From Candidatus Latescibacterota bacterium (GTDB lineage Bacteria > Latescibacterota > UBA2968 > GCA-2709665), in assembly GCA_965219455.1 (NCBI GenBank), contig OZ244744.1, positions 4,928,001 to 4,992,000 of the forward strand: a stretch of 64,000 bases of DNA. Direction: 5' to 3'. How positions within the stretch are numbered: the stretch's first letter is position 1; every line of letters starts with the position of its first letter. A program made the translations under genes and the position numbers. Shown here in pieces: positions 1 through 64,000 of the stretch. The notes under the pieces are model-generated. The model had not been told where the DNA came from, ran no database searches, and worked only from the letters and a program-made list of their open reading frames with translations.

Positions 1-836
1 TAATCGCAGGTCGCGGCCGCCAGCAGAACCAGGTCCGCATCCGGCAGGAGCCGGGGGCCGCCGCTCGCGGCGCCGACAACGCCCATAAACGTCTCAATGG
101 GCTTCGAGATGGCGCCCCGGTCCCAGATCGGCACCATCACCGGGACGGCCAGGGCGCGGGTGAACTCAACCAGCGCCGCGTTGCCGTCCGCATAATGCGT
201 GCCGCTGCCGGCCACCAGGATGGGGCGGTCGGACCCTGCAAGCAAGTCGGCGATCCGGTCGATTTCTCCTGGATGCCCCGATGCCATGGTGGGGGTGGGA
301 TGGCTGGCGTCGTGAACGCGCAGGATGGCGTCGGCGTGAACTTCGGCGCTCAGGACGTTCTGCGGAACGGTCAGGTGTACGGGTCCGGGCCTGCCGGAAA
401 TGGCGGCATCGAAGGCCTCGTGCAGAATCTGCGGGATACGCTCCGGATGGTGGATGGTTTCCGCGTATTTGCACAAGGGCGCCGCGATGGCAACCTGGTT
501 CAGATCCTGAAAGTGCCCGAGACCGGCGGTGCCGGCGGGTCCGCTTCCGGTGATCAGCAGCATCGGGGCGCCGTCGAAATGGGCGTTGCAGACACCGGTG
601 AGCGCGTTGACGTGCGCCACGCCGCTGCTGACGGCGCAGACGCCCACGGTGCGACTGAGGCGTCCGACGGCTTCGGCGATATATCCTGCGGCCTGTTCGT
701 TGCGCACGTCGACAAGCCGCATTCCCGCCCGGTCGCAGGCGTCGTCCAGGTCGTCCAGCCCGTGGCCGCAGAGGGTTGCGATAAAGGCGACGCCTTTTTT
801 TTGAAGTTCCGCCACCAGCAGATCCGCACCGTTCAT
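1..836 (-). CDS. Thiamine pyrophosphate-binding protein (acetolactate synthase-like), runs off the window edge
   Basis: Not in the ORF track because it has no stop in the window. Manual translation from ATG 836: MNGADLLVAELQKKGVAFIATLCGHG...VDVRNEQAAGYIAEAVGRL...NAHFDGAPMLLITG...FQDLNQ, typical of the TPP-enzyme N-terminal domain. Confidence 0.85.
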   Translation of the reverse strand, partial: MNGADLLVAELQKKGVAFIATLCGHGLDDLDDACDRAGMRLVDVRNEQAAGYIAEAVGRLSRTVGVCAVSSGVAHVNALTGVCNAHFDGAPMLLITGSGPAGTAGLGHFQDLNQVAIAAPLCKYAETIHHPERIPQILHEAFDAAISGRPGPVHLTVPQNVLSAEVHADAILRVHDASHPTPTMASGHPGEIDRIADLLAGSDRPILVAGSGTHYADGNAALVEFTRALAVPVMVPIWDRGAISKPIETFMGVVGAASGGPRLLPDADLVLLAAATCD

Positions 837-954
837 GTACGTTCCTCCCGTCAAACTTTGTAGGGGTGTCCGGTAAAGAGCGAACCGGGCCTTATTGCCG
901 AAGGAAGAGGCGCCGGCAGCCGTTCGGCGGCCCTCTGTTGCGCCCGTTAACCCG

Positions 955-1692
955 TCAAGCCCGATACAGGTTCATCGCATCGATGGCGTCTGCGATGCGG
1001 GACGGTACCAGGTGAGCGATTGCCGCGCCTTTATTCTTAAGCGCCCGGACTTCCGTGGAGGATATCTGCGATTGGACGCCGCCCAGCCGGATGAAGTGGA
1101 TTCTGGCGGAAAATGCCGCATATGCAGGGCTGCTCATCAGCGTTCGCATGGCTTCCGGGTCGATATTGTCGCGGTTCGCGGCGACGATGTGGGCGACGTC
1201 GAAGAGTACGGACAGTTCATCCGGAAGGCTGGTATAGTACCGGGGGTCGAACAGCCGCAACAGGGTGTCGTATCCGACCACGAAGAACAGTCCGGTCGAT
1301 TCCGGGTAGAGCGGGCGAAGGGCGCGGGCTTTGTCGACGAATCTGGCGTGGCTGCAACCGGCAACGGAGATGTTTCGATAGGGTCTTGCGTAATGGTCCA
1401 GCATGGCAAGGCGCTGCGCCAGAGATGCCCCATAGATGGTCTTGTCGACATTCGCGTGAGATAGCAATAACAGGGCTTCGCCGGCCCGACACGTTTCCAA
1501 CGCTCGTTTCAGCATGGTTTCGTGAGCAACGGTCATCGGATTAAAGGAGGCATCCATCACGACCAGGTTGCCGCCGGGCTTGTTGAGTCCTTTCACCGCC
1601 CTTTGGAAAAAGCCCGCCCGCGGTGGACCGCAGGGTTCCAGCGCGTCCATGAAGCTGTGCAGTTCCTGGAGTTTTCGCGGGGTGATCTGCAT
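955..1692 (-). CDS. Nicotinate/nicotinamide-nucleotide adenylyltransferase-like cytidylyltransferase-family protein
   Basis: ASFNPMTVAH (HxGH-like), VGYDTLLRLFDPRYY and ISSTEVR motifs. Confidence 0.8.
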   Translation of the reverse strand: MQITPRKLQELHSFMDALEPCGPPRAGFFQRAVKGLNKPGGNLVVMDASFNPMTVAHETMLKRALETCRAGEALLLLSHANVDKTIYGASLAQRLAMLDHYARPYRNISVAGCSHARFVDKARALRPLYPESTGLFFVVGYDTLLRLFDPRYYTSLPDELSVLFDVAHIVAANRDNIDPEAMRTLMSSPAYAAFSARIHFIRLGGVQSQISSTEVRALKNKGAAIAHLVPSRIADAIDAMNLYRA

Positions 1693-1787
1693 TTGGCAAC
1701 GCGGGAAGAGGGGTTCACGCCTGTTGATTGGATATGGTAGGTTGGGGTCCGGGGTAAGTCAATCGAAATATCGCGGGGATTTTCCGC

Positions 1788-1815
1788 TTGACATCTGTTG
1801 TCTCCGCCTTACCAT
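1788..1815 (+). promoter_or_regulatory. Putative sigma70 promoter of the DapA-family gene cluster
   Basis: TTGACA-N16-TACCAT about 55 bp upstream of ATG 1869. Confidence 0.45.
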
Positions 1816-1868
1816 TGGATGGGGGGTTGGGTTGGGTTGAACGTTAATCGCGAACGAAAGGGAGATGA

Positions 1869-2774
1869 ATGGCGGTGCCGCCGTTTCGGGGGGTATTTGT
1901 CATCCTTGCAACGCCGTTTTCGGACGATGGTTCGCTGGACGAAGACGGGTTGAAGGCCGAGGTGGAGTTTTCAATCGCGGCGGGAGCGCACGGTTTGGTC
2001 TCCCCGGTGAATGCGAGTGAATTCAGCGCGTTGTCCGACCCGGAACGGCTGCGGGTGATCGAGGTCGTGGGCCAGACGGTGCGGGATCGGCTGCCGTTCG
2101 TCGCCGGTGTGTCCGGAGTGAGCGCCCATGTGGCTGTGTGGATCGCGGGACGTGCCGAGGAAGCGGGGGCCAACGCCGTGATTGCAATGCCGCCGTATAT
2201 ATCCAAACCCCCGGCGGATGGCGTGAGGGCGTATTACGAGGCGCTTTCCAGGGCGACGGAACTGCCGATTTTCATCCAGAACTATCCGCTGCCAATCGGG
2301 GTGCCGATGTCACCCGCGTTGTTGAGTCGGCTTGCTCGCCAGATTGAACGCGTGCTTTACATCAAGGAGGAAGTCCCCCCGGTCACACATTCCATTTCGG
2401 CGGATATTGCTGCTTGCGGGGATTCGGTGGAGGGCGTGTTCGGGGGTGCGGCCGGTCGGTTCATGATGGACGAGATGCGGCGGGGCGCCGCCGGGACGAT
2501 GCCGGCCTGCGACGCAACCGACGTCCATGCCGCGGTTTGGAATGCCTATCAGGCGGGTGATGTGTCCGGCGCCCGTGAGGTATTCAACCGTCTGTTGCCA
2601 CTGTTGAATTTCGAGATGCTGCACAGTGTGCGCGCATACAAGGAAGTGCTGCGTCGCCGTGGGGTGATCCGCTCGGCTTACGTGCGGGCGCCGATGACCG
2701 GACCGCTGGATGCGCAGGACCACGTCGAACTGGATGCGATACTTTCCGATATCCGGGACCTGTGGACGGTTTAG
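1869..2774 (+). CDS. Dihydrodipicolinate synthase (DapA/NanA) family aldolase
   Basis: ATPF..DG.LD, SEF..LS..ER, MPPY, Schiff-base YIKEE. Confidence 0.85.
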   Translation: MAVPPFRGVFVILATPFSDDGSLDEDGLKAEVEFSIAAGAHGLVSPVNASEFSALSDPERLRVIEVVGQTVRDRLPFVAGVSGVSAHVAVWIAGRAEEAGANAVIAMPPYISKPPADGVRAYYEALSRATELPIFIQNYPLPIGVPMSPALLSRLARQIERVLYIKEEVPPVTHSISADIAACGDSVEGVFGGAAGRFMMDEMRRGAAGTMPACDATDVHAAVWNAYQAGDVSGAREVFNRLLPLLNFEMLHSVRAYKEVLRRRGVIRSAYVRAPMTGPLDAQDHVELDAILSDIRDLWTV

Positions 2775-2982
2775 TACAGCGTCCCGCATCGGACGGAACC
2801 TGGGAGTCAGGTCGGTCGTTCCTGTACATCGGACACGTCCGATGGATTTTCTACGTGCGCCAGCTTCGCAATGGCTCGGCTGAGGCGCCAGGGTAGGGCC
2901 GCGAAAGCGCTCCCATGGGTTTAGAGGCGCGCTTGGCGCGCCGCAGCCGGTCGGCTAACTCACGTTTTTCACGGAGGGTGTT

Positions 2983-3846
2983 ATGCACGTTGGGATGCGG
3001 ATTCCACCGATGGGAAGGGAATTGGGTCTCGAGGGTGTGGTGGCCTGGGCCGGCGAATGCGGTTTCGGATCTGTGGATGTACCGGAAGTCGACGCGAGGA
3101 TTCGGAGGATTTTCGATAAAGCGGAATTGGCGATCGGTTCCGTCGATTGGGGTGTGGGAGGCGCTCTGTTGAGCAAAGACGCTCAGGTACGACGCGGGGC
3201 GGTTTCGGCGGTGAAGCGGCGCATTCGCGCAACGGGCACCCACGGTTCCGGCGTGGTGTTTCTGTGCCTGGCGCCGGACGACCGCATGCAATCCCGATCC
3301 GAGAGTTTCGAGATTTTTAAAGAGGTCTATCCCGGCGTGGTGGATTACGCGGAACAGCAGGATGTGTTTCTTGCCATCGAACCCTACCCCGGTGGAGCCC
3401 CCACCTATGGCAATCTGGGATGTACACCCGAGACGCTTCGGGCCATATTTGAGGTTGTGCCCTCGCCTCATCTGGGGATCTGCTATGATCCGTCACATTT
3501 CATCCGGATCGGTGTGGATTATCAGCGCCTGTTGATGGAATTCGGCAACCGCGTTCGGCACGTGCATGCCAAGGATACGGAACTGCTGGCCGACGGCCTG
3601 TACCTTTACGGAAGCCTCGGCCAGAGTTTCGGCAGGAGATATGGACACGGGGAAGGCTGGTGGCGGTACTGTATTCCAGGATGGGGCGACGCCGACTGGG
3701 TGTGGATTGTGGCGCGGCTCGAAGAATTCGGCTACGATGGCCCCCTGGCAATTGAACTTGAAGACGATCGTTATATGGGCAACACCGCGTTGAATCAGGA
3801 TGGGCTGCTGGCGGCGAAGGCGTATCTGGAGGGTATTATCCGGTAG
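2983..3846 (+). CDS. Sugar phosphate isomerase/epimerase (xylose-isomerase-like TIM barrel)
   Basis: LAIEP, YDPSH, HVHAKD, PGWGD.DW, GYDGPLAIELED. Confidence 0.85.
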   Translation: MHVGMRIPPMGRELGLEGVVAWAGECGFGSVDVPEVDARIRRIFDKAELAIGSVDWGVGGALLSKDAQVRRGAVSAVKRRIRATGTHGSGVVFLCLAPDDRMQSRSESFEIFKEVYPGVVDYAEQQDVFLAIEPYPGGAPTYGNLGCTPETLRAIFEVVPSPHLGICYDPSHFIRIGVDYQRLLMEFGNRVRHVHAKDTELLADGLYLYGSLGQSFGRRYGHGEGWWRYCIPGWGDADWVWIVARLEEFGYDGPLAIELEDDRYMGNTALNQDGLLAAKAYLEGIIR

Positions 3847-3891
3847 GGGCTCCAGATTCGCGGCACACGATCCGGTTCCGGAGGATCGCGA

Positions 3892-4293
3892 ATGAGAACG
3901 TTTGTGGGAATTTCGTTTGTACTGGCGCTGCTTTCGGTGGCGTGCGGAGAAGACAATCCGCTGAACTACGATACGCTGGCAGGCACCTATACGCTGAGAG
4001 AGATTCGAGTGACCAATGCATCGGGCCTCGTTACACTAGGTCCACCCGATGCAACCGGAACGCTTGTTCTGACCACCACGGGCGCCTTCACGCTGAGCGT
4101 CAGTGTACCTACGCTCGGGCTCAACGATACGTACTCGGCTGGAGTGTACGCTGTGGAAGGAACAAGCCTCGTGTTCGAAGACCAGGAATCATTGGGCGTT
4201 ACCGGCGCCGATGCATCGGTGAGCGGGAACGAGCTGACATTGACGTCTGCAATCGGCAACCAGGCCGTCACGATGATCTTCGGGAAGGTCTGA
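3892..4293 (+). CDS. Lipoprotein, lipocalin-like beta-rich fold
   Basis: Signal peptide with lipobox LSVA-C; LAGTYTL; beta-strand pattern. Confidence 0.65.
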   Translation: MRTFVGISFVLALLSVACGEDNPLNYDTLAGTYTLREIRVTNASGLVTLGPPDATGTLVLTTTGAFTLSVSVPTLGLNDTYSAGVYAVEGTSLVFEDQESLGVTGADASVSGNELTLTSAIGNQAVTMIFGKV

Positions 4294-4342
4294 CCGGTTT
4301 CGCCAACGGATTGAACCAGGGTCAGAGAAAGCAGGCGTTCCC

Positions 4343-4372
4343 GGCCCTCAACCCGAAGGCGGGCTGAGGGCC
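4343..4372 (+). terminator. GC-rich hairpin after the lipoprotein gene
   Basis: GGCCCTCAACCCG-AAGG-CGGGCTGAGGGCC; no clear U-tract. Confidence 0.35.
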
Positions 4373-4483
4373 GTCGCTAAAGGGCACCTCCAACGTGAGA
4401 ATTTTGTAAGACGCGACGGCTGATTATGCTGCCGGAGAATAAGCGGTTGCGACGGGATTCGATTCGCTGTCGAGGGAGGGAAA

Positions 4484-5656
4484 TTGATGTTAAAAGTGGC
4501 AGATGCCGTGGTGATCGGCGGCGGGATTATGGGAGCCGGCATAGCCCATTTTCTGGCAAAGAAGGGGCTTGGCGCCGTCGTGCTTCTGGAAAAGCGGACG
4601 CTGGCCGCCGTGAGCACGGGGCATTCGGCTGCGGTGATCCGCACCTTTTACTCGAATGACCTGACCATCCAATTGTCCATGAAGGCGTTGGAGATGTTTG
4701 CGAATGGGGAGGAGGCGCTGGGGGGAGACGGTGACTTTCGCAATACAGGTTATATCTGTCTTCTGGGTGAGCAAACTGTCGCCGCGGGCCGGGCGGTGCT
4801 TGCGGCGGAGCAGCGGAACCACACTCGAGCCGTTGAGGTGGGTACGGATGAGATCAGGGAACTCGTCCCCGGTGTGAATACCGAAGGGATCGTCGCGGGC
4901 ATCTATGAACCCGCGTCGGGTTACGCGGACCCCGTCAAGACGGTCCGGAACCTGGTAACGCGGGCGAAAGACTGGGGACTGGTGTGTTACGAGGGCGTGG
5001 GAGCAACGAAGATTCGCCTCTCCGGCAACCGTGTGACCGGGGTGGAGACCGACGCGGGCGAAGTCCATACGGATATGGTGATCAACGCCGCAGGTCCCTG
5101 GGGCCGCGAGATGGGATTGTCCACGGGGTTGAATTATTCGGTGCGATGGAGCCGGGAGAGCGATCTGGTATTGCGATTGCCGGAGGGATTCGGGCGGTTT
5201 CCCGTGGTTTCCGATCCCAACCTGCGGGTCTATTTTCGTCCGGACGGCGACGACGGACTGCTGGCGGGCCTGAGTTTTCCCAAAGAGGTGGAGCCGATGG
5301 ACGTCGACGCGTACGATCCCGTCCTCGATGAACCTACTCGCCGGCGCATCGAGACGGGGACCTTTGAACGGGTGCCGGCGTTCAGGCAGGGCGAATTCGT
5401 AAAGGGCTGGGCGTCGGTCTATACGATTACGGACGACTGGCATCCCCTGGTCGGATCCGAGCCGGGGCTGGAGGGTTACCATGCGTTTTTCGGCGGGAGT
5501 GGGCACGGGTTCAAGCTGGGACCGCCCATTGCCGATTCGCTGAGCGACGTGATCCTCGGCCGGACGCCGGCGTTTGATCTGCATCCGTTCCGCCCCAGCC
5601 GGTTTCTGGAGGGGGAACAGTTCTCGTCCGCATGGGGGGGAGGGAATAGGGGGTGA
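4484..5656 (+). CDS. FAD-dependent oxidoreductase (DAO/sarcosine oxidase beta family)
   Basis: VIGGGIMG dinucleotide-binding motif, NAAGPW, GGSGHGFKLGP. Confidence 0.9.
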   Translation: MMLKVADAVVIGGGIMGAGIAHFLAKKGLGAVVLLEKRTLAAVSTGHSAAVIRTFYSNDLTIQLSMKALEMFANGEEALGGDGDFRNTGYICLLGEQTVAAGRAVLAAEQRNHTRAVEVGTDEIRELVPGVNTEGIVAGIYEPASGYADPVKTVRNLVTRAKDWGLVCYEGVGATKIRLSGNRVTGVETDAGEVHTDMVINAAGPWGREMGLSTGLNYSVRWSRESDLVLRLPEGFGRFPVVSDPNLRVYFRPDGDDGLLAGLSFPKEVEPMDVDAYDPVLDEPTRRRIETGTFERVPAFRQGEFVKGWASVYTITDDWHPLVGSEPGLEGYHAFFGGSGHGFKLGPPIADSLSDVILGRTPAFDLHPFRPSRFLEGEQFSSAWGGGNRG

Positions 5657-5750
5657 GGTCATATTCGAGGTGACCGAAGCGATCGAAGGCGGCGCCCCAG
5701 GGGTGATTCGCCTTCATCTCGTTAGAGAAGAGGCCAACCAGGTGTTTTGA
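5653..5750 (+). pseudogene. HicB-like antitoxin remnant with internal deletion
   Basis: IFEVTEAIEGG joined to VIRLHLVREE; deletion across the 9-bp repeat cgaaggcgg relative to the copy at 13735. Confidence 0.75.
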
Positions 5751-5756
5751 TCACCC

Positions 5757-5784
5757 GTAGGGGCGACCGGCCGGTCGCCCCTAC
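5757..5784. repeat. REP palindrome GTAGGGGCGACCGGCCGGTCGCCCCTAC (copy 1 of 7)
   Basis: Perfect 28-bp palindrome starting with GTAG, 11 bp upstream of the hsdM start. Confidence 0.9.
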
Positions 5785-5795
5785 AAGGAATCCCG

Positions 5796-6210
5796 ATGAC
5801 AAGCAACGCCAACCTTAACTGGATCGCAAACTACATATGGGGAATCGCAGACGACGTGCTGCGCGATCTGTACGGGCAAGGTGCAGTTGATCGACGCCAC
5901 AGCCTGGCACCGGCCGCTACGCAAGAACCTGGGCAAGAAGAACTGCGAGCTCGGCGAAGAGGACATTCAGCGCATCTGCGACACCTTCCTCGCCTTTGAG
6001 GTGAGCGAGCAGAGCAAGATCTTCGACAATGACGCCTTTGGCTACTGGAAGGCGACTGTCGATCGGCCGCTGCGGCTCAATGGGATTGACCCCAATCGCG
6101 CCTACAAGGCCGCCGAGATCAAAAAGATGAAGGAGAGTTGCGGACGCAGCGAAACCGCGCCCGCCCGTCATCAGGAAGATCCACAGAAGAGGTACGGAGG
6201 CCGACCCCAT
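5796..6210 (+). pseudogene. hsdM: Type I RM methyltransferase remnant
   Basis: MTSNANLNWIANYIWGIADDVLRDLY joined to GKVQLIDAT...; about 1.24 kb missing versus 13988-16432, including NPPY; frameshifted and truncated. Confidence 0.92.
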
Positions 6211-6320
6211 GCTGGAAGCATTGGCTGCGCGGATACGCAAATCGACGCAGGACAGGCCAACAGATCGTCGCGACGGCTGAGCCGAAGGGAAACTAAAGCG
6301 CAAGGGCGAGCGATGCCCTG
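6202..6320 (+). repeat. About 120-bp repeat: end of a small antitoxin-like gene plus trailer; also at 7102-7221 and 16945-17063
   Basis: gacccc..gctggaagcattggctgcgcggatacgcaaatcgacgcaggacagg...gaagggaaactaaagcgcaagggcgagcgatgccctg occurs three times. Confidence 0.9.
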
Positions 6321-6339
6321 CATATCGCTGCGGCGACCG

Positions 6340-6490
6340 TGGCCGGGGTCGATGTTTTGGCAAGGCGGTATGCCAGCGCAATGACTACGAACACGTCATC
6401 CGGAATGAATCCGCGCTGGACCGGATTCGGCAATACATCGCGGATAACCCGGCCAGGTGGTCGAAAGACCCGGAGAATCCTGCCGCTAAG
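6340..6490 (+). pseudogene. REP-associated tyrosine transposase (RAYT) C-terminal fragment
   Basis: QRNDYEHVIRNESALDRIRQYIADNPARWSKDPENP, nearly the same as 17460-17580. Confidence 0.85.
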
Positions 6491-6519
6491 GGCGGCCAGG
6501 ACACACGGAGGATAAGTAG

Positions 6520-6732
6520 ATGAGACCGAGCGAGATCATCTTCGAGGTAACCGAAGCGGCTGAAGGCGGATACGACGCCAGAGCGCTCGGGCACAGCATC
6601 TTCACGCAGGGAGAAGACTGGAACGACCTCAAGGCGATGGTGCGAGACGCGGTGCTCTGTCATTTCGACGACGAGAACATGCCACGAGTGATTAGACTGC
6701 ATCTCGTCAGAGTCGAGGCCATCGCGGTATGA
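6520..6732 (+). CDS. HicB-like antitoxin (intact)
   Basis: EIIFEVTEAAEGGYDARALGHSIFTQGEDWNDLKAMVRDAV; GGAGG RBS; ATGA overlap with a hicA-like gene. Confidence 0.8.
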   Translation: MRPSEIIFEVTEAAEGGYDARALGHSIFTQGEDWNDLKAMVRDAVLCHFDDENMPRVIRLHLVRVEAIAV

Positions 6733-6934
6733 AACTGCCCCGCGACCTCGCAGGAAACGAGGTTTCCAGGCTGCTGACCCGTCACTATGGCTACCGCGTG
6801 ACGCGAACCAAAGGCAAGCACGTGACTATGAACTTGACAATCGACGGCAACCGGCACAGCGTGACCGTACCGAGGCCGTAGCGGAGTTTCTTGGTCTGTC
6901 CAAACGCGAAGTACGAGAAACTCTTTTTGGTTGA
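6729..6934 (+). pseudogene. HicA-like toxin with internal deletion/frameshift
   Basis: MKLPRDLAGNEVSRLL...YGYRVTRTKGKH...HSVTVP then stop at 6881; C-terminal AVAEFLGLS..EVRETLFG* is out of frame. Confidence 0.75.
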
Positions 6935-6938
6935 CTCC

Positions 6939-6985
6939 ATGATCCCCGGCCTGAAGCCTTATCCCGCAAAGAACGACTCTGGCGC
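6939..6985 (+). pseudogene. hsdS 5' head remnant
   Basis: MIPGLKPYPAKNDSG matches the hsdS start (LRPYQGMKDSG at 20461; PYPAYKDSG near 8315). Confidence 0.7.
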
Positions 6986-6994
6986 ATCAGGGCC

Positions 6995-7181
6995 TGCAAC
7001 GAGGTCAATTGTCATAATGGACGCCCGCGCCCGCATTACCGCCGAAACCGCCGACATGACCATTGAGGAACAGGCAGAGTGGTTCAATTCCAGGCGGTAT
7101 TCCGACCCCGCGCTGGAAGCATTGGCTGCGCGGATACGCAAATCGACGCAGGACAGGCCAACAGATCGTCGCGACGGCTGA
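6995..7181 (+). pseudogene. Deleted PIN-tail/antitoxin module, homologous to 16740-17024
   Basis: caacgaggtcaat..taatgga joined to gcccgcgcccgcattaccgccgaaacc. Confidence 0.75.
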
Positions 7182-7290
7182 GCCGAAGGGAAACTAAAGC
7201 GCAAGGGCGAGCGATGCCCTGACCCAGGTTCTTCTTTGCTGTCGGCGAAGAACAAGAGGGCCCCGTGACGGGCGCCGAACTCCGGAGGAG

Positions 7291-7620
7291 ATGGAAATGA
7301 CAACGGAAACCCTGAATCAACATATTGAGATCACTCCGGGCATTTCAGGCGGCAAACCGCGCATTGCCGGTCGTCGAATTACCGTGGAGAATATCGTCAT
7401 CTGGCACGAACGCCTGGGCAAGAGCGCCGACGAAATCGCCAGTGATTACGACATTTCCCTGGCGGATGTGTACGCGGCACTGGCTTACTATTTCGATCAT
7501 CAGAATGAGATTGACCACTCGCTTGAGGAGAGTCGAGCATTTGTAGATTCCTTACGTCAGAAGTTTTCTTCGAAGATTTCCCAAAAGATTCAAGACCCGA
7601 CCCAACATGGCAACGATTAA
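7291..7620 (+). CDS. DUF433-family antitoxin
   Basis: IEITPGISGGKPRIAGRRITV...EIASDY.ISLADVYAALAYY. Confidence 0.9.
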   Translation: MEMTTETLNQHIEITPGISGGKPRIAGRRITVENIVIWHERLGKSADEIASDYDISLADVYAALAYYFDHQNEIDHSLEESRAFVDSLRQKFSSKISQKIQDPTQHGND

Positions 7621-7936
7621 GTTTTTAACCGATGAGAATGTCTCCAGAGCAGTTGTAATGGGACTACGTCGGAGAGGCGTGGACGTACTGACTGTTGCCG
7701 AAGCCGGGGACCTTGGAGCGTCTGACGAGGTAATTCTTGGAATTGCCCGGGAAACAGAACGAGTCATCTTCACGCAGGATGATGACTTTCTCCGTCTTGC
7801 AGCAACTGTTTCTGACCACCGAGGTATTGTTTACACGTCTCAAGAAAACACGGTTGGTGAGATTATTCGTGGCTTGATGTTGGTCTATCAGGTCTTAGCA
7901 GCAGAAGAGATGGTTGGACATGTTGAATACCTGTAG
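7607..7936 (+). CDS. DUF5615 (Mut7-C/PIN-like) toxin
   Basis: FLTDENV...LRRRGVDV...GASDEVIL...RVIFTQDDDFL; overlaps the DUF433 gene. Confidence 0.9.
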   Translation: MATIKFLTDENVSRAVVMGLRRRGVDVLTVAEAGDLGASDEVILGIARETERVIFTQDDDFLRLAATVSDHRGIVYTSQENTVGEIIRGLMLVYQVLAAEEMVGHVEYL

Positions 7937-7990
7937 AATACAAGGAAGTCATGGATAATTCAGCCCCATTGGTTGCCGACGGCGCGCGGG

Positions 7991-8171
7991 CCTGCCCTCT
8001 GCCGCTGACGCCTGGTACCAGTCGGACAGCGTGAGAATCGGCTACGAGATCAGCTTCACCCGGTACTTCTACAAGCCCCAGCCGATGCGGACTCTGAAGG
8101 AGGTCCGAGCTGTCATTCTTGCGCTGGAGAAAGAAAAAGAAGGGTTGTTGGCGGAGATTATCGTGCTATGA
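7991..8171 (+). pseudogene. hsdM 3' tail A
   Basis: DAWYQSDSVRIGYEISFTRYFYKPQPMRTLKEVRAVILALEKEKEGLLAEII*, homologous to 15775-15943. Confidence 0.9.
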
Positions 8172-9050
8172 CATCAGACGTACTCGACCACGCCGATCGG
8201 CGCATCCGGCGCTACATCCGCGCCAGGCAGAAGCTGATTGCGCTGTTGGAGGAGCAGAAGCAGGCCATCATCCACCAGGCCGTCACGGGACAGATCGACG
8301 TCCGAACAGGCCGGCCCTACCCGGCCTACAAGGACTCCGGTGTGGAGTGGCTGGGGGAAGTACCGGAGCATTGGCAGATCGCCGCTTTGCACCACAGATA
8401 TTCGCAGTGTCTTGGTAAAATGCTCGACTCCAAACGAATCACCGGCAACTACTCGCTTCCGTATCTGCGAAATGTTGACGTTCAGTGGGATCAGATCAAC
8501 ACTAAAGACCTTCCAACTATGGACATTGCGCCCGACGAGTATGAGCGCTACACCGTTCAACATGGTGACTTGCTGGTATGCGAAGGAGGAGAGATAGGAC
8601 GCTGCGCGCTTTGGTCAGGAGGACTACCCAGATGCGGATTTCAAAAAGCGCTGCACCGTCTCCGGCCACGGAATGCCCGTCAGGATATGCCACGCTTTAT
8701 GTACTATGCCCTTCGTGCCGCCGCGAAAGCCGACGCTTTTAATGATGGACATCTGAGTACTATCGCTCATTTGACTGGTGAAAAGCTGAGAGTACACCAC
8801 TTTCCATCCCGCCAGTAGCGGAGCAAGAGTTGTTAGTGCGTTTTCTTGATGGCGTTGTTGAGTAGATTGACCATACGGTTTCTCGCGTTCACCGCCAAAT
8901 CGACCTCCTCAACGAATGGCGCACCCGCCTGATCGCGGATGTCGTCACCGGCAAGCTAGATGTGCGCGAGGCGGCGGATGAACTGCCTGAGGACGACGTC
9001 CAGGACGATGCCGACGAATCGGAAGCAGAGTACACAAGCGAGCATCCAAC
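8168..9050 (+). pseudogene. hsdS: Half hsdS: central conserved region, one TRD, C-terminal conserved region
   Basis: LDHADRRIRRYIRARQKLIALLEEQKQAIIHQAVTG...KDSGVEWLG; frameshift near 8808, in-frame TAG near 8863, then RTRLIADVVTGKLDVRE. Confidence 0.9.
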
Positions 9051-9053
9051 GAT

Positions 9054-9081
9054 GTAGGGGCGACCCGCCGGTCGCCCCTAC
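9054..9081. repeat. REP palindrome (one mismatch)
   Basis: GTAGGGGCGACCCGCCGGTCGCCCCTAC immediately after the hsdS remnant. Confidence 0.9.
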
Positions 9082-9160
9082 CGGACCTCCCTCGCCGCCG
9101 CAGGTGTTGCCCATCATAGATGCCTATATTGTGCCACACAAAAACTGTGAAGCTGTGACT

Positions 9161-9523
9161 ATGAGAAATATTACCGTATCCGTCGACGAGCAGACACACC
9201 GGCTCGCACGTATCCGTGCGGCGGAGATGGACACATCGGTATCGGCCCTGGTGCGCGACTACCTGAGAGATCTGGCAGCCGAGCCGAATGCGGGGGGCGA
9301 AGCCAGCGCCGAGTCTAGCGAAACCATCTATCAGCGTCGGTGCAGGCTGCTGCGGGAAGTGCTCGCAGACTTCGATAGGCAGGGTATTGGGCTGCGGATG
9401 TCCGATAACCTGCCCAGGGAGGCGTTGTACGACCGCGTCGCTGCAAGGGCCGAGGCTGTCGCCGAGCGCGAGCGGCAGCGCAACATCTCTGAAGCACTCA
9501 GAGTCTCGCCATGCGATTCGTAG
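9161..9523 (+). CDS. RHH-type antitoxin (VapB-like), copy 1
   Basis: MRNITVSVDEQTHRLARIRAAEMDTSVSALVRDYL...REALYDR; overlaps the PIN gene. Confidence 0.85.
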   Translation: MRNITVSVDEQTHRLARIRAAEMDTSVSALVRDYLRDLAAEPNAGGEASAESSETIYQRRCRLLREVLADFDRQGIGLRMSDNLPREALYDRVAARAEAVAERERQRNISEALRVSPCDS

Positions 9524-9936
9524 ATACCAATGTCCTGCTGTATGCTGTCAGCGAGGTCTCGGAGGAGGCCGACAAGCGAGCGCGGGCGCTGGAAGTCCTG
9601 ACGGAACCCGACCTCGCCGCGTCAGTTCAGGTGCTGCAGGAGTTCTATTACCAGGCCACCCGGCCGACACGGATCCGCAGTCTTTCCGGCAATCGAGCTT
9701 TGCAATTCCTGGAGCCGATTCTGCTGTTCCGGATTCAGACCATGACGATGGACGTTTTTCTCGAGGCCATCGCCATCAGCCATCGTTTCCGGCTGTCCTA
9801 TTGGGACGGCGCAATTCTCGCCGCGGCCCGCGCCCTGGGTTGCGATGCCGTGTATTCCGAAAATATGAGTACGGAACAGGACTACGATGGCCTCCGGGTC
9901 ATAAACCCGTTCACGGACCAGCAGGCTTCACGGTGA
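9511..9936 (+). CDS. PIN-domain toxin (VapC-like), copy 1
   Basis: FVDTNVLLYA...QVLQEFY...LSYWDGAILAAA...YSEN. Confidence 0.92.
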   Translation: MRFVDTNVLLYAVSEVSEEADKRARALEVLTEPDLAASVQVLQEFYYQATRPTRIRSLSGNRALQFLEPILLFRIQTMTMDVFLEAIAISHRFRLSYWDGAILAAARALGCDAVYSENMSTEQDYDGLRVINPFTDQQASR

Positions 9937-9962
9937 ACGCCGACACTTCCGAACGCCTTTAA
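9933..9962 (+). pseudogene. hsdR 5' head remnant coupled to the PIN stop
   Basis: GTGA overlap; reads (M)NADTSERL*, like the hsdR start MTTTDTTERGL. Confidence 0.55.
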
Positions 9963-10025
9963 CATGGTAATTGTGACACGAAGAAGATTCACTAAGTTCA
10001 TAATTTATACGAGGTGTTGTGCCAG

Positions 10026-10451
10026 ATGAGCCACTCGACTCCACACTGGAGGTACAGATTCTCCAACTACAAGCGGGCCTTTACGCTGCTGCGGGAGGCG
10101 ATAGAGACGATGAGTGAGTCCGGACTGAGCCAACTTGAAAAGGAAGGAACCATCCAGAGGTTCGAATACACGATGGAACTTGCGTGGAATGTCATGAAAG
10201 ACTATTTGGAGCACGAGGGCGTCGTCTTTGACCAAACCACCCCGAGGAACGTCATCAGAAAGGCCTTCGAGACCAACCTAACCAGGCACGGGAGGGTATG
10301 GATGGACGCACTCGATGCTCGAAACAAGATGTCCCACACCTACAATTTCCAGCAATTTGAAGAGGTAATAGAGAATATCCGCAGCCGATATCTTGCCGCT
10401 ATGGAAGACCTTCACCTGGTTCTTTTGGAGAAGGAGGCGGACACTGACTGA
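10026..10451 (+). CDS. HEPN / nucleotidyltransferase substrate-binding protein (HI0074 family), copy 1
   Basis: IQRFEYTMELAW..MK, RNKMSHTY (Rx4H). Confidence 0.9.
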   Translation: MSHSTPHWRYRFSNYKRAFTLLREAIETMSESGLSQLEKEGTIQRFEYTMELAWNVMKDYLEHEGVVFDQTTPRNVIRKAFETNLTRHGRVWMDALDARNKMSHTYNFQQFEEVIENIRSRYLAAMEDLHLVLLEKEADTD

Positions 10452-10785
10452 CCACGGACTTTTCGATGAGGAGCTCGAGACGATTCGGGCCGTTTTGGCC
10501 AACTTCGCCGATGAGATCACACAGGTTGACCTGTTCGGATCAAGGGCCACGGGAAACTACCGAGGGAATTCCGATGTTGATCTTGTAGTTCACGGAGATG
10601 TCAAGGATACCACCATCGACAGACTGTGGACTTTGTTCAACGAGAGCAATCTGCCCTTCTCGGTTGATGTTGCCAGCTATGAAAGCATGACACATCGCCC
10701 CCTGAAGGAGCATGTCGACGCTGTTGGGCAATGCCTGTTTTCGGCTCAGGAGATCCGGAAAGGCAAGAAAACGCGGGGCACATAG
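10444..10785 (+). CDS. Minimal nucleotidyltransferase (MNT), copy 1
   Basis: LFGSRATGNYRGNSDVDL; AAGGAGG RBS, but the start is CTG here versus TTG in copy 2. Confidence 0.85.
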   Translation: MTDHGLFDEELETIRAVLANFADEITQVDLFGSRATGNYRGNSDVDLVVHGDVKDTTIDRLWTLFNESNLPFSVDVASYESMTHRPLKEHVDAVGQCLFSAQEIRKGKKTRGT

Positions 10786-10902
10786 ACGCACCAAAGCGCG
10801 TTCCAGTTACCCTCTTTGGTGCCGATGACTCATGGTTTCCGAGTGCTTGAGATCGGGTATTGACGCAGTCCTGAAGAGTGCCTTCGGCAGGATTGAAGTT
10901 GA

Positions 10903-11475
10903 ATGACCACCACAGACACCACCGAACGCGGGCTTGAACGCCTGATTTGCACCGCCCTGACGGGCCAGGACGGTCCCGCGCGGCGCGGTTTCCTGACCCG
11001 GCTCCAGGGCGAAGTCAGCAAACGCGGAACCATCGACGTACTGCGCAACGGGATCAAGCACCAGGCAATGCAAAAGATCATGCTGGCGGACGAGGATGCC
11101 GAGATCGATCCGGTACCCACGGCCGGCGGGGAGCATCACCCTGAACCGGAATTGGATCGGCTCTCCAACATACTCCGAGTCTTCAACGAATACTTTGGTG
11201 ACATTGAATGGGAAGATGAAGACCGCGTGCGGCAACTCATCATAGAGACGATTCCGGCCCGCGTCGCCGCCGATACAGCGTTCCGGAACGCACGGGAGAA
11301 CTCCGACCGGCAGAATGCCCGGATCGAGCACGACAAGGCGCTTGTGCGGGTGATGACCGGAGTGATGCGTGACGACACCGAACTGTTCAAACTGTACATG
11401 GATAACCCGGGCCTCAATCGCTGGATGGCCGATACCGTGTTCAGCCTTGCCTACGAGCCGACTGTCGCGCCTTAA
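10903..11475 (+). pseudogene. hsdR: Mini-HsdR (190 aa) made by two in-frame deletions
   Basis: N-terminal 22 aa, then GPARRGFL..GIKH, then the C-terminal domain QAMQ...LAYEP; nuclease and helicase motifs absent versus 24690-27700. Confidence 0.9.
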
Positions 11476-11759
11476 CTCACGACTGCGTGAACCGAGGCAA
11501 CGACTCGGTGACGTCGGGCGTTAAAGATATCGGAACGTAGAAGTAGTCATTTCCTGTCGATTATTGGAAGTTAAGACCACGTATCGTGCCGAGATACCCC
11601 TTTCGTTCGACCATTCTTAGCTGTGTTCTTCTTGCACTTCGACTTTGGAGCAAGGAACCGATACGGACGTTGATCCCGCTGTCGCAGAAATCGTGAAATG
11701 GTTGTAAGTGGCCAAAACTTCCGAGAATGCGTATAGTATGTAAAACGTAGGGGATTTCA

Positions 11760-11978
11760 ATGCACAGGTTAACAAAGAAGGAACGTCGAGCATACATCCA
11801 TAGACGATGCTATGAACTAGCACGGACCGGGAATTTTACTAAATGGATTGAGATTGAGCTTCATCTTCGTATTGAAGAAGATTTGCCCGAAGCACGTCAA
11901 GAACTTGATAAGCCATACCTACGAAAGCAACTTGACGAGATTTGTGAGGAACACAGGAAAAAGGATCAGGATAAATGA
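11760..11978 (+). CDS. Small hypothetical helical protein
   Basis: 72-aa ORF in an AT-rich segment (RCYELARTGNFTKWIEIE). Confidence 0.55.
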   Translation: MHRLTKKERRAYIHRRCYELARTGNFTKWIEIELHLRIEEDLPEARQELDKPYLRKQLDEICEEHRKKDQDK

Positions 11979-12113
11979 CCAATTCACATTAGCAAACTGC
12001 CCAGGGTGACAAACCTTTATAAGCCAACAATAAACCACCTGCCTTATATTCTGTATCAGTTCTCCAGATGCCTCCCTCGGTAAGGCTGGAATCTGTACAG
12101 GCGGATAACGTCA

Positions 12114-12568
12114 ATGCCCTTGACTGATGTTGAATTTGCTTCCATCCTGAACGACAATACTAAGCGAATCGCAGATGACGTTATCTGGACCGAGGACGAG
12201 GATCACTCCCCGGCGTTGGAATTCCGCGTAGACGTCACGTCGGAGAGTGGTTGGCCGTTGTTTGTAAAGGGACGTTTTAACTCGGCTGCTCGAACGTTAA
12301 ATTATGCGCTCATTTTGACGACGGAAGGCCGCATATATGGTCTCGACCTTGGAAAGGATCATCACAATCCACAGTGTGATCAGGTCAGGAAAAATACAAG
12401 CATACGTGGTCAGAACGTTACAGCGATAAAGAAGCATATGTGCCCGACGACATAGATGCACCTCTTTTGGATCCGGTGTCAGTTTGGACAGAGTTCTGCG
12501 TTGAAGCAGGCATTCAACATGATGGCATAATGAATGAGCCGCCCGCTATTCAGGTGGAGCTTTGTAAT
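12114..12568 (+). pseudogene. DUF6978-like protein with apparent 1-nt deletions
   Basis: RIYGLDLGKDHHNP..., then shifts frame near the A5 at about 12390 to KHTWSERYSDKEAYVPDDI; a TAATG junction with the next gene needs one more base. Confidence 0.6.
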
Positions 12569-13346
12569 GGACAGCGAAGAATTGTGTCGGAACTTGGAGA
12601 CGGAAATCGGAACCTTGTTCACGTGTTCTGAACAAGGTGAGTATCAGCGAATTCGCACTCCTTATCTATATCCGGATGGCGACAATATCGATCTCTTCTG
12701 TAAGGCGGCCGGTGACGTCATGACGGTAACCGACCTTGCGGAGACCACAGGTTGGCTGCGCATGCAGTCGCCATCTCTACGTCGTTCGCCGAAGCAGAGA
12801 CGGCTTATAGAAGATGCCTGTGTGACGCATGGTATCGAGTTTTACCGCGGGATGCTTCAGGCGCGATGTCGTCAGAGTGATCAGTTGGCGAATGTCGTTA
12901 CACGAGTTGCTCAGGCTGCACTTCGGGTATCCGACCTGTGGTTCACTTTCCGAACTCAGTCGGTCCAATCCATCACGGATGAAGTAGCGGATTTTCTCTC
13001 GGAGCGTGAGTTGGGCTTCGAGCGTTCCGAAAGGCTTGCCGGCCGATCAGGACGCGGTTGGACGGTCGATTTCCACGTCAGGGCGAAGTTTAGAAGCTCG
13101 TTGGTACAGGTGCTTAGCACTGGGAATCGCGCGGCAGGGCACAGAGTCTCCGAGCACGTGTTGGCCGCTTGGCATGATCTGAATCACCTTGCGGTGGGAC
13201 CGGAAGCGTTGACTTTCGTCTCCCTGTTCGATGATACCGCGGATGTCTGGGCAGATGAGGATTTTCGGCTCGTCGAGCCGTTATCCCTGGTTTCTCGCTG
13301 GTCGAGGCCGGATGAGTTTGCCACTGTTGTCAGTGGAGCGGCGTGA
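12567..13346 (+). CDS. DUF1828/DUF1829-like protein
   Basis: RIRTPYLYPDGDNIDL...TDLAET; C-terminal GRSGRGWTVDF resembles a restriction-endonuclease-like fold. Confidence 0.75.
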   Translation: MDSEELCRNLETEIGTLFTCSEQGEYQRIRTPYLYPDGDNIDLFCKAAGDVMTVTDLAETTGWLRMQSPSLRRSPKQRRLIEDACVTHGIEFYRGMLQARCRQSDQLANVVTRVAQAALRVSDLWFTFRTQSVQSITDEVADFLSERELGFERSERLAGRSGRGWTVDFHVRAKFRSSLVQVLSTGNRAAGHRVSEHVLAAWHDLNHLAVGPEALTFVSLFDDTADVWADEDFRLVEPLSLVSRWSRPDEFATVVSGAA

Positions 13347-13572
13347 GAAATGCCATAACTCCGCGCAAGGGCTTGGAAGCCTAACCCGCAGGGCCCTGTT
13401 AGGCCGTTCGTGTTAGCCACGTAAGATATGCGACGCTTTGCTACACAGTGTATGGTCGCTACAAAAATGCCAGCAACTGTTTAATTTCCTCTTTAATAGG
13501 ATTCGTAGACCGTATTTCCTGGATACCACTAAGTGATGAGACCACTTCCACTACGAGTCTCATGTAAAATAT

Positions 13573-13740
13573 CGGCGGGAGCGGGCGCGGATTCAAGCTG
13601 GGACCGCCTATTGCCGATTCTCTGAGCGACGTGATCCTCGGCCGGACGCCCGCGTTCGATCTGCACCCGTTCCGCCCCAGCCGGTTTCTGGAGGGCGAAC
13701 AGTTCTCGTCCGCGTGGGGGGGAGGTAACCGGGGGTGAGG
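13573..13740 (+). repeat. Duplicate 3' end of the FAD oxidoreductase gene (start of RM locus copy 2)
   Basis: Homologous to 5491-5659; encodes GFKLGPPIADSLSDVILGRTPAFDLHPFRPSRFLEGEQFSSAWGGGNRG*. Confidence 0.95.
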
Positions 13741-13943
13741 CGAGCGGAGATCATCTTTAAGGTAACCGAGGCGATCGAAGGCGGATACGATGCCAGAGCG
13801 CCTTGCTGTGACATCTTCACCCAGCGGGACGACCTCAAGGCCTACGGTCCAAGATGCGGTGCGATGTTATTTCGACGAAGGCGGCGCCCGAGGGGTGATT
13901 CGCCTTCATCTCGTTAGAGAAGAGGCCAACCAGGTGTTTTGAT
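13735..13943 (+). pseudogene. HicB-like antitoxin, frameshifted
   Basis: MRRAEIIFKVTEAIEGGYDARA..DIFTQ, then frameshifts; paralog of 6520. Confidence 0.75.
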
Positions 13944-13948
13944 CACCC

Positions 13949-13976
13949 GTAGGGGCGACCGGCCGGTCGCCCCTAC
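13949..13976. repeat. REP palindrome upstream of hsdM
   Basis: Perfect GTAGGGGCGACCGGCCGGTCGCCCCTAC. Confidence 0.9.
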
Positions 13977-13987
13977 AAGGAATCCCG

Positions 13988-16432
13988 ATGACAAGCAACG
14001 CCAACCTGAATTGGATCGCGAATTATATTTGGGGAATCGCAGACGACGTGCTGCGCGATCTGTACGTTCGCGGCAAGTACCGCGACGTGATCCTGCCGAT
14101 GACCGTTCTGCGACGGCTCGACGCGGTGCTGGAGGATAGCAAGCAGGCGGTCCTGGACATGCAGGCTTCACTCGACAAAATCGGCTTGGTCGACCAACAC
14201 GAACCCCTGCGTCAGGCGGCGGGACAGGACTTTTACAATACCTCCAGGTTCACGCTGCGCGACCTGCGCGCGCGCGCCAATCGCCAGCAGCTCGAGGCCG
14301 ACTTCCGGGCCTGGCTGGACGGGTTCTCGCCCAACGTCCAGGACATCCTCGAAAACTTCGAGTTCCGCAACCAGGTTTCGCGGTTGTCCAGGGCCGATGC
14401 CCTGGGCACGCTGATCGAAAAACTCACCTCGCCCGACATCAACCTGAGCCCAGCCCCGGTGCGCAACGCCGACGGCTCGGTCAGGCACCCCGGCCTCGAC
14501 AACCACGGTATGGGGACGATCTTCGAAGAGTTGATCCGGCGCTTCAACGAGGAGAACAACGAGGAGGCGGGCGAGCATTGGACCCCGCGCGACGCCGTGA
14601 CCCTGATGGCGAAGCTGGTCTTCCTGCCCGTCGCCGACCGGATCAAGTCCGGCACCTACCTGATCTACGACGGAGCCTGCGGCACCGGCGGCATGTTGAC
14701 CGTGGCCGAGGACGTGCTTCAGTTGCTCGCCGCCGAGCGCGGCAAGCAGGTCTCCACCCACCTCTATGGCCAGGAGATCAATGCGGAGACGTACGCCATC
14801 TGCAAGGCCGACCTGTTGCTGAAGGGTGAAGGGGACGCCGCCGACAACATTGTGGGGGGCCCGGAGCACTCCACCCTGTCCAACGACGCCTTCCCGTCCC
14901 GCGAGTTCGACTTCATGCTCTCCAATCCGCCCTACGGCAAGAGCTGGAAGACCGATCTGGAGCGCATGGGCGGCAAGAAGGAGATGCGGGATCCGCGCTT
15001 TGTGATCGAGCACGCGGGCGATCCCGAATATTCCCTGGTCACCCGCTCCAGCGACGGCCAGATGCTCTTTCTCGCCAACAAGCTCTCCAAGATGAAGGAG
15101 GGCGGGAGCCGCATCGCCGAGGTACACAACGGCAGTTCCTTGTTCACCGGAGACGCCGGCCAGGGCGAGAGCAACATCCGGCGTTGGATCATCGAAAACG
15201 ACTGGCTGGAGGCGATCGTCGCCCTGCCGCTCAACATGTTCTACAACACCGGGATCGCCACTTACGTCTGGGTGCTAACCAACCGCAAGCCAGAGCATCG
15301 CAAGGGCAAGGTGCAGTTGATCGACGCCACCGGGTGGTACCGCCCGCTGCGCAAGAATCTGGGCAAGAAAAATTGCGAGCTCGGCGAAGAGGACAATCAG
15401 CGTATCTGCGACACCTTCCTCGCCTTTGAGGAAAGCGAGCAGAGCAAGATCTTCGACAACGCCGCCTTCGGCTACTGGAAGGTGACGGTCGAGCGTCCGT
15501 TGCGGCTCGAAGGGATTGACCCCAATCGCGCCTACAAGGCCGCCGAAATTAAGAAACTGAAAGAGAGTAGTGAGCGCAACGAAACCGCGCCGCCCGTCAT
15601 CAAGAAGATCCACAAGAAAGGCACCGAGGCTGACCCACTGCGCGGCCGGTTCGAGGTCACTATCAACGGCAGGCCTGCGGTGGTCGAATACGAACCGGAC
15701 ACCGATCTGCGCGACACAGAACAGATTCCGCTCCAGGAAGAGGGCGCCATCGAAGCCTTCCTCCGGCGAGAGGTCCTGCCCTATGCCGCTGACGCGTGGT
15801 ACCAACCGGACAGCGTGAAGATCGGCTACGAGATCAGCTTCACGCGATATTTCTACAAACCTCAGCCTATGCGGACCTTGGAGGAGATCCGGGCGGACAT
15901 CCTGGCGCTGGAACAAGAAACCGTCGGATTGCTCGACGATCTGCCGATGGTGCGCGAACCGTCGGTTGTGTACGGCAAGCCGCGCATCTACGTGGATACC
16001 TCGGTGATCGGCGGGTGTCTGGACGAGGAGTTTCGCGAACCCTCATGCCGGTTGATCGAGAAGTGCGCTCGTGGAGAGATGACGCTGGTGGTGTCGTCGG
16101 TCACGTTGGAGGAACTGGAAGCCGCGCCGCGAGCCGTCCGCAATGTACTGCGGTCCATCCCTCTCGAGAACCTGGAGAGAGTCGAAGTGACGGAAGAAGT
16201 GCAGAATCTGGCGGATCGGTATATTGAGAGCAGCGCGCTCGCGGAGCCGATGCGCACAGATGCCGAGCACATCGCCGCCGCCACCGTGGCCGGCGTGGAC
16301 GTGCTAGCGAGCTGGAACTTCCGGCACATGGTGAACCTGTGGCGAATCAGGATGTACAACGCGGTGAACCGGCGCATGGGATACCCCCCGGTGGACATGC
16401 GCAGCCCAAAGGAGCTTGTAAATGAAGAATAG
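13988..16432 (+). CDS. hsdM: Type I RM methyltransferase HsdM fused to a C-terminal PIN domain
   Basis: GEHWTPR, YDGACGTGG, SNPPYG (m6A), end motif IRADILALEQE; continues in frame into IYVDTSVIGG...DAEHIAAA...SWNFRHMVN. Confidence 0.92.
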   Translation: MTSNANLNWIANYIWGIADDVLRDLYVRGKYRDVILPMTVLRRLDAVLEDSKQAVLDMQASLDKIGLVDQHEPLRQAAGQDFYNTSRFTLRDLRARANRQQLEADFRAWLDGFSPNVQDILENFEFRNQVSRLSRADALGTLIEKLTSPDINLSPAPVRNADGSVRHPGLDNHGMGTIFEELIRRFNEENNEEAGEHWTPRDAVTLMAKLVFLPVADRIKSGTYLIYDGACGTGGMLTVAEDVLQLLAAERGKQVSTHLYGQEINAETYAICKADLLLKGEGDAADNIVGGPEHSTLSNDAFPSREFDFMLSNPPYGKSWKTDLERMGGKKEMRDPRFVIEHAGDPEYSLVTRSSDGQMLFLANKLSKMKEGGSRIAEVHNGSSLFTGDAGQGESNIRRWIIENDWLEAIVALPLNMFYNTGIATYVWVLTNRKPEHRKGKVQLIDATGWYRPLRKNLGKKNCELGEEDNQRICDTFLAFEESEQSKIFDNAAFGYWKVTVERPLRLEGIDPNRAYKAAEIKKLKESSERNETAPPVIKKIHKKGTEADPLRGRFEVTINGRPAVVEYEPDTDLRDTEQIPLQEEGAIEAFLRREVLPYAADAWYQPDSVKIGYEISFTRYFYKPQPMRTLEEIRADILALEQETVGLLDDLPMVREPSVVYGKPRIYVDTSVIGGCLDEEFREPSCRLIEKCARGEMTLVVSSVTLEELEAAPRAVRNVLRSIPLENLERVEVTEEVQNLADRYIESSALAEPMRTDAEHIAAATVAGVDVLASWNFRHMVNLWRIRMYNAVNRRMGYPPVDMRSPKELVNEE

Positions 16433-16658
16433 TGAGAGCAGCGCAAAGGCTTTCGACTGCGTAAAGTGGACGCGCGAGATCCGGGACCGGATCAACGCGA
16501 AACTGGAGGGGATGTCCCCGGAAGAGCGGCGTCGGCGGCTCAATGCGGCTGTCCGCAAGGATCCCTACTTTGCTCGCATTCCGAAGTCCCGGGTTGTGCG
16601 ACCTTGGCAGGACGATGGGGCAAGCGACGGCGGCCGATCCGGCGCCGAGGGCGATTGA
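16422..16658 (+). CDS. Putative antitoxin of the HsdM-fused PIN
   Basis: Overlaps the fusion stop; KAFDCVKWTREIRDRI...MSPEE, a small-protein type seen after SWNF-type PINs. Confidence 0.65.
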   Translation: MKNSESSAKAFDCVKWTREIRDRINAKLEGMSPEERRRRLNAAVRKDPYFARIPKSRVVRPWQDDGASDGGRSGAEGD

Positions 16659-16693
16659 TGATGAAGATCGGGAAGGGAACGAAGGCTCTCGGC

Positions 16694-16816
16694 GCAAGCT
16701 GGAACTTCAGGCACATGGTGAACTGGCGGCGCATTAGAGTGTACAACGAGGTCAATCGTCAAAATGGATACCCCGCTATTGACATTCGCACGCCGGAGGA
16801 AATCGTCCATGATTGA
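16694..16816 (+). pseudogene. Second PIN, C-terminal remnant only
   Basis: ASWNFRHMVNWRRIRVYNEVNRQNGYPAIDIRTPEE, paralogous to 16306-16432. Confidence 0.85.
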
Positions 16817-17024
16817 AGACCCCCGCCACAAAAAGAATTTCGACTGTGTAGAATTCATGCGCCTGGCCCGCGCCCGCATTACCGCCGAAACCGCCGACAT
16901 GACTGCTGACGAACGGATAGCGTGGTTCAATTCCAGGCGGTATTCGGACCCCGTGCTGGAAGCATTGGCCGCGCGGATACGCAAATCGACGCAGGACAGG
17001 CCAACAGATCGTCGCGACGGCTGA
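16809..17024 (+). CDS. Second putative antitoxin (paralog of 16422)
   Basis: KNFDCVEFMRLARARITAETADMTADERIAWF. Confidence 0.65.
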   Translation: MIEDPRHKKNFDCVEFMRLARARITAETADMTADERIAWFNSRRYSDPVLEALAARIRKSTQDRPTDRRDG

Positions 17025-17074
17025 CCCGAAGGGAAACTAAAGCGCAAGGGCGAGCGATGCCCTGCAATATGGAC

Positions 17075-17640
17075 GGAAGACCCGGAGAATCCTGCCGTCA
17101 GGGACGTCCAGGATCCATACGCTGTAGGGGCGACCGGCCGGTCGCCCGCAGTGGGCCACGACCCGGGTCAGTCTGCGCGATGATGGCCGTATTCAAATCT
17201 GCCGCAACCAAACGGATCAACGCCATGCGCGGCACGCTACGAACACGTTTTCCGGAATGAATCCGTGCTGGATCGGATTCGACAACACATCGCGGATAAC
17301 CCGGCGGGATGGTTTGAAGACCCGGAGAATCCTTCCGTCAGGGACGTCCAGGATCCACTCGGCGCACGGGCGACCGGCCGGTCGCCCCTACATTAGTGAA
17401 TGATGATGACGTCAAACCCTGACCAAACACATTAACGCCATGCGCCGCACGCCCGGTGCGCCGGTATGGCAGCGCAATTACTACGAACACGTTATCCGGA
17501 ACGAATCCGCGCTGGATCGGATTCGGCAATACATCGCACATAACCCGGCCGGATGGTCTGAAGACCCGGAGAATCCTGCCATCAGGGATGTCCAGGAACA
17601 ATTCGGCATAGGGGCGACCGGCCGGTCGCCCGCATTGGTA
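17075..17640 (+). mobile_element. Tandem RAYT C-terminal fragments interleaved with REPs (17124-17147, 17368-17391, 17608-17631)
   Basis: GPRPGSV.AMMAVFKSAATKRINAMR; TPGAPVWQRNYYEHVIRNESALDRIRQYIAHNP; the repeat gaagacccggagaatcct..cc.tcaggga.gtccagga occurs three times. Confidence 0.88.
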
Positions 17641-17670
17641 TATAATTCGATTACCGTAGATCTCGAATTT

Positions 17671-17769
17671 TACCCTGGGCCGCTGCACACGCTGGGAGAG
17701 ATTCGGGATGATATTATAGCCCTTGAGAAAGAGCCGGAGGGGTTGTTGGACGAAATTCTGAGGGCATAA
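17671..17769 (+). pseudogene. hsdM 3' tail B
   Basis: PLHTLGEIRDDIIALEKEPEGLLDEILRA*; TAATG overlap with the RAYT start. Confidence 0.8.
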
Positions 17770-18101
17770 TGAACGCCTCCTGCGATCCGGAGAAACATCA
17801 CCGTCGGTCAATCCGATTGCGCAACTACGACTATTCACGAGCCGGCGCATACTTTATCACCGTCTGCACAAAGGGCCAGGAATTACTGTTTGGCGAAGTG
17901 AATAATGGTGAGGTGGAGTTGAACGAATTTGGCCGGATGGCCGCAGAGGAATGGCTAAATTCTGCACGGATCCGCATCGAGATCGAACTGGACGCATGGA
18001 TTGTCATGCCGAACCACGTTCATGGCGTCGTCATAATTGTCAACAAACGCTGTAGGGGCGACCGGCCGGTCGCCCCTGGTTTACGGGCCGGGCCAGGCTA
18101 G
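17769..18101 (+). mobile_element. RAYT N-terminal half, truncated just after an internal REP (18052-18077)
   Basis: HHRRSIRLRNYDYSRAGAYFITVCT...WIVMPNHVHG (HUH motif). Confidence 0.9.
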
Positions 18102-18156
18102 GCCAATGGATAGTCGCGACGCGAGAACGAGGTGACGGTACAGATCTGTAAAAATG

Positions 18157-18237
18157 ATTCACGCCGACATCCACGCGCTGGAACAAGAAGCCGAGGGGAT
18201 GTTGGCGCAGACTATTGGCGACTGCGAAAGGACGTGA
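18157..18237 (+). pseudogene. hsdM 3' tail C
   Basis: IHADIHALEQEAEGMLAQTIG, like IRADILALEQETVGLL. Confidence 0.7.
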
Positions 18238-18327
18238 GCACATTGCGTTTACAGTGTAGGGGAACGCAAATGCGGGGTCGACTCTAAATGGCTACTTACA
18301 TGTGACCCTCTTTCTTTTGGTGCCAAG

Positions 18328-19155
18328 ATGTCTTTTTCAAAATTACTTAAGAAAAAAGTCCGAGAACGCGCACTCGATCACTGTATCTATTGCCGAAAAA
18401 TATCCGGCAGTTTGCATATACATCATATCATTCAAGAAGGAGACGGCGGGCCAGATACAGAGGATAACGCTGCACCACTTTGCCCTAGCTGTCACGGTGA
18501 TTTTGGGGGTAACCCGGAGAAGCGTTCTCGGATTCGAGAAATGCGAGATCGCTGGTACGATATCTGCGAGAATTGTGTAATTGGATCAAGAAGATATCCT
18601 ATGTCAGGTTCTCTTGAACTAAATCGATATTCATTTGCCAGTGACGAGCTTGTTCATCCTCTGATTGTTCGTGAATTGTTAGGGTGGATTTCCGATTCAT
18701 CAGAGACGGTCGTTGGAGTGGATCTTGAATCGGCTAACAGCAGCAATCGGTTCCACGGAGACTTTGAGATTGATGATCGCGATGGGAGAAAGTGGGTAAC
18801 GTGGTCAGGTTCTGAGAGTCTCGGAAGTGAGTTCTTCACGTACGCTCATATCGTCACTTCTCCGACGGGAGTTGAAATGGTAGAGTGTTACGTTCGTGGT
18901 GGAGGTAGTGGAGTGTTTGGAAGCGTTGGACTCTTTCTTCTGGATCCAGATCGAGCTTTAGACGAATCTTGCTCAGGAAGATTGTCCACGCGGGATCGCC
19001 AAGTCCTTAAGATTCTCGGATCAATTGTTTTAGGCGATAGATACGAAGGTAAATTAACGTATGACGATAAGCTACTTACCATTGGCCGTGATGAAGGCAG
19101 AATCAAATCTCGTGGACGCATTTCAAAGTCTTGCCGCGAGTTTTTCGTTTTATAA
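18328..19155 (+). CDS. HNH endonuclease with an unknown C-terminal domain
   Basis: CIYC...HIHHII...GG.D..DNAAPLCPSCH; lower GC. Confidence 0.8.
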   Translation: MSFSKLLKKKVRERALDHCIYCRKISGSLHIHHIIQEGDGGPDTEDNAAPLCPSCHGDFGGNPEKRSRIREMRDRWYDICENCVIGSRRYPMSGSLELNRYSFASDELVHPLIVRELLGWISDSSETVVGVDLESANSSNRFHGDFEIDDRDGRKWVTWSGSESLGSEFFTYAHIVTSPTGVEMVECYVRGGGSGVFGSVGLFLLDPDRALDESCSGRLSTRDRQVLKILGSIVLGDRYEGKLTYDDKLLTIGRDEGRIKSRGRISKSCREFFVL

Positions 19156-19373
19156 CGATTTTGCATTGTCTCTACAATCCACATATCCTTCAAGCGGACG
19201 GTACGGAACTACAGAGATGGATCAAACCGGTCGGGGGGAAGTTGACAACCGACACAGCAGAAGCGAGCAATTTCTGGTACGCGAATAACCTTCGACGTAC
19301 TCGAAGACGGAATGTCGTGGATTACATTGCATGCTCGCGTTGGCTCGGACGGAAATGGATGGCAAGGAAGCCG

Positions 19374-20210
19374 ATGAACTGTCCAAAGGGTAGTGAGATT
19401 TCGATCGGGGAATGGCTCGATCAAATCGGGGCTACGAAAAAGTATGTCGGTTGCGATGGAGACGGCCCACCGGACTGGGAAATTCAGTACAAGGGTTCCA
19501 CGATTGGTGTTGAGGTGACTCTCCTTCATAACACGGAAGGGTGGAGGAGGACCAATAGGGGAAGAAGAAGAGAGAAGGCCTTTGAAGGGGAACTCAGGCG
19601 CTTGATCGAAGAGATGTCCAAGGAGGGAGGGCAGGAGTGGCATACATTATGCGAGTACGACCCCAGAGTGCCTCGGCCGCCGAGTGATGATGATTGGAAG
19701 GCGCGCGTCCGTGACGCGCTTCGCGATTCACCCTCAGGTGATGGTATTCAATTGTTAACAGAGGGCGATATACAGAGGCGGGGATTGGGGCGCGGAATAG
19801 TGCTGGAGTTTATCCCGGTGTGTGACGGGGAAGGCTTCACAAGAGTCAGCGTCGACGAAGGCTCCTTGGTTGGCACAACGCTTTCCGAACGGCTTATTGC
19901 CAATGTGGACGAAAAAGCAGATAAGGTCAGAAAGGGCAAGAGATCGAAGGAATACAATCAGTGGTGGCTCGTCTTTGACGATGAGATCCTTATGGTTCCC
20001 TTTTCGAATCTTGTCCCCGAAGAAAGATCTGAGATCGTTGCGAGGGTGCATGAATGTGACGGAAGACACCAGTGGAGCAAAATCGTCATAGTTAGCCGAA
20101 TGCAAACCGGTCCGCCACCGGCGAAGCAGAATAAGTGGTTCTACGCTCCGTGGGAGAATCCCAAGCATCCTTCACTTCCGCCGAGCCCGTATTCGGCTAC
20201 GACTACCTGA
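19374..20210 (+). CDS. Hypothetical protein, PD-(D/E)xK-like nuclease candidate
   Basis: PPDWEI...IGVEVT and EK..K...Y..WWLV.D; AAGGAAG upstream of ATG 19374. Confidence 0.55.
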   Translation: MNCPKGSEISIGEWLDQIGATKKYVGCDGDGPPDWEIQYKGSTIGVEVTLLHNTEGWRRTNRGRRREKAFEGELRRLIEEMSKEGGQEWHTLCEYDPRVPRPPSDDDWKARVRDALRDSPSGDGIQLLTEGDIQRRGLGRGIVLEFIPVCDGEGFTRVSVDEGSLVGTTLSERLIANVDEKADKVRKGKRSKEYNQWWLVFDDEILMVPFSNLVPEERSEIVARVHECDGRHQWSKIVIVSRMQTGPPPAKQNKWFYAPWENPKHPSLPPSPYSATTT

Positions 20211-20244
20211 CGGCCGCTGACTCAGCACACAGTCGAAGGATTGT

Positions 20245-20400
20245 TTGAGGGAATCGACTGAAATCAGTTTGGAAGTAGCGGAAGCGTGGGAGGGCGGTTA
20301 CGACGTCAGCGAGCGCCGACAGGGAATCTTCACGCTGATAGACGCCCAGAACGACCTGCGGGCCAAAGGTGTGAGACGCGGTACTCTGCCCACTTCGACG
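20245..20400 (+). pseudogene. Degenerate HicB-like remnant upstream of hsdS
   Basis: TEISLEVAEAWEGGYDV...GIFT. Confidence 0.6.
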
Positions 20401-20460
20401 ACACCATCCCGCAGTCCAAGTTGGTTGATTCCTTTTTGTCCACGATGAGATTGTCTTGGT

Positions 20461-21789
20461 ATGAATTCATATATCGCTGGTGAATTAAGGCCTTATCAGG
20501 GAATGAAGGACTCAGGAGTAAAGTGGCTGGGCAAAATCCCTTCGCATTGGAAAGTATTACCTAACCGTACACTCTTTGAGGAGGTTAAGGAACGCGATCA
20601 CCCTGAAGAACAAATGTTATCTGTAACGATCAAGCGTGGTGTCATACGGCAGAATGAGCTTTTGGATGAAAGCTCACAGAAGGACAGTTCGAACTTAGAT
20701 AAGTCGGCATACAAACAGGTCAAGCCTGGAGACATCGCATATAACAAAATGAGAGCATGGCAGGGTGCCATGGGAGTTTCCGAGTACCAAGGCATCGTCA
20801 GTCCTGCCTATGTTGTTGAGCGGCCTCGTAAGGGAGTTAACTCCAACTTTTCCCATTATTTGCTTCGCACACCTGGATTCGCGAAAGAGGCAGAACGGTG
20901 GTCATACGGGATTAATTCGGACATGTGGAGCCTACGGCCTGAACACTTCAAGATGATCTATACTTGCCTTCCTCCCCTCCAGGAACAAGCCGCCATCGTC
21001 CGTTTCCTCGACCACGCCGACCGGCGCATCCAGCGCTACATCCGCGCCAAGCAGAAGCTGATTGCGCTGCTGGAGGAGCAACGAAAGGCTGCTACACAAG
21101 AAGTGATTCAATCACGAAGTGTTACCTCAAATAAAATCGAGGTCGTTGCAGACTTGGTCGAAAGGCCGATTCACCGTGTGGCCACCGACACTTACACCCC
21201 GATTGGTCTTTACAATCGAGGACGTGGCATCTTTAAAAAGGAACCTCGAAACGGCGGTGAATTGGGAGATTCCGATTTCTTTTGGGTCGAAGAAGGTGAC
21301 TTGGTTCTCAGCGGGCAGTTCGCTTGGGAAGGTGCAATCGCTCTGGCAGGTGGCACTGAGTTTGGGTGCGTTGCAAGTCACCGCTATCCGATCCTACAGG
21401 GTAGGCACAATGTCTTGGATTCAGGATTCTTGCTGGCGTTTTTTCAGACGGATTGGGGCCAGCTTCTTCTTGATCACCACTCAAGAGGTGCGGCGGGAAG
21501 GAACAGGCCTCTCAATGCTAGAACACTTTTGAAAGAGAAGATACCGCTGCCACCTCTTCGCAATCAGATGGATATAGTTAAAATGCTGCGACGCGAAAAA
21601 ATGGTGCGCCAACAGGTCGAAGACTCCAAGAGACTGCTGAATGAATACCAGACCCGCCTAATTTCCGATGTCGTCACCGGCAAGCTCGATGTGCGCGAGG
21701 CGGCGGCTGAACTGCCGGAGGAAGACGTTCACCGCGACACCGAGAAATCGGCGGACGAGTACGCAATCGAAACGGACGTTACCGTATGA
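20461..21789 (+). CDS. hsdS: Type I RM specificity subunit with two TRDs
   Basis: KDSGVKWLGKIPSHW, LPPLQEQAAIVRFLD, RLISDVVTGKLDVRE. Confidence 0.93.
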   Translation: MNSYIAGELRPYQGMKDSGVKWLGKIPSHWKVLPNRTLFEEVKERDHPEEQMLSVTIKRGVIRQNELLDESSQKDSSNLDKSAYKQVKPGDIAYNKMRAWQGAMGVSEYQGIVSPAYVVERPRKGVNSNFSHYLLRTPGFAKEAERWSYGINSDMWSLRPEHFKMIYTCLPPLQEQAAIVRFLDHADRRIQRYIRAKQKLIALLEEQRKAATQEVIQSRSVTSNKIEVVADLVERPIHRVATDTYTPIGLYNRGRGIFKKEPRNGGELGDSDFFWVEEGDLVLSGQFAWEGAIALAGGTEFGCVASHRYPILQGRHNVLDSGFLLAFFQTDWGQLLLDHHSRGAAGRNRPLNARTLLKEKIPLPPLRNQMDIVKMLRREKMVRQQVEDSKRLLNEYQTRLISDVVTGKLDVREAAAELPEEDVHRDTEKSADEYAIETDVTV

Positions 21790-22688
21790 AGGACGGCGAC
21801 AACAACGAGCCTCCAGACGGCAAGGGAATAGAGATGCCGAAACAGGCCATCAAGTTCAAAGAGCCTTCTTGGATCCTGACTTGGTTAGATACGGCCTTGA
21901 AGAAGGAGAAAGAGAAATACAGAAAGTCTCCAATACTGCCAGATATGGTTCCGGGCCACGAATCTGCTCAAGGGTGGGGCTTTGTAGTTGTCGGATACTT
22001 CCTGGTTGAGGAAGCATTCAAGGCCCTTCTTCACGTTCGACAGAAAGGCGTCCCAAAGGAGCATGCGTTGTCGATTCTGTTCGGCCTTCTTGATCAAGAG
22101 GATAAGCTGACCCTCCGTGAATATTATAATGACTTCAGGGCAACTGTAGAAGGAGAACTAGGACGATTTCCATGTGACTCCATCGAGGACTTCCTTGAAA
22201 ACCTAGATGGAGATAAAGTCCAACGAGGGAGATTCATTGGCTCCTTCGATTGGCGGTACTTCCTTATCGAGGAAATGCAGAGCGGGAAAATGCCGTTGGT
22301 CAGCGTGGACTACCTGCATGAGGTCACGTATGGGCTTACGCGGATTGTGGAATGGGTCGTTTACGAGCGATTTTGTCCATCTCAACACACCCATAGCTGG
22401 CGATTGAGGTGGAAACGTCAAGAGAAGTATCGTGACTGGTACACCGTCAGGATGAATTCTGAAGAATGGAGTGATCTGGGAGATCGAATAGAAGAACTCT
22501 GGGGACCAGACTATTGTGGACGGTACGACTTGTGTATATTCCGAGGTGACAACAAAAAGTCTGTATTTGGAAAAGTCCCGCCGGCAAATCTGGATTTGCC
22601 GGTTATTGACAAGAGAAAAGAGATTAGGGTTTTCGATGTAGAAGAAGGATTTAGGAGTATCGGCGTAACGCGTCTGCGCCGTAGGTGA
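21786..22688 (+). CDS. Hypothetical protein coupled to hsdS, HEPN-like N-terminal region
   Basis: ATGA overlap; GYFLVEEAFKALL...KEHALSILF...WRY. Confidence 0.55.
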   Translation: MKDGDNNEPPDGKGIEMPKQAIKFKEPSWILTWLDTALKKEKEKYRKSPILPDMVPGHESAQGWGFVVVGYFLVEEAFKALLHVRQKGVPKEHALSILFGLLDQEDKLTLREYYNDFRATVEGELGRFPCDSIEDFLENLDGDKVQRGRFIGSFDWRYFLIEEMQSGKMPLVSVDYLHEVTYGLTRIVEWVVYERFCPSQHTHSWRLRWKRQEKYRDWYTVRMNSEEWSDLGDRIEELWGPDYCGRYDLCIFRGDNKKSVFGKVPPANLDLPVIDKRKEIRVFDVEEGFRSIGVTRLRRR

Positions 22689-22906
22689 CGGAAACCAAAC
22701 TGGTCATTTGGCATCCACGACGGTGCTTACGGACGCGTCCATCACTGCCGCTCGACGCCCCGGCAAGATCCCATAGGTCCGAGTATGTGTACCGTGGCGC
22801 AGGCACGACGCTTGCGGTAGCGTGATAAACCAGCCCTTGATGTAAAACTCTCAGAGTTCGCGCGCTGCCGCTGGAGTTGCCCGTCGGACGATTAAATCTT
22901 AAATTG

Positions 22907-22939
22907 TCACAGACAGAAACTGTGAGGCTGTGATTGTGA
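22907..22939 (+). promoter_or_regulatory. Putative operator of the RHH antitoxin
   Basis: TCACAG-N7-CTGTGA plus further (C/T)TGTGA repeats at the start codon; similar at 9135-9158. Confidence 0.5.
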
Positions 22940-23298
22940 GAAATATCACCGTATCGGTCGACGAGCAGACACACCGGCTCGCGCGTATCCGTGCGGCGGA
23001 GTTGGATACATCGGTATCGGCGCTGGTGCGGGACTTCCTGAGACATCTGACAGCGGAGCGGGATGCGGGGGGCGAAGCCAGTGCCGAGTCTATTGAATCC
23101 ATCTATCAGCGTCGGTGCAGGCTGCTGCGGGAAGTGCTCGCGGACTTCGATAGACAGGGTATTGGGTTGCGAATGTCCGACAACCTGCCCAGAGAGGCGT
23201 TGTACGACCGCGTCGCGGCAAGGGCCGAGGCTGTCGCCGAGCGCGAGCGGCAGCGCAGCATCTCTGAAGCACTCAGAGTCTCGCCATGCGATTCGTAG
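22936..23298 (+). CDS. RHH-type antitoxin, copy 2
   Basis: Near-identical to 9161-9523. Confidence 0.85.
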   Translation: MRNITVSVDEQTHRLARIRAAELDTSVSALVRDFLRHLTAERDAGGEASAESIESIYQRRCRLLREVLADFDRQGIGLRMSDNLPREALYDRVAARAEAVAERERQRSISEALRVSPCDS

Positions 23299-23711
23299 AT
23301 ACCAATGTCCTGCTGTACGCTGTCAGCGAGGTCCCGGAGGAGGCCGACAAGCGGGCGCGCGCGCTGGAAGTCCTGACAGAACCCGACCTCGCCGCGTCCG
23401 TTCAGGTGCTGCAGGAGTTCTATCACCAAACCACCCGGCCGACACGGATCCGCAGTCTTTCTGGCAATAGAGCTTTGCAATTCCTGGAGCCGATTCTGCT
23501 GTTCCGGATTCAGACCATGACGATTGACGTTTTTCTCGAGGCCATCGCCATCAGCCAGCGCTTTCGGCTGTCCTATTGGGACGCCGCAATTCTCGCCGCG
23601 GCCCACGCCCTGGGCTGCGATGCCGTGTATTCCGAAGATTTGAGTACAGACCAGGACTACGACGGCCTCCGGGTCATAAACCCGTTCACGGACGAGCAGG
23701 CTTCACGGTGA
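23286..23711 (+). CDS. PIN-domain toxin, copy 2
   Basis: FVDTNVLLYA...YWDAAILAAA...YSEDL. Confidence 0.92.
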   Translation: MRFVDTNVLLYAVSEVPEEADKRARALEVLTEPDLAASVQVLQEFYHQTTRPTRIRSLSGNRALQFLEPILLFRIQTMTIDVFLEAIAISQRFRLSYWDAAILAAAHALGCDAVYSEDLSTDQDYDGLRVINPFTDEQASR

Positions 23712-23800
23712 ACACCGACACCACTAAACGCCCCAAACAGAACGAACGTGACACGGGGAATCGTCACGAAATTCCTCATTTACACGAGGTTATGAGAAAT

Positions 23801-24226
23801 ATGAGCCACTCGACTCCACGCTGGAGGTACAGATTCTCCAACTACAAGCGTGCCTTTACGTTGCTGCGGGAAGCGATAGAGACGATGAGTGAGTCCGGAC
23901 TGAGCCAACTTGAAAAGGAAGGAACCATCCGGAGGTTCGAATACACGATGGAACTTGCGTGGAACGTCATGAAGGACTATTTGGAGCACGAGGGCGTCGT
24001 ATTTGAACAGACCACTCCGAGGAACGTCATCAGAAAGGCCTTCGAGACCAACCTGACCGAACACGGGAGGGTATGGATGGACGCACTCGATGCACGAAAC
24101 AAGATGTCCCATACCTACAATTTCGAGCAATTTGAAGAGGTAATAGAGAATATCCGCAGCCGATATCTTGCCGCAATGGAAGACCTTTACCTGGTTCTTT
24201 TGGAGAAGGAGGCGGACATTGACTGA
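23801..24226 (+). CDS. HEPN / nucleotidyltransferase substrate-binding protein, copy 2
   Basis: RFEYTMELAW, RNKMSHTY. Confidence 0.9.
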   Translation: MSHSTPRWRYRFSNYKRAFTLLREAIETMSESGLSQLEKEGTIRRFEYTMELAWNVMKDYLEHEGVVFEQTTPRNVIRKAFETNLTEHGRVWMDALDARNKMSHTYNFEQFEEVIENIRSRYLAAMEDLYLVLLEKEADID

Positions 24227-24560
24227 CCACGGACTTGTCGATGAGGAGCTCGAGACGATTCGGGCAGTTTTGGCCAACTTCGCCGATGAGATCAGACAGG
24301 TTGACCTGTTCGGATCGAGGGCCACGGGAAACTACCGCGGAAATTCCGACGTTGATCTTGTCGTTCACGGAGACGTCAGGGATGCCACGATCGACAGACT
24401 GTGGACTCTGTTCAACGAGAGCAATCTGCCCTTATCGGTTGACGTTGCCAGCTATGAAAGCATGACGTATCGCCCCCTGAAGGCGCATGTCGACGCTGTC
24501 CGGCAATGCCTGTTTTCGGCTCAGGACATCCGGCAGGGCAAGAAAACGCGGGCTACATAG
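24219..24560 (+). CDS. Minimal nucleotidyltransferase (MNT), copy 2
   Basis: TTG start after AAGGAGG; LFGSRATG...SDVDL. Confidence 0.88.
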   Translation: MTDHGLVDEELETIRAVLANFADEIRQVDLFGSRATGNYRGNSDVDLVVHGDVRDATIDRLWTLFNESNLPLSVDVASYESMTYRPLKAHVDAVRQCLFSAQDIRQGKKTRAT

Positions 24561-24689
24561 ACGCCCCAAAACGAGCTCCGGTTACCTTCTATAGTCGCCC
24601 ACTTGTGTGCCGATGATTCATGGCTTAGGAATGCGCGGGATCGGATATTGGCGCAGTCCTGAAGCGTGCCTTCGCAGGATTAAACTTGA

Positions 24690-27600
24690 ATGACCGTCTC
24701 CGACACCACTGAACGCGGGCTTGAACGCCTGATTTGCACCGCCTTGACAGGCCAGGGCTGCGAGGCCCCCGCTGCAGGCACCGTGGGAGAACCGCCCGTG
24801 GGTTATGGCGGTGTCGGCTGGAGTTGCGGCAATCCCCACGACTACGACCGTGAGTACTGCGTCGATCTGGTGCAACTGTCGGCATTCCTGCGCGACACCC
24901 AGCCCGAAGCCGCCGAGGCGTTGACGCTTTCCGAAGAAGGTCCGGTGCGACGTGCGTTTCTGACCCGGCTTCAGGGCGAAATCAGCAAGCGCGGCACCAT
25001 CGACGTGCTTCGCAACGGGATCAAGCACCAATCGTTCCACCTGGATCTGTTCTACGGCACCCCGTCGGCCGGCAACCCGCAGGCACAGGAGTTGTTCGAG
25101 CAGAACCGTTTTACCGTCACGCGGCAGCTTCGCTACAGCCGGGACGAGGCGCAGCGGGCGCTGGACATAGGTCTGTTCATCAATGGTCTGCCGGTGTTCA
25201 CGTTTGAGCTGAAAAACAGCCTCACCAAACAGACGGTGGACGATGCGGTCTGGCAGTACCGAAAGGACCGGAACCCTCGCGAAAAGTTGTTTGAATTCGG
25301 GCGATGCATGGTGCACTTCGCATTGGATGAGCGCGAGGTGCGTTTTTTTTTTGTACACACCTGAAGGGTAAGGCGTCCTGGTTTCTTCCCTTTAACCGCG
25401 GCTGGAACGACGGCGCGGGCAACCCGCCCAACCCGCACGGTCTTTCGGTCTCCTATCTCTGGCGTGAAGTACTCACGCGGGAGAGTCTCACCAACATCCT
25501 CGAGAATTACGCCCAGGTGGTGGCGTCGAAGGACGAAAAGAGCGGCAGGAAGCGGAGTACCCAAATCTGGCCGCGCTTCCATCAGCTCGACGTGGTGCGC
25601 CGTCTGCTGGCCGACGCGGGCGCCCGCGGTGCAGGTCAGCGCTATCTGATCCAGCATTCCGCAGGCAGCGGCAAGAGCAACTCCATCGCCTGGCTCGCCC
25701 ATCAACTGATCCGGCTGGAGAAGGACGATGCTCCCGTTTTCGACTCAATTATCGTCGTAACGGACAGGCTCATCCTGGACCGTCAGATCCGCGACACAAT
25801 CAAACAATACGCCCAGGTGGCGGCAACGGTAGGGCATGCCGACGGCTCGGGCGATCTGCGCCGGTTCATCGAAAGCGGCAAAAAGATTATCATTTCCACC
25901 GTCCAGAAGTTCCCTTTCATTCTGGACGAGATCGGCAACGAGCAGCGTGGGAGGCGCTTCGCCATCATCATCGACGAAGCCCACTCAAGCCAGGGGGGCC
26001 GCACCAGCGCAGCCATGGCGCAGGCGCTGTCGGAAGCCGGCGAAGAAGACGATCTGGATACCTTTGAGGACCGGATCAACCGCCTGATGGAGTCACGAAA
26101 GCTCCTTCCCAACGCCAGTTACTTCGCGTTTACCGCCACGCCCAAAAACAAGACGCTCGAGATCTTTGGCGCCGCGGACCCGCAGCCCGACGGTACGGTG
26201 AGGCATCTCGCCTTCCATAGCTACACGATGAAGCAGGCGGTCCAGGAAGGATTTATCCTCGACGTACTCGCACACTACACGCCGGTGGCGAGTTACTACA
26301 AGCTTGCGAAGACGGTTGAGGAGGATCCCGAATTCGACGTTCGGAAGGCGCAGAAGAAGCTGCGTCGTTTCGTGGAGGGCAGCGATCACGCGATTCGGCT
26401 CAAGGCCGAGATCATGGTCGACCATTTTCATGACCAGGTGCTGAAGCAGGGAAAGATCGGCGGCGCGGCGCGGGCGATGGTTGTCACAAATGGCATCGAG
26501 CGCGCGATCCAGTACTTCCATGCCATCCGCGACTATCTCAGGGAGCGCAAGAGCTCTTACGAGGCTCTGGTCGCCTTCTCCGGCGAGCACGACTACGGTG
26601 GCGCCAGGGTAAGCGAGGCGTCGCTGAACGGTCTGCCTTCCTCCCGGATCGCCAAGCGATTCCAGGAGGATCCATACCGGTTCCTGGTGTGCGCTGACAA
26701 GTTTCAAACCGGCTACGATGAGCCCCTGCTGCACACGATGTACGTGGACAAGACGCTGTCAGGAATAAGGGCCGTGCAGACTCTGTCTCGCCTCAACCGG
26801 GCGCATCCCAGGAAACACGACGTGTTCGTGCTCGACTTTTTCAACGACACCGACACCATTCGCGAAGCGTTCGCGGACTTTTACCGGGCGACGATCCTGG
26901 CCGACGAGACCGACCCCAACAAGCTGCACGACCTGCAGGCGGACCTGGACGGCGCGCAGGTCTATTCCGAGGTGCAGATCGACGAGTTTGTCCGGCGCTA
27001 CCTGGACGGCGAGGAACGCGACCGTCTCGATCCGATCCTGGACGCGTGCGTAGCGGTCTATCGGCGGGAGCTGGACGAAGACGGCCAGGTCGCGTTCAAA
27101 GGTAAGGCCAAAGCCTTCGTGCGAACCTACGCCTTTCTTTCTTCCATCCTACCATACAACGACCCCGCATGGGAAAAGCGTTCGATTTTCCTCAACTTCC
27201 TGGTCCCGAAGTTGCCGGCTCCCGAGGAAGAGGATCTCTCCAAAGGTGTCCTCGATGCGATCGATCTCGACAGCTACCGGGTTGAGAAGCAGGCAATGCA
27301 ACGGATCCTGTTGGCGGACGAGGATGCCGAGATCGATCCGGTACCGGCAGCCGGCGGAGGGCATTACCCGGAGCCGGAATTGGATCGACTCTCCAACATA
27401 CTTCGGGTCTTCAACGAGCATTTTGGCGACATTCAATGGGAAGATGAGGACCGCGTGCAGCAACTCATCTTAGAGACCATACCGGCCCGCGTCGCCGCCG
27501 ACACCGCGTTCCGAAATGCACGCGAAAACTCCGACCGCCAGAATGCCCGGATCGAGCACGACAAGGCGCTGGTTCGGGTGATGACTGGAGTGATGAAAGA

Positions 27601-27700
27601 CGACACCGAACTGTTCAAACTGTACATGGATAACCCGGGCTTCAAGCGCTGGATGGCCGATACCGTTTTCGATCTCGCCTACGAACCGGCAGGTACGTAA
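24690..27700 (+). pseudogene. hsdR: Type I restriction subunit HsdR, full length but frameshifted at a T10 tract (25343-25352)
   Basis: DIGLFINGLPVFTFELK nuclease motif in ORF1; HSAGSGKS, IIDEAHS, FTATP in ORF2; correcting the tract gives EVRF..CTHLKGKASWFLPFNRG into ORF2 with no other stop seen. Confidence 0.93.
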
Positions 27701-27781
27701 CGAGCGCGATCAGCCTTCGAGTCCCGCTTGAAATCTGGGAATGTTGCATAAAACAGGGTTTACGCAACACTTAGTTCGACT

Positions 27782-27819
27782 CCCCCTCTCCTCGCAGGAG
27801 AGGGGGCTGGGGGGAGAGG
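27782..27819. repeat. Hairpin/REP-like element between convergent hsdR and rhaA
   Basis: CCCCCTCTCCT-CGC-AGGAGAGGGGG followed by CTGGGGGGAGAGG. Confidence 0.65.
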
Positions 27820-27826
27820 TTCTTCT

Positions 27827-38791: not shown

Positions 38792-38856
38792 TGTCCCGTC
38801 CCGGAAATATGTAACCATTCATCCGCTGGTTCATCCCATCTCGCTGCGTTCCCTTC
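38790..38856. mobile_element. Partial copy (left end) of the 34315 MITE
   Basis: (T)AGTGTCCCGTCCCGGAAATA...TTCATCCCATCTCGCTGCGTT. Confidence 0.7.
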
Positions 38857-39844
38857 ACCCGTCAGTCCCGCCTTCCAGGAGATGCACCCGCCGGCCCTGG
38901 GTCGCAGCCGTCTCCGCGCCCAGCCCGATGCGGATGGCGTTAAGAGCCGTGTCCAGGTCCAGTCGCCAATCAATCCTGACGCCGCGAATTTCCTCCAGAA
39001 AAAGGCCTTCCAGCGATATCTCCTGCCCGGTCGGCGGCAGTGAAATTTCCTTGCCGTCGGCGGACGAAATCCGCCAGCCCCCATCGCCTTGAAGCAGTGT
39101 GCCATCCTCCAACACCATCCGCTGGTACTGCTCCGCCGATCCGATTGAAATCCCGCCCGCCCACGTCCATTCGGCCGTGCCCCCGCCGGAAAATCCAACC
39201 ACGACCCGGTTGACGAAGCGTTCGTACGTTCCGGCGCTGTCCATTCCCTCGTAATGGGCGTACCCTTCCACCCAGGACGCTGGTCCGAACAGATCGACCA
39301 GCGGGTAGACGTGATAGACGAAGAACAGACTCGGCGGCCCCGACGCCTTGATGTTGAACAACACGTCCGGCCGCGCCCCTCTCCCCGGCGTCAGACGCGT
39401 GAACAGCGCCAGTAGCAGCCCTCCCAGCGAACCGACCGTCTCTTTGAGTTGCCTGTGCGCGCCCGACACCACTTCCGGATGGGCGACACGGAGAACGGTG
39501 CCCGACGCGCGCGCCAGGTTGGCCAGGGCGATCCCCTCGTTGACGTGTCGCGCTATCGGGTATTCCAGAAAGACGGGTTTGCCGGCCTCCAGGGCGGCCC
39601 TGGCGATGGGACCGTGGGTGTCGTTGTTGGTGCAGACCGCGACTGCGTCCACGTCGGACCGGTCGATCAGATCCTGCCAATCTCCCAGCAGCGGCAGTGC
39701 GTGGCGACCGGCCAGTTCGGCGCCCGTAAGCGAATTTCGTGCGGCCAATGCGGACAGCGTGCATCCCTGCATTTCCGCGAAAGCCCGCGCGCGGCTGTGC
39801 GCCATTCCGCCCGAACCGACCAACCCCAAACGAATCGAATCCAT
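38855..39844 (-). CDS. Gfo/Idh/MocA oxidoreductase
   Basis: LGLVGSGGMA, DVDAV.VCT.N..H, ALEAGKPVFLEYP. Confidence 0.88.
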   Translation of the reverse strand: MDSIRLGLVGSGGMAHSRARAFAEMQGCTLSALAARNSLTGAELAGRHALPLLGDWQDLIDRSDVDAVAVCTNNDTHGPIARAALEAGKPVFLEYPIARHVNEGIALANLARASGTVLRVAHPEVVSGAHRQLKETVGSLGGLLLALFTRLTPGRGARPDVLFNIKASGPPSLFFVYHVYPLVDLFGPASWVEGYAHYEGMDSAGTYERFVNRVVVGFSGGGTAEWTWAGGISIGSAEQYQRMVLEDGTLLQGDGGWRISSADGKEISLPPTGQEISLEGLFLEEIRGVRIDWRLDLDTALNAIRIGLGAETAATQGRRVHLLEGGTDG

Positions 39845-40011
39845 CGTTTCAAGTCCCCGCTATTCTGTGGTTAAGAGGGTTTCTCTTCAATGTTGAACCG
39901 CGCCCAAATCGACACCTCCCTGATGATAATTCGGACATATCTTCGAATCTATCTGGATGAATGCACTAAATCCGTCCGGGGAATCCGGTTAGATAAGATC
40001 GACCTTCCAGT

Positions 40012-41297
40012 TCAATACCTGCCGATCGCGCCGAAGTCAATCTCGATGATCCACTCTCGCTCACGCCCCACGAATTTGATGAATCCCGTTTTCTCCAAAC
40101 GGATTAGTTCACGCAAGAAGGTGCGCCTCGTTACGTCGCGATAGACCGCGGTGACATACGGCGCGCTCAGCAGTTCCGAAACCTTGATTTTTTTGGATGG
40201 TTCGTCTGCGAAGGGATCTACCGGCTCGGTCTCTTCCAGGAGAAAACAAAGCAGGCCGTATTCCCGCTGGTTGAGGACGCGTCGGCGTTCGCTCACTCGC
40301 TGATCCAGTGCTCTTGTCAGAGTCGTTCGGTAAATTACACGGTTCAGTTTCGTCTTGATAAAGTTGTTGATTCCCTTCAACTCGCTCGCAAAGCCCTCGA
40401 TGCCGAACGCAATGAAACCGCTCAAATCGAACGGCTGCGTCCTTCTTCCCTTTTGTAGCAATAGCATGTATTCACTTCCGTTTCGGTAGAAATAATTCGA
40501 CAGCCCGTAAAAGCCGTGGACATTGTAACCACCCTGAAACAGAATTCCAGCCTCCACAAGTCTCGAGACCCTACCATTTCCGTCACCGAACGGGTGTATC
40601 GTTACGAGAAAGAAGTGGGCCATGAGCGCACGGATGACCGGATGCTGCGCAGCCAGTTTGTTCGAGTTCACAAAAATCACGAATTCTTCCATAAGGCGTT
40701 GCACGTCTGCGGGGGGCGCTCCTCGATGCACGCCGCCCAGTGCTTTCGTTCCGACCACGACGGGGTGGGACCGCAACTCTCCCGGCACGTTGTCGTCTTC
40801 ATCGGAACCACGCGTGACCAGCCTGTGCATCTGCAAAATGTCAGAAAGCTGGAGAGGCCTGCTGCCTGGCGTGAACCGTTGCCGAACCCAGTCCTGGGCA
40901 AAGCCGGCGTTTCTCACCTGTTTTTCTTCCCTAGGAGTCTGCGCCGCAGAAAACTCACTATACTATATATAGTTAAAGAAGATATCTGAGGACACTATAT
41001 ATAGTATAGTGCGGTGCTCAAATCAGTTCTGGAGCGCAGGCTCCTAGACTGGGTTGAGGATTCGTCCGAGGTAACAGTCAACAGTCGACTTACTTCGGCT
41101 TCTGAAAGTGGATTGCCCTCAACTGCCGTAGTACCGTGAACGGCTCGCACACGGTTCAATTGGTCCAATTGTTCCTTCCAATCGGACGGGAGGACCAGAT
41201 TGAGGGCTGCTTCTTTGTAGGCTTCAATTTGAATTAGATCAGAGTACTGGTTTTCCAATGAAATCCGACAATCAAAGCCGAAAGTTCCCCAGTCCAA
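40012..41297 (-). pseudogene. Fic-domain protein with C-terminal HTH, interrupted by a MITE
   Basis: HPFGDGNGRVSR; TTAVEGN inhibitory-type motif; removing 40935-41047 restores STQSREEKQVRNAGF. Confidence 0.9.
40935..41043. mobile_element. 109-bp MITE with CTAG target duplication
   Basis: CTAG|GAGTCTGCGC...GCGCAGGCTC|CTAG; internal perfect 18-bp inverted repeat. Confidence 0.9.
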
Positions 41298-41308
41298 ATG
41301 ACCTCCTG

Positions 41309-41410
41309 ATTGACAAACTATTTGACAATAAATAATATGAAATAACTACCTATAAATATAATATATTCTACATATATTGCAAATTAAATTGACAACTATT
41401 TGACAATAAA
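41309..41410. promoter_or_regulatory. AT-rich region with two direct repeats, each holding two TTGACA boxes
   Basis: ATTGACA(A)ACTATTTGACAATAAA at 41309-41332 and 41388-41410. Confidence 0.55.
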
Positions 41411-41938
41411 ATAGAAGCAAGGGTTAATAGGTTTGCAGAAAGCCGTGAACGACTCAACATTCGCATTCACCTAAGTGGGGCTCAGTTTGGATGACGTAGT
41501 CCCACAAGCGGTCAATGGGGGAATTGGGAAATCTGAGTGGACTGGAGGAGGTCTCGCGGGTGATCACGGTACCTCACGCCAAATGAAAAGTGGGAAATCT
41601 GCAAGTACTACTTTCATATTTACCCGTAGAGGGTCAGCCAATATAAAAAACGCTTGTGCATCAACGTCTTCAACCGGCAGTTGATCCGTTCTCATATTCC
41701 TCGATACCGACAACCGGGCAATTACGCTATATTCGTCGTTCAAGCATTTGAAGCGAACCCGAAGTCTCCGGTTTTTCATCCTGTCCATCCTGTTTATCCA
41801 TGTTTCCCGTTCCCTGAAAAACCCCAACAATTGTGTTGCGGACACTTTTTTCGAGACGTATGTTTATACCCCGGTGATTGGAAAACAGTTCTAGCCGGGC
41901 GGCGAAAACACGATTCCGACATCGATTTATCGGAGAGT

Positions 41939-43906
41939 ATGGCCATGAATTCGATACAGGAGTATCCGGCGGGCGCGGATCAGATCGATCACGAGATGCC
42001 GCTGAGTTCATTCGACCCCGAACGGATCCTCGAAAAACTGGATCTGACATCGGTCGGGTTGGAAGCGGTGAAACGTGCGGCCGACTCCGGCGACAGGCCT
42101 GGCGCCCTCATGGCGCTGCGCGACTATTACCGGGCGAAATTTCCACTGGAGGAAGCCGGTAAAGCAGGTGATTTTTCAACGGCGGACAAAATCTGCGAGC
42201 GCATCATTCAGTGGGGACCCTACGAGGAAGCGCAATATGGCGACGACTTCGACTGGGAGTGGGACCCGCCGGGTGATATTGAATGGGTTGCGGCCGTGTA
42301 TCGCTTCTATTGGGCCGCACCGCTTGTGACGGCCTACGCGGCGACGCGAGATGAAAAATATGCGCAGGCAATCGTGGAACTTTCAACCGACTGGATTACG
42401 AAACATCCACTGGAAAATCACACCAGAACCCACCCCGTCTATAAATGGTGGAAGGGATTTGCATGGCTGGATCTCCAGACCGGGATCCGGGCTACCAATA
42501 TCTGTGCGGCATTTCGCGGCCTGGTGCACGCCGGGTCGTTTACGCCCGAGTTTCTCGGCCTGTTGATGGCGAGTCTGTATGACCACCAGACAAAAACAAC
42601 GCTTATTCCCATGGGGCTCATCCACAACAAGGCGGTGTTCGAACAACGTGGGTTTATCAATGTCGCCTACACGTTCAGCGAGTTCAGGGAGTCCCGCGAC
42701 TGGATGGAATTGGGGTTGGCGCGCACCGAGGAGAATATTCTTGCTCAGACAACCGCAGACGGCGTCCAGCGAGAGTGGTCGTTCGGGTATCACCAGGGCA
42801 TACTGCGGGACGCCGTGGAAATCTTCGGTCGAATGGACGCCTTCGGCATCGAAATCTCGCACGCATTCCGGGAACGCGTACGCAGAATGTACGACTACAT
42901 CTTCTGGATCGCGTCGCCCGACCTGACGCCGCCCATGTTTGGAGACGGTTCCCGTCCGTTGAAAACCACGGAAGACAGGACCAGGTGGCCGCTCTATGGC
43001 GAGCTTGTCGATGCAACGGAATTGCTGGGCGATCCCAAATACGCGGCCCGGGCGGAATTAAAACGCGAAGACCTGCCGGACCATAAGTGCCGGGCGTTCA
43101 AGGAGGCCGGCTTCTACGTGATGCGCAACGACTGGGGCCCCGATCAGATCCACATGGCGCTGCATTGTTCGCCACCCGCGATTTCAGGCCACGACCAGCC
43201 CGATAACGGGACGTTTGAATTGTACGCCTACGGACGCTGGTTGATGCCGGACACGGGCTTTTATACCTATGGCCGAGACAAGGAGGCCCGCGCCTGGCAC
43301 CGCCAGACCTCGGTACATCAGACCCTGACGCTGGACGGCGGAGATATCTCCGACGACGCGCACAGTCTGATGTGGATCTCTGAGGCGGTTGACTCGGACG
43401 TGCTGGTGGTTGAGAACGGGTCATATCCCGGCTTGGCTCACCGGCGTTCCGTCTGGTTCGTGGACCGGCGGATTTTCGTATTGCTGGACGAGGCGATCGG
43501 CAGCCCGCCCGGTCAACTCGATCTGCATTTCCAGTTTGCGCCCGGCGACGTCACGTTCGACGGCGAAGGAAACAGGGCGTTCACGCAATTCGAGGATGCG
43601 AACGTGCTGGTGCAGGCGGCGGCCGGTTGCCCTGCGTCGGTGGTTGAAGAAACCGGCTGGTTCGCGTGGGAATACGGCCATCGCACGCCCCGCAAGGCGT
43701 TTCGATACGCGCTGGAGAATCAGGCCCCCACGGTTTTTGCAACCGTGATCGTGCCCTATCGTGGAACGGAGGCGCCAGACGTTTCAGCGGAATTGCCCGC
43801 GGGGTTACGGGCGGGGGACGGCCGTGTCGAGATGACCGTCAACGCTTTGGGGAAATCATGGCGGGTGGGAAGAGACCTGGATTCGGGTGAGGGATGGGCG
43901 CGTTGA
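41939..43906 (+). CDS. Heparinase II/III-family protein
   Basis: DGVQRE.S.GYH, P.FGD, GFYVMR..W, H..PD.GTFEL, T..H.TLTLDG. Confidence 0.88.
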   Translation: MAMNSIQEYPAGADQIDHEMPLSSFDPERILEKLDLTSVGLEAVKRAADSGDRPGALMALRDYYRAKFPLEEAGKAGDFSTADKICERIIQWGPYEEAQYGDDFDWEWDPPGDIEWVAAVYRFYWAAPLVTAYAATRDEKYAQAIVELSTDWITKHPLENHTRTHPVYKWWKGFAWLDLQTGIRATNICAAFRGLVHAGSFTPEFLGLLMASLYDHQTKTTLIPMGLIHNKAVFEQRGFINVAYTFSEFRESRDWMELGLARTEENILAQTTADGVQREWSFGYHQGILRDAVEIFGRMDAFGIEISHAFRERVRRMYDYIFWIASPDLTPPMFGDGSRPLKTTEDRTRWPLYGELVDATELLGDPKYAARAELKREDLPDHKCRAFKEAGFYVMRNDWGPDQIHMALHCSPPAISGHDQPDNGTFELYAYGRWLMPDTGFYTYGRDKEARAWHRQTSVHQTLTLDGGDISDDAHSLMWISEAVDSDVLVVENGSYPGLAHRRSVWFVDRRIFVLLDEAIGSPPGQLDLHFQFAPGDVTFDGEGNRAFTQFEDANVLVQAAAGCPASVVEETGWFAWEYGHRTPRKAFRYALENQAPTVFATVIVPYRGTEAPDVSAELPAGLRAGDGRVEMTVNALGKSWRVGRDLDSGEGWAR

Positions 43907-44613
43907 CCGGCGGATTTCAGACGTTCGGGTCGCCGCACCTGATCGTGATGGCATTGACGCTGGTTCTGCCGGTCCTGCTTTCTTTGATCGCGAAACGGGC
44001 CGGCTCACGCGTCGCCACCGCCGTGGGCTTTGTGCTGGCGGGCGTCCTGCTTGGCAACGAACTGATCCACTGGGGTTTCCGGATCTCCGGGTACGGCCCC
44101 GGTGTCTTTCTGCGATACTTCCTTCCCCTCCACCTCTGCGGTGTCGCGATCTTCCTGACCTCCCTTACCCTGCTGTTTCGCAATCAAGAGTTCTATGAAG
44201 TCGCCTACTTCTGGGGTCTCGTCGGATCGGCGAACGCGGTTGTCACGCCTGGCAATCTGGATGTTGACTATCCGCAGTATCGGTTCTTCCAGTATTTCTT
44301 CTCACATTCGGGAATTGTTGCGGGGGTCCTGTACGCCACCTGGGGTCTGAAGATGCGGCCCACGCTCGGCGGACTCTTCCGGGCATTTGTCTGGCTGCAC
44401 GTGCTGGCGGCGATCGTCGCAGTTGTTAACTTGCTCTGCGGTTCGAATTACATGTATCTCTCGTCGCCTCCGTGGGGGACAGTATCACCCTTCTTTTTTC
44501 TGCCGTGGCCGTGGTACCTCGTCTTTCTCGACCTCTTCGGCCTGGCCATGTTCTTCCTCGTCTATTCGCCCTTTCCGATTGCCAGGTGGTGGAATTCCCG
44601 TCGAATGTCCTGA
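43894..44613 (+). CDS. TIGR02206/YwaF-like membrane protein
   Basis: F...HL, LPLHLC, NYMYL..PP, PWPWY. Confidence 0.85.
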   Translation: MGALTGGFQTFGSPHLIVMALTLVLPVLLSLIAKRAGSRVATAVGFVLAGVLLGNELIHWGFRISGYGPGVFLRYFLPLHLCGVAIFLTSLTLLFRNQEFYEVAYFWGLVGSANAVVTPGNLDVDYPQYRFFQYFFSHSGIVAGVLYATWGLKMRPTLGGLFRAFVWLHVLAAIVAVVNLLCGSNYMYLSSPPWGTVSPFFFLPWPWYLVFLDLFGLAMFFLVYSPFPIARWWNSRRMS

Positions 44614-44629
44614 CGTGAAGAAATGACCG

Positions 44630-44993
44630 GCCGCGGCGGCGTCCGTGTGACCATGAAATACGGCTTCAAGCAGGGCTTTGCCGCGGGGTGCGTCCGGTTC
44701 CGGCGCGTTGGGGTCGGCGCCGCGTTCGAGCAGCAGCTTCACGATTTCCCGATGGCCCCGGCGGGCTGGGTATAGTAGTGTACACAACGAACGAGGTCAG
44801 GGTTCCTATTCACGAGTTTCCGAATCGCTTCCTGGTCGCCCCGTATCGTTGCACGGAACATCGCCCAGACCTCCGGCCCTTTGCCCTTTGCCCATTCGAT
44901 ATACCCGGGATCCTCCAGCTCAGAAGGCTTGACCATCCGAGAAATCACCCAGTCGGCATGGGCGCTATCCGTTTTTTTGACATCGTTCGTCAT
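44630..44993 (-). pseudogene. Ankyrin-repeat gene remnant, paralog of the 36744 ankyrin part
   Basis: MFRATIRGD...PDLVRC...YYTQP, then a frameshift to RRGHREIVKLLLERGADPN. Confidence 0.7.
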
Positions 44994-45100
44994 TTGAGGT
45001 ATCCCTGCATGGCATCGCGATGCTCAACGGCAACACCGAAGAAGTGTCCGCTCGAGTTCGTTAACGCAGGATCCCTCACACCTGCAGCGGATTGGGCGGA

Positions 45101-45358
45101 AGATTCTTCGACTTCGCTCAGAATGACATGACTTACAATTACCATCGTCGAAATGTATCCATCACACGTCGGCGAAAACTGTCATCCTGAGGAAGCCGCC
45201 AGGCTGACGAAGGATCTCCTGCGGCTTCGGATGATGCCTGGGCGTTCTTGACTTGGCAAGACCTCACAGGCAGTACCTGCGCTCGCGCTTCAGGCGTAAA
45301 TAAGTGTGAGCACCCTGTGCCGCTCCCTGAGCGCGTGCCCTGAGCTTGTCGAAGGGTC
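45101..45358. repeat. Cluster of other REP-like elements
   Basis: AGATTCTTCGACTTCGCTCAGAATGACA (45101-45128), TGTCATCCTGAG...CGAAGGATCT (45180-45217), CCCTGAGCTTGTCGAAGGG (45338-45356). Confidence 0.65.
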
Positions 45359-45430
45359 GGCGCAGGGCTGATGTGGAGGCGGGAGGGGTCGCCGGCCGGA
45401 TGCACTATCCGAGAGTCATACGACGGACGG

Positions 45431-45958
45431 CTATGCTATCTCTACGGTTCGCAATTCAGGAATAAGCGTCCCGTGGGATGATAGTGTGACGTACCCCATG
45501 GAGACCGGAAGCCGAAAACGCCGGGGCCCGATGCTACCGGGATTCAGGCAGCGAACCGAACCCAGGGTGGTTATTTTCGGCATGTGAGAATGGCCGCACA
45601 CCACAAGATCGAAACCCGCGACGTCCGCATCGTCAAGGATGTGTGTCACGAGAATCCGCTGCCTTCCGGCGCACAGCACGAGTCTTTCGGGCAGGACGCT
45701 GCAGGGTGGATGCAGGTCGACGTTTCCGCGGACGGCGTATACCGGCGCGATCTGTTCCAATTGCTCCAGTACCGAAATCTTCCCCACGTCGCCGGCATGG
45801 ATAATCAGGCGGACGCCCTGCAGCAGTTCCAGTACCTGCGGCCTGATGAGTCCGTGGGAGTCGGAGACGACGCCGAGGCGATCGCCCGCGCGGAGTTTGG
45901 GATCGACGTCGGTGGAATAGGACATCGCGTGCACGCCTCTGATCATTTGCGCCTTCAC
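45431..45958 (-). CDS. YfcE-like metallophosphoesterase
   Basis: SDSHG, HAGD, VRGNVD, GHSH.P, NPGS. Confidence 0.88.
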   Translation of the reverse strand: MKAQMIRGVHAMSYSTDVDPKLRAGDRLGVVSDSHGLIRPQVLELLQGVRLIIHAGDVGKISVLEQLEQIAPVYAVRGNVDLHPPCSVLPERLVLCAGRQRILVTHILDDADVAGFDLVVCGHSHMPKITTLGSVRCLNPGSIGPRRFRLPVSMGYVTLSSHGTLIPELRTVEIA

Positions 45959-46077
45959 ACTGGACCCTATGCCTGTCTGTTGTCGAGAAAACTATGAGGC
46001 GGCCGGCCCTCTGTCCAGTTGAATTTTTACGTATCCTGGACGTCGCCTTCTTAAACGTCATTGCGAATTAAGGGAGA

Positions 46078-46833
46078 ATGAACACGATGCCCGATAACGC
46101 GCGCATGCAGAAGGCTCTGGAGGTTTTCGCCCGCGGCTATTGTTTTACAAAGAGTTTCACGCATCCCTACCTGGCAGGTCGGGAGGGCCCGATCTGGGTG
46201 GTCAGGGATGCTCCGAGAGAACGCGGCGCGTACCGTCGCGAGGAGTGGATCGCTCATGGCGTCGATGCTGGAGAGATCGACCGCGTGGCCAGGAAGAACA
46301 CCCGTGGGCAGTTCGGCATCTGTGCGATTTGCGCGACCGGGGAGTCCGACTCCGGAACGCGGGAGGAGTTCAGGGCGCTCAACTATCGTCTGAATACAAC
46401 AGAACCGGTCATGGTGCATCGTCTGCGCCGTATCCCACGCGTGGTGGACCCATTGCCCATCGAACGTGTTCTGACCGCCGAATTGGCGGACCGATTGAAC
46501 AAGACAACGCGGATCAGGCAAATTCTGCCGGAACATCTCTCTCCGGACGCACCGCTCAGGCAATATCTCGCACTCGAGAACGACGAACCCCTGGGATGGG
46601 TTCAAAGCATCGAAGTGGATTCGGCAACGTGGTGTTCGAACATGCACGTGGTGTCCGCCGCCCGGCGCCGTGGCATTGGAAGGGCGTTGATGTGCAGGAT
46701 GCTCCGCGATGACCGGTCAAATGGATCGCAAATGGCCGTCCTGACCGCGACCCATACGGGCGCATTGCTGTATACCTCAATCGGATACGAGCGGATCGGT
46801 ACCCTGCTCTTCTACACGCCAAAGAAGCGTTAG
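46078..46833 (+). CDS. GNAT-family acetyltransferase
   Basis: RRRGIGRALM, G..LY.SIGY. Confidence 0.85.
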   Translation: MNTMPDNARMQKALEVFARGYCFTKSFTHPYLAGREGPIWVVRDAPRERGAYRREEWIAHGVDAGEIDRVARKNTRGQFGICAICATGESDSGTREEFRALNYRLNTTEPVMVHRLRRIPRVVDPLPIERVLTAELADRLNKTTRIRQILPEHLSPDAPLRQYLALENDEPLGWVQSIEVDSATWCSNMHVVSAARRRGIGRALMCRMLRDDRSNGSQMAVLTATHTGALLYTSIGYERIGTLLFYTPKKR

Positions 46834-46923
46834 AAACCCCTGCCGCAGAACGTGGCCGAAGTCATCCAATATGGCGTCGCACATTCGCTTACGGTTGCCA
46901 CTCGACAGGAAGAAAGGACTGAA

Positions 46924-47463
46924 ATGTCAAGAGAACAAAGGATCGCTCAGCTTCTGGACGAGGCCTGGAAGACCAGGAGGGTTGCGGACTACGAACGGGG
47001 CAAACGGCTCGTGGACGAGGCGGCGAAACTGTGCGGCGAAGACGACCACGAATCCCTGGGAAGGGTCGCCCACGTCTACGGACAGTTCGAAAGGGACCAG
47101 GGGAACACCGAACGCGCCGTCCAACTGTATTTGGAAGGATACAACCACTACGTGGCCGCGAACCATGCCGAAAAGATGGCCCATTCGCTCCGCCACGTCG
47201 CGGACGTTCGCCGGGATCTTCCGGATTGGCACGGCGCGGAGCGGGATTACCGGTTGGCAATACAGATGTACCGAGATCTCGACCCAACGCCGATGCATTC
47301 GCTGGCAAATGCGCTCCGTGGCTTCGGCATGCTTCTGGAGCGTGTTGGGAAGAAAGAGGAGGCACCGCGCGTCTTCGAAGAAGCACACCGGTTATACCTG
47401 CAGGTTGGCAATGCCCCGGGCATTGAAGAGATGGGAAAGAAACTGAAGGATCTTCGGGGATAG
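46924..47463 (+). CDS. Tetratricopeptide-repeat protein
   Basis: Helical repeats (A..LY.E, A.RDY..AI..YR, LANALR). Confidence 0.75.
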   Translation: MSREQRIAQLLDEAWKTRRVADYERGKRLVDEAAKLCGEDDHESLGRVAHVYGQFERDQGNTERAVQLYLEGYNHYVAANHAEKMAHSLRHVADVRRDLPDWHGAERDYRLAIQMYRDLDPTPMHSLANALRGFGMLLERVGKKEEAPRVFEEAHRLYLQVGNAPGIEEMGKKLKDLRG

Positions 47464-47551
47464 GAAATCGCGGTCGCAGGATTTCCGTAATATGATATCG
47501 TCGCGCAAACCGGCAGTTTGCGCGACCTGACCAAGCGCCTTCACCTGGCAA

Positions 47552-48979
47552 CTACATCAACGTCTGTTTCCACGCGCCCTTCCGATAGCGAGCCCAGGCC
47601 AGAATGCCCTGTGCGGCCCCGCCGATAAACCAGGCGATCCAGATACCCACGGCATCCATATCCAACAGAAACGCCAGGACGTAGGAGAGGGGCAGCATGA
47701 GCAGCCACTGCGCCACAATCGTATAGTAGAGTAGAGGCCTGGTCTCGCCGCCGCCGGCCAGGACGCCCCCGGCGACGATGGACAACGCCGAAAAGACCTG
47801 GGCGACCGTAAAATACAGGAGCATAACGTATCCTATCTCGATGACTGCCTCGGAATCCGTGAACAGGTCGACGATCTCCCGGGCGAAGACGCAGATGACA
47901 ATTGCGCTCACGGTGATGAACGTCATGCCGAGCCGGATTGTGTTTGCTGCGAAGCGCTCGGCCTCGCGAATCTGCCTCGCGCCCAATCGTTGCCCGACCA
48001 GCGCGGTTGCCGATACGGAAAACGCCAGGGCCGGCATGATGCCGATCATTCGCATCTGTAAACCGATGGTCAGCGCAGCCGTTGCGGCGGTGGGCCGGCT
48101 CGTCCACCCCACCACGCGATAAATCAGAACGCGGGCGCCGTTTCGGAAAAACCCCTGAATGCCGGCGGGTACCCCGATCCGCATCATTCGCCCGATGATG
48201 TCCCGGTTGATGGGAAGGCGCCAATTCCACCGCATATGTACCCGAGAGCGGCCGGACGTAAGCAGTGAGACCCCGACGATGCAACCCACGGCCCGCGAGA
48301 CGATACTGCCGAATGCCGCTCCGGTCACCCCCAGTTGGGGCAGACCCCATGCACCGAAAATCAGGCCGTAGGTGAGTGGAATTTTCAGACAGATGATGAG
48401 ACACGAAATCTTCAACGGCGTCCGCGTATCCCCGGAGCCGCCGAATATTCCGCCGATGATGAAATTGGGCATCATGAAGACGATGCCGACAAAGTAGACG
48501 CGCAGGAACGGCACGGCGTGGGCGAGCACGTCTTGCTGCGCGCCAAGCAGGACCAGTGCCGGTCGGGCAATTAGGCTCCCGACAAAGGCCAGGACCGCCG
48601 ACAGCAGGATTCCCATGATGATGGCCTGTTGCGCCGTATGGCTGAGGTCGCCGTGTCGCCCTGCGCCGTAGAATTGCGCGACCAGGGTGCGGGACCCGGT
48701 GCTGACCGATATCGCCATGACCATCGTCACGAACAGGATCTGCCGGCTCAGGCCCACCGCCGATATCGCGGCCGGACCCAGTTGCCCCACCATGGAGATG
48801 TCGACAAGCCCCTCCATGGCGTCGAGCACCGACGCGACGACCACCGGCCATGCGATGGCCCAGACCTGGGGAAGCACCGGCGCCTCGCCGGAGGGGTTCG
48901 GATCGGGATGGGAGGGCGAAAGGGGGCGGGTCATGGAAGTGTTCGGTGTACACGGCGAGAGGTCACTGGAGGGATCCAT
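47552..48979 (-). CDS. MATE-family efflux transporter
   Basis: IAWP, D..MVGQLG, GDTRTPL, LGVTGAA; about 12 TM segments. Confidence 0.92.
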   Translation of the reverse strand: MDPSSDLSPCTPNTSMTRPLSPSHPDPNPSGEAPVLPQVWAIAWPVVVASVLDAMEGLVDISMVGQLGPAAISAVGLSRQILFVTMVMAISVSTGSRTLVAQFYGAGRHGDLSHTAQQAIIMGILLSAVLAFVGSLIARPALVLLGAQQDVLAHAVPFLRVYFVGIVFMMPNFIIGGIFGGSGDTRTPLKISCLIICLKIPLTYGLIFGAWGLPQLGVTGAAFGSIVSRAVGCIVGVSLLTSGRSRVHMRWNWRLPINRDIIGRMMRIGVPAGIQGFFRNGARVLIYRVVGWTSRPTAATAALTIGLQMRMIGIMPALAFSVSATALVGQRLGARQIREAERFAANTIRLGMTFITVSAIVICVFAREIVDLFTDSEAVIEIGYVMLLYFTVAQVFSALSIVAGGVLAGGGETRPLLYYTIVAQWLLMLPLSYVLAFLLDMDAVGIWIAWFIGGAAQGILAWARYRKGAWKQTLM

Positions 48980-49131
48980 TCGGCGTGCAACACGGGTTCA
49001 GGTGTGGGAATGACAAGGTTCAATGCATTTTCTCCGGTGATGTGTATGGGCTTCAATTTGTGCCGGAACCCTGTCTCTGAACCCCTGCGGTTCGAATCGG
49101 GCGCTTCGAGTCGTTTGTTCCGACTGGTCAC

Positions 49132-49623
49132 CTATTCGATTGCACTGTCCACGGCCTGCACGTGAATATCCACGTCAGGCCAGTTTTTTTTCAGGATTTC
49201 GATAATGTGATCTTTCGGTCCGAAAAAAAGCATGATCATATTCTCTGTAACGAAGTATTTCTCATGATGTTGCCCTCCATTGCGGGCGATCAATTCCCCG
49301 AGTTCTCCCGTGGGGCGGCTCCCGGTACCTGAAATAATATGTTCGAGGAAGTGCAGTTTGCCCTGCTCCCCTTCGGGTTCATCCGCATGACCCATCGCAT
49401 AGAACGTCTGATATTCGAAGGTGGGGATCGTCGGGTCTACCACGATGACGGCGTCGAGTCTGTCATTGATGGTATAGTGATGCGCGACGAGTGCGTCTGA
49501 CAGGGATTCCGATCCGACGAGCCGGTAGGCGAGGCACGTGTCCGTACATATGCAGAAGATTGTCGCCGTAAGCGCGAAGATTCTCAACGATTCTTGTGTT
49601 AACGGAGGTCGCGGGAGTGACAT
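49132..49623 (-). pseudogene. M16 peptidase remnant with large internal deletion
   Basis: LHFLEH (HxxEH) and NGG, then an abrupt jump to a C-terminal-like segment. Confidence 0.6.
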
Positions 49624-49805
49624 GAAAGGGCCGCCGTCAGGATTCGGCAGGATCTTGGGTAAGAAGGATTCTGCAAGCGCCGTGTAAGGTGAATCACGGC
49701 GGTCGGAGACACGCGGAGGTCGCGTTGGGCGAGTCTCGCGCTAAGGGATTTCAGGTCAGGGATGTGGTTGGTGGGGTGGTGTGATGCTGCGCTGGAAAAT
49801 TCTAT

Positions 49806-49934
49806 CTACGTGACGATTACGTTCTGATGAAAGTCGCTCTGTGTGAACTGTCCATATGCCAATCCGGTCGCGAACCCAACGTTTTTCCGCGCAGGGATCA
49901 GCATGTCCAGCAAGTAGGCTTCACTTCGCCGCAT
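49806..49934 (-). pseudogene. HepT/DUF86 toxin, truncated
   Basis: MRRSEAYLLDML..AR....F..G...F, stops after 42 aa, before the RNxxxH motif. Confidence 0.7.
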
Positions 49935-50235
49935 AGATCGTCTCCGCCGATCCAAGTATGGCCTTCCGGCGGATGTAATTGCCGCTGGCCTCAACAGCGT
50001 CTCGTTCTAATAGGTCGGCCGGTCGACCGAACAATTCGGTCAATTCATCCTCCATGCGAACCATGTCCAGAAGTGTCGGGCGTGCCTTTACGTCGAAGCT
50101 GACAAGCAAATCGACATCGCTGTCGGGACCGGATTCGCCGCTTAACGCAGACCCGAACAACGCCAATTCGACGACCCCCCAGCGTTCGCAGAACTTTGCC
50201 AGTTCGTCGTTTTCAGTTTTGACGAGTGCGTTCAT
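49921..50235 (-). CDS. MNT nucleotidyltransferase antitoxin (MntA-like)
   Basis: LALFGSAL....GPDSDVDLLV.F, L.ELFGR..DL. Confidence 0.9.
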   Translation of the reverse strand: MNALVKTENDELAKFCERWGVVELALFGSALSGESGPDSDVDLLVSFDVKARPTLLDMVRMEDELTELFGRPADLLERDAVEASGNYIRRKAILGSAETIYAAK

Positions 50236-50393
50236 TTCTACTTTCCCAAACCAAGGGTCCGTATTGAATTCTGCGCCTTACAAACCTCGAATTAAGCTCA
50301 AATGCCAATTGCTGGAGTCACTGATCGGTCAATGGATGCTTCAATTCAAGGATCGCGTCCAAGACTCTGGTAAGTTGTTCAGGTGCCTTGGTC

Positions 50394-50960
50394 TTAGGCG
50401 GCTACGCCACCGTCCCGACCTCCACGGACAAGCAAATTGAATGCAATTTTCGGTCCCACGTACGTATGAATTTCAATATCCTTGTATGTTTCCCTTTGTA
50501 CAACGCCCGGCCGCGGTTTCACGCCCTGTTTATCGATTCTTGGATTGTACTTCGTCGCAATTATGTAATAACGTACCAAAGTGTTTTCGCTATTGAATTC
50601 GCTGGCAGAGTGTATCGCATATAATGCGCAAAGATACTCTAAAATCGGCAGTGACCACCGCAGTTGTACTTTGGGCTTCCCGTCGGCGTGAATTGTCTTT
50701 TTCAAATCAACCAATATCGCAACGCACGTATTCCGGTCTTCATAGACCAACAAGTAATCACAGTTCCGTTTCCATTCACCTTCTCTCAACCCCGATAGAC
50801 TACCGAGTCTATCCAGATTTATGGCCGTGACGTCCGGCGGAGTGTTAGCCACTTTGACTTCCATAACACCCTTTTCTCGAAGAATTATGCTACCGTCGCC
50901 GGCTATCGACACCAGAGCCTTCAGACCGAGAATTCTCCTCAGAAAAGCGGCGAACCCCAC
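50394..50960 (-). CDS. Hypothetical partner of the AAA ATPase
   Basis: Starts 1 bp after the ATPase stop; CDYLLV...ILVDLKK. Confidence 0.6.
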   Translation of the reverse strand: MGFAAFLRRILGLKALVSIAGDGSIILREKGVMEVKVANTPPDVTAINLDRLGSLSGLREGEWKRNCDYLLVYEDRNTCVAILVDLKKTIHADGKPKVQLRWSLPILEYLCALYAIHSASEFNSENTLVRYYIIATKYNPRIDKQGVKPRPGVVQRETYKDIEIHTYVGPKIAFNLLVRGGRDGGVAA

Positions 50961-50961
50961 T

Positions 50962-52410
50962 TCATTCCTCCGAGTCTTCCGAAATTCGAGACGCCAACTC
51001 GTTTGCTATCGAATTTATTTCGTCGATGGTTCTGTCGAAAACCGGCATATCGATGCCAAACTGATCAACATCACACCTCGTAAGCCCATTGTTCTCAGCT
51101 ACGTACGCACGAATTGCCGCCGGGTCCAGAGCATCGTCGGCACGATACTTGAGCTTCTTCCTGACCTCTTCTTTTTCAGCGACTGTGCTGTTCAGCATAA
51201 CCAGGTTGTTGATTTCCTTGATCAGGTAGTCACTATGCGTCGTGATGAGGACTTTCAAGCCTGCGCGTACGAATCGCGCCAACAATCGTGCTAGTAGTAT
51301 CTGGTTGGCGGTGTCGAGATGGCTTTCCGGCTCATCGACGATGAGAAGATGATTGCTGTTGGCAACGTGTCGTAGAAAGAAGTAAAAGTCCGATAAGCCT
51401 CGAGCGGATGAGGAAGCGATGTGCAACGGAATGTTAAAGCTGCGTCCCTTTCCCCGAGCCTTGGAGATGAATCGTATCTCGTCTCCGGACGCCCGGTAAT
51501 AGCCGCCCATCATGTCCTTGATTTCGTTGGCAAATTTGTGGGCGTGAAAATCGCTCTCCTGTGCTTGTATGTCTGGAATGCTCCGGGTGTAGTCGATGTT
51601 ATGTTTTATCGGGAGCGCGTACCGACTGGTGGCACCGTCAATGAACATAAATCTGGAACTCTTGCTCAATGCCTTGTCGTCGCCCATCTTCTGCAACATA
51701 TCGACCAACTGGTTCTTGGTGAAGTCGAGCTCTCTGTAGAACAGAGATATGCCGAAACGCTCAGCAGAAAGTATAAAGGTCTCGGACGGAAGTTCAGGAA
51801 ACAAAAAGCGAAGGTATAGGGACGAAAGTGCTTCGTCTAAATCCGACCGGCTCTGTGGCTGTTTGCCTTCCTCCATATCAAGGACAGCTTGTTCTCCGTC
51901 GTAACGGAGCGAAAGAATCGCTCCGTCAGAAAGTGTTGCCTCATAGATTTGCTCGTGGTCGCCGAAGTCCTGCGAGAATTTGACATCAAGCGTAGCACCA
52001 TCAAAAATGCCACGTGGCGAGCTGAAGACGCCCGGCAAACGAGTATTCGAAAACGTCCGGGTCATTTCACCCATGAACGCAGACCGGATTTCGTGTCGGG
52101 TCTTCCAATTTACCGGATGTTCAGCCTGGGCGATTTTTCGCATCCTGTTGGCGAGCCCCTCCTTGACAAAGTGAGCCGTGCCAGATGCGCTATCTGCATC
52201 CGCGATTAGTTCCGGCCATTCCTCGTACAGCTTCAGGAAAGCGTAGAGTGTATACGCTATGTAGGTCTTCCCGGTGTTGTTGCGGCCCGCAATTATAGTG
52301 ATGTCTCCCAACTCCAGTTCCGCATCCTTGACGGGTCCGATGTTTCTGAATCGAAACTTCGCTGGTTTCAATTTGGATTTTCCGGCATCCTGCGTTTCGG
52401 CTGTTGTCAT
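50962..52410 (-). CDS. AAA_15/AAA_21-type ABC ATPase
   Basis: F.NIGPV, GRNNTGKT, ASSSAR, LIVDEPESHL, ITTHS. Confidence 0.88.
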   Translation of the reverse strand: MTTAETQDAGKSKLKPAKFRFRNIGPVKDAELELGDITIIAGRNNTGKTYIAYTLYAFLKLYEEWPELIADADSASGTAHFVKEGLANRMRKIAQAEHPVNWKTRHEIRSAFMGEMTRTFSNTRLPGVFSSPRGIFDGATLDVKFSQDFGDHEQIYEATLSDGAILSLRYDGEQAVLDMEEGKQPQSRSDLDEALSSLYLRFLFPELPSETFILSAERFGISLFYRELDFTKNQLVDMLQKMGDDKALSKSSRFMFIDGATSRYALPIKHNIDYTRSIPDIQAQESDFHAHKFANEIKDMMGGYYRASGDEIRFISKARGKGRSFNIPLHIASSSARGLSDFYFFLRHVANSNHLLIVDEPESHLDTANQILLARLLARFVRAGLKVLITTHSDYLIKEINNLVMLNSTVAEKEEVRKKLKYRADDALDPAAIRAYVAENNGLTRCDVDQFGIDMPVFDRTIDEINSIANELASRISEDSEE

Positions 52411-52688
52411 GGTGATGCCTCTCAGATGGATGCGAAGACTTCCGCAATCTTCAGGCTATCGATGCCGCGGCCGGCTACGATTTCGACGGTGACGTTTTGT
52501 GTTCTTCGCTTTTGAACTGCGGGAGAAGCCTGTGCGTCGGTTGGCTTGATACTATACGGTGTCGATATGTCCTGTCAGCTGATTGCTAAATGCAGGTCGT
52601 TGGCCAGTCCAAATCTGCCTGTTGGTCGGTCAAACAACCAAATCGTTGATTATATACACCCCAATGCGTCTAAGGTCAACCCAAAACT

Positions 52689-52718
52689 AGAATAGAGGTC
52701 TGTATCGACCTCTATTCT
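52689..52718 (-). terminator. Perfect 12-bp hairpin, possible terminator of the imu-SRAP operon
   Basis: AGAATAGAGGTC-TGTATC-GACCTCTATTCT. Confidence 0.45.
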
Positions 52719-52892
52719 TAATTCGTTATATATGATTGTTATTTTTTGTCTTACATGTAATATCTGCATTCAGCGTTTCGGTCGGGGACGCAATCTACCA
52801 GGTGAATCGGCAACGCAGGGGCCGATTTTCCTCCGGCATCCAATTCGCAGCGCAGTCTGCCTTTTTGCTGTAAGTGATTTTCCTCGTTTAGC

Positions 52893-53579
52893 TCAGAACA
52901 GGCGTTGTTGGGACATGGGCGTGAGAATATCCGGGTCGTCGTTCCGGACGCTGTTTACGCGGGTGCTGACGGCGCGTATTTCGTACGGTCCCGCTCGGGG
53001 TTCGCGGACCAGGTCGAGGAGCGTGTCCGCGAATGACGCGGTGTCGAGCCAGACCGAGAAATGTTCGGGATTGATGATGGCCGGTTGCCGGTGGTGGATG
53101 TCCGCAAGCGGCGCGTCGGCGTCGGTGGTGATGATCGTAAAGGTTTGGAGGGATTCGCCGCCTCTGTCCCAGTTTTCCCAGAGTGCGGCGAACGATAGCG
53201 GAGATCCGTCCGCGAGCGACAGGAAGTAGGGCTGTTTGCCGTGGCCCGCCCGCTGCCACTCGAACCAGCCGTCGGCCGGCACCAGGCACCGCCGTGAGCG
53301 GAAGGCGGCGCCGAATGCCGGTTTTTCGTGGACGGTCTCGGCCCGCGCGTTGATCATGCGCGCGCCCATTCTGATGTCTTTGGCCCACGAGGGCACCAGG
53401 CCCCATCGGAGCCTGGCGATGACCCGGTTGCCGTTTTCGTCCGGCAGGCAGATGGCGAAGTCCTGGGTCGGCGCGCCGTTGTAGCGCGGTTGCATGTGTG
53501 GCGGCGCCAGGGGTTCGGCCAGGGCGTAAAGCTCGTGGAGTTCGCGCCAGGTCATCATCTGGGTGAAGCGGCCGCACAT
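52893..53579 (-). CDS. SOS response-associated peptidase (SRAP/YedK)
   Basis: MCGRF, RYN.APTQ, WGL.P.W, INARAET, IH.R.P. Confidence 0.93.
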   Translation of the reverse strand: MCGRFTQMMTWRELHELYALAEPLAPPHMQPRYNGAPTQDFAICLPDENGNRVIARLRWGLVPSWAKDIRMGARMINARAETVHEKPAFGAAFRSRRCLVPADGWFEWQRAGHGKQPYFLSLADGSPLSFAALWENWDRGGESLQTFTIITTDADAPLADIHHRQPAIINPEHFSVWLDTASFADTLLDLVREPRAGPYEIRAVSTRVNSVRNDDPDILTPMSQQRLF

Positions 53580-53672
53580 AGGATCATCTCCTCTGGTTCT
53601 CCTACCGACCCGGTAACGTCTTCCAGGTTGCGCTGGCTGCACCGTGCAATTTCGGCCTTCCGGGAAATGGTG

Positions 53673-56600
53673 TCAATGGAAATCCCGGCTCTTGGCCTGG
53701 ACCGCCCCGGTATCCAGCTTCGGCTTCCAGATTTTTTCAACCACCAGGTGGGTTACCCCCTCTCCCACCTGCAGTTTTCCGGTCACGCCCATGCAGGAAA
53801 GCGTTTTGGCCGGCAGGGAATAGCGTTTGAAAGTCCTTTCCCAGATAACCAGGTTCACAAACCCCGTCTCATCCTCCAGGGTCATGAAGGTGACGCCTTT
53901 TGCGGTTCCCGGGCGCTGGCGGCAGATGACCATCCCCGCGTATCGGACCCGGCGTCCGTCCTGCATCCGGTTGATCTGGCGCGCCGTGGGCAGCCTCCGG
54001 GCGGCCAGCGCGGAGCGCAGCGGCTTCAGGAGGTGTCCCCGCGTGCTGTGGTCGGCGGCCTGATGGTCCCAGACAACGGTCTCCAACCCGCTCAGGAGAG
54101 GGAACCGGGGCGGCGAAACGTGGTTGTTCAGTGGCAGCGCGGGTTCCCGTGGGGTTGCGACACCGTGAATCCGCCAGAGCGCGCCGCGTCGGTCCAGCCC
54201 GAAGCACTCGAAGGCGCCCGCCTCGGCCAGGGCCTCCAGCTTGTCCTGGCGAAGCCCGCTCCGCCGGGCGACGTCTTCCAGATCCTGAAAAGGGCGCTCC
54301 CTCACGGCGGCCGAGAGCCGGCGTCCGTCCGCATCGCCCAGTCCGCTGACGTAACGCAGCCCCATGCGCACGGCGAACGGAGCGGGCGACGTTTGGGATC
54401 GAGCCGGCTCGAGGGTGCAGTCCCAGCGGCTCTCACGCAGGCAAACGGGCCGCACGGAGATCCCGTGCCTCCGGGCGTCGTTCACGATGGTAGCGGGCTC
54501 GTAAAACCCCATCGGCTGGGCATTCAGCAGGGCGCAGACGAACGCCGCCGGATAGTGGCATTTGAGATAGGCGGTGGCATAGGCGATATGGGCAAAGCTG
54601 GCGGCATGGCTCTCGGGAAAGCCGTAGTCGCCGAAGCCGCGGATCTGATTGAAGATGCGTTCGGCAAATTCGTGTTCGATGCCCTTTTTGACCATGCGGG
54701 TAACGAGGCGGCGATGGTGCCGCTCGATGCGTCCGGAACGTCGCCATGCCGCCATATCCCGCCTGAGCTGATCGGCTTCGCCGGGGGTGTAGTCGGCCGC
54801 AACCATGGCCAGTTGCATCACCTGCTCCTGAAACAGAGGAATGCCCAGGGTTTTCTTGAGAACGGGAACGAGGGAAGGATGGGGATATTCGACTACTTCG
54901 TCCCCGTTGCGCCGTCGCAGGTAGGGATGCACCATGCCGCCCGTGATGGGTCCGGGACGCACAATGCTGATCTCGATCACCAGGTCGTAATAACTGCGCG
55001 GCTTGAGGCGCCCCAGCATGGCCATCTGCGCCCGGCTTTCGATCTGAAACACCCCTACGGTATCGCTGCGGCAGATCATTTCGAAGGTCGCCGCATCGGC
55101 CCGGGGAAGGGTGGCCAGAGACAGGTCCTGCCCACGGTGCCGCCGCAGGAGATCGAAGCAGAGATGCAGATGGGTGAGGGCGCCCAGTCCCAGCAGGTCT
55201 ACCTTGAACAGACCGGCCTGCTCCACGTCTTCCTTGTCCCACTGAATGACCGTTCTGCCATCCATGGTGGCATTCTCGATGGGCACCAGTTCGTGGACGG
55301 GACGATGGCCCAGCAGAAAGCCGCCGGGGTGTATGGAGAGATGGCGGGGAAAATCCTGGATCTCTTCCACCAGGGAAGCGAGATGGCGAAGGGCCGGGTT
55401 CCGGGGATCGAGCCCGGCCTGCGCAATGAAGGTGTCGCTCCAGCTTTCATGGGACACCAGTTTGGCCAGGCGGTCCAGGCTGGTTGCTGAAATCTCCAGC
55501 GCCTTGCCCACTTCCCGGATGGCGGATCGGTACCGGTAACGCACCACGTTGGACACCATCGCCGCGCGTTCGCGTCCGTATTTTTCGTACATATGCTGGA
55601 TCACTTCTTCCCTGCGGTTGTGTTCGATATCCAGGTCGATATCCGGAGGCTCCGCCCTCTCCCTGGACAGAAAGCGTTCGAAGAGAAGTTCCACCTGGGT
55701 CGGATCCACGCTGGTGATCCCCAGGGCGAAGCAGACCGCTGAGTTGGCGGCCGACCCCCGACCCTGGCAGAGGATTTTTTGACGGTGGCAGTACTCGACG
55801 ATCTCGTACATGGTCAGGAAGTAGCCTTCGTATTCCAGTTCCTGGATCAGCTCGAGTTCCTTCTCCAATTGTGGAATCTGGTCCTGGAACTTTTCGCCCA
55901 TCCGGCGGGCGGCCCCCTCGAACGTCCGGTTGCGCAGGTACTGGATGGAAGTCTTGCCCTCCGGCACGCGTTCCAGCGGATAGCGGTAACGCAGTTCCTG
56001 GAGCGAGAAGGAACAGCGGTCGGCAATTTCCCGGGTTCGTCTGACCGATTCCGGATCGTCGATAAAGAGGCGGGCCAGATCGTTCGGACGCTTCAGGGCG
56101 TGCTGGTCGTTCGGCTGGATGTGCCGGCCCGCCGTGGACAGGGTCACGCCTTTCCGGATACAGGTCAGGACGTCCTGCAGGCGCCGCCGTTCGGGAGCGT
56201 GATAGAGGACCTCCACGGCGGCCACGGTGGGAAGGCCGAACCGGTCCGCCAGTTCCCGGAGCCGAATTTCCTGCAGAAATTCCTCCGCTCGACGGTGTCT
56301 GGCCAACAGGATGTACAGGCGTTCCCCAAATGCCGTTTTGAGCTGTTCCAGCACGGGCTCCGGGCCGCCCTCCGCGGGAGCTTCCGGCACGGACTGGCCG
56401 ATCCACAGGGCGATCAGACCGGGATTGTAGCGACACACCTCCGGCAAGTTCAGCCCGCACGCTCCCTTGGAGGAACGCAGATGCCCGTCGGTCAGCAGGC
56501 GGCAGAGATTGCCGTAGCCCTTCCGGTTCTGGGCCAGCAACAGGATCTCCGATCCATCCTGGAGGCCGATCTGCGATCCTGCGATCAGGTGAATGCCCGC

Positions 56601-56822
56601 CTGGCGGGCCTGAACGTGAGCCCTGACGATCCCGTACACGCCGTTCCGGTCGGTGAGCGCCATGGCGGGAAGGCCGTTCTGCCGGCAGCCCTCGACCAGT
56701 TCCTCGGGATGGCTGGCGCCTTCCAGAAAGGAATAGTTGCTCTTGCACCAGAGGGGGACGTAGGGCGGATCGGAGGCGGGCGCCCGGGCGCCGTTCCGGC
56801 CCGGAGCCAATGGTCCGTTCAT
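53673..56822 (-). CDS. dnaE2: Error-prone DNA polymerase DnaE2 (ImuC)
   Basis: SNYSFLEGASHPEEL, GRGSAANS, EPPDIDLD, YGFPESHAASF, C-terminal SRDFH. Confidence 0.95.
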   Translation of the reverse strand: MNGPLAPGRNGARAPASDPPYVPLWCKSNYSFLEGASHPEELVEGCRQNGLPAMALTDRNGVYGIVRAHVQARQAGIHLIAGSQIGLQDGSEILLLAQNRKGYGNLCRLLTDGHLRSSKGACGLNLPEVCRYNPGLIALWIGQSVPEAPAEGGPEPVLEQLKTAFGERLYILLARHRRAEEFLQEIRLRELADRFGLPTVAAVEVLYHAPERRRLQDVLTCIRKGVTLSTAGRHIQPNDQHALKRPNDLARLFIDDPESVRRTREIADRCSFSLQELRYRYPLERVPEGKTSIQYLRNRTFEGAARRMGEKFQDQIPQLEKELELIQELEYEGYFLTMYEIVEYCHRQKILCQGRGSAANSAVCFALGITSVDPTQVELLFERFLSRERAEPPDIDLDIEHNRREEVIQHMYEKYGRERAAMVSNVVRYRYRSAIREVGKALEISATSLDRLAKLVSHESWSDTFIAQAGLDPRNPALRHLASLVEEIQDFPRHLSIHPGGFLLGHRPVHELVPIENATMDGRTVIQWDKEDVEQAGLFKVDLLGLGALTHLHLCFDLLRRHRGQDLSLATLPRADAATFEMICRSDTVGVFQIESRAQMAMLGRLKPRSYYDLVIEISIVRPGPITGGMVHPYLRRRNGDEVVEYPHPSLVPVLKKTLGIPLFQEQVMQLAMVAADYTPGEADQLRRDMAAWRRSGRIERHHRRLVTRMVKKGIEHEFAERIFNQIRGFGDYGFPESHAASFAHIAYATAYLKCHYPAAFVCALLNAQPMGFYEPATIVNDARRHGISVRPVCLRESRWDCTLEPARSQTSPAPFAVRMGLRYVSGLGDADGRRLSAAVRERPFQDLEDVARRSGLRQDKLEALAEAGAFECFGLDRRGALWRIHGVATPREPALPLNNHVSPPRFPLLSGLETVVWDHQAADHSTRGHLLKPLRSALAARRLPTARQINRMQDGRRVRYAGMVICRQRPGTAKGVTFMTLEDETGFVNLVIWERTFKRYSLPAKTLSCMGVTGKLQVGEGVTHLVVEKIWKPKLDTGAVQAKSRDFH

Positions 56823-56874
56823 GGTTTCCGTCCTTCTTGATGATCGGATGCGTCCCGGCGCCTGGCGGGTGCGG

Positions 56875-58377
56875 TCACTCGACGCGGCCCTGGGCGTACC
56901 AGCGATGCATTTGCTGGTCGTAATAGATCCAGAGGCGTTCTCCCCGATGGGTCTTGATGAACCCATAGTCTCTCCGGATCTCCCGATGCCACCATTCTCC
57001 ACTGATCGCATGTCCCGGCGGATGCCCCGCGCCCGGCGACGGCTTCCGGTTTTTCGCATGGTAAAGGGAAGCCCCTTCCAGAAGTTTGGGGCAGGCGTGG
57101 ACGCGTCGCACCAGGGGGCGCACGGGGACCGGTTGGGGACTGGCTGCGGCAAGCTTCTTGAAGGGCTGCCACTCGAAACGGGCTTCCGGCAGGTGCCCCG
57201 ATTTGAGACGGGCCGACAGCACGGAATCGGGGCCGAACTCGGCGCGAACCCGGGCCAGGGCATCCAGGGCCGCTTCAATATTTCGGCGTGGATTCTGCTG
57301 CAGCAGGTTCAGTGTTTCGGCGGAGACGTACACGCCCTCCACCTCGAGGACCAATTCCACCGGAGGAGCGCGGAAAGAGACCGTCTCCAGGTGCAAACGG
57401 AGCAGGTCCAGGAGGACCGGCGCCTCCAGGGTCGGCCTTGCCGGTTGGATGCGCTGACGATGACGGTCTCCGTCTTCCAGCAGCAGTTGCAGATGCAGGG
57501 CCGCCACCGCCTGGCACCTTGCCGCCGTCGCCCGCAACAGGGGGTCCAGCCGCCGACGGATCCAGAAAAGGAGTCTCTGGGCATTGGATTCGGGCTCGTC
57601 CAGGTCCATCCGGGTGCGGAGGGGCTCGGGGATCTTTTGGGATTGGACCGGCAGCGACAGCGTTCCCGACGCAAAACGGTAGAGGCTCCAGGCCTGGTCG
57701 CCGAGGTGGTGCGCGATGCCGCCCGCGGGAAGCTCCAGGAAGTCGCGCACGGTATGAACCGCCAGTTTTTCGAGCCGGTCGCGCAGCTTCGGGTCGATTT
57801 GCAGATGCAGCAGCCGCACCATGCGGCTTTCCGTCTCCTCGACCTCGAGGGAAGGGAACACGGTCACCCGGCTCGTTGACTTGGCGATGGCATAGCTGCC
57901 GAAACGGCTGAAGCCGACGACGATGCTGGCCTTCAGCGCCAGCCGGGAGAGGTGGGAGTCGATCTGTCTGGCCCAGTCTTCGAGAGAGGTATGGAGCTTG
58001 TCGAGGCCGCTGGCATCGACCCAGAAAATCCCGGGCTCGTCGTCGCAGGGCTCGATCCGGGGGCTGAAACGGTCCAGAAGCCGGTGAACCTGCCGCACCG
58101 CGGCCTGGATTTCCCTCTCGGAAACCGTTTCCGCGCACAGGTTCCGGTCCAGTGAGAGGGCGGAGGCATAGCGCATTCCCGTGCGGATGCCGGCCCGGTC
58201 GGCCGCCGGGTTCGTCCAGAGGATGGGGCTCTGGGGATTCTCTTTTTCCACCACCGCGACCGGCCTCCGCCTCCACTCCGGGTGTCTCCTCAGCAGGAGT
58301 TGCAGCGGCAGCGCCCGGATATTAATGCAGGCCGTCCGGCCCGCGGCAGATTTCGGTGTGGCGCCAACCCGGTCCAT
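56875..58377 (-). CDS. imuB: Y-family polymerase-like ImuB
   Basis: GIRTGM...A, FSPRIE, H.PE, GEWW...RRDY, LWIY; lies between imuA and dnaE2. Confidence 0.85.
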   Translation of the reverse strand: MDRVGATPKSAAGRTACINIRALPLQLLLRRHPEWRRRPVAVVEKENPQSPILWTNPAADRAGIRTGMRYASALSLDRNLCAETVSEREIQAAVRQVHRLLDRFSPRIEPCDDEPGIFWVDASGLDKLHTSLEDWARQIDSHLSRLALKASIVVGFSRFGSYAIAKSTSRVTVFPSLEVEETESRMVRLLHLQIDPKLRDRLEKLAVHTVRDFLELPAGGIAHHLGDQAWSLYRFASGTLSLPVQSQKIPEPLRTRMDLDEPESNAQRLLFWIRRRLDPLLRATAARCQAVAALHLQLLLEDGDRHRQRIQPARPTLEAPVLLDLLRLHLETVSFRAPPVELVLEVEGVYVSAETLNLLQQNPRRNIEAALDALARVRAEFGPDSVLSARLKSGHLPEARFEWQPFKKLAAASPQPVPVRPLVRRVHACPKLLEGASLYHAKNRKPSPGAGHPPGHAISGEWWHREIRRDYGFIKTHRGERLWIYYDQQMHRWYAQGRVE

Positions 58378-58987
58378 GACGTCTGTCCTTCAAAATCTCG
58401 ATGTCGTATTGGAAGCGGTCGACCCCCAGACGCCGGCAGGAGGATTGCCCTCGCAGACAGACCATCGGTCCCAGCGAAGGCGTCTCCCTGGCTTTTGAGG
58501 TCAGGCAGAGCAGGGCGGTGTCGTGGGCCCGCGCCAGGTGGGCCAGGCGCGCCTGCAGCGGAAACGGAATTGTGGGATCGGAGTGCAGGTCCATCACCAT
58601 CAGGCCAAAGGCGCCCGACCTCAGGAGCCGGTCCGCCGAGCGCGCCGAGGACTGGGCATCGGGCACGTGGATGACGACGAGGGCATTCAGGTCCACGCCG
58701 TTTTCGGCTGCATCGGGGGCGAAGAAGGTATCCGGCGTGGCCGTGATCCAGGCCACCGGCTCATGCCCGAGCTGCGCATCCAGCACCAGCCGGAAGGCAG
58801 CCGTGAGCAGACCGGCTCCTGAATTGGAGGAGAGTTCGCAGAGGCGCCCGGCCAACTGCGCCAGCGACCAGCGCGGCGTTTTCGTTCGGGTCCTGATCCT
58901 GTTCAAATCGGCCCGGAGGTGCTGTAACCCGCTGTCCTGCAAGGCTGAAAAGCGTTCTCGTCTGATGTTGTCCGATACACCCTGCAC
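58322..58987 (-). CDS. imuA: RecA-like ImuA
   Basis: GRLCEL, AWI, F.PDAAENGVDL, LLRSGAFGL.V.D. Confidence 0.82.
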   Translation of the reverse strand: MQGVSDNIRRERFSALQDSGLQHLRADLNRIRTRTKTPRWSLAQLAGRLCELSSNSGAGLLTAAFRLVLDAQLGHEPVAWITATPDTFFAPDAAENGVDLNALVVIHVPDAQSSARSADRLLRSGAFGLMVMDLHSDPTIPFPLQARLAHLARAHDTALLCLTSKARETPSLGPMVCLRGQSSCRRLGVDRFQYDIEILKDRRHGPGWRHTEICRGPDGLH

Positions 58988-59051
58988 TTCGATGACCTTT
59001 CCCGGGAGTGAAAACGGTTCTGCGTTCTCCTGAAGGAACGTTCATAAACAA

Positions 59052-59078
59052 AAAACAGACATATGTCTGTTTTGTCAA
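59052..59078 (-). promoter_or_regulatory. -35 box TTGACA abutting a perfect 22-bp palindrome (candidate LexA operator)
   Basis: AAAACAGACAT|ATGTCTGTTTT at 59052-59073; minus-strand TTGACA at 59078-59073. Confidence 0.65.
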
Positions 59079-59117
59079 GTGTTTTCTTCCGACTTTATTT
59101 TCCACTGTGTTCCGGTT

Positions 59118-61508
59118 CTAAGGGCCCTGGTCGAAACGCTGCCCGAACACCTGAACGCCCCAGACCGATCCCTCCGCTTCGGCAACCGCCACCCCCACAT
59201 GCGTCCAGTGCTTCGCCAGGATATTCGCGCGGTGCCCCGCGCTCAGCATCCAGCCGGCGTGCATCGTTTCGACAAAATGCGTTCTCGCCACATTTTCACC
59301 CACGCGGTGGAAGGGCAACCGCCGGTAGGTCGCATGCCATCCCACGTCCAATCCTGTCATGGAAAAATGGGATATATAACCCATCGCAAGCATCTCTTCG
59401 AGCCGGATGCGCGCCACGTGCATCAACTCGGGATGTGGAAATACCGAACCCCGTCGAATCCGCTTCCGGGCCGCGTTGATTCGATCGATCAGAAACAACT
59501 GGGCGGCCTCGTTCCCCGGATATGGAGCAATTTCCAGGACTTTGTCTTCCAGGTCATCGGGATTGCCGACAATCACGGACTGGTGGGAAACCGTAAACGG
59601 ACGCGCTTTGGGCAATACAATCTGGACCTGTACGCGGCAATGCCCCGCCTCGCCGAACCGGAACCGCGTGTGAAACCGCCGTCCCCGCCTGCGCACGTCG
59701 CCTTTGATCGCGTCTCCGTCGGGTACGAGAAATGCCATCACGTTTATATCTTCCACCTCGCCATGGATCTGTCCCGACACGGTCAGTTGCTCGCCGACGG
59801 CGACCGCCTCCGGAAGCCGATCGACCGTTGCCAGGTCCGTTCTCAACCGCCCCGGATACCCGTAAGCGACGGGCATCCGGATTTCCATTCTTCCGTCCGG
59901 CCAGGAGGTGATTCTCTGGCCAAAGGGACCGGTCTCCACCAACCGCCTATCGGGAAACGTCTCCCGGGTCCCTCCTTTTGAGGTCACGTATTCGTCGGGG
60001 CGGACGGTACGCAAACTTCCCTCTCCGCGGGTTGCCAACCGGCCGTCGCCGCTCCGAATCGACGGGACACCCTCGCGCGGCGTCTCACGGGGATCTTTCT
60101 CCACCGGGATGCCCGCCGCCTGTCGCGAAGCGGGCCTTGCGGCCACACTGTCTGCGGGATCGGAATGAACGACGGAGCCATCGGCCAGTCGAGAGACGCG
60201 CCGTCCGTCCGGATACCTGGTGATTTCGTCGCCTTTTTCCGTAATGAGAACGCGCCGCCCGTCTGGATATATCTTTTTCAGGGATTTCCCGCCGATCAAT
60301 GTGATCACGCCGTTGGCGTCTTTAATCCACGTCGAACTGTCCGGAGCAACGCGGCGGGTTCCGCCGTCCGGCATCTTTTCAATTAAATCGCCGTCCACAT
60401 TGTGCCTGACTATCCGACCGTCGGTCGCCCGTTCCACCCGCCTTCCCGACGCCATTCTCCATTCCCGACGGCCGTCGGGATACGTGGTACGCACGTTCTT
60501 CCACCGGTCGGTGTACACAATCCGTCCGTCGGGAAACCGGTCTTCGGTGGCGCCGCTCGGAAACGCCACGTTGACCCGCCCATCGGGATACGTCGTGCGC
60601 ACGTTCTTCCACCGATCGGTGTACACAATTCGTCCGTCGGGAAACCGGTCTTCGGTGGCGCCGCTCGGTGACGCCACGCTGACCCGCCCGTCGGGATGCT
60701 GCCATCGCTGCCGCCCGTCCGGAAACGTCGTCAACACGCGTCCGTCCTTGAACCGGCGCCGGCGCATGCCTCTCCCGGGACGCGATGTCCTCCTCGGGGC
60801 CAGGAAATAGCCCTCTATCACGCGCCAATACCCGTGGGGCGGAAGCTGCAGACCTCCGTCACGCAGGTGTACCAGGGAGTTTACAGCCCGCCTGTGGATA
60901 GTGTGGGCGTCTTCAAGCGCTTGCAGGCTGTCCACGACCTCCTTGGTAAATCGCGCCAGGCGCGGATATTCTCCGGGATGCAGATGGATGTACAGATAGT
61001 GAAAGGCCGACACCGCCTTGGACGTATCGGGCGTTTCGAAAACCTTTCCGCGTCCCAGCATCAGCGCCACTTGGACGCCGCGTTCCGTCCACCCGGTCAC
61101 CAGGGCGCCCGAGGGAATCCGATAGATTCGATTCCCGTCGACCAGCCTGACGTCGTCCACGCGCCGAACCGTGTCCAATCGCACGTCATAAATGCGCCCG
61201 GGAATCCGAATCTCATCTCCGGGCGATATCTCAGGATTCTCCGACAGCGGAATCGTCACGTCTCCGATATCCACCACCCCGGACGTGTCCGCACGCCCGC
61301 GCGACACGTAGGCCTCGTCCAACAGCGCCTCCTCGGTTGCGCCGCCGGCATCCTCCAGATAATCCGCCGCCGGTCTGCCGGGCGCGTACCGGTACGCGCC
61401 CGGTTTCGTCACCGCGCCGGAAACCGTCACCTTCTCGTCCGGCTGGCATCCGACGAAAATCAGAGCAATTACCAGTATGGAATTTCGCAGAGGGCAATGG
61501 GGCGACAT
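59118..61508 (-). CDS. Lipoprotein with SLBB domain, PDG beta-hairpin repeats and CAP domain
   Basis: Lipobox FVG-C; V.V.GAV..PG.Y...AGG; many xPDGx repeats; IN..R, SH, GENVA, WM.S.GHRANIL, GV.V. Confidence 0.8.
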   Translation of the reverse strand: MSPHCPLRNSILVIALIFVGCQPDEKVTVSGAVTKPGAYRYAPGRPAADYLEDAGGATEEALLDEAYVSRGRADTSGVVDIGDVTIPLSENPEISPGDEIRIPGRIYDVRLDTVRRVDDVRLVDGNRIYRIPSGALVTGWTERGVQVALMLGRGKVFETPDTSKAVSAFHYLYIHLHPGEYPRLARFTKEVVDSLQALEDAHTIHRRAVNSLVHLRDGGLQLPPHGYWRVIEGYFLAPRRTSRPGRGMRRRRFKDGRVLTTFPDGRQRWQHPDGRVSVASPSGATEDRFPDGRIVYTDRWKNVRTTYPDGRVNVAFPSGATEDRFPDGRIVYTDRWKNVRTTYPDGRREWRMASGRRVERATDGRIVRHNVDGDLIEKMPDGGTRRVAPDSSTWIKDANGVITLIGGKSLKKIYPDGRRVLITEKGDEITRYPDGRRVSRLADGSVVHSDPADSVAARPASRQAAGIPVEKDPRETPREGVPSIRSGDGRLATRGEGSLRTVRPDEYVTSKGGTRETFPDRRLVETGPFGQRITSWPDGRMEIRMPVAYGYPGRLRTDLATVDRLPEAVAVGEQLTVSGQIHGEVEDINVMAFLVPDGDAIKGDVRRRGRRFHTRFRFGEAGHCRVQVQIVLPKARPFTVSHQSVIVGNPDDLEDKVLEIAPYPGNEAAQLFLIDRINAARKRIRRGSVFPHPELMHVARIRLEEMLAMGYISHFSMTGLDVGWHATYRRLPFHRVGENVARTHFVETMHAGWMLSAGHRANILAKHWTHVGVAVAEAEGSVWGVQVFGQRFDQGP
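60472..60693 (-). repeat. 108-bp intragenic tandem duplication
   Basis: RV(S/N)VA(S/F)PSGATEDRFPDGRIVYTDRWKNVRTTYPDG twice. Confidence 0.9.
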
Positions 61509-61635
61509 CGTACGTGTCTCCGCATACGGGCGAAATTTATCGAAGTGTCACGGCCGTTTTCGGGGAACACCGGCCCATCCACGCGCGAGTTGCGGGTTGA
61601 CGCTCGTCCGTGGACTCCGGACGTGGCGGGTACGA

Positions 61636-61668
61636 CAAGACCCCCGGGGGACACCCGGGGGTCTTGTA
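61636..61668. terminator. 14-bp hairpin
   Basis: ACAAGACCCCCGGG-GGACA-CCCGGGGGTCTTGT. Confidence 0.45.
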
Positions 61669-62009
61669 TCCGCGAACAGGTCACCGACAACTGGGGGAGG
61701 GAATCGGGCGGCCTGTCTGAATACCTCTTTACACTACCGCTTTTCGGCAGACTGGGATCTTCCTCTATTTATGGTATTGTCAATATCCGTCCGTCTTTGC
61801 TGGGCGGACACGGTGTGACGAGGATCCTCGTTCTCTCGTTCGAAAGGCTACCTTTCCGATGCCAACGCCGTGATATCCGTTGTTCGATGGGGGAAGTAGA
61901 ACAACGATGGCGCGGTGAACGTTAATAGCGACGCCGGCGAAGGGTTGGGCGGTTGCCTGATTTCGAGAGTCGGGCCTGCCGTTACAGAGTGCGCATTCCG
62001 CGGAGGTGC

Positions 62010-62339
62010 CTAACCCTTGACGCGATTCAGCGTCCTCTGTACTAGCACGGTGACCACACCGGCATACAGTGAGATGCTGGCCAGATCGACGATCATATCC
62101 AATTTCTCGCCGATTCCCGGGATGTGGCCAAGCACGTTCGCCATTCCCGCGCCGCCGACGGCAACTGCAAGCACGAGGTAGCCCGTTGCGTCCTCAGCGT
62201 CGATCGCAACGCCCGCATAGGCGAGACCCAAGATGACCAGTACGAGCGCCAAGATGCCTTCTCCCAGAATCATGTCGCCCGCCAGGCCCCCAATGATCGC
62301 ACCGAGGGCGATGAGACCTACGATAACTCTACCTGCCAT
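62010..62339 (-). CDS. Small hypothetical membrane protein
   Basis: GGAGG RBS; about four hydrophobic segments. Confidence 0.75.
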   Translation of the reverse strand: MAGRVIVGLIALGAIIGGLAGDMILGEGILALVLVILGLAYAGVAIDAEDATGYLVLAVAVGGAGMANVLGHIPGIGEKLDMIVDLASISLYAGVVTVLVQRTLNRVKG

Positions 62340-62724
62340 GTCTACCTCCCTGAAAATTAGTTACTTGCCGCGGCCCGTGGAAGATTGTGGCCGCAACGGT
62401 TACCGACGGGGCGGCGTGGGCGTCAGGTTTGCCTCCCCGTCACGAACATCTCACGAAAACACACTTCACGTCTCAGAATTGTTTAAGGATTTATATGAAT
62501 TCGGGGGGAGTGTCTTTGATCGTGCCGTCCAATCGGACTCACACGTTACCCTAATAAAAGAAATGGCACAAGCGTTGTCAAGTGAATTTATACCCGCACA
62601 CAGAAAAGCCAGTTTTCCACGGCGGGACCATGGTACACGATCCGGAGCGACGATACCGGCCGGGGGAGCCAGCCGCGAACACGGCAAAGCCGGAGGCGTT
62701 TTCTATCCTGCTCCGAAAGCACAG

Positions 62725-63411
62725 TCAGCCGCCCAGGATTTCCAGACAGGATCTCAGTCGCCGGTCGTGATCCGTGTATTGCATAAGCCACGCCGCGACT
62801 GTCTTGCCATCGGCCATCGTCGCTTCCGGATTCGCGCCGCTTTCCAGGAGATACCGCGTTGTTACCGCGTGTCCGTGTCCCGCGGCGCAGTACAGGGGGA
62901 AGTGACCGTTGTCCGAGGTGGCGTTGACGTCGGCGCCGTGGTCGACCAGGTTTCTGACGACGTCCAGGTCACCGTTCCGTGAGGCGTGGTGCAGGGCCGT
63001 GTCCCCGCGCGCGTAGCGCTCGCGCGCCAGCGCCGGGTTGTCGCGTAACATGGCGTGCACCCGTGCGGCGTTGGCCAGGAATACCGCGTAGATAAACTGG
63101 CGCGCGGCTTCGCCCGCCGGATTCGTATGCGCGTCCAATGCGCCGTACGCGACCAGCAACGAGACGACGTCTTTATTGTCGGGTACTTCGGCCGCGTAGT
63201 GCATCGCATCGCCGTCGTGAGCCGCCAGGTCGGCGCCGCGGTCGATTAGATACTGAACGATTTCGAGGCGGCGGCGCAAGCCGGCGTGGAAGATGGGGCG
63301 CCATCCGTGCCGGTCGTCCTGGTCGACCGCCCAGGGCCGTTCCTCGACCATTTTTTTCAATGTGTCGAGGTCTCCTCTGCCTGCGGCTTCGTGGATGGAA
63401 TCGGGCTCCAT
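62725..63411 (-). CDS. Ankyrin-repeat protein
   Basis: IHEAA..GD, GDTALHHA..NG...V...L...GADVN, PLYCAAGHGH. Confidence 0.9.
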   Translation of the reverse strand: MEPDSIHEAAGRGDLDTLKKMVEERPWAVDQDDRHGWRPIFHAGLRRRLEIVQYLIDRGADLAAHDGDAMHYAAEVPDNKDVVSLLVAYGALDAHTNPAGEAARQFIYAVFLANAARVHAMLRDNPALARERYARGDTALHHASRNGDLDVVRNLVDHGADVNATSDNGHFPLYCAAGHGHAVTTRYLLESGANPEATMADGKTVAAWLMQYTDHDRRLRSCLEILGG

Positions 63412-63568
63412 CGTCGTCCTCCACTCGATCGTCCCGTTAAACCGCCGCCGGTGAATGCCGCGACGCGGGCGTCAACGTGCTGCAAGATAGGGTGCGGGTG
63501 GGACGGGAACAAGGAAAATGCCGCCGCGCGTTATTTGTTTTCAATCCTTGGGAACAGGGCGGCGGTTC

Positions 63569-63597
63569 TTGACGTTTTTTTGTCGATTGTCTATATT
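63569..63597 (+). promoter_or_regulatory. sigma70 promoter upstream of the recG leader
   Basis: TTGACG-N17-TATATT. Confidence 0.6.
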
Positions 63598-63605
63598 CGC
63601 ACGAT

Positions 63606-63723
63606 CTGCTGTATCCCGGTTGCACCGGTTGGACGCGAGCGCGGAACCACCCCGTGCGCCGTCACCGTGACCGCAACCGTTGGCGTGCCGAAACGCGGGT
63701 TGTCGGGATGCGGCAGCGCGTCC
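63606..63723 (+). ncRNA. Candidate structured RNA or leader, family not recognised
   Basis: 14-bp closing stem with three G-U pairs, inner stems, starts right after the promoter. Confidence 0.35.
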
Positions 63724-63756
63724 GCTTGTTCCCCCGATTTCACGAAAGGCCCGTCA

Positions 63757-64000
63757 ATGTTTCCCGAACTGGACGTTCCCGTGAGCACCGTGCGCGGCGT
63801 TGGCGAAAAACGCGAGGGTTTGCTGCGCGAGGTCGGGATTTCAACCCTTGCGGATCTCCTCCTCTTCCTGCCGTATCGGTACGTGGATCGCACGCGGCAG
63901 TCGCCCATAGCGGATCTTCCGATGGGCGTGGAGGTCACTGCCGTCGCCGCGGTTCGCAGCGCCAACGCGGTTCCGGGCCGGCGGCCCCGGTTCATTCTCG
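63757..64000 (+). CDS. recG: ATP-dependent DNA helicase RecG, N-terminus (partial)
   Basis: MFPELDVPVSTVRGVGEKREGLLREVGISTLADLLLFLPYRYVDRT. Confidence 0.8.
   Translation, partial: MFPELDVPVSTVRGVGEKREGLLREVGISTLADLLLFLPYRYVDRTRQSPIADLPMGVEVTAVAAVRSANAVPGRRPRFIL

Follow-up and report, generated by a model that had tools for sequence, protein, structure and literature searches.

Two tandem type I restriction-modification units with embedded cargo at a variable site in a Candidatus Latescibacterota genome

How does a single chromosomal site come to hold two type I restriction-modification (RM) units filled with toxin-antitoxin (TA) and nuclease genes, and does this take a dedicated machinery? 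The question is raised by a stretch of 64,000 nucleotides of a Candidatus Latescibacterota bacterium (GCA_965219455.1 OZ244744.1:4928001-4992000), hereafter the window, in which two diverged type I RM units lie in tandem on the same strand between genes for a FAD-dependent oxidoreductase (DAO) and L-rhamnose isomerase (rhaA). An initial annotation of the sequence had seen in them an integron-like accretion system.

A variable island between two conserved genes

The two anchors are kept together on one contig in 14/14 other species of the genus, and DAO adjoins the island in all 14. The interval between them measures ~100 bp in two species, 3.9 kb in one, 12-19 kb in 11 and 22.2 kb here; the site is empty in two of the 15 species and holds an island in 13. 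Cargo varies between relatives, as initially anticipated, and gene order is different in every one of the 13 occupied islands. One hsd operon family is kept as a backbone at 12 of these sites, and the variation is mostly within the operon, whose three slots (hsdM|hsdS, hsdS|hsdR and after hsdR) carry differing cargo in each island. Across the genus, matches to Pfam and PADLOC comprise Mrr/PDC-S02, GmrSD/HEC-06-like, HNH, OLD/GajA-like AAA_15, AAA_13/PDC-S06, AbiU2-HEPN, ThsB-TIR, HicAB, DUF433/DUF5615, RHH/PIN, HEPN/MNT and PDC-M24. Beyond the genus, 20 of 43 loci possess this operon, and several of these have cargo in the corresponding slots; in other phyla, the slots of this hsd family are occupied by GmrSD, AAA_15/21, Phd/PIN, DUF5615 and DUF1828.

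All ORFs with a family match are co-oriented with the hsd strand, and coordinates give start/stop overlaps of 4-14 nt at four types of junction (DUF433/DUF5615, RHH/PIN, hsdM/next ORF, hsdS/next ORF), which bears out the single-strand arrangement and the frequent translational coupling proposed at the outset. The window has neither a match to Phage_integrase nor a tRNA gene. The reported lack of an integrase thus stands, but a gene for a mobile-element enzyme, a REP-associated tyrosine transposase (RAYT), is present in pieces.

Anatomy of the two units

Self-BLAST aligns 5759-11460 with 13951-27688 in pieces of 70-97.5% identity, in agreement with two tandem, diverged hsd units. Both had been read as hsdM-hsdS-hsdR loci: this order holds, but unit A (5757-11475) is gutted and no longer a functional locus, and the hsdR of unit B (13949-27700) is frameshifted. 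The left anchor, unit A and the region up to unit B contain:

4484..5656, +, FAD-dependent oxidoreductase (DAO), left anchor (Pfam DAO, E=7e-53)
5757..5784, REP copy 1, ending 11 nt before the start of the hsdM remnant
5796..6211, +, hsdM remnant, residues 1-29 joined to 440-551 (tblastn, blastn)
6359..6502, +, RAYT 3' fragment, residues 134-181
6520..6881, +, HicB-like ORF (6520-6732) and truncated HicA-like ORF (6729-6881; Pfam HicA, E=4e-4)
6891..7181, +, orphan c5 copy (family of small PIN partners)
7291..7936, +, DUF433/DUF5615 (PIN_10-like) pair, each intact, 109 aa (Pfam, E=5e-19 and 3e-20)
7980..8159, +, displaced hsdM 3'-end remnant, residues 593-652 (tblastn)
8168..9042, +, hsdS remnants (PADLOC Specificity_I, E=7e-37, covering half the profile; tblastn)
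9054..9081, REP copy 2, one core mismatch, after the hsdS remnant
9155..9936, +, intact RHH antitoxin (9155-9523) and PIN toxin (9511-9936; Pfam PIN, E=7e-12)
10014..10785, +, intact HEPN (NTase_sub_bind)/MNT pair (Pfam, E=5e-42 and 1e-11)
10903..11475, +, hsdR remnant, residues ~111-147 joined to 885-1029 (blastn, tblastn)
11760..11978, +, small conserved ORF between the hsdR remnant and PDC-M24
12114..12455 and 12534..13346, +, DUF6978 and DUF1828, PADLOC candidate PDC-M24A/B (E=1.5e-37 and 6e-104)

Deletions have gutted hsdM, hsdS and hsdR of unit A, of which tblastn recovers only residues 1-29, 440-551 and 593-652 of hsdM and residues 1-39, 111-147 and 885-1029 of hsdR; the first hsdR piece (9840-9956) overlaps the 3' end of the PIN gene. 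The TA pairs are intact, with ORFs free of internal stops and equal in length to those of unit B. Their dN/dS between units is 0.22-0.26 for RHH/PIN and 0.20-0.22 for HEPN/MNT, and the cargo of unit A is under purifying selection. The HicBA module initially reported keeps its HicB-like ORF and a HicA match, but the HicA-like ORF is truncated (50 aa vs 82 aa in relatives). The block 11760-13346 also occurs after hsdR in one relative (G004) and before hsdM in two others (G009 and G001).

Unit B and the right anchor contain:

13572..13784, +, second copy of the DAO 3' end with the 36 nt that follow it, left edge of tandem unit B
13949..13976, REP copy 3 (hairpin -28 kcal/mol), its end 11 nt ahead of the hsdM ATG
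13988..16432, +, hsdM (HsdM_N and N6_Mtase) with an in-frame fusion to a VapC-like PIN (Pfam; PADLOC MTase_I, E=1.5e-237)
16422..16658, +, small partner ORF c5, 78 aa, overlapping the hsdM-PIN stop
16694..16813, +, displaced PIN C-terminal remnant
16764..17024, +, second c5 copy
17061..18221, +, RAYT debris (NF047646 matches, model positions 102-131 and 7-64)
~17124, 17364 and 17608, REP copies 4-6, in RAYT debris
17668..17757, +, hsdM 3'-end remnant of the unfused type, within RAYT debris
17769..18221, +, RAYT N-half
18052..18079, REP copy 7, interrupting the RAYT N-half
18328..19155, +, HNH endonuclease (Pfam HNH, E=6e-10)
19131..20210, +, ORF overlapping the end of the HNH gene
20461..21789, +, hsdS (PADLOC Specificity_I, E=1e-66)
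21786..22688, +, cargo ORF, 300 aa, 4-nt overlap with the hsdS stop, ortholog in G003
22930..23298 and 23286..23711, +, RHH and PIN
23615..23731, +, hsdR remnant, residues 1-39
23789..24226 and 24168..24560, +, HEPN and MNT
24690..27700, +, hsdR, in two ORFs (24690-25364 and 25517-27700)
27827..29233, -, L-rhamnose isomerase rhaA, right anchor (Pfam RhaA, E=1e-176)

The duplicated DAO end is 87% identical to 5490-5692. The frameshift in hsdR corresponds to a run of five T that has become ten (25343-25352); five relatives have T5. The PIN domain makes up the C-terminal residues ~655-814 of the hsdM product. Its fold model (pLDDT 88.9) has VapC structures as top Foldseek matches (probability 1.00), and its mean column identity is 68% over 22 sequences from several phyla. 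By complex prediction, c5 is a putative binder of this PIN domain. HsdM-VapC fusions with a small partner protein are widespread. PIN C-terminal stubs lie 3' of hsdM-PIN in most genomes of the genus, and G001 has a displaced hsdM piece (residues 593-810) followed by c5.

These results change part of the cargo inventory. Pfam or PADLOC matches support DUF433/DUF5615, both RHH/PIN and both HEPN/MNT pairs, HNH and DUF6978/DUF1828. What had been called a SWNF-type PIN module is actually the C-terminal domain of hsdM followed by c5. The ORFs at 16922-18101 were rejected as TA modules, being RAYT transposase fragments by their NF047646 matches. Neither the supposed PD-(D/E)xK-like gene (19131-20210) nor the supposed HEPN-like one (21786-22688) matches a family in Pfam, NCBIfam or PADLOC.

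Repeats, recombination traces and competing explanations

The repeat is a perfect palindrome of 28 nt that has a GTAG head on each strand, and is the GTAG-type REP of the RAYT that, in this genus, occupies the hsdM|hsdS slot. The palindrome noted initially is no chance pattern: seven of its 36 copies in the 5.84-Mb genome (≤2 mismatches) lie within 5491-27700 vs 0.14 expected. RAYT matches NCBIfam REP_Tyr_transpos (E=2e-17) with visible HUH and Tyr motifs. The gene is uninterrupted in G011, G013, G014 and G006, has one TGA in G001, is partly masked in G007 and lies in pieces here; it is decayed in five genomes and was not found in two of the 13 occupied islands. Its ORF contains an in-frame REP and the gene is flanked by its own REPs. 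The debris in unit B includes four 3'-half fragments, each with a REP at its end.

One could conceive of RAYT and REP as an integron-like platform, the island HUH transposase nicking single-stranded REP hairpins and thereby inserting, excising and shuffling cassettes. Across the genus, 45 of 351 REPs lie in islands vs 0.92 expected (~49-fold enrichment), and they recur 11 nt upstream of the hsdM start (8/12 hsdM-bearing species), upstream of the hsdS start (five species) and after hsdS (seven). Besides, REP-to-REP units with the RAYT 3' half are tandemly multiplied with periods of 240-450 nt, and another genomic location (L027 9799-9980) also holds one such unit. This outside copy, however, matches the islands at the DNA and protein level only over the RAYT-3'+REP unit itself. 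Hsd-end remnants do lie at cargo borders as first described; REPs, in the window, are found neither between adjacent TA cassettes nor between HEPN/MNT and hsdR. Cargo is equally abundant in islands that lack RAYT and have few or no REPs (none in G008; one REP each in G009, G012 and G003). Among 51 loci bearing this PIN domain, six have RAYT matches, and five of the six show the genus island layout. Outside the genus, where several loci have cargo in these slots, a RAYT-like match was found in one of 43 loci, weak and ~6 kb off; the operon family of other phyla has no RAYT. REP is a generic low-copy genome repeat: genomes of the genus have 4-52 copies, both empty-site species have it, and the other REP clusters examined in this genome adjoin housekeeping genes. 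Such a platform is thus improbable, as is the suggested help from RAYT/REP nicking; the REP probably adds local repeats and rearrangements without being required for cargo embedding.

Ends of homology blocks (n=624, in counts that pool related genomes and are not independent) fall at REPs 64 times vs 17.8 expected (3.6x) and at hsd ends 59 times vs 17.5 (3.4x). The expected clustering is therefore present, but ordinary cargo gene ends without a REP reach 2.8x (120 vs 42.2), and REPs and hsd ends may have a modest extra role.

Hsd gene-end remnants and conserved linkers mark the cargo borders. The hsdR[1-39] piece precedes HEPN/MNT in G003, in G004 and in both units of this genome, and hsdM[593-652] follows DUF433 modules in six genomes (here, G004, G006, G009, G012 and G001). 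A single ancient tandem duplication of the whole island in this lineage, with differential decay and no exchange between lineages, would account for the collinearity of A and B wherever both survive and for the duplicated DAO end; the DAO stubs of G009 and G001 would fit an inherited old tandem state. We consider it unlikely, given how uneven the divergence is: dS between A and B is ~0.49 in the hsd remnants vs 0.13-0.20 in the cargo. Segments of B are also nearer to other species than to A, namely HEPN/MNT (98% to G003 and G007 vs 93%) and the hsdR 3' end (96% to G011 vs 88%), and by these identities the units are not each other's nearest relatives. Between species, the HEPN/MNT block is 94-100% identical, neighbouring hsdR 85-91% and adjacent RHH/PIN 50-62%, with RHH/PIN alleles ~45% different amid an otherwise conserved context. 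Identity is therefore mosaic at the scale of single cassettes. Since dN/dS between A and B is 0.12-0.26 throughout, the hsd genes of unit A seem to have diverged while working and to have been deleted recently. The islands come from different species, so the events are old and superimposed.

It is very improbable that the tandem is an assembly artefact in which island alleles of two strains were threaded into one path via the shared PDC-M24 region. The source is apparently a mixed community and the runs holding the stretch show variants, such as the replacement of 6876-7020 by 19 nt in three of four runs, and low-depth A-to-B joints; none of the short contigs from public runs spans A to B. Yet the assembly consists of one 5.84-Mb contig, just ~3 kb separates A-specific from B-specific sequence, and every junction in the window was seen independently. 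The junction of the hsdR remnant with PDC-M24 recurs in G004 and in contigs covering 11311-12953, and that of PDC-M24 with the DAO stub in G009 and G001, where hsdM follows, and in contigs covering 12926-13920; each contig has 0-3 differing letters.

A proposed type I RM backbone with cargo turnover

The explanation that we find probable is a fast-changing, anti-phage defence island at a fixed DAO-rhaA hotspot, with a type I RM backbone and cargo turnover by general and not site-specific recombination. The backbone would be a horizontally spread operon of the hsdM-VapC-like PIN fusion, its small PIN-binding partner, hsdS and hsdR, and the cargo would consist of TA pairs, HNH/Mrr/GmrSD-type nucleases and candidate defence pairs, co-oriented in the three slots and probably co-transcribed. 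Variant alleles from related lineages would recombine via conserved hsd segments, short linkers and the flanking core genes, whereby single cassettes are swapped. Occasionally an incoming allele would be added instead of replacing the resident one, giving a tandem; here, unit B would have come with its own DAO 3' end. Redundant hsd genes would then be deleted while TA cassettes persist, perhaps through post-segregational (addictive) killing, so that stubs of hsd gene ends remain at the borders of cassettes and cargo is gained on balance.

PrrC is reportedly embedded in the EcoprrI type I RM system. The locus had been presented as a candidate for an undescribed system, whereas excerpts of three publications already place defence genes in type I RM loci (10.1101/2024.01.29.577857, PMC12255303, PMC5499597). 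They describe 96.7% co-orientation of cargo in a preprint on 'guilt-by-embedding' (10.1101/2024.01.29.577857), DarTG2 between hsdS and hsdR in EPEC, at a site called a potential recombination hotspot (PMC12255303), and PIN TA genes coupled to HsdM/HsdS (PMC5499597). The islands share with these the cargo between hsd genes on the same strand, and several cargo proteins match PADLOC candidates (PDC-M24, PDC-S02, PDC-S06, HEC-06). The words recombination, integron and hotspot are absent from the searched text of the preprint (10.1101/2024.01.29.577857). The E. coli immigration control region, a variable defence hotspot between yjiA and yjiN, likewise has conserved anchors, variable type I RM, Mrr, GmrSD and TA content, and an empty site in some genomes, according to excerpts of PMC12707154. 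Here the phylum and the anchors are different, and a single hsd family serves as backbone at most sites, with variation mostly inside the operon.

Integrons have IntI, attI and attC cassette arrays. The islands resemble them in their co-oriented promoterless cassettes in one transcription unit and in content that differs among relatives, but the window has no tyrosine integrase and no per-cassette site, with stubs of scaffold genes at the borders instead; a dedicated integron-like machine is not supported. In rhs/cdiA loci, orphan toxin-immunity modules are displaced downstream. Downstream copies here similarly keep a piece of upstream coding sequence, the C-terminal domain and the small partner, as in G001 and in the PIN stub with c5 of unit B. 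Unlike in rhs/cdiA orphans, the PIN domain is highly conserved and not polymorphic, so these copies look like recombination debris and not like a toxin-swapping repertoire. The GTAG-headed palindrome and a RAYT flanked by its own REPs are as in REP/RAYT (REPIN) systems (PMC3733652, PMC5581495, in part), for which REPs inside genes are also reported (PMC3733652). What differs is a RAYT that lies within a type I RM operon and shares its strand, has an in-frame REP in its ORF and is often decayed or missing, and a low-copy REP family. Among the titles listed by our literature search and in PMC5581495, we found no report linking RAYT to RM.

The locus is thus an informative variant of a known phenomenon, in which type I RM operons at a chromosomal hotspot harbour embedded defence genes. 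Its 13 allelic states and two empty sites within one genus expose, through stubs, a tandem intermediate and mosaic identity, how such embedding proceeds.

Two tandem restriction-modification units between core genes

All ORFs with a family match between a DAO-type oxidoreductase gene and rhaA are on the + strand (genes were called by our own ORF heuristics). When the window is compared with itself, positions 5759-11460 match 13951-27688 piecewise at 70-97.5% identity. The interval therefore contains two tandem units, A and B, and the two diverged hsd versions proposed in the initial annotation are real. Unit B is ordered hsdM, an overlapping 78-aa ORF (hereafter c5), debris of a probable REP-associated tyrosine transposase (RAYT) gene, an HNH gene with a 359-aa ORF, hsdS, a 300-aa ORF, RHH/PIN, HEPN/MNT and hsdR.

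Main features of the interval and its flanks (window coordinates)
4484-5656, + strand: DAO-type oxidoreductase, core gene and left flank (ORF listing and family scans)
3' of unit A: DUF6978/DUF1828 pair, the PADLOC candidate PDC-M24A/B (E=1.5e-37 and 6e-104)
13572-13784: 213-nt copy of the DAO 3' end (DAO'), 3' of the PDC-M24 pair and at the start of unit B
13988-16432, + strand: unit B hsdM (Pfam N6_Mtase E=1.5e-51, HsdM_N E=6e-20; PADLOC MTase_I E=1.5e-237)
17061-17631: four fragments of the RAYT 3' half, each with a REP at its end
17668-17757: hsdM 3'-end stub of the unfused type
17769-18221: N-terminal half of RAYT
20461-21789, + strand: unit B hsdS (PADLOC Specificity_I E=1e-66, two matched stretches; Pfam Methylase_S E=4e-8)
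27827-29233, - strand: rhaA, core gene and right flank (ORF listing and family scans)

The unit B genes include an HsdM with both HsdM_N and N6_Mtase, and an HsdS with two target-recognition domains, as in type I systems. An intact HsdR was found in neither unit, the frame being broken in B and the gene gutted in A. The unit B hsdR has HSDR_N, SWI2_SNF2, ResIII and T1R_D3 domains (Pfam), and spans two reading frames, since a run of T has ten letters (25343-25352) instead of the five found in five relatives; the gene is intact in one relative (G011, 1036 aa). Slippage at this run is possible and might make restriction by unit B phase-variable, or the extra letters may be a sequencing artefact. 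In unit A all three hsd genes are lost as working genes. What remains are stubs of hsdM (residues 1-29, 440-551 and 593-652) and hsdR (residues 1-39, 111-147 and 885-1029), together with hsdS fragments. The DUF433/DUF5615, RHH/PIN and HEPN/MNT toxin-antitoxin (TA) modules of the same unit are full length and stop-free.

The copied DAO end is 87% identical to the resident one (5490-5692). Searches of Pfam, NCBIfam and PADLOC gave no family for the 359-aa ORF (19131-20210), the 300-aa ORF (21786-22688), 11760-11978 or the c5 ORFs, and a scan for promoters and terminators remained at chance level (9 versus 10.0 expected, and 21 versus 18.2 expected). A HicB-like ORF is intact at 6520-6732, and its degraded copies (13735-13917 and 20245-20448) lie within the leaders of unit B hsdM and hsdS. 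Elsewhere on the source contig, three more hsdM-like loci (~3.283 Mb, ~2.733 Mb and ~1.197 Mb) match parts of the gene at 70-77% DNA identity.

The stretch is present in six public runs from two studies (at least 0.70 of sampled words), as short contigs. These confirm both inner junctions of the A-B region. None of the short contigs of the four runs compared spans A to B, and contig depths in these runs are not comparable along the stretch. A-to-B joints of low depth were also seen, and may derive from related strains. In three of the four runs, 143 nt at 6876-7020 are swapped for 19 other letters in contigs at full local depth, a sign that this variant of unit A is common in the population.

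The interval across the genus

We compared the source genome (G000) with 14 other species of its genus (G001 to G014). The oxidoreductase gene and rhaA share one contig in 14/14; the interval is empty in two, holds 3.9 kb of stubs in one and 12-19 kb in 11. The empty sites are ~100 bp long, with a terminator-like hairpin. Gene order is unique in each of the 13 occupied islands, so that the fixed order against which the initial annotation was to be checked is not found. The site has the variable defence content, core flanks and empty sites of a chromosomal defence-island hotspot. Cargo, identified by Pfam or PADLOC support, includes nucleases and ATPases (Mrr/PDC-S02, GmrSD, AbiU2-type HEPN, OLD/GajA-like AAA_15, AAA_13/PDC-S06, a type II methylase with a GHKL ATPase, HNH and HNH_5), ThsB-like TIR proteins accompanied by an 8xMP membrane protein, TA pairs (HicAB, two kinds of DUF433/DUF5615, RHH/PIN and HEPN/MNT), and the PDC-M24 pair. 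The hsdR gene is broken or lost in 4/13 occupied islands: those of G000, G008 (frameshifted), G001 and G002 (both lost). The hsdS of G001 is interrupted by an insertion sequence with DUF772/DDE transposase domains (fetched locus L023, 9371-10708).

Conserved pieces of hsd genes adjoin the cargo. Residues 1-39 of hsdR lie 5' of HEPN/MNT in units A and B, G003 and G004, and this cassette therefore sits within the 5' end of hsdR. Residues 593-652 of hsdM are found 3' of DUF433 modules in six genomes, while PIN C-terminal stubs and extra c5 copies follow the genes in which hsdM is fused to a PIN domain. The junction between truncated hsdR and PDC-M24 recurs in G004, and the one joining PDC-M24, DAO' and hsdM recurs in G009 and G001. 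Since both exist independently in relatives, the window looks like a precursor of the G004-type and G009/G001-type layouts.

Neither unit is the nearest relative of the other. Between A and B, dS is ~0.49 in hsd pieces and 0.13-0.20 in cargo, with dN/dS of 0.12-0.26. Compared with G003, unit B shows 94-100% identity in HEPN/MNT and the hsdR stub, 85-91% in the hsdR body and 50-62% in RHH/PIN. Judged from these alignments, the uneven divergence would be the product of cassette-scale exchange among lineages via conserved linkers. We also observed that HEPN/MNT (23600-24600) is 97-99% identical to its counterparts in G003 and G007, with ~85-91% in flanking hsdR and core genes, a pattern that indicates recent transfer of this cassette alone between species.

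HSPs of 300 bp or longer, from all ordered pairs of the 13 islands, served as homology blocks, and their 624 ends as breakpoints. Within 40 bp, 64 lie by a REP (17.8 expected) and 59 by an hsd gene end (17.5 expected), counts that are descriptive, without claim of significance, as the genomes are related. The clustering anticipated by the initial annotation is thus present, but is not special to these sites: the ends of REP-free ordinary cargo genes have 120 (42.2 expected), and block ends therefore gather at gene borders generally. The excess at REPs and hsd ends beyond other gene borders is only small.

These traces point to general recombination via conserved scaffold segments, followed by duplication and pruning. 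We consider the full scenario somewhat better than an even bet. General recombination in conserved hsd segments, linkers and flanks would swap cassettes; a whole incoming allele would occasionally be added, giving the tandem state; hsd genes made redundant in this way would later be lost by deletion, and the TA pairs retained. A circular copy integrating by a single crossover, and joining by one homologous and one illegitimate end, are two known mechanisms for adding an allele, and either could have served here.

The probable resident transposase and its palindrome

The repeat of the islands is a perfect 28-nt palindrome with GTAG at each end; its hairpin (-28 kcal/mol) ends 11 nt upstream of the hsdM ATG. 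According to the abstract of PMC3733652, from which we took the definition of the REP/RAYT repeat, GTAG-tagged REPs flank RAYT genes and also occur within genes. The palindrome agrees with it, being present in multiple copies that flank and interrupt a RAYT ORF. It is not a high-copy REP: there are 36 copies at up to 2 mismatches in 5.84 Mb (32-36 counted in G000). The region 5491-27700 has seven, versus 0.14 expected, which no other of the 264 bins of 22 kb equals. Two precede hsdM, one follows truncated hsdS and four lie in RAYT debris. All 15 genomes of the genus have the repeat, at 4-52 copies per genome, and it was found in 0/8 genomes of another genus of the same order.

In relatives, a ~195-203-aa ORF between hsdM and hsdS shows HUH and conserved Tyr motifs, with a REP in frame internally and another at its end. 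It matches Pfam Y1_Tnp with 25.5 bits (cut-off 23) and NCBIfam REP_Tyr_transpos NF047646 with E=2e-17 (63 bits, under the 80-bit cut-off). The gene is uninterrupted in G011, G013, G014 and G006, has one TGA in G001, is partly masked in G007 and is in fragments in G000, G004, G002, G003 and G008; none was found in the islands of G009 and G012. The window has only fragments, covering NF047646 model positions 7-64 and 102-131. The initial annotation had guessed at RAYT/REP help, and pieces of a RAYT gene are indeed in the locus, but it had overlooked the transposase itself. Every full-length or near-full-length copy in the genus has the in-frame REP with the ORF unbroken (for example L011, 13210-13797, - strand). 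REP cores also lie inside the hsdR of G013 (oriented island 9664) and G006 (oriented island 10595), ~253 nt into the gene with the frame kept (1014 versus 1001 aa, +13 aa).

Could this transposase drive the cassettes? REPs of the genus are ~49-fold enriched in the interval (45/351 copies versus 0.92 expected) and occur where hsdM and hsdS begin; islands contain tandem arrays of REP-to-REP units, and one such unit has spread to another locus, all of which would suit a RAYT that moves them. However, the breakpoint enrichment at REPs is little above that at cargo gene ends, and RAYT-like matches occur in only 6/51 of the HsdM-PIN loci described below (5 of the 6 with the island layout of the genus). 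We regard a RAYT-driven movement of cassettes as improbable, and that the RAYT of the hsd operon moves, or recently moved, REP-bounded segments within the island as slightly more so; if true, a domesticated HUH transposase and REP hairpins would make an integrase-free cassette shuffler for a defence operon. An integron-like system, as initially proposed, is supported by neither of two hallmarks of integrons. These have IntI next to the array, whereas the window has no tyrosine recombinase match: the five PF00589 matches of the genome are all elsewhere, which upholds the absence of integrase noted earlier. Integrons also have an attC-like site for each cassette, whereas here the seven REPs are at hsdM, truncated hsdS and RAYT debris, and none lies between adjacent TA cassettes. 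Under the recombination scenario that we favour, the RAYT/REP pair supplies local repeats, may contribute, and on present evidence is neither necessary nor cassette-specific.

The wider REP population gave several side observations. A ~180-nt unit (RAYT 3' end plus REP) occurs once outside islands (L027, 9799-9980, at ~3.8948 Mb of the source contig), which suggests mobility of the unit as a non-autonomous element of small size. We rejected the idea that cargo travels with it, as the island match at L027 is limited to that unit. That the REP is a defence-specific element was also rejected: five other clusters (L025-L029) adjoin ordinary genes, encoding H+-PPase, sulfatases, a TPR protein, a sigma-54 activator and HtrA-like proteases. 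Nor does the REP population depend on the island, because the two empty-site species carry 24 and 19 copies. A whole-genome scan with Pfam Y1_Tnp missed the island pieces and matched only two distant paralogues at 1.91 Mb. Two RAYT-like paralogues at 954146-954631 and 3187823-3188404 of the source contig have 43-49% identity to the island type. The island REP is not near these two genes, and further REP families therefore probably exist in this genome.

An HsdM-PIN fusion and the growth of defence operons

The hsdM gene is fused to a PIN domain in 9/12 species that have it. Pfam PIN and PIN_3 match this domain under their cut-offs (best E=3e-4), and its profile gave only chance-level matches among sequences of solved structures (best E=0.022). 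The fold model (pLDDT 88.9) has VapC toxins as top Foldseek matches (probability 1.00, TM 0.52-0.61), and the acidic residues are conserved (D16 and E55 invariant, D104 at least 90%), as in the PIN toxins of VapBC. The domain is carried by 178 protein clusters of 447-1425 aa; among the 120 listed, nearly all have N6_Mtase, most also HsdM_N, and the few names given are only 'N-6 DNA methylase'. A polymorphic-toxin reading of the hsdM-PIN orphans was rejected, as PIN is highly conserved (68% mean column identity).

The c5 ORF lies 3' of the toxin domain, and an atlas search with it returned only unnamed clusters. Prediction of the PIN-c5 complex gave an ipSAE of 0.82 (best control 0.00), a value reached by 116/157 solved complexes and 2/215 mismatched pairs, with a partner pLDDT of 71 and at least 88% contact agreement across runs. 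The interface on PIN (residues 16-18, 100-104, 106 and 122-123) places c5, in the predicted complex, over the active-site residues. The pair could act in abortive infection or as a toxin-antitoxin module tethered to RM, by putative analogy with PrrC, an RM-tethered abortive-infection protein.

Type I operons from several phyla contain this module. Among 51 loci obtained by a PIN-domain search, 20 of the 43 outside the genus's island layout have HsdM core, HsdM end, PIN and c5-type partner in a row; hsdS is next except in L070, and hsdR is present except in L047 and L070. Several loci outside this layout have cargo in the same slots (GmrSD, AAA_15/21 with DUF3226, Phd/PIN, DUF5615, DUF1828, and Dcm with a GHKL ATPase). 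An overlapping ORF of 65-86 aa, with no known family and predicted to lie over the PIN active site, follows hsdM-PIN in the window (15950-16658) and in L030-L043, L047, L051, L052, L055 and L076.

The embedding of defence genes in RM operons is established and used for finding new systems. Four sources describe such genes in type I RM operons (10.1101/2024.01.29.577857), EPEC DarTG2 between hsdS and hsdR at a site regarded there as a potential recombination hotspot (PMC12255303), PIN TA genes that are coupled to subunits of type I systems in arrangements not conserved between close species (PMC5499597), and, in review, hotspots with empty sites (PMC12707154). The words 'recombination', 'integron' and 'hotspot' are absent from the text of the first. 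No description of a RAYT-RM link or of an HsdM-PIN fusion turned up in the titles and text passages searched.

The single-locus series of this genus bears on the route by which defence genes enter RM operons: two empty sites, 12 single islands (one with stubs only) and one tandem intermediate, in which redundant hsd genes are being deleted with TA cargo intact. Duplication followed by pruning would be a testable ratchet for cargo gain. HsdM joined to a VapC-like RNase, next to a small protein predicted to inhibit it, is widespread yet unannotated, and may matter beyond this locus; that a defence operon houses a RAYT/REP pair is a second side finding of possibly wider reach.

Follow-up and report, generated by a model that had tools for sequence, protein, structure and literature searches.

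The hsdM-PIN gene and its type I locus

The window, i.e., the whole 64,000-nt stretch of DNA that was analysed, contains a type I restriction–modification (R-M) locus in which hsdM continues in frame into a PIN domain and is followed by a small gene. The features of the fusion, its partner and the remainder of the locus are given below.

13988..16432, + strand: hsdM-PIN fusion gene, a single uninterrupted frame of 814 aa
13988..15919, + strand: HsdM part (aa 1-644), with HsdM_N, N6_Mtase carrying NPPYGKSW, a beta-rich region and a final helix at 631-649
15920..15982, + strand: linker (aa 645-665), with pLDDT <50 at 645-662 and with length and sequence that differ between homologues
15983..16417, + strand: VapC-like PIN domain (aa 666-810), assigned from its fold and invariant residues
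16025..16282, + strand: hypervariable PIN core (aa about 680-765), placed by the drop in identity to syntenic loci
16422..16658, + strand: gene of the 78-aa type-A cognate small protein, a presumed antitoxin, with an AAGGAG site and an 11-nt overlap with the stop of the fusion
20461..21789, + strand: hsdS of the same type I locus, from locus annotation and PADLOC
24690..27700, + strand: hsdR, in two frames split at a T10 tract at about 25343-25352

The 814-aa protein consists, in order, of HsdM, a linker of about 20 aa and a VapC-like PIN domain. The junction of the frame reads ...IRADILALEQETVGLLDDL-PMVREPSVVYGKPRIYVDTSVIGG... with no stop, as an earlier note on this DNA had claimed, and the protein stretch that spans it is ...GLLDDLPMVREPSVVYGK.... 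Pfam searches placed HsdM_N (PF12161) at aa 10-146 (E 6e-20) and N6_Mtase (PF02384) at aa 172-484 (E 1.5e-51), the HsdM part matched the PADLOC profile MTase_I (PDLC03029, E 1.5e-237), and SNPPYGKSW, with the NPPY catalytic motif, is present in the translation. By these domains, the NPPY motif and the hsdS and hsdR genes in the locus, the HsdM part is the methyltransferase subunit of a type I R-M system. In five relatives, hsdR is intact as one frame of 1005-1084 aa. The tract that reads T10 here compares with T5, and a strict form of the hsdR poly-T pattern matched in only 2 of the oriented loci; because hsdR is frameshifted, a restriction-linked role may not apply in this genome. The idea that an NTase_sub_bind (HEPN-type) protein is fused to residues 1-52 of HsdR was rejected, since this stretch is the 3' end of a canonical vapC, out of frame.

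A search with the fusion protein gave 1309 candidates, 185 of them at E<=1e-3; among the matches listed, 120 of 120 fusion homologues align at least to residue 808, i.e., through the junction, and 109 of these 120 are at least 800 aa long. The fusion is present in 10 of 61 related genomes, in 14 of the 168 genomes of the phylum Latescibacterota and, in frame, at 58 of the 77 public loci with a full PIN, spread over five phyla (by their records, the names of the fused loci are Latescibacterota, Gemmatimonadota, Acidobacteriota, Gammaproteobacteria and Rhodothermales). Its absence elsewhere, which the earlier note had named as a possible outcome, is thus contradicted by the phylum and public-locus counts. 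Public records title these fusions just "N-6 DNA methylase" because the PIN scores fall below the Pfam thresholds, and of the 120 fusions listed, only 6 come with a precomputed PIN hit.

Across ten loci, the DNA of the junction is 80-94% identical, and the frame stays open in all of the at least seven linker variants found among the fused loci. Contigs from three DNA studies over 15400-17100 contain zero insertions or deletions, an indel near 15945 having been among the refuting outcomes named in the earlier note; near the junction, they carry a single substitution (15962 T>C, in one contig), and the best of them covers 15817-15966 with 0 differences, none spanning the junction with 31 nt on both sides. 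An RNA-library contig over 15953-16336 also has 0 differences at a depth of 2.4, which may be DNA carry-over and is therefore no proof of expression. Within PIN types, dN/dS is 0.14-0.36 (28 pairs) and 0.17-0.30 (6 pairs), which indicates purifying selection. The PIN is nevertheless dispensable, as same-genus orthologues lack it and one relative carries it frameshifted.

HsdM-PIN is therefore confirmed as a genuine fusion. It is scarcely conceivable that assembly or sequencing produced it artificially, or that the stop codon was lost very recently in this genome alone: this is a one-contig genome with at least one suspicious homopolymer difference in the locus (hsdR T10 vs T5), but 120 of the 120 proteins listed, as well as many independent assemblies, share the open frame, which makes a sequence error improbable; furthermore, the contigs show no indel and the PIN is under purifying selection. 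Recent capture by stop-codon loss, which the earlier note had offered as an alternative, was rejected in view of the wide occurrence of the fusion, the 80-94% identity of the junction DNA among loci and the purifying selection on the PIN.

The PIN could also be made separately from an internal ATG at 15947 or GTG at 15950, in which case the long frame would be an overlap of two genes whose intervening stop has disappeared, and nothing would tether the two products functionally. The ATG does sit exactly at the domain border in the window, and free-standing homologues begin about 10 residues ahead of the first PIN strand. However, this Met (Met654) occurs at the junction in only 33 of 80 fusions, the rest having Leu, Ala or Pro, and the linkers, of at least seven kinds, hold the frame open in every case. 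As the earlier note had correctly observed, no ribosome-binding motif lies upstream of ATG 15947, whereas AAGGA precedes the ATG of hsdM and AAGGAG that of the small gene. There is consequently little chance that separate synthesis explains the arrangement, and some internal initiation may still occur in this particular genome.

The PIN domain and its small partner

The Pfam signals of PIN and PIN_3 at aa 666-778 are weak (E 0.004 with the whole protein; E 2.9e-4 with a 161-aa PIN piece, for which PF01850 reaches 21.9 bits against a cut-off of 23.6 and PF13470 22.1 against 27). No Pfam PIN profile exceeded its curated threshold, and neither NCBIfam nor PADLOC gave a match for the domain. Because the Pfam scores fall below the cut-offs, the PIN assignment rests on the fold. 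Structure prediction, a check proposed in the earlier note, gave a PIN fold: AlphaFold2 modelled the domain with alternating strands and helices at pLDDT 95.2, and in the PDB Foldseek found 33 structures at E<=1e-3, of which the listed ones are mostly PIN or VapC chains and the top ones PIN/VapC chains at probability 1.00 and TM 0.5-0.69. In the AlphaFold2 model of the full-length fusion, the methyltransferase core is poor (pLDDT <50 at 260-427), and this model was used for the confidence of the linker and the PIN, not for the placement of the PIN relative to HsdM. The acidic residues D670, E709 and D758, which the earlier note had described as intact, are invariant in 80 of 80 fusions; N777 and H780, which are also invariant in the 80, occupy the usual fourth acidic position. 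The assignment of these residues to catalytic positions follows VapC motifs. The putative nuclease is likely active. When the PDB was searched by sequence with profiles of the PIN and of the small protein, no meaningful match emerged, and no PIN homologue was found at E<=1e-5 in 50,697 phage records.

The 78-aa gene has AAGGAG 8 nt upstream of its ATG and is translationally coupled to the fusion. In 73 of 77 loci, the start of a homologue of it falls at -60..+120 nt relative to the PIN end, and such homologues also lie behind free-standing PINs. The protein matched no family in Pfam, NCBIfam, PADLOC or PDB and has no DNA-binding domain by these searches, and an Atlas search with it found only unnamed clusters (0.89-0.90). 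The complex of PIN and small protein was predicted with a score of 0.84 (median of three runs), against 0.00 for the best of 3 controls; the mark for this score is reached by 58 of 80 solved complexes and by 2 of 110 mismatched pairs. Between runs, the contacts agree to at least 93%, and the partner has a pLDDT of at least 75. The prediction used alignments built in this analysis, and the score may owe something to solved VapBC complexes. The predicted interface takes in D670, E709, D758 and N777 and holds 17 of the 33 positions with <50% consensus, so that the small protein is predicted to cover the PIN active site. Over 49 loci (1176 pairs), the identity of the PIN correlates with that of the small gene (r=0.92; partial r given HsdM 0.89), a co-variation that linkage alone could cause. 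The antitoxin role that the earlier note had proposed for the following gene is thus in keeping with its predicted binding over the active site and with an identity that tracks the PIN.

The module is widespread in free-standing form as two genes, the toxin gene for the PIN first and the small gene behind it. One such homologue adjoins the rep gene of a Leptospira plasmid, where it carries the annotation VapC-family toxin. Matches in a representative library were mostly free-standing proteins of about 150 aa; fusions are scarce there because clusters at 50% identity hide them, and this search was left out of the estimate of fusion frequency.

Cassette variation and downstream remnants

Variation of the cassette, orphan cassettes downstream and a displaced hsdM tail had no place in the earlier note. 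Among relatives, HsdM is 90-96% conserved and the PIN core 50-60%, and a comparison of the two parts gave identities of 91-96% for HsdM and 52-56% for the PIN; at the nucleotide level, comparison with 9 syntenic loci shows identity dropping from 80-94% to 41-61% in the PIN core, with the breakpoint near aa 680, inside the PIN. The 80 fusions comprise 32 PIN types, and in 10 of 10 main cassettes the PIN type and the small-gene type are the same. Downstream of the cassette, the window contains the following features.

16658..16816, + strand: orphan remnant, in which a short new N-terminal end precedes the last 40 aa of a type-B PIN (ASWNFRHMVN...EEIVHD), in a 52-aa open mini-frame
16809..17024, + strand: orphan type-B small gene, 71 aa from an ATG after GGAGGA, the longest ORF running from 16764
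17668..17769, + strand: displaced old 3' end of hsdM (...EGLLDEILRA and a stop), directly 5' of the RAYT gene
17769..18101, + strand: truncated REP-associated tyrosine transposase-like ORF (RAYT), from NCBIfam NF047646 (E 6e-7, below the cut-off) and synteny

The 52-aa mini-frame begins at the stop of the 78-aa gene. The orphan type-B small gene is 72-80% identical to the gene that stands behind the main type-B PIN in relatives, and the orphan cassette of the window is 83-88% DNA-identical to main cassettes elsewhere; conversely, the cassette type that is the window's own is found in relatives only as an orphan. The dN/dS of orphan small genes is <1, which may be a legacy of their time as main copies; constrained orphan small genes are not required by a simple toxin–antitoxin model. 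The displaced tail has the layout of the intact hsdM end of unfused orthologues, which are 94-95% identical and terminate in ...LLDEILRA and a stop directly before RAYT, so that the RAYT-like ORF marks the former downstream border of hsdM. Of three other hsdM tails in the window counted by the earlier note, this one (recognized at 17668-17757, ...GLLDEILRA and a stop) and that at 7983-8159 (...GLLAEIIVL and a stop) are clear, and the third, at 18142-18204, is only weakly recognizable (E 0.001). No dedicated recombinase was identified for the variation of the toxin end.

The catalytic residues are conserved, and the PIN could accordingly be imagined as a working nuclease of the enzyme rather than a toxin, which would process nucleic acid at the target of the methyltransferase or replace or assist HsdR, with the small protein as a regulatory or assembly subunit. 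The broken hsdR of this genome would suit such a role, as would some operons with PIN, HsdM and HsdS in which a clear restriction enzyme is missing, described in the accessible text of PMC5499597. The reading is nonetheless decidedly improbable: structurally the PIN is closest to VapC RNase toxins, the predicted position of the partner covers the active site and does not extend it, the two-gene module also occurs alone, including beside a plasmid rep gene, and relatives retain an intact hsdR of 1005-1084 aa. Furthermore, hypervariability, cognate partners and orphans typify toxin–immunity pairs, not housekeeping subunits.

The best explanation, which appears somewhat probable, is that the PIN and the small gene form a toxin–antitoxin cassette that is tethered to HsdM and exchanged as a unit. 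A formerly free-standing module of PIN and small gene would have become attached to hsdM, giving a PIN ribonuclease joined by a flexible linker of about 20 residues to the methyltransferase C-terminus. The small gene would be translated in step with the fusion through the stop overlap, and its product, if it lies over the PIN active site as modelled, would keep the nuclease silent in the manner of an antitoxin. The PIN core and the small gene would swap together as one cassette by recombination at two anchors, namely, the hsdM 3' end through the first PIN strand (to about aa 680) and the stretch encoding SWNFRHMVN. A new cassette would be inserted at these anchors and the old one shifted downstream, and truncated PIN ends with intact small genes, together with the former hsdM tail, would be the residue of such swaps. 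Bound to the methyltransferase, the module may act in addiction or abortive infection, in that failing supply of the small protein would allow the two tethered PINs per M2S to cut RNA and growth would stop. Swaps that delete the old small gene would be selected against, and old small genes could pile up because their loss is counter-selected.

Relation to known systems and significance

The module resembles VapBC in its PIN fold, with VapC toxins as the nearest solved structures, in its conserved D/E/D site and in its adjacent, translationally coupled small partner that is predicted to cover the active site. A co-oriented partner gene next to the toxin gene, as expected of a type II pair, was found; in contrast to the upstream, DNA-binding and autorepressing antitoxin of such pairs, the partner lies downstream, the toxin gene coming first, and it contains no detectable domain of the VapB, RHH, AbrB or HTH kind and falls into no named family. 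The fusion PIN also differs from VapBC toxins in having N/H at the fourth acidic position, in scoring below the Pfam cut-offs and in being the C-terminal domain of a 650-aa methyltransferase.

In PrrC and RloC, which are polypeptides of their own, an ABC-ATPase-like N-domain is combined with an anticodon-nuclease C-domain, and we know of no antitoxin gene or fusion to HsdM for either. In contrast, the nuclease here is of the PIN kind, joined covalently to HsdM and accompanied by a dedicated partner protein, and Pfam, PADLOC and Foldseek found no ABC-ATPase-like or anticodon-nuclease domain in the fusion. Shared with PrrC (the EcoprrI locus) and RloC is an RNase linked to a type I R-M system, for which physical association with the R-M proteins is central according to the part of PMC12707154 that was available.

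Type I hsdM/hsdS/hsdR operons can have vapC/hicA or PIN genes as neighbours, for which Wilbanks et al. 2022 (PMC9296519) and Matelska et al. 2017 (PMC5499597), both as far as accessible, note a possible lack of the usual antitoxins. Those are separate neighbouring genes, unlike the in-frame fusion here, and the accessible text of PMC9296519 and PMC5499597 makes no mention of an in-frame HsdM-PIN fusion, a small partner downstream or cassette polymorphism, of which the supplements may hold cases. A PrrC-like guard, the idea put forward in the earlier note, could be envisaged, in which the PIN is silent in M2S/R2M2S and is freed for abortive infection specifically when Ocr, ArdA or an Stp-like peptide disturbs the complex. 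The nuclease is covalently part of the complex in a type I locus with hsdS and hsdR, RNase toxins inside type I loci have been described with PrrC (PMC12707154, in its available part), vapC/hicA beside type I operons have been proposed as a fail-safe (PMC9296519, accessible text), and the many PIN/partner types could mirror an arms race with phage inhibitors. However, control by R-M is not needed, as the module has its own partner and works free-standing far from R-M genes. With hsdR frameshifted in this genome and the PIN homologue absent from the 50,697 phage records, such a guard seems unlikely.

CdiA-CT/CdiI, Rhs-CT/RhsI and MafB are exported toxins with delivery domains that kill neighbours. 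The HsdM-PIN loci have in common with them a constant N-terminal body, a C-terminal toxin that varies sharply and, immediately after it, the cognate protective gene, as well as truncated toxin ends downstream with intact protective genes and short stretches of conserved upstream sequence; this layout, orphan modules included, was found at the locus. Unlike in these systems, HsdM is cytoplasmic with no sign of export, and the variability starts within the PIN after its first strand. HsdM-PIN is not classed here as a Cdi/Rhs polymorphic toxin system because its carrier is the cytoplasmic HsdM, only HsdM_N, N6_Mtase and PIN were found, and no secretion genes lie between hsdM and hsdR; the likeness is one of locus layout only. 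Pneumococcal tvr/ivr type I loci reportedly contain phase-variable hsdS shufflons served by a site-specific recombinase. They have in common with the present locus silent partial copies downstream of an expressed type I gene and, as proposed here, recombination that alters the expressed version, but it is the specificity subunit that varies there and the toxin end of hsdM here.

A wider proposal, possible though doubtful, is that HsdM is the fixed carrier of an intracellular polymorphic toxin–immunity system. Dozens of PIN/partner specificities would be swapped among co-resident bacteria of several phyla through homologous recombination at the two anchors, and post-segregational killing would admit only those swaps that keep the old partner gene, giving rise to orphan arrays. 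The tethered RNase would report the state of the methyltransferase complex, with arrest upon interference by phage or an incoming element.

That type I restriction loci can harbour toxin genes is established, PrrC being the model case. The full-text literature yielded only reports of adjacency, and a covalent nuclease in the methyltransferase subunit with its own neutralising partner was not found in print, where supplements may hold examples. Because the PIN falls below the Pfam thresholds, the HsdM-PIN family, present in at least five phyla, is invisible to domain-based defence surveys. To our knowledge, exported competition toxins were the only ones for which cassette swapping with orphan partner genes had been described. 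With this layout present on a cytoplasmic enzyme, three matters become directly testable, namely, the diversification of toxin–antitoxin specificity, a possible influence of post-segregational killing on gene order and a possible mechanical coupling of restriction–modification to abortive infection.

The HsdM–PIN fusion and its occurrence

The fusion gene and its downstream neighbor occupy the following window positions.

13988..16432, + strand: hsdM–PIN fusion gene, a single open frame of 814 aa
16422..16658: small gene, 78 aa, overlapping the fusion stop by 11 nt, with AAGGAG 8 nt before its ATG

The earlier note described an HsdM methyltransferase that continues in frame into a PIN toxin, and this observation was correct in all checkable points. 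The usual HsdM end (...ETVGLLDDL) lacks a stop codon and continues as PMVREPSVVYGKPRIYVDTSVIGG..., and no ribosome-binding motif comparable to the AAGGAG of the small gene or the AAGGA before hsdM's own start codon precedes the internal ATG at 15947. Of three other hsdM tails reported for the window, two are clear and the third is weak. The protein gives strong Pfam matches to HsdM_N (10–146) and N6_Mtase (172–484), and its N-terminal 650 residues belong to a type I methyltransferase family in PADLOC (profile length, 661 positions). The PIN and PIN_3 matches at 666–778 are sub-threshold (21.9 and 22.1 bits for a 161-aa piece vs cut-offs of 23.6 and 27).

The same N6_Mtase–PIN architecture was found in other genomes. 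Among 1309 candidates of 447–1425 aa scored on residues 640–814, 185 proteins matched at E ≤ 1e-3; of the matches listed, 120 of 120 align with the window protein across the junction and as far as residue 808 or beyond (109 are 800 aa or longer, and 11 are truncated at the N-terminus). They are publicly annotated as "N-6 DNA methylase", with a precomputed PIN match in only 6 of the 120 listed. The PIN lies inside an open frame of 825–835 aa in 10 of 61 related whole genomes, and in a sample of the phylum 13 of 168 genomes match the window protein to at least residue 810, a 14th doing so in two pieces. In contigs representing one genome per species, 259 stretches encode a relative; 80 were kept, 77 of which hold a full PIN, and in 58 of these 77 loci the PIN is fused in frame to at least 150 aa of HsdM (mostly 650–790 aa). 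The record titles of the fused loci name Latescibacterota (the window's relatives), Gemmatimonadota, Acidobacteriota, Gammaproteobacteria, and Rhodothermales. These loci have at least seven different linker sequences, and a junction Met is present in only 33 of 80 fusions.

Recent capture by stop-codon loss, the alternative raised in the earlier note, and assembly error were both excluded by the open junction in all of the listed proteins and many genomes, by the linker diversity, and by the contigs of three DNA studies, which contain no indel across 15400–17100, although none of them spans the junction with 31 nt on both sides. A markedly different linker (...GEIVGTQPHTRAKKLRVYADTS) occurs in locus L035 (genome G136) on an HsdM 91% identical to that of the window, and the protein of another compared locus, L119, ends in ...GEIVGAQPPNPEGDLR followed by a stop; both hint at separate fusion or loss events.

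The PIN domain and its partner gene

In a model built from an alignment of the window's PIN with 99 free-standing homologues (representative library), the 161-aa PIN piece reached a pLDDT of 95.2, and Foldseek matched it in the PDB to PIN proteins and VapC toxins with probability 1.00 (TM 0.5–0.69, identity 10–20%), including a Pyrococcus PIN protein, Salmonella and Shigella VapC, Rickettsia VapC2, and M. tuberculosis VapC15/20. Three acidic residues, D670, E709, and D758, are invariant among 80 fused proteins, as are N777 and H780 of the SWNFRH motif. From VapC motifs, we take the three acids to be the catalytic positions, with N/H in place of the usual fourth acid. In the model of the whole protein, pLDDT is 76–92 for the PIN blocks and below 50 for residues 645–662, and the methyltransferase core is poorly modeled; from this prediction we take no more than that the PIN forms its own domain, attached by a flexible linker.

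Free-standing PINs of the same family are about 155 aa long; 3611 representatives match at E ≤ 1e-3, 1223 of them at E ≤ 1e-10. In 8 of 8 such loci examined, the PIN is followed by an overlapping small gene of 57–70 aa, and the encoded proteins share the motif K.FD.V..MR.IR....MT.EE. On a Leptospira plasmid, a free-standing homologue annotated as a VapC-family toxin has an overlapping 63-aa hypothetical gene and adjoins a replication gene. A small-protein profile detected a homologue in 73 of 77 loci, with its start between −60 and +120 nt relative to the PIN end; of the remaining four loci, one is truncated by the locus end.

The complex of the PIN (654–814) with the 78-aa protein was predicted with a score of 0.84 (median of three runs) vs 0.00 for the best of three controls, with a run-to-run contact agreement of at least 93% and a partner pLDDT of at least 75. 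Of 80 solved complexes, 58 attained this mark, as did 2 of 110 mismatched pairs; these counts hold only roughly since custom alignments were used. Solved VapBC complexes may also aid the model. The confident predicted interface comprises D670–G676, 707–713 (including E709), 754–758 (including D758), and W776–N777. It includes 50 PIN residues, 15 of them invariant and 17 with less than 50% consensus, the corresponding numbers for the remaining 95 being 13 and 16. The partner is thus predicted to plug and mask the active site and also to touch the variable surface of the PIN. The small gene is a constant, co-varying partner that may encode an antitoxin, as suggested in the earlier note; its product matches no family in Pfam, NCBIfam, PADLOC, or PDB and only unnamed clusters in Atlas.

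Cassette polymorphism and orphan modules

Polymorphism of the cassette was an unexpected finding. The common gene order in nine related genomes is PDC-M24B, hsdM–PIN, small genes, RAYT (REP-associated tyrosine transposase), hsdS, and hsdR, with PDC-M24B seen in 2 loci, RAYT in 4, and hsdR in 8. HsdM in these loci is 90–94% identical to that of the window, and the PIN only 50–60%. Codon-aligned DNA identity is 80–94% from the junction through the first PIN strand in 8 of 9 loci (in the exception, L022, it drops to 66–69% from about aa 646), 41–61% over aa 680–765, and 68–76% over the SWNFRHMVN-coding stretch. Among 80 fusions, the nearest HsdM bodies (91–96%) carry the most distant PINs (52–56%), and bodies at 76–82% carry PINs at 68–75%; the two identities correlate with r = 0.23 over 3160 pairs. 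The 80 PINs form 32 types at 80% identity, and these require 40 changes on the HsdM tree (minimum, 31; shuffled mean, 65).

The small genes of the genus fall into four types, and in 10 of 10 loci the one directly behind the main PIN is of the type that corresponds to this PIN. Over 1176 pairs from 49 fused loci, identity of the PIN correlates with that of the small protein (r = 0.92). Controlling for the last 200 aa of HsdM leaves a partial r of 0.89, compared with 0.20 for the reverse partial, and the observed value was attained in 0 of 999 Mantel permutations. Linkage alone could produce this co-variation.

Behind the main pair, which is of type A, the window contains remnants of another cassette and of hsdM.

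16658..16816: orphan mini-frame, 52 aa, the last 40 residues being the C-end of a type-B PIN
16809..17024: orphan type-B small gene
17668–17769: former hsdM end (...EGLLDEILRA, stop), directly before a RAYT-like ORF

In seven relatives, the last part of the main PIN gene together with the small gene has 83–88% DNA identity to the orphan block, and full-length orphans matching this block are present in two others. Type A is found in relatives solely in orphan form, as PIN C-end and small gene (88–97% identity), and its PIN core had no DNA match in 17 related loci. Relatives carry one to four orphans, some behind a 60-aa piece of hsdM tail and one with a full-length second PIN, and 17 of 77 loci, from several phyla, have more than one small gene. 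In L097, a Vicinamibacteria record, four successive small-gene homologues follow a free-standing PIN of this family (all within 3001–4433), so orphan arrays are not confined to the HsdM-fused form. Unfused orthologues of 92–95% identity have the same end words as the displaced hsdM tail, directly before RAYT.

The simplest history would be that a cassette of hsdM 3′ end, PIN, and small gene recombined into hsdM and was itself displaced, like others after it, by cassettes arriving later. Orphan modules of CdiA-CT/CdiI and Rhs systems have this layout too; the carrier here, however, is a cytoplasmic enzyme, and the module was therefore not classed with them.

In metagenome contigs of three sequencing runs (X1, X2, and X4) over 15400–17100, the sequence may continue differently from 15912, into other HsdM ends, and there are joints such as one from 17062 back to 16266, which fits several cassette orders side by side in the same communities. 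One RNA-library contig matches 15953–16336 exactly. Scrambled remains of a second locus copy lie upstream (5796–6362, 7983–8159, and 11002–11463), comprising hsdM residues 1–29 joined to 440–551, a type-B small-gene piece, another hsdM tail, a PIN piece (residues 104–121, 89%), and hsdR-like pieces (581–725 at 84% and 94–130 at 57%). A perfect 28-nt palindrome, GTAGGGGCGACCGGCCGGTCGCCCCTAC, is located at 13950–13977, just 5′ of the hsdM ribosome-binding site, and its copies (translated GATGRSP or RGDRPVA) recur at 17000–18100 around the truncated RAYT-like ORF; they look like REP elements with their transposase, flanking the cassette array.

Within-type dN/dS of the PIN is 0.14–0.36 for type B (28 pairs) and 0.17–0.30 for type C (6 pairs). 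Small-gene ratios are 0.14–0.77 except in three pairs above 1, namely the window's main gene with the L032 orphan (1.57), the L029 main gene with the L021 orphan (1.20), and the window's orphan with the L029 main gene (1.11). Type-A small-gene copies, 5 of 6 of them orphans, give 0.22–0.56 apart from the 1.57 pair. Low orphan ratios may date from a time as main copies and so are no proof of present function. The PIN is sometimes lost, and some same-genus orthologues have none. L032 retains only the PIN C-end and small gene, in L119 hsdM is unfused and has a small-gene homologue without PIN behind it (2198–2401), and the fused PIN of L120 is broken by a frameshift (2099–2577); the latter two resemble steps in the loss of the toxin. 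The position behind hsdM in unfused orthologues is taken by other small genes that by eye resemble HicA/HicB and DUF433-type pairs; a DUF433 fragment in the window (E 1.2e-4) is below the Pfam cut-off.

The remaining type I locus and a possible role

Further genes accompany the fusion in the window.

12534–13346: DUF1828 protein directly upstream of hsdM, PADLOC candidate PDC-M24B (E 6e-104)
18328–20210: HNH endonuclease gene (275 aa) and an overlapping 359-aa ORF of no known family, between cassette array and hsdS
23286..23711: canonical PIN (PF01850, E 2e-12), paired with a small ORF
about 23792..24226 and 24168..24560: NTase_sub_bind protein and nucleotidyltransferase
24690..25364 and 25331..27700: hsdR in two frames

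The upstream position of PDC-M24B is kept in 2 of the 9 syntenic loci (L022 and L023), and the L036 copy is downstream of hsdS. The HNH gene recurs in L028 at 76%, and the 359-aa ORF in L030 and L031 at 64%. Since two further toxin–antitoxin-like pairs lie between hsdS and hsdR (22930–24560), the locus contains three such modules. The hsdR split (25329–25360) falls at a T10 tract. L024 has T5 at this place and an undivided hsdR of 1084 aa, and hsdR is likewise undivided in four other relatives. The split may reflect a true frameshift, phase variation of the tract, or an error in the homopolymer, and it argues against a role needing active restriction in this strain.

No description of an HsdM–PIN fusion was found in full-text literature searches; supplements may hold fused cases. 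PIN genes in type I operons, at times without antitoxins, are described by Matelska et al. (2017, PMC5499597), vapC/hicA genes adjoining type I operons and a proposed PrrC-like fail-safe by Wilbanks et al. (2022, PMC9296519), and embedded defense genes and PrrC by Payne et al. (2024, bioRxiv 10.1101/2024.01.29.577857) and an EcoSal review (PMC12707154).

There is good support for reading the fusion as genuine and functional, with a cognate partner. The fusion and its conservation, the conserved catalytic residues, and the constant, co-varying partner gene are shown, masking of the active site is predicted, and we infer that the module is a toxin–antitoxin cassette whose toxin is tethered to HsdM. 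In type I structures, the C-terminal helices of HsdM pack on the coiled coil of HsdS. Each M2S1 complex would bear two PINs near these helices, and failing resupply of the partner would free the RNase. The benefit may lie in stabilizing the cassette and hsdM, in abortive infection, or, as the earlier note had proposed, in guarding specifically against anti-restriction proteins. Old partner genes could pile up because a replacement that removes the resident partner gene would be lethal through the remaining toxin, and only those retaining it would survive. The organization into cassettes and orphans is the new and more interesting part of this system.
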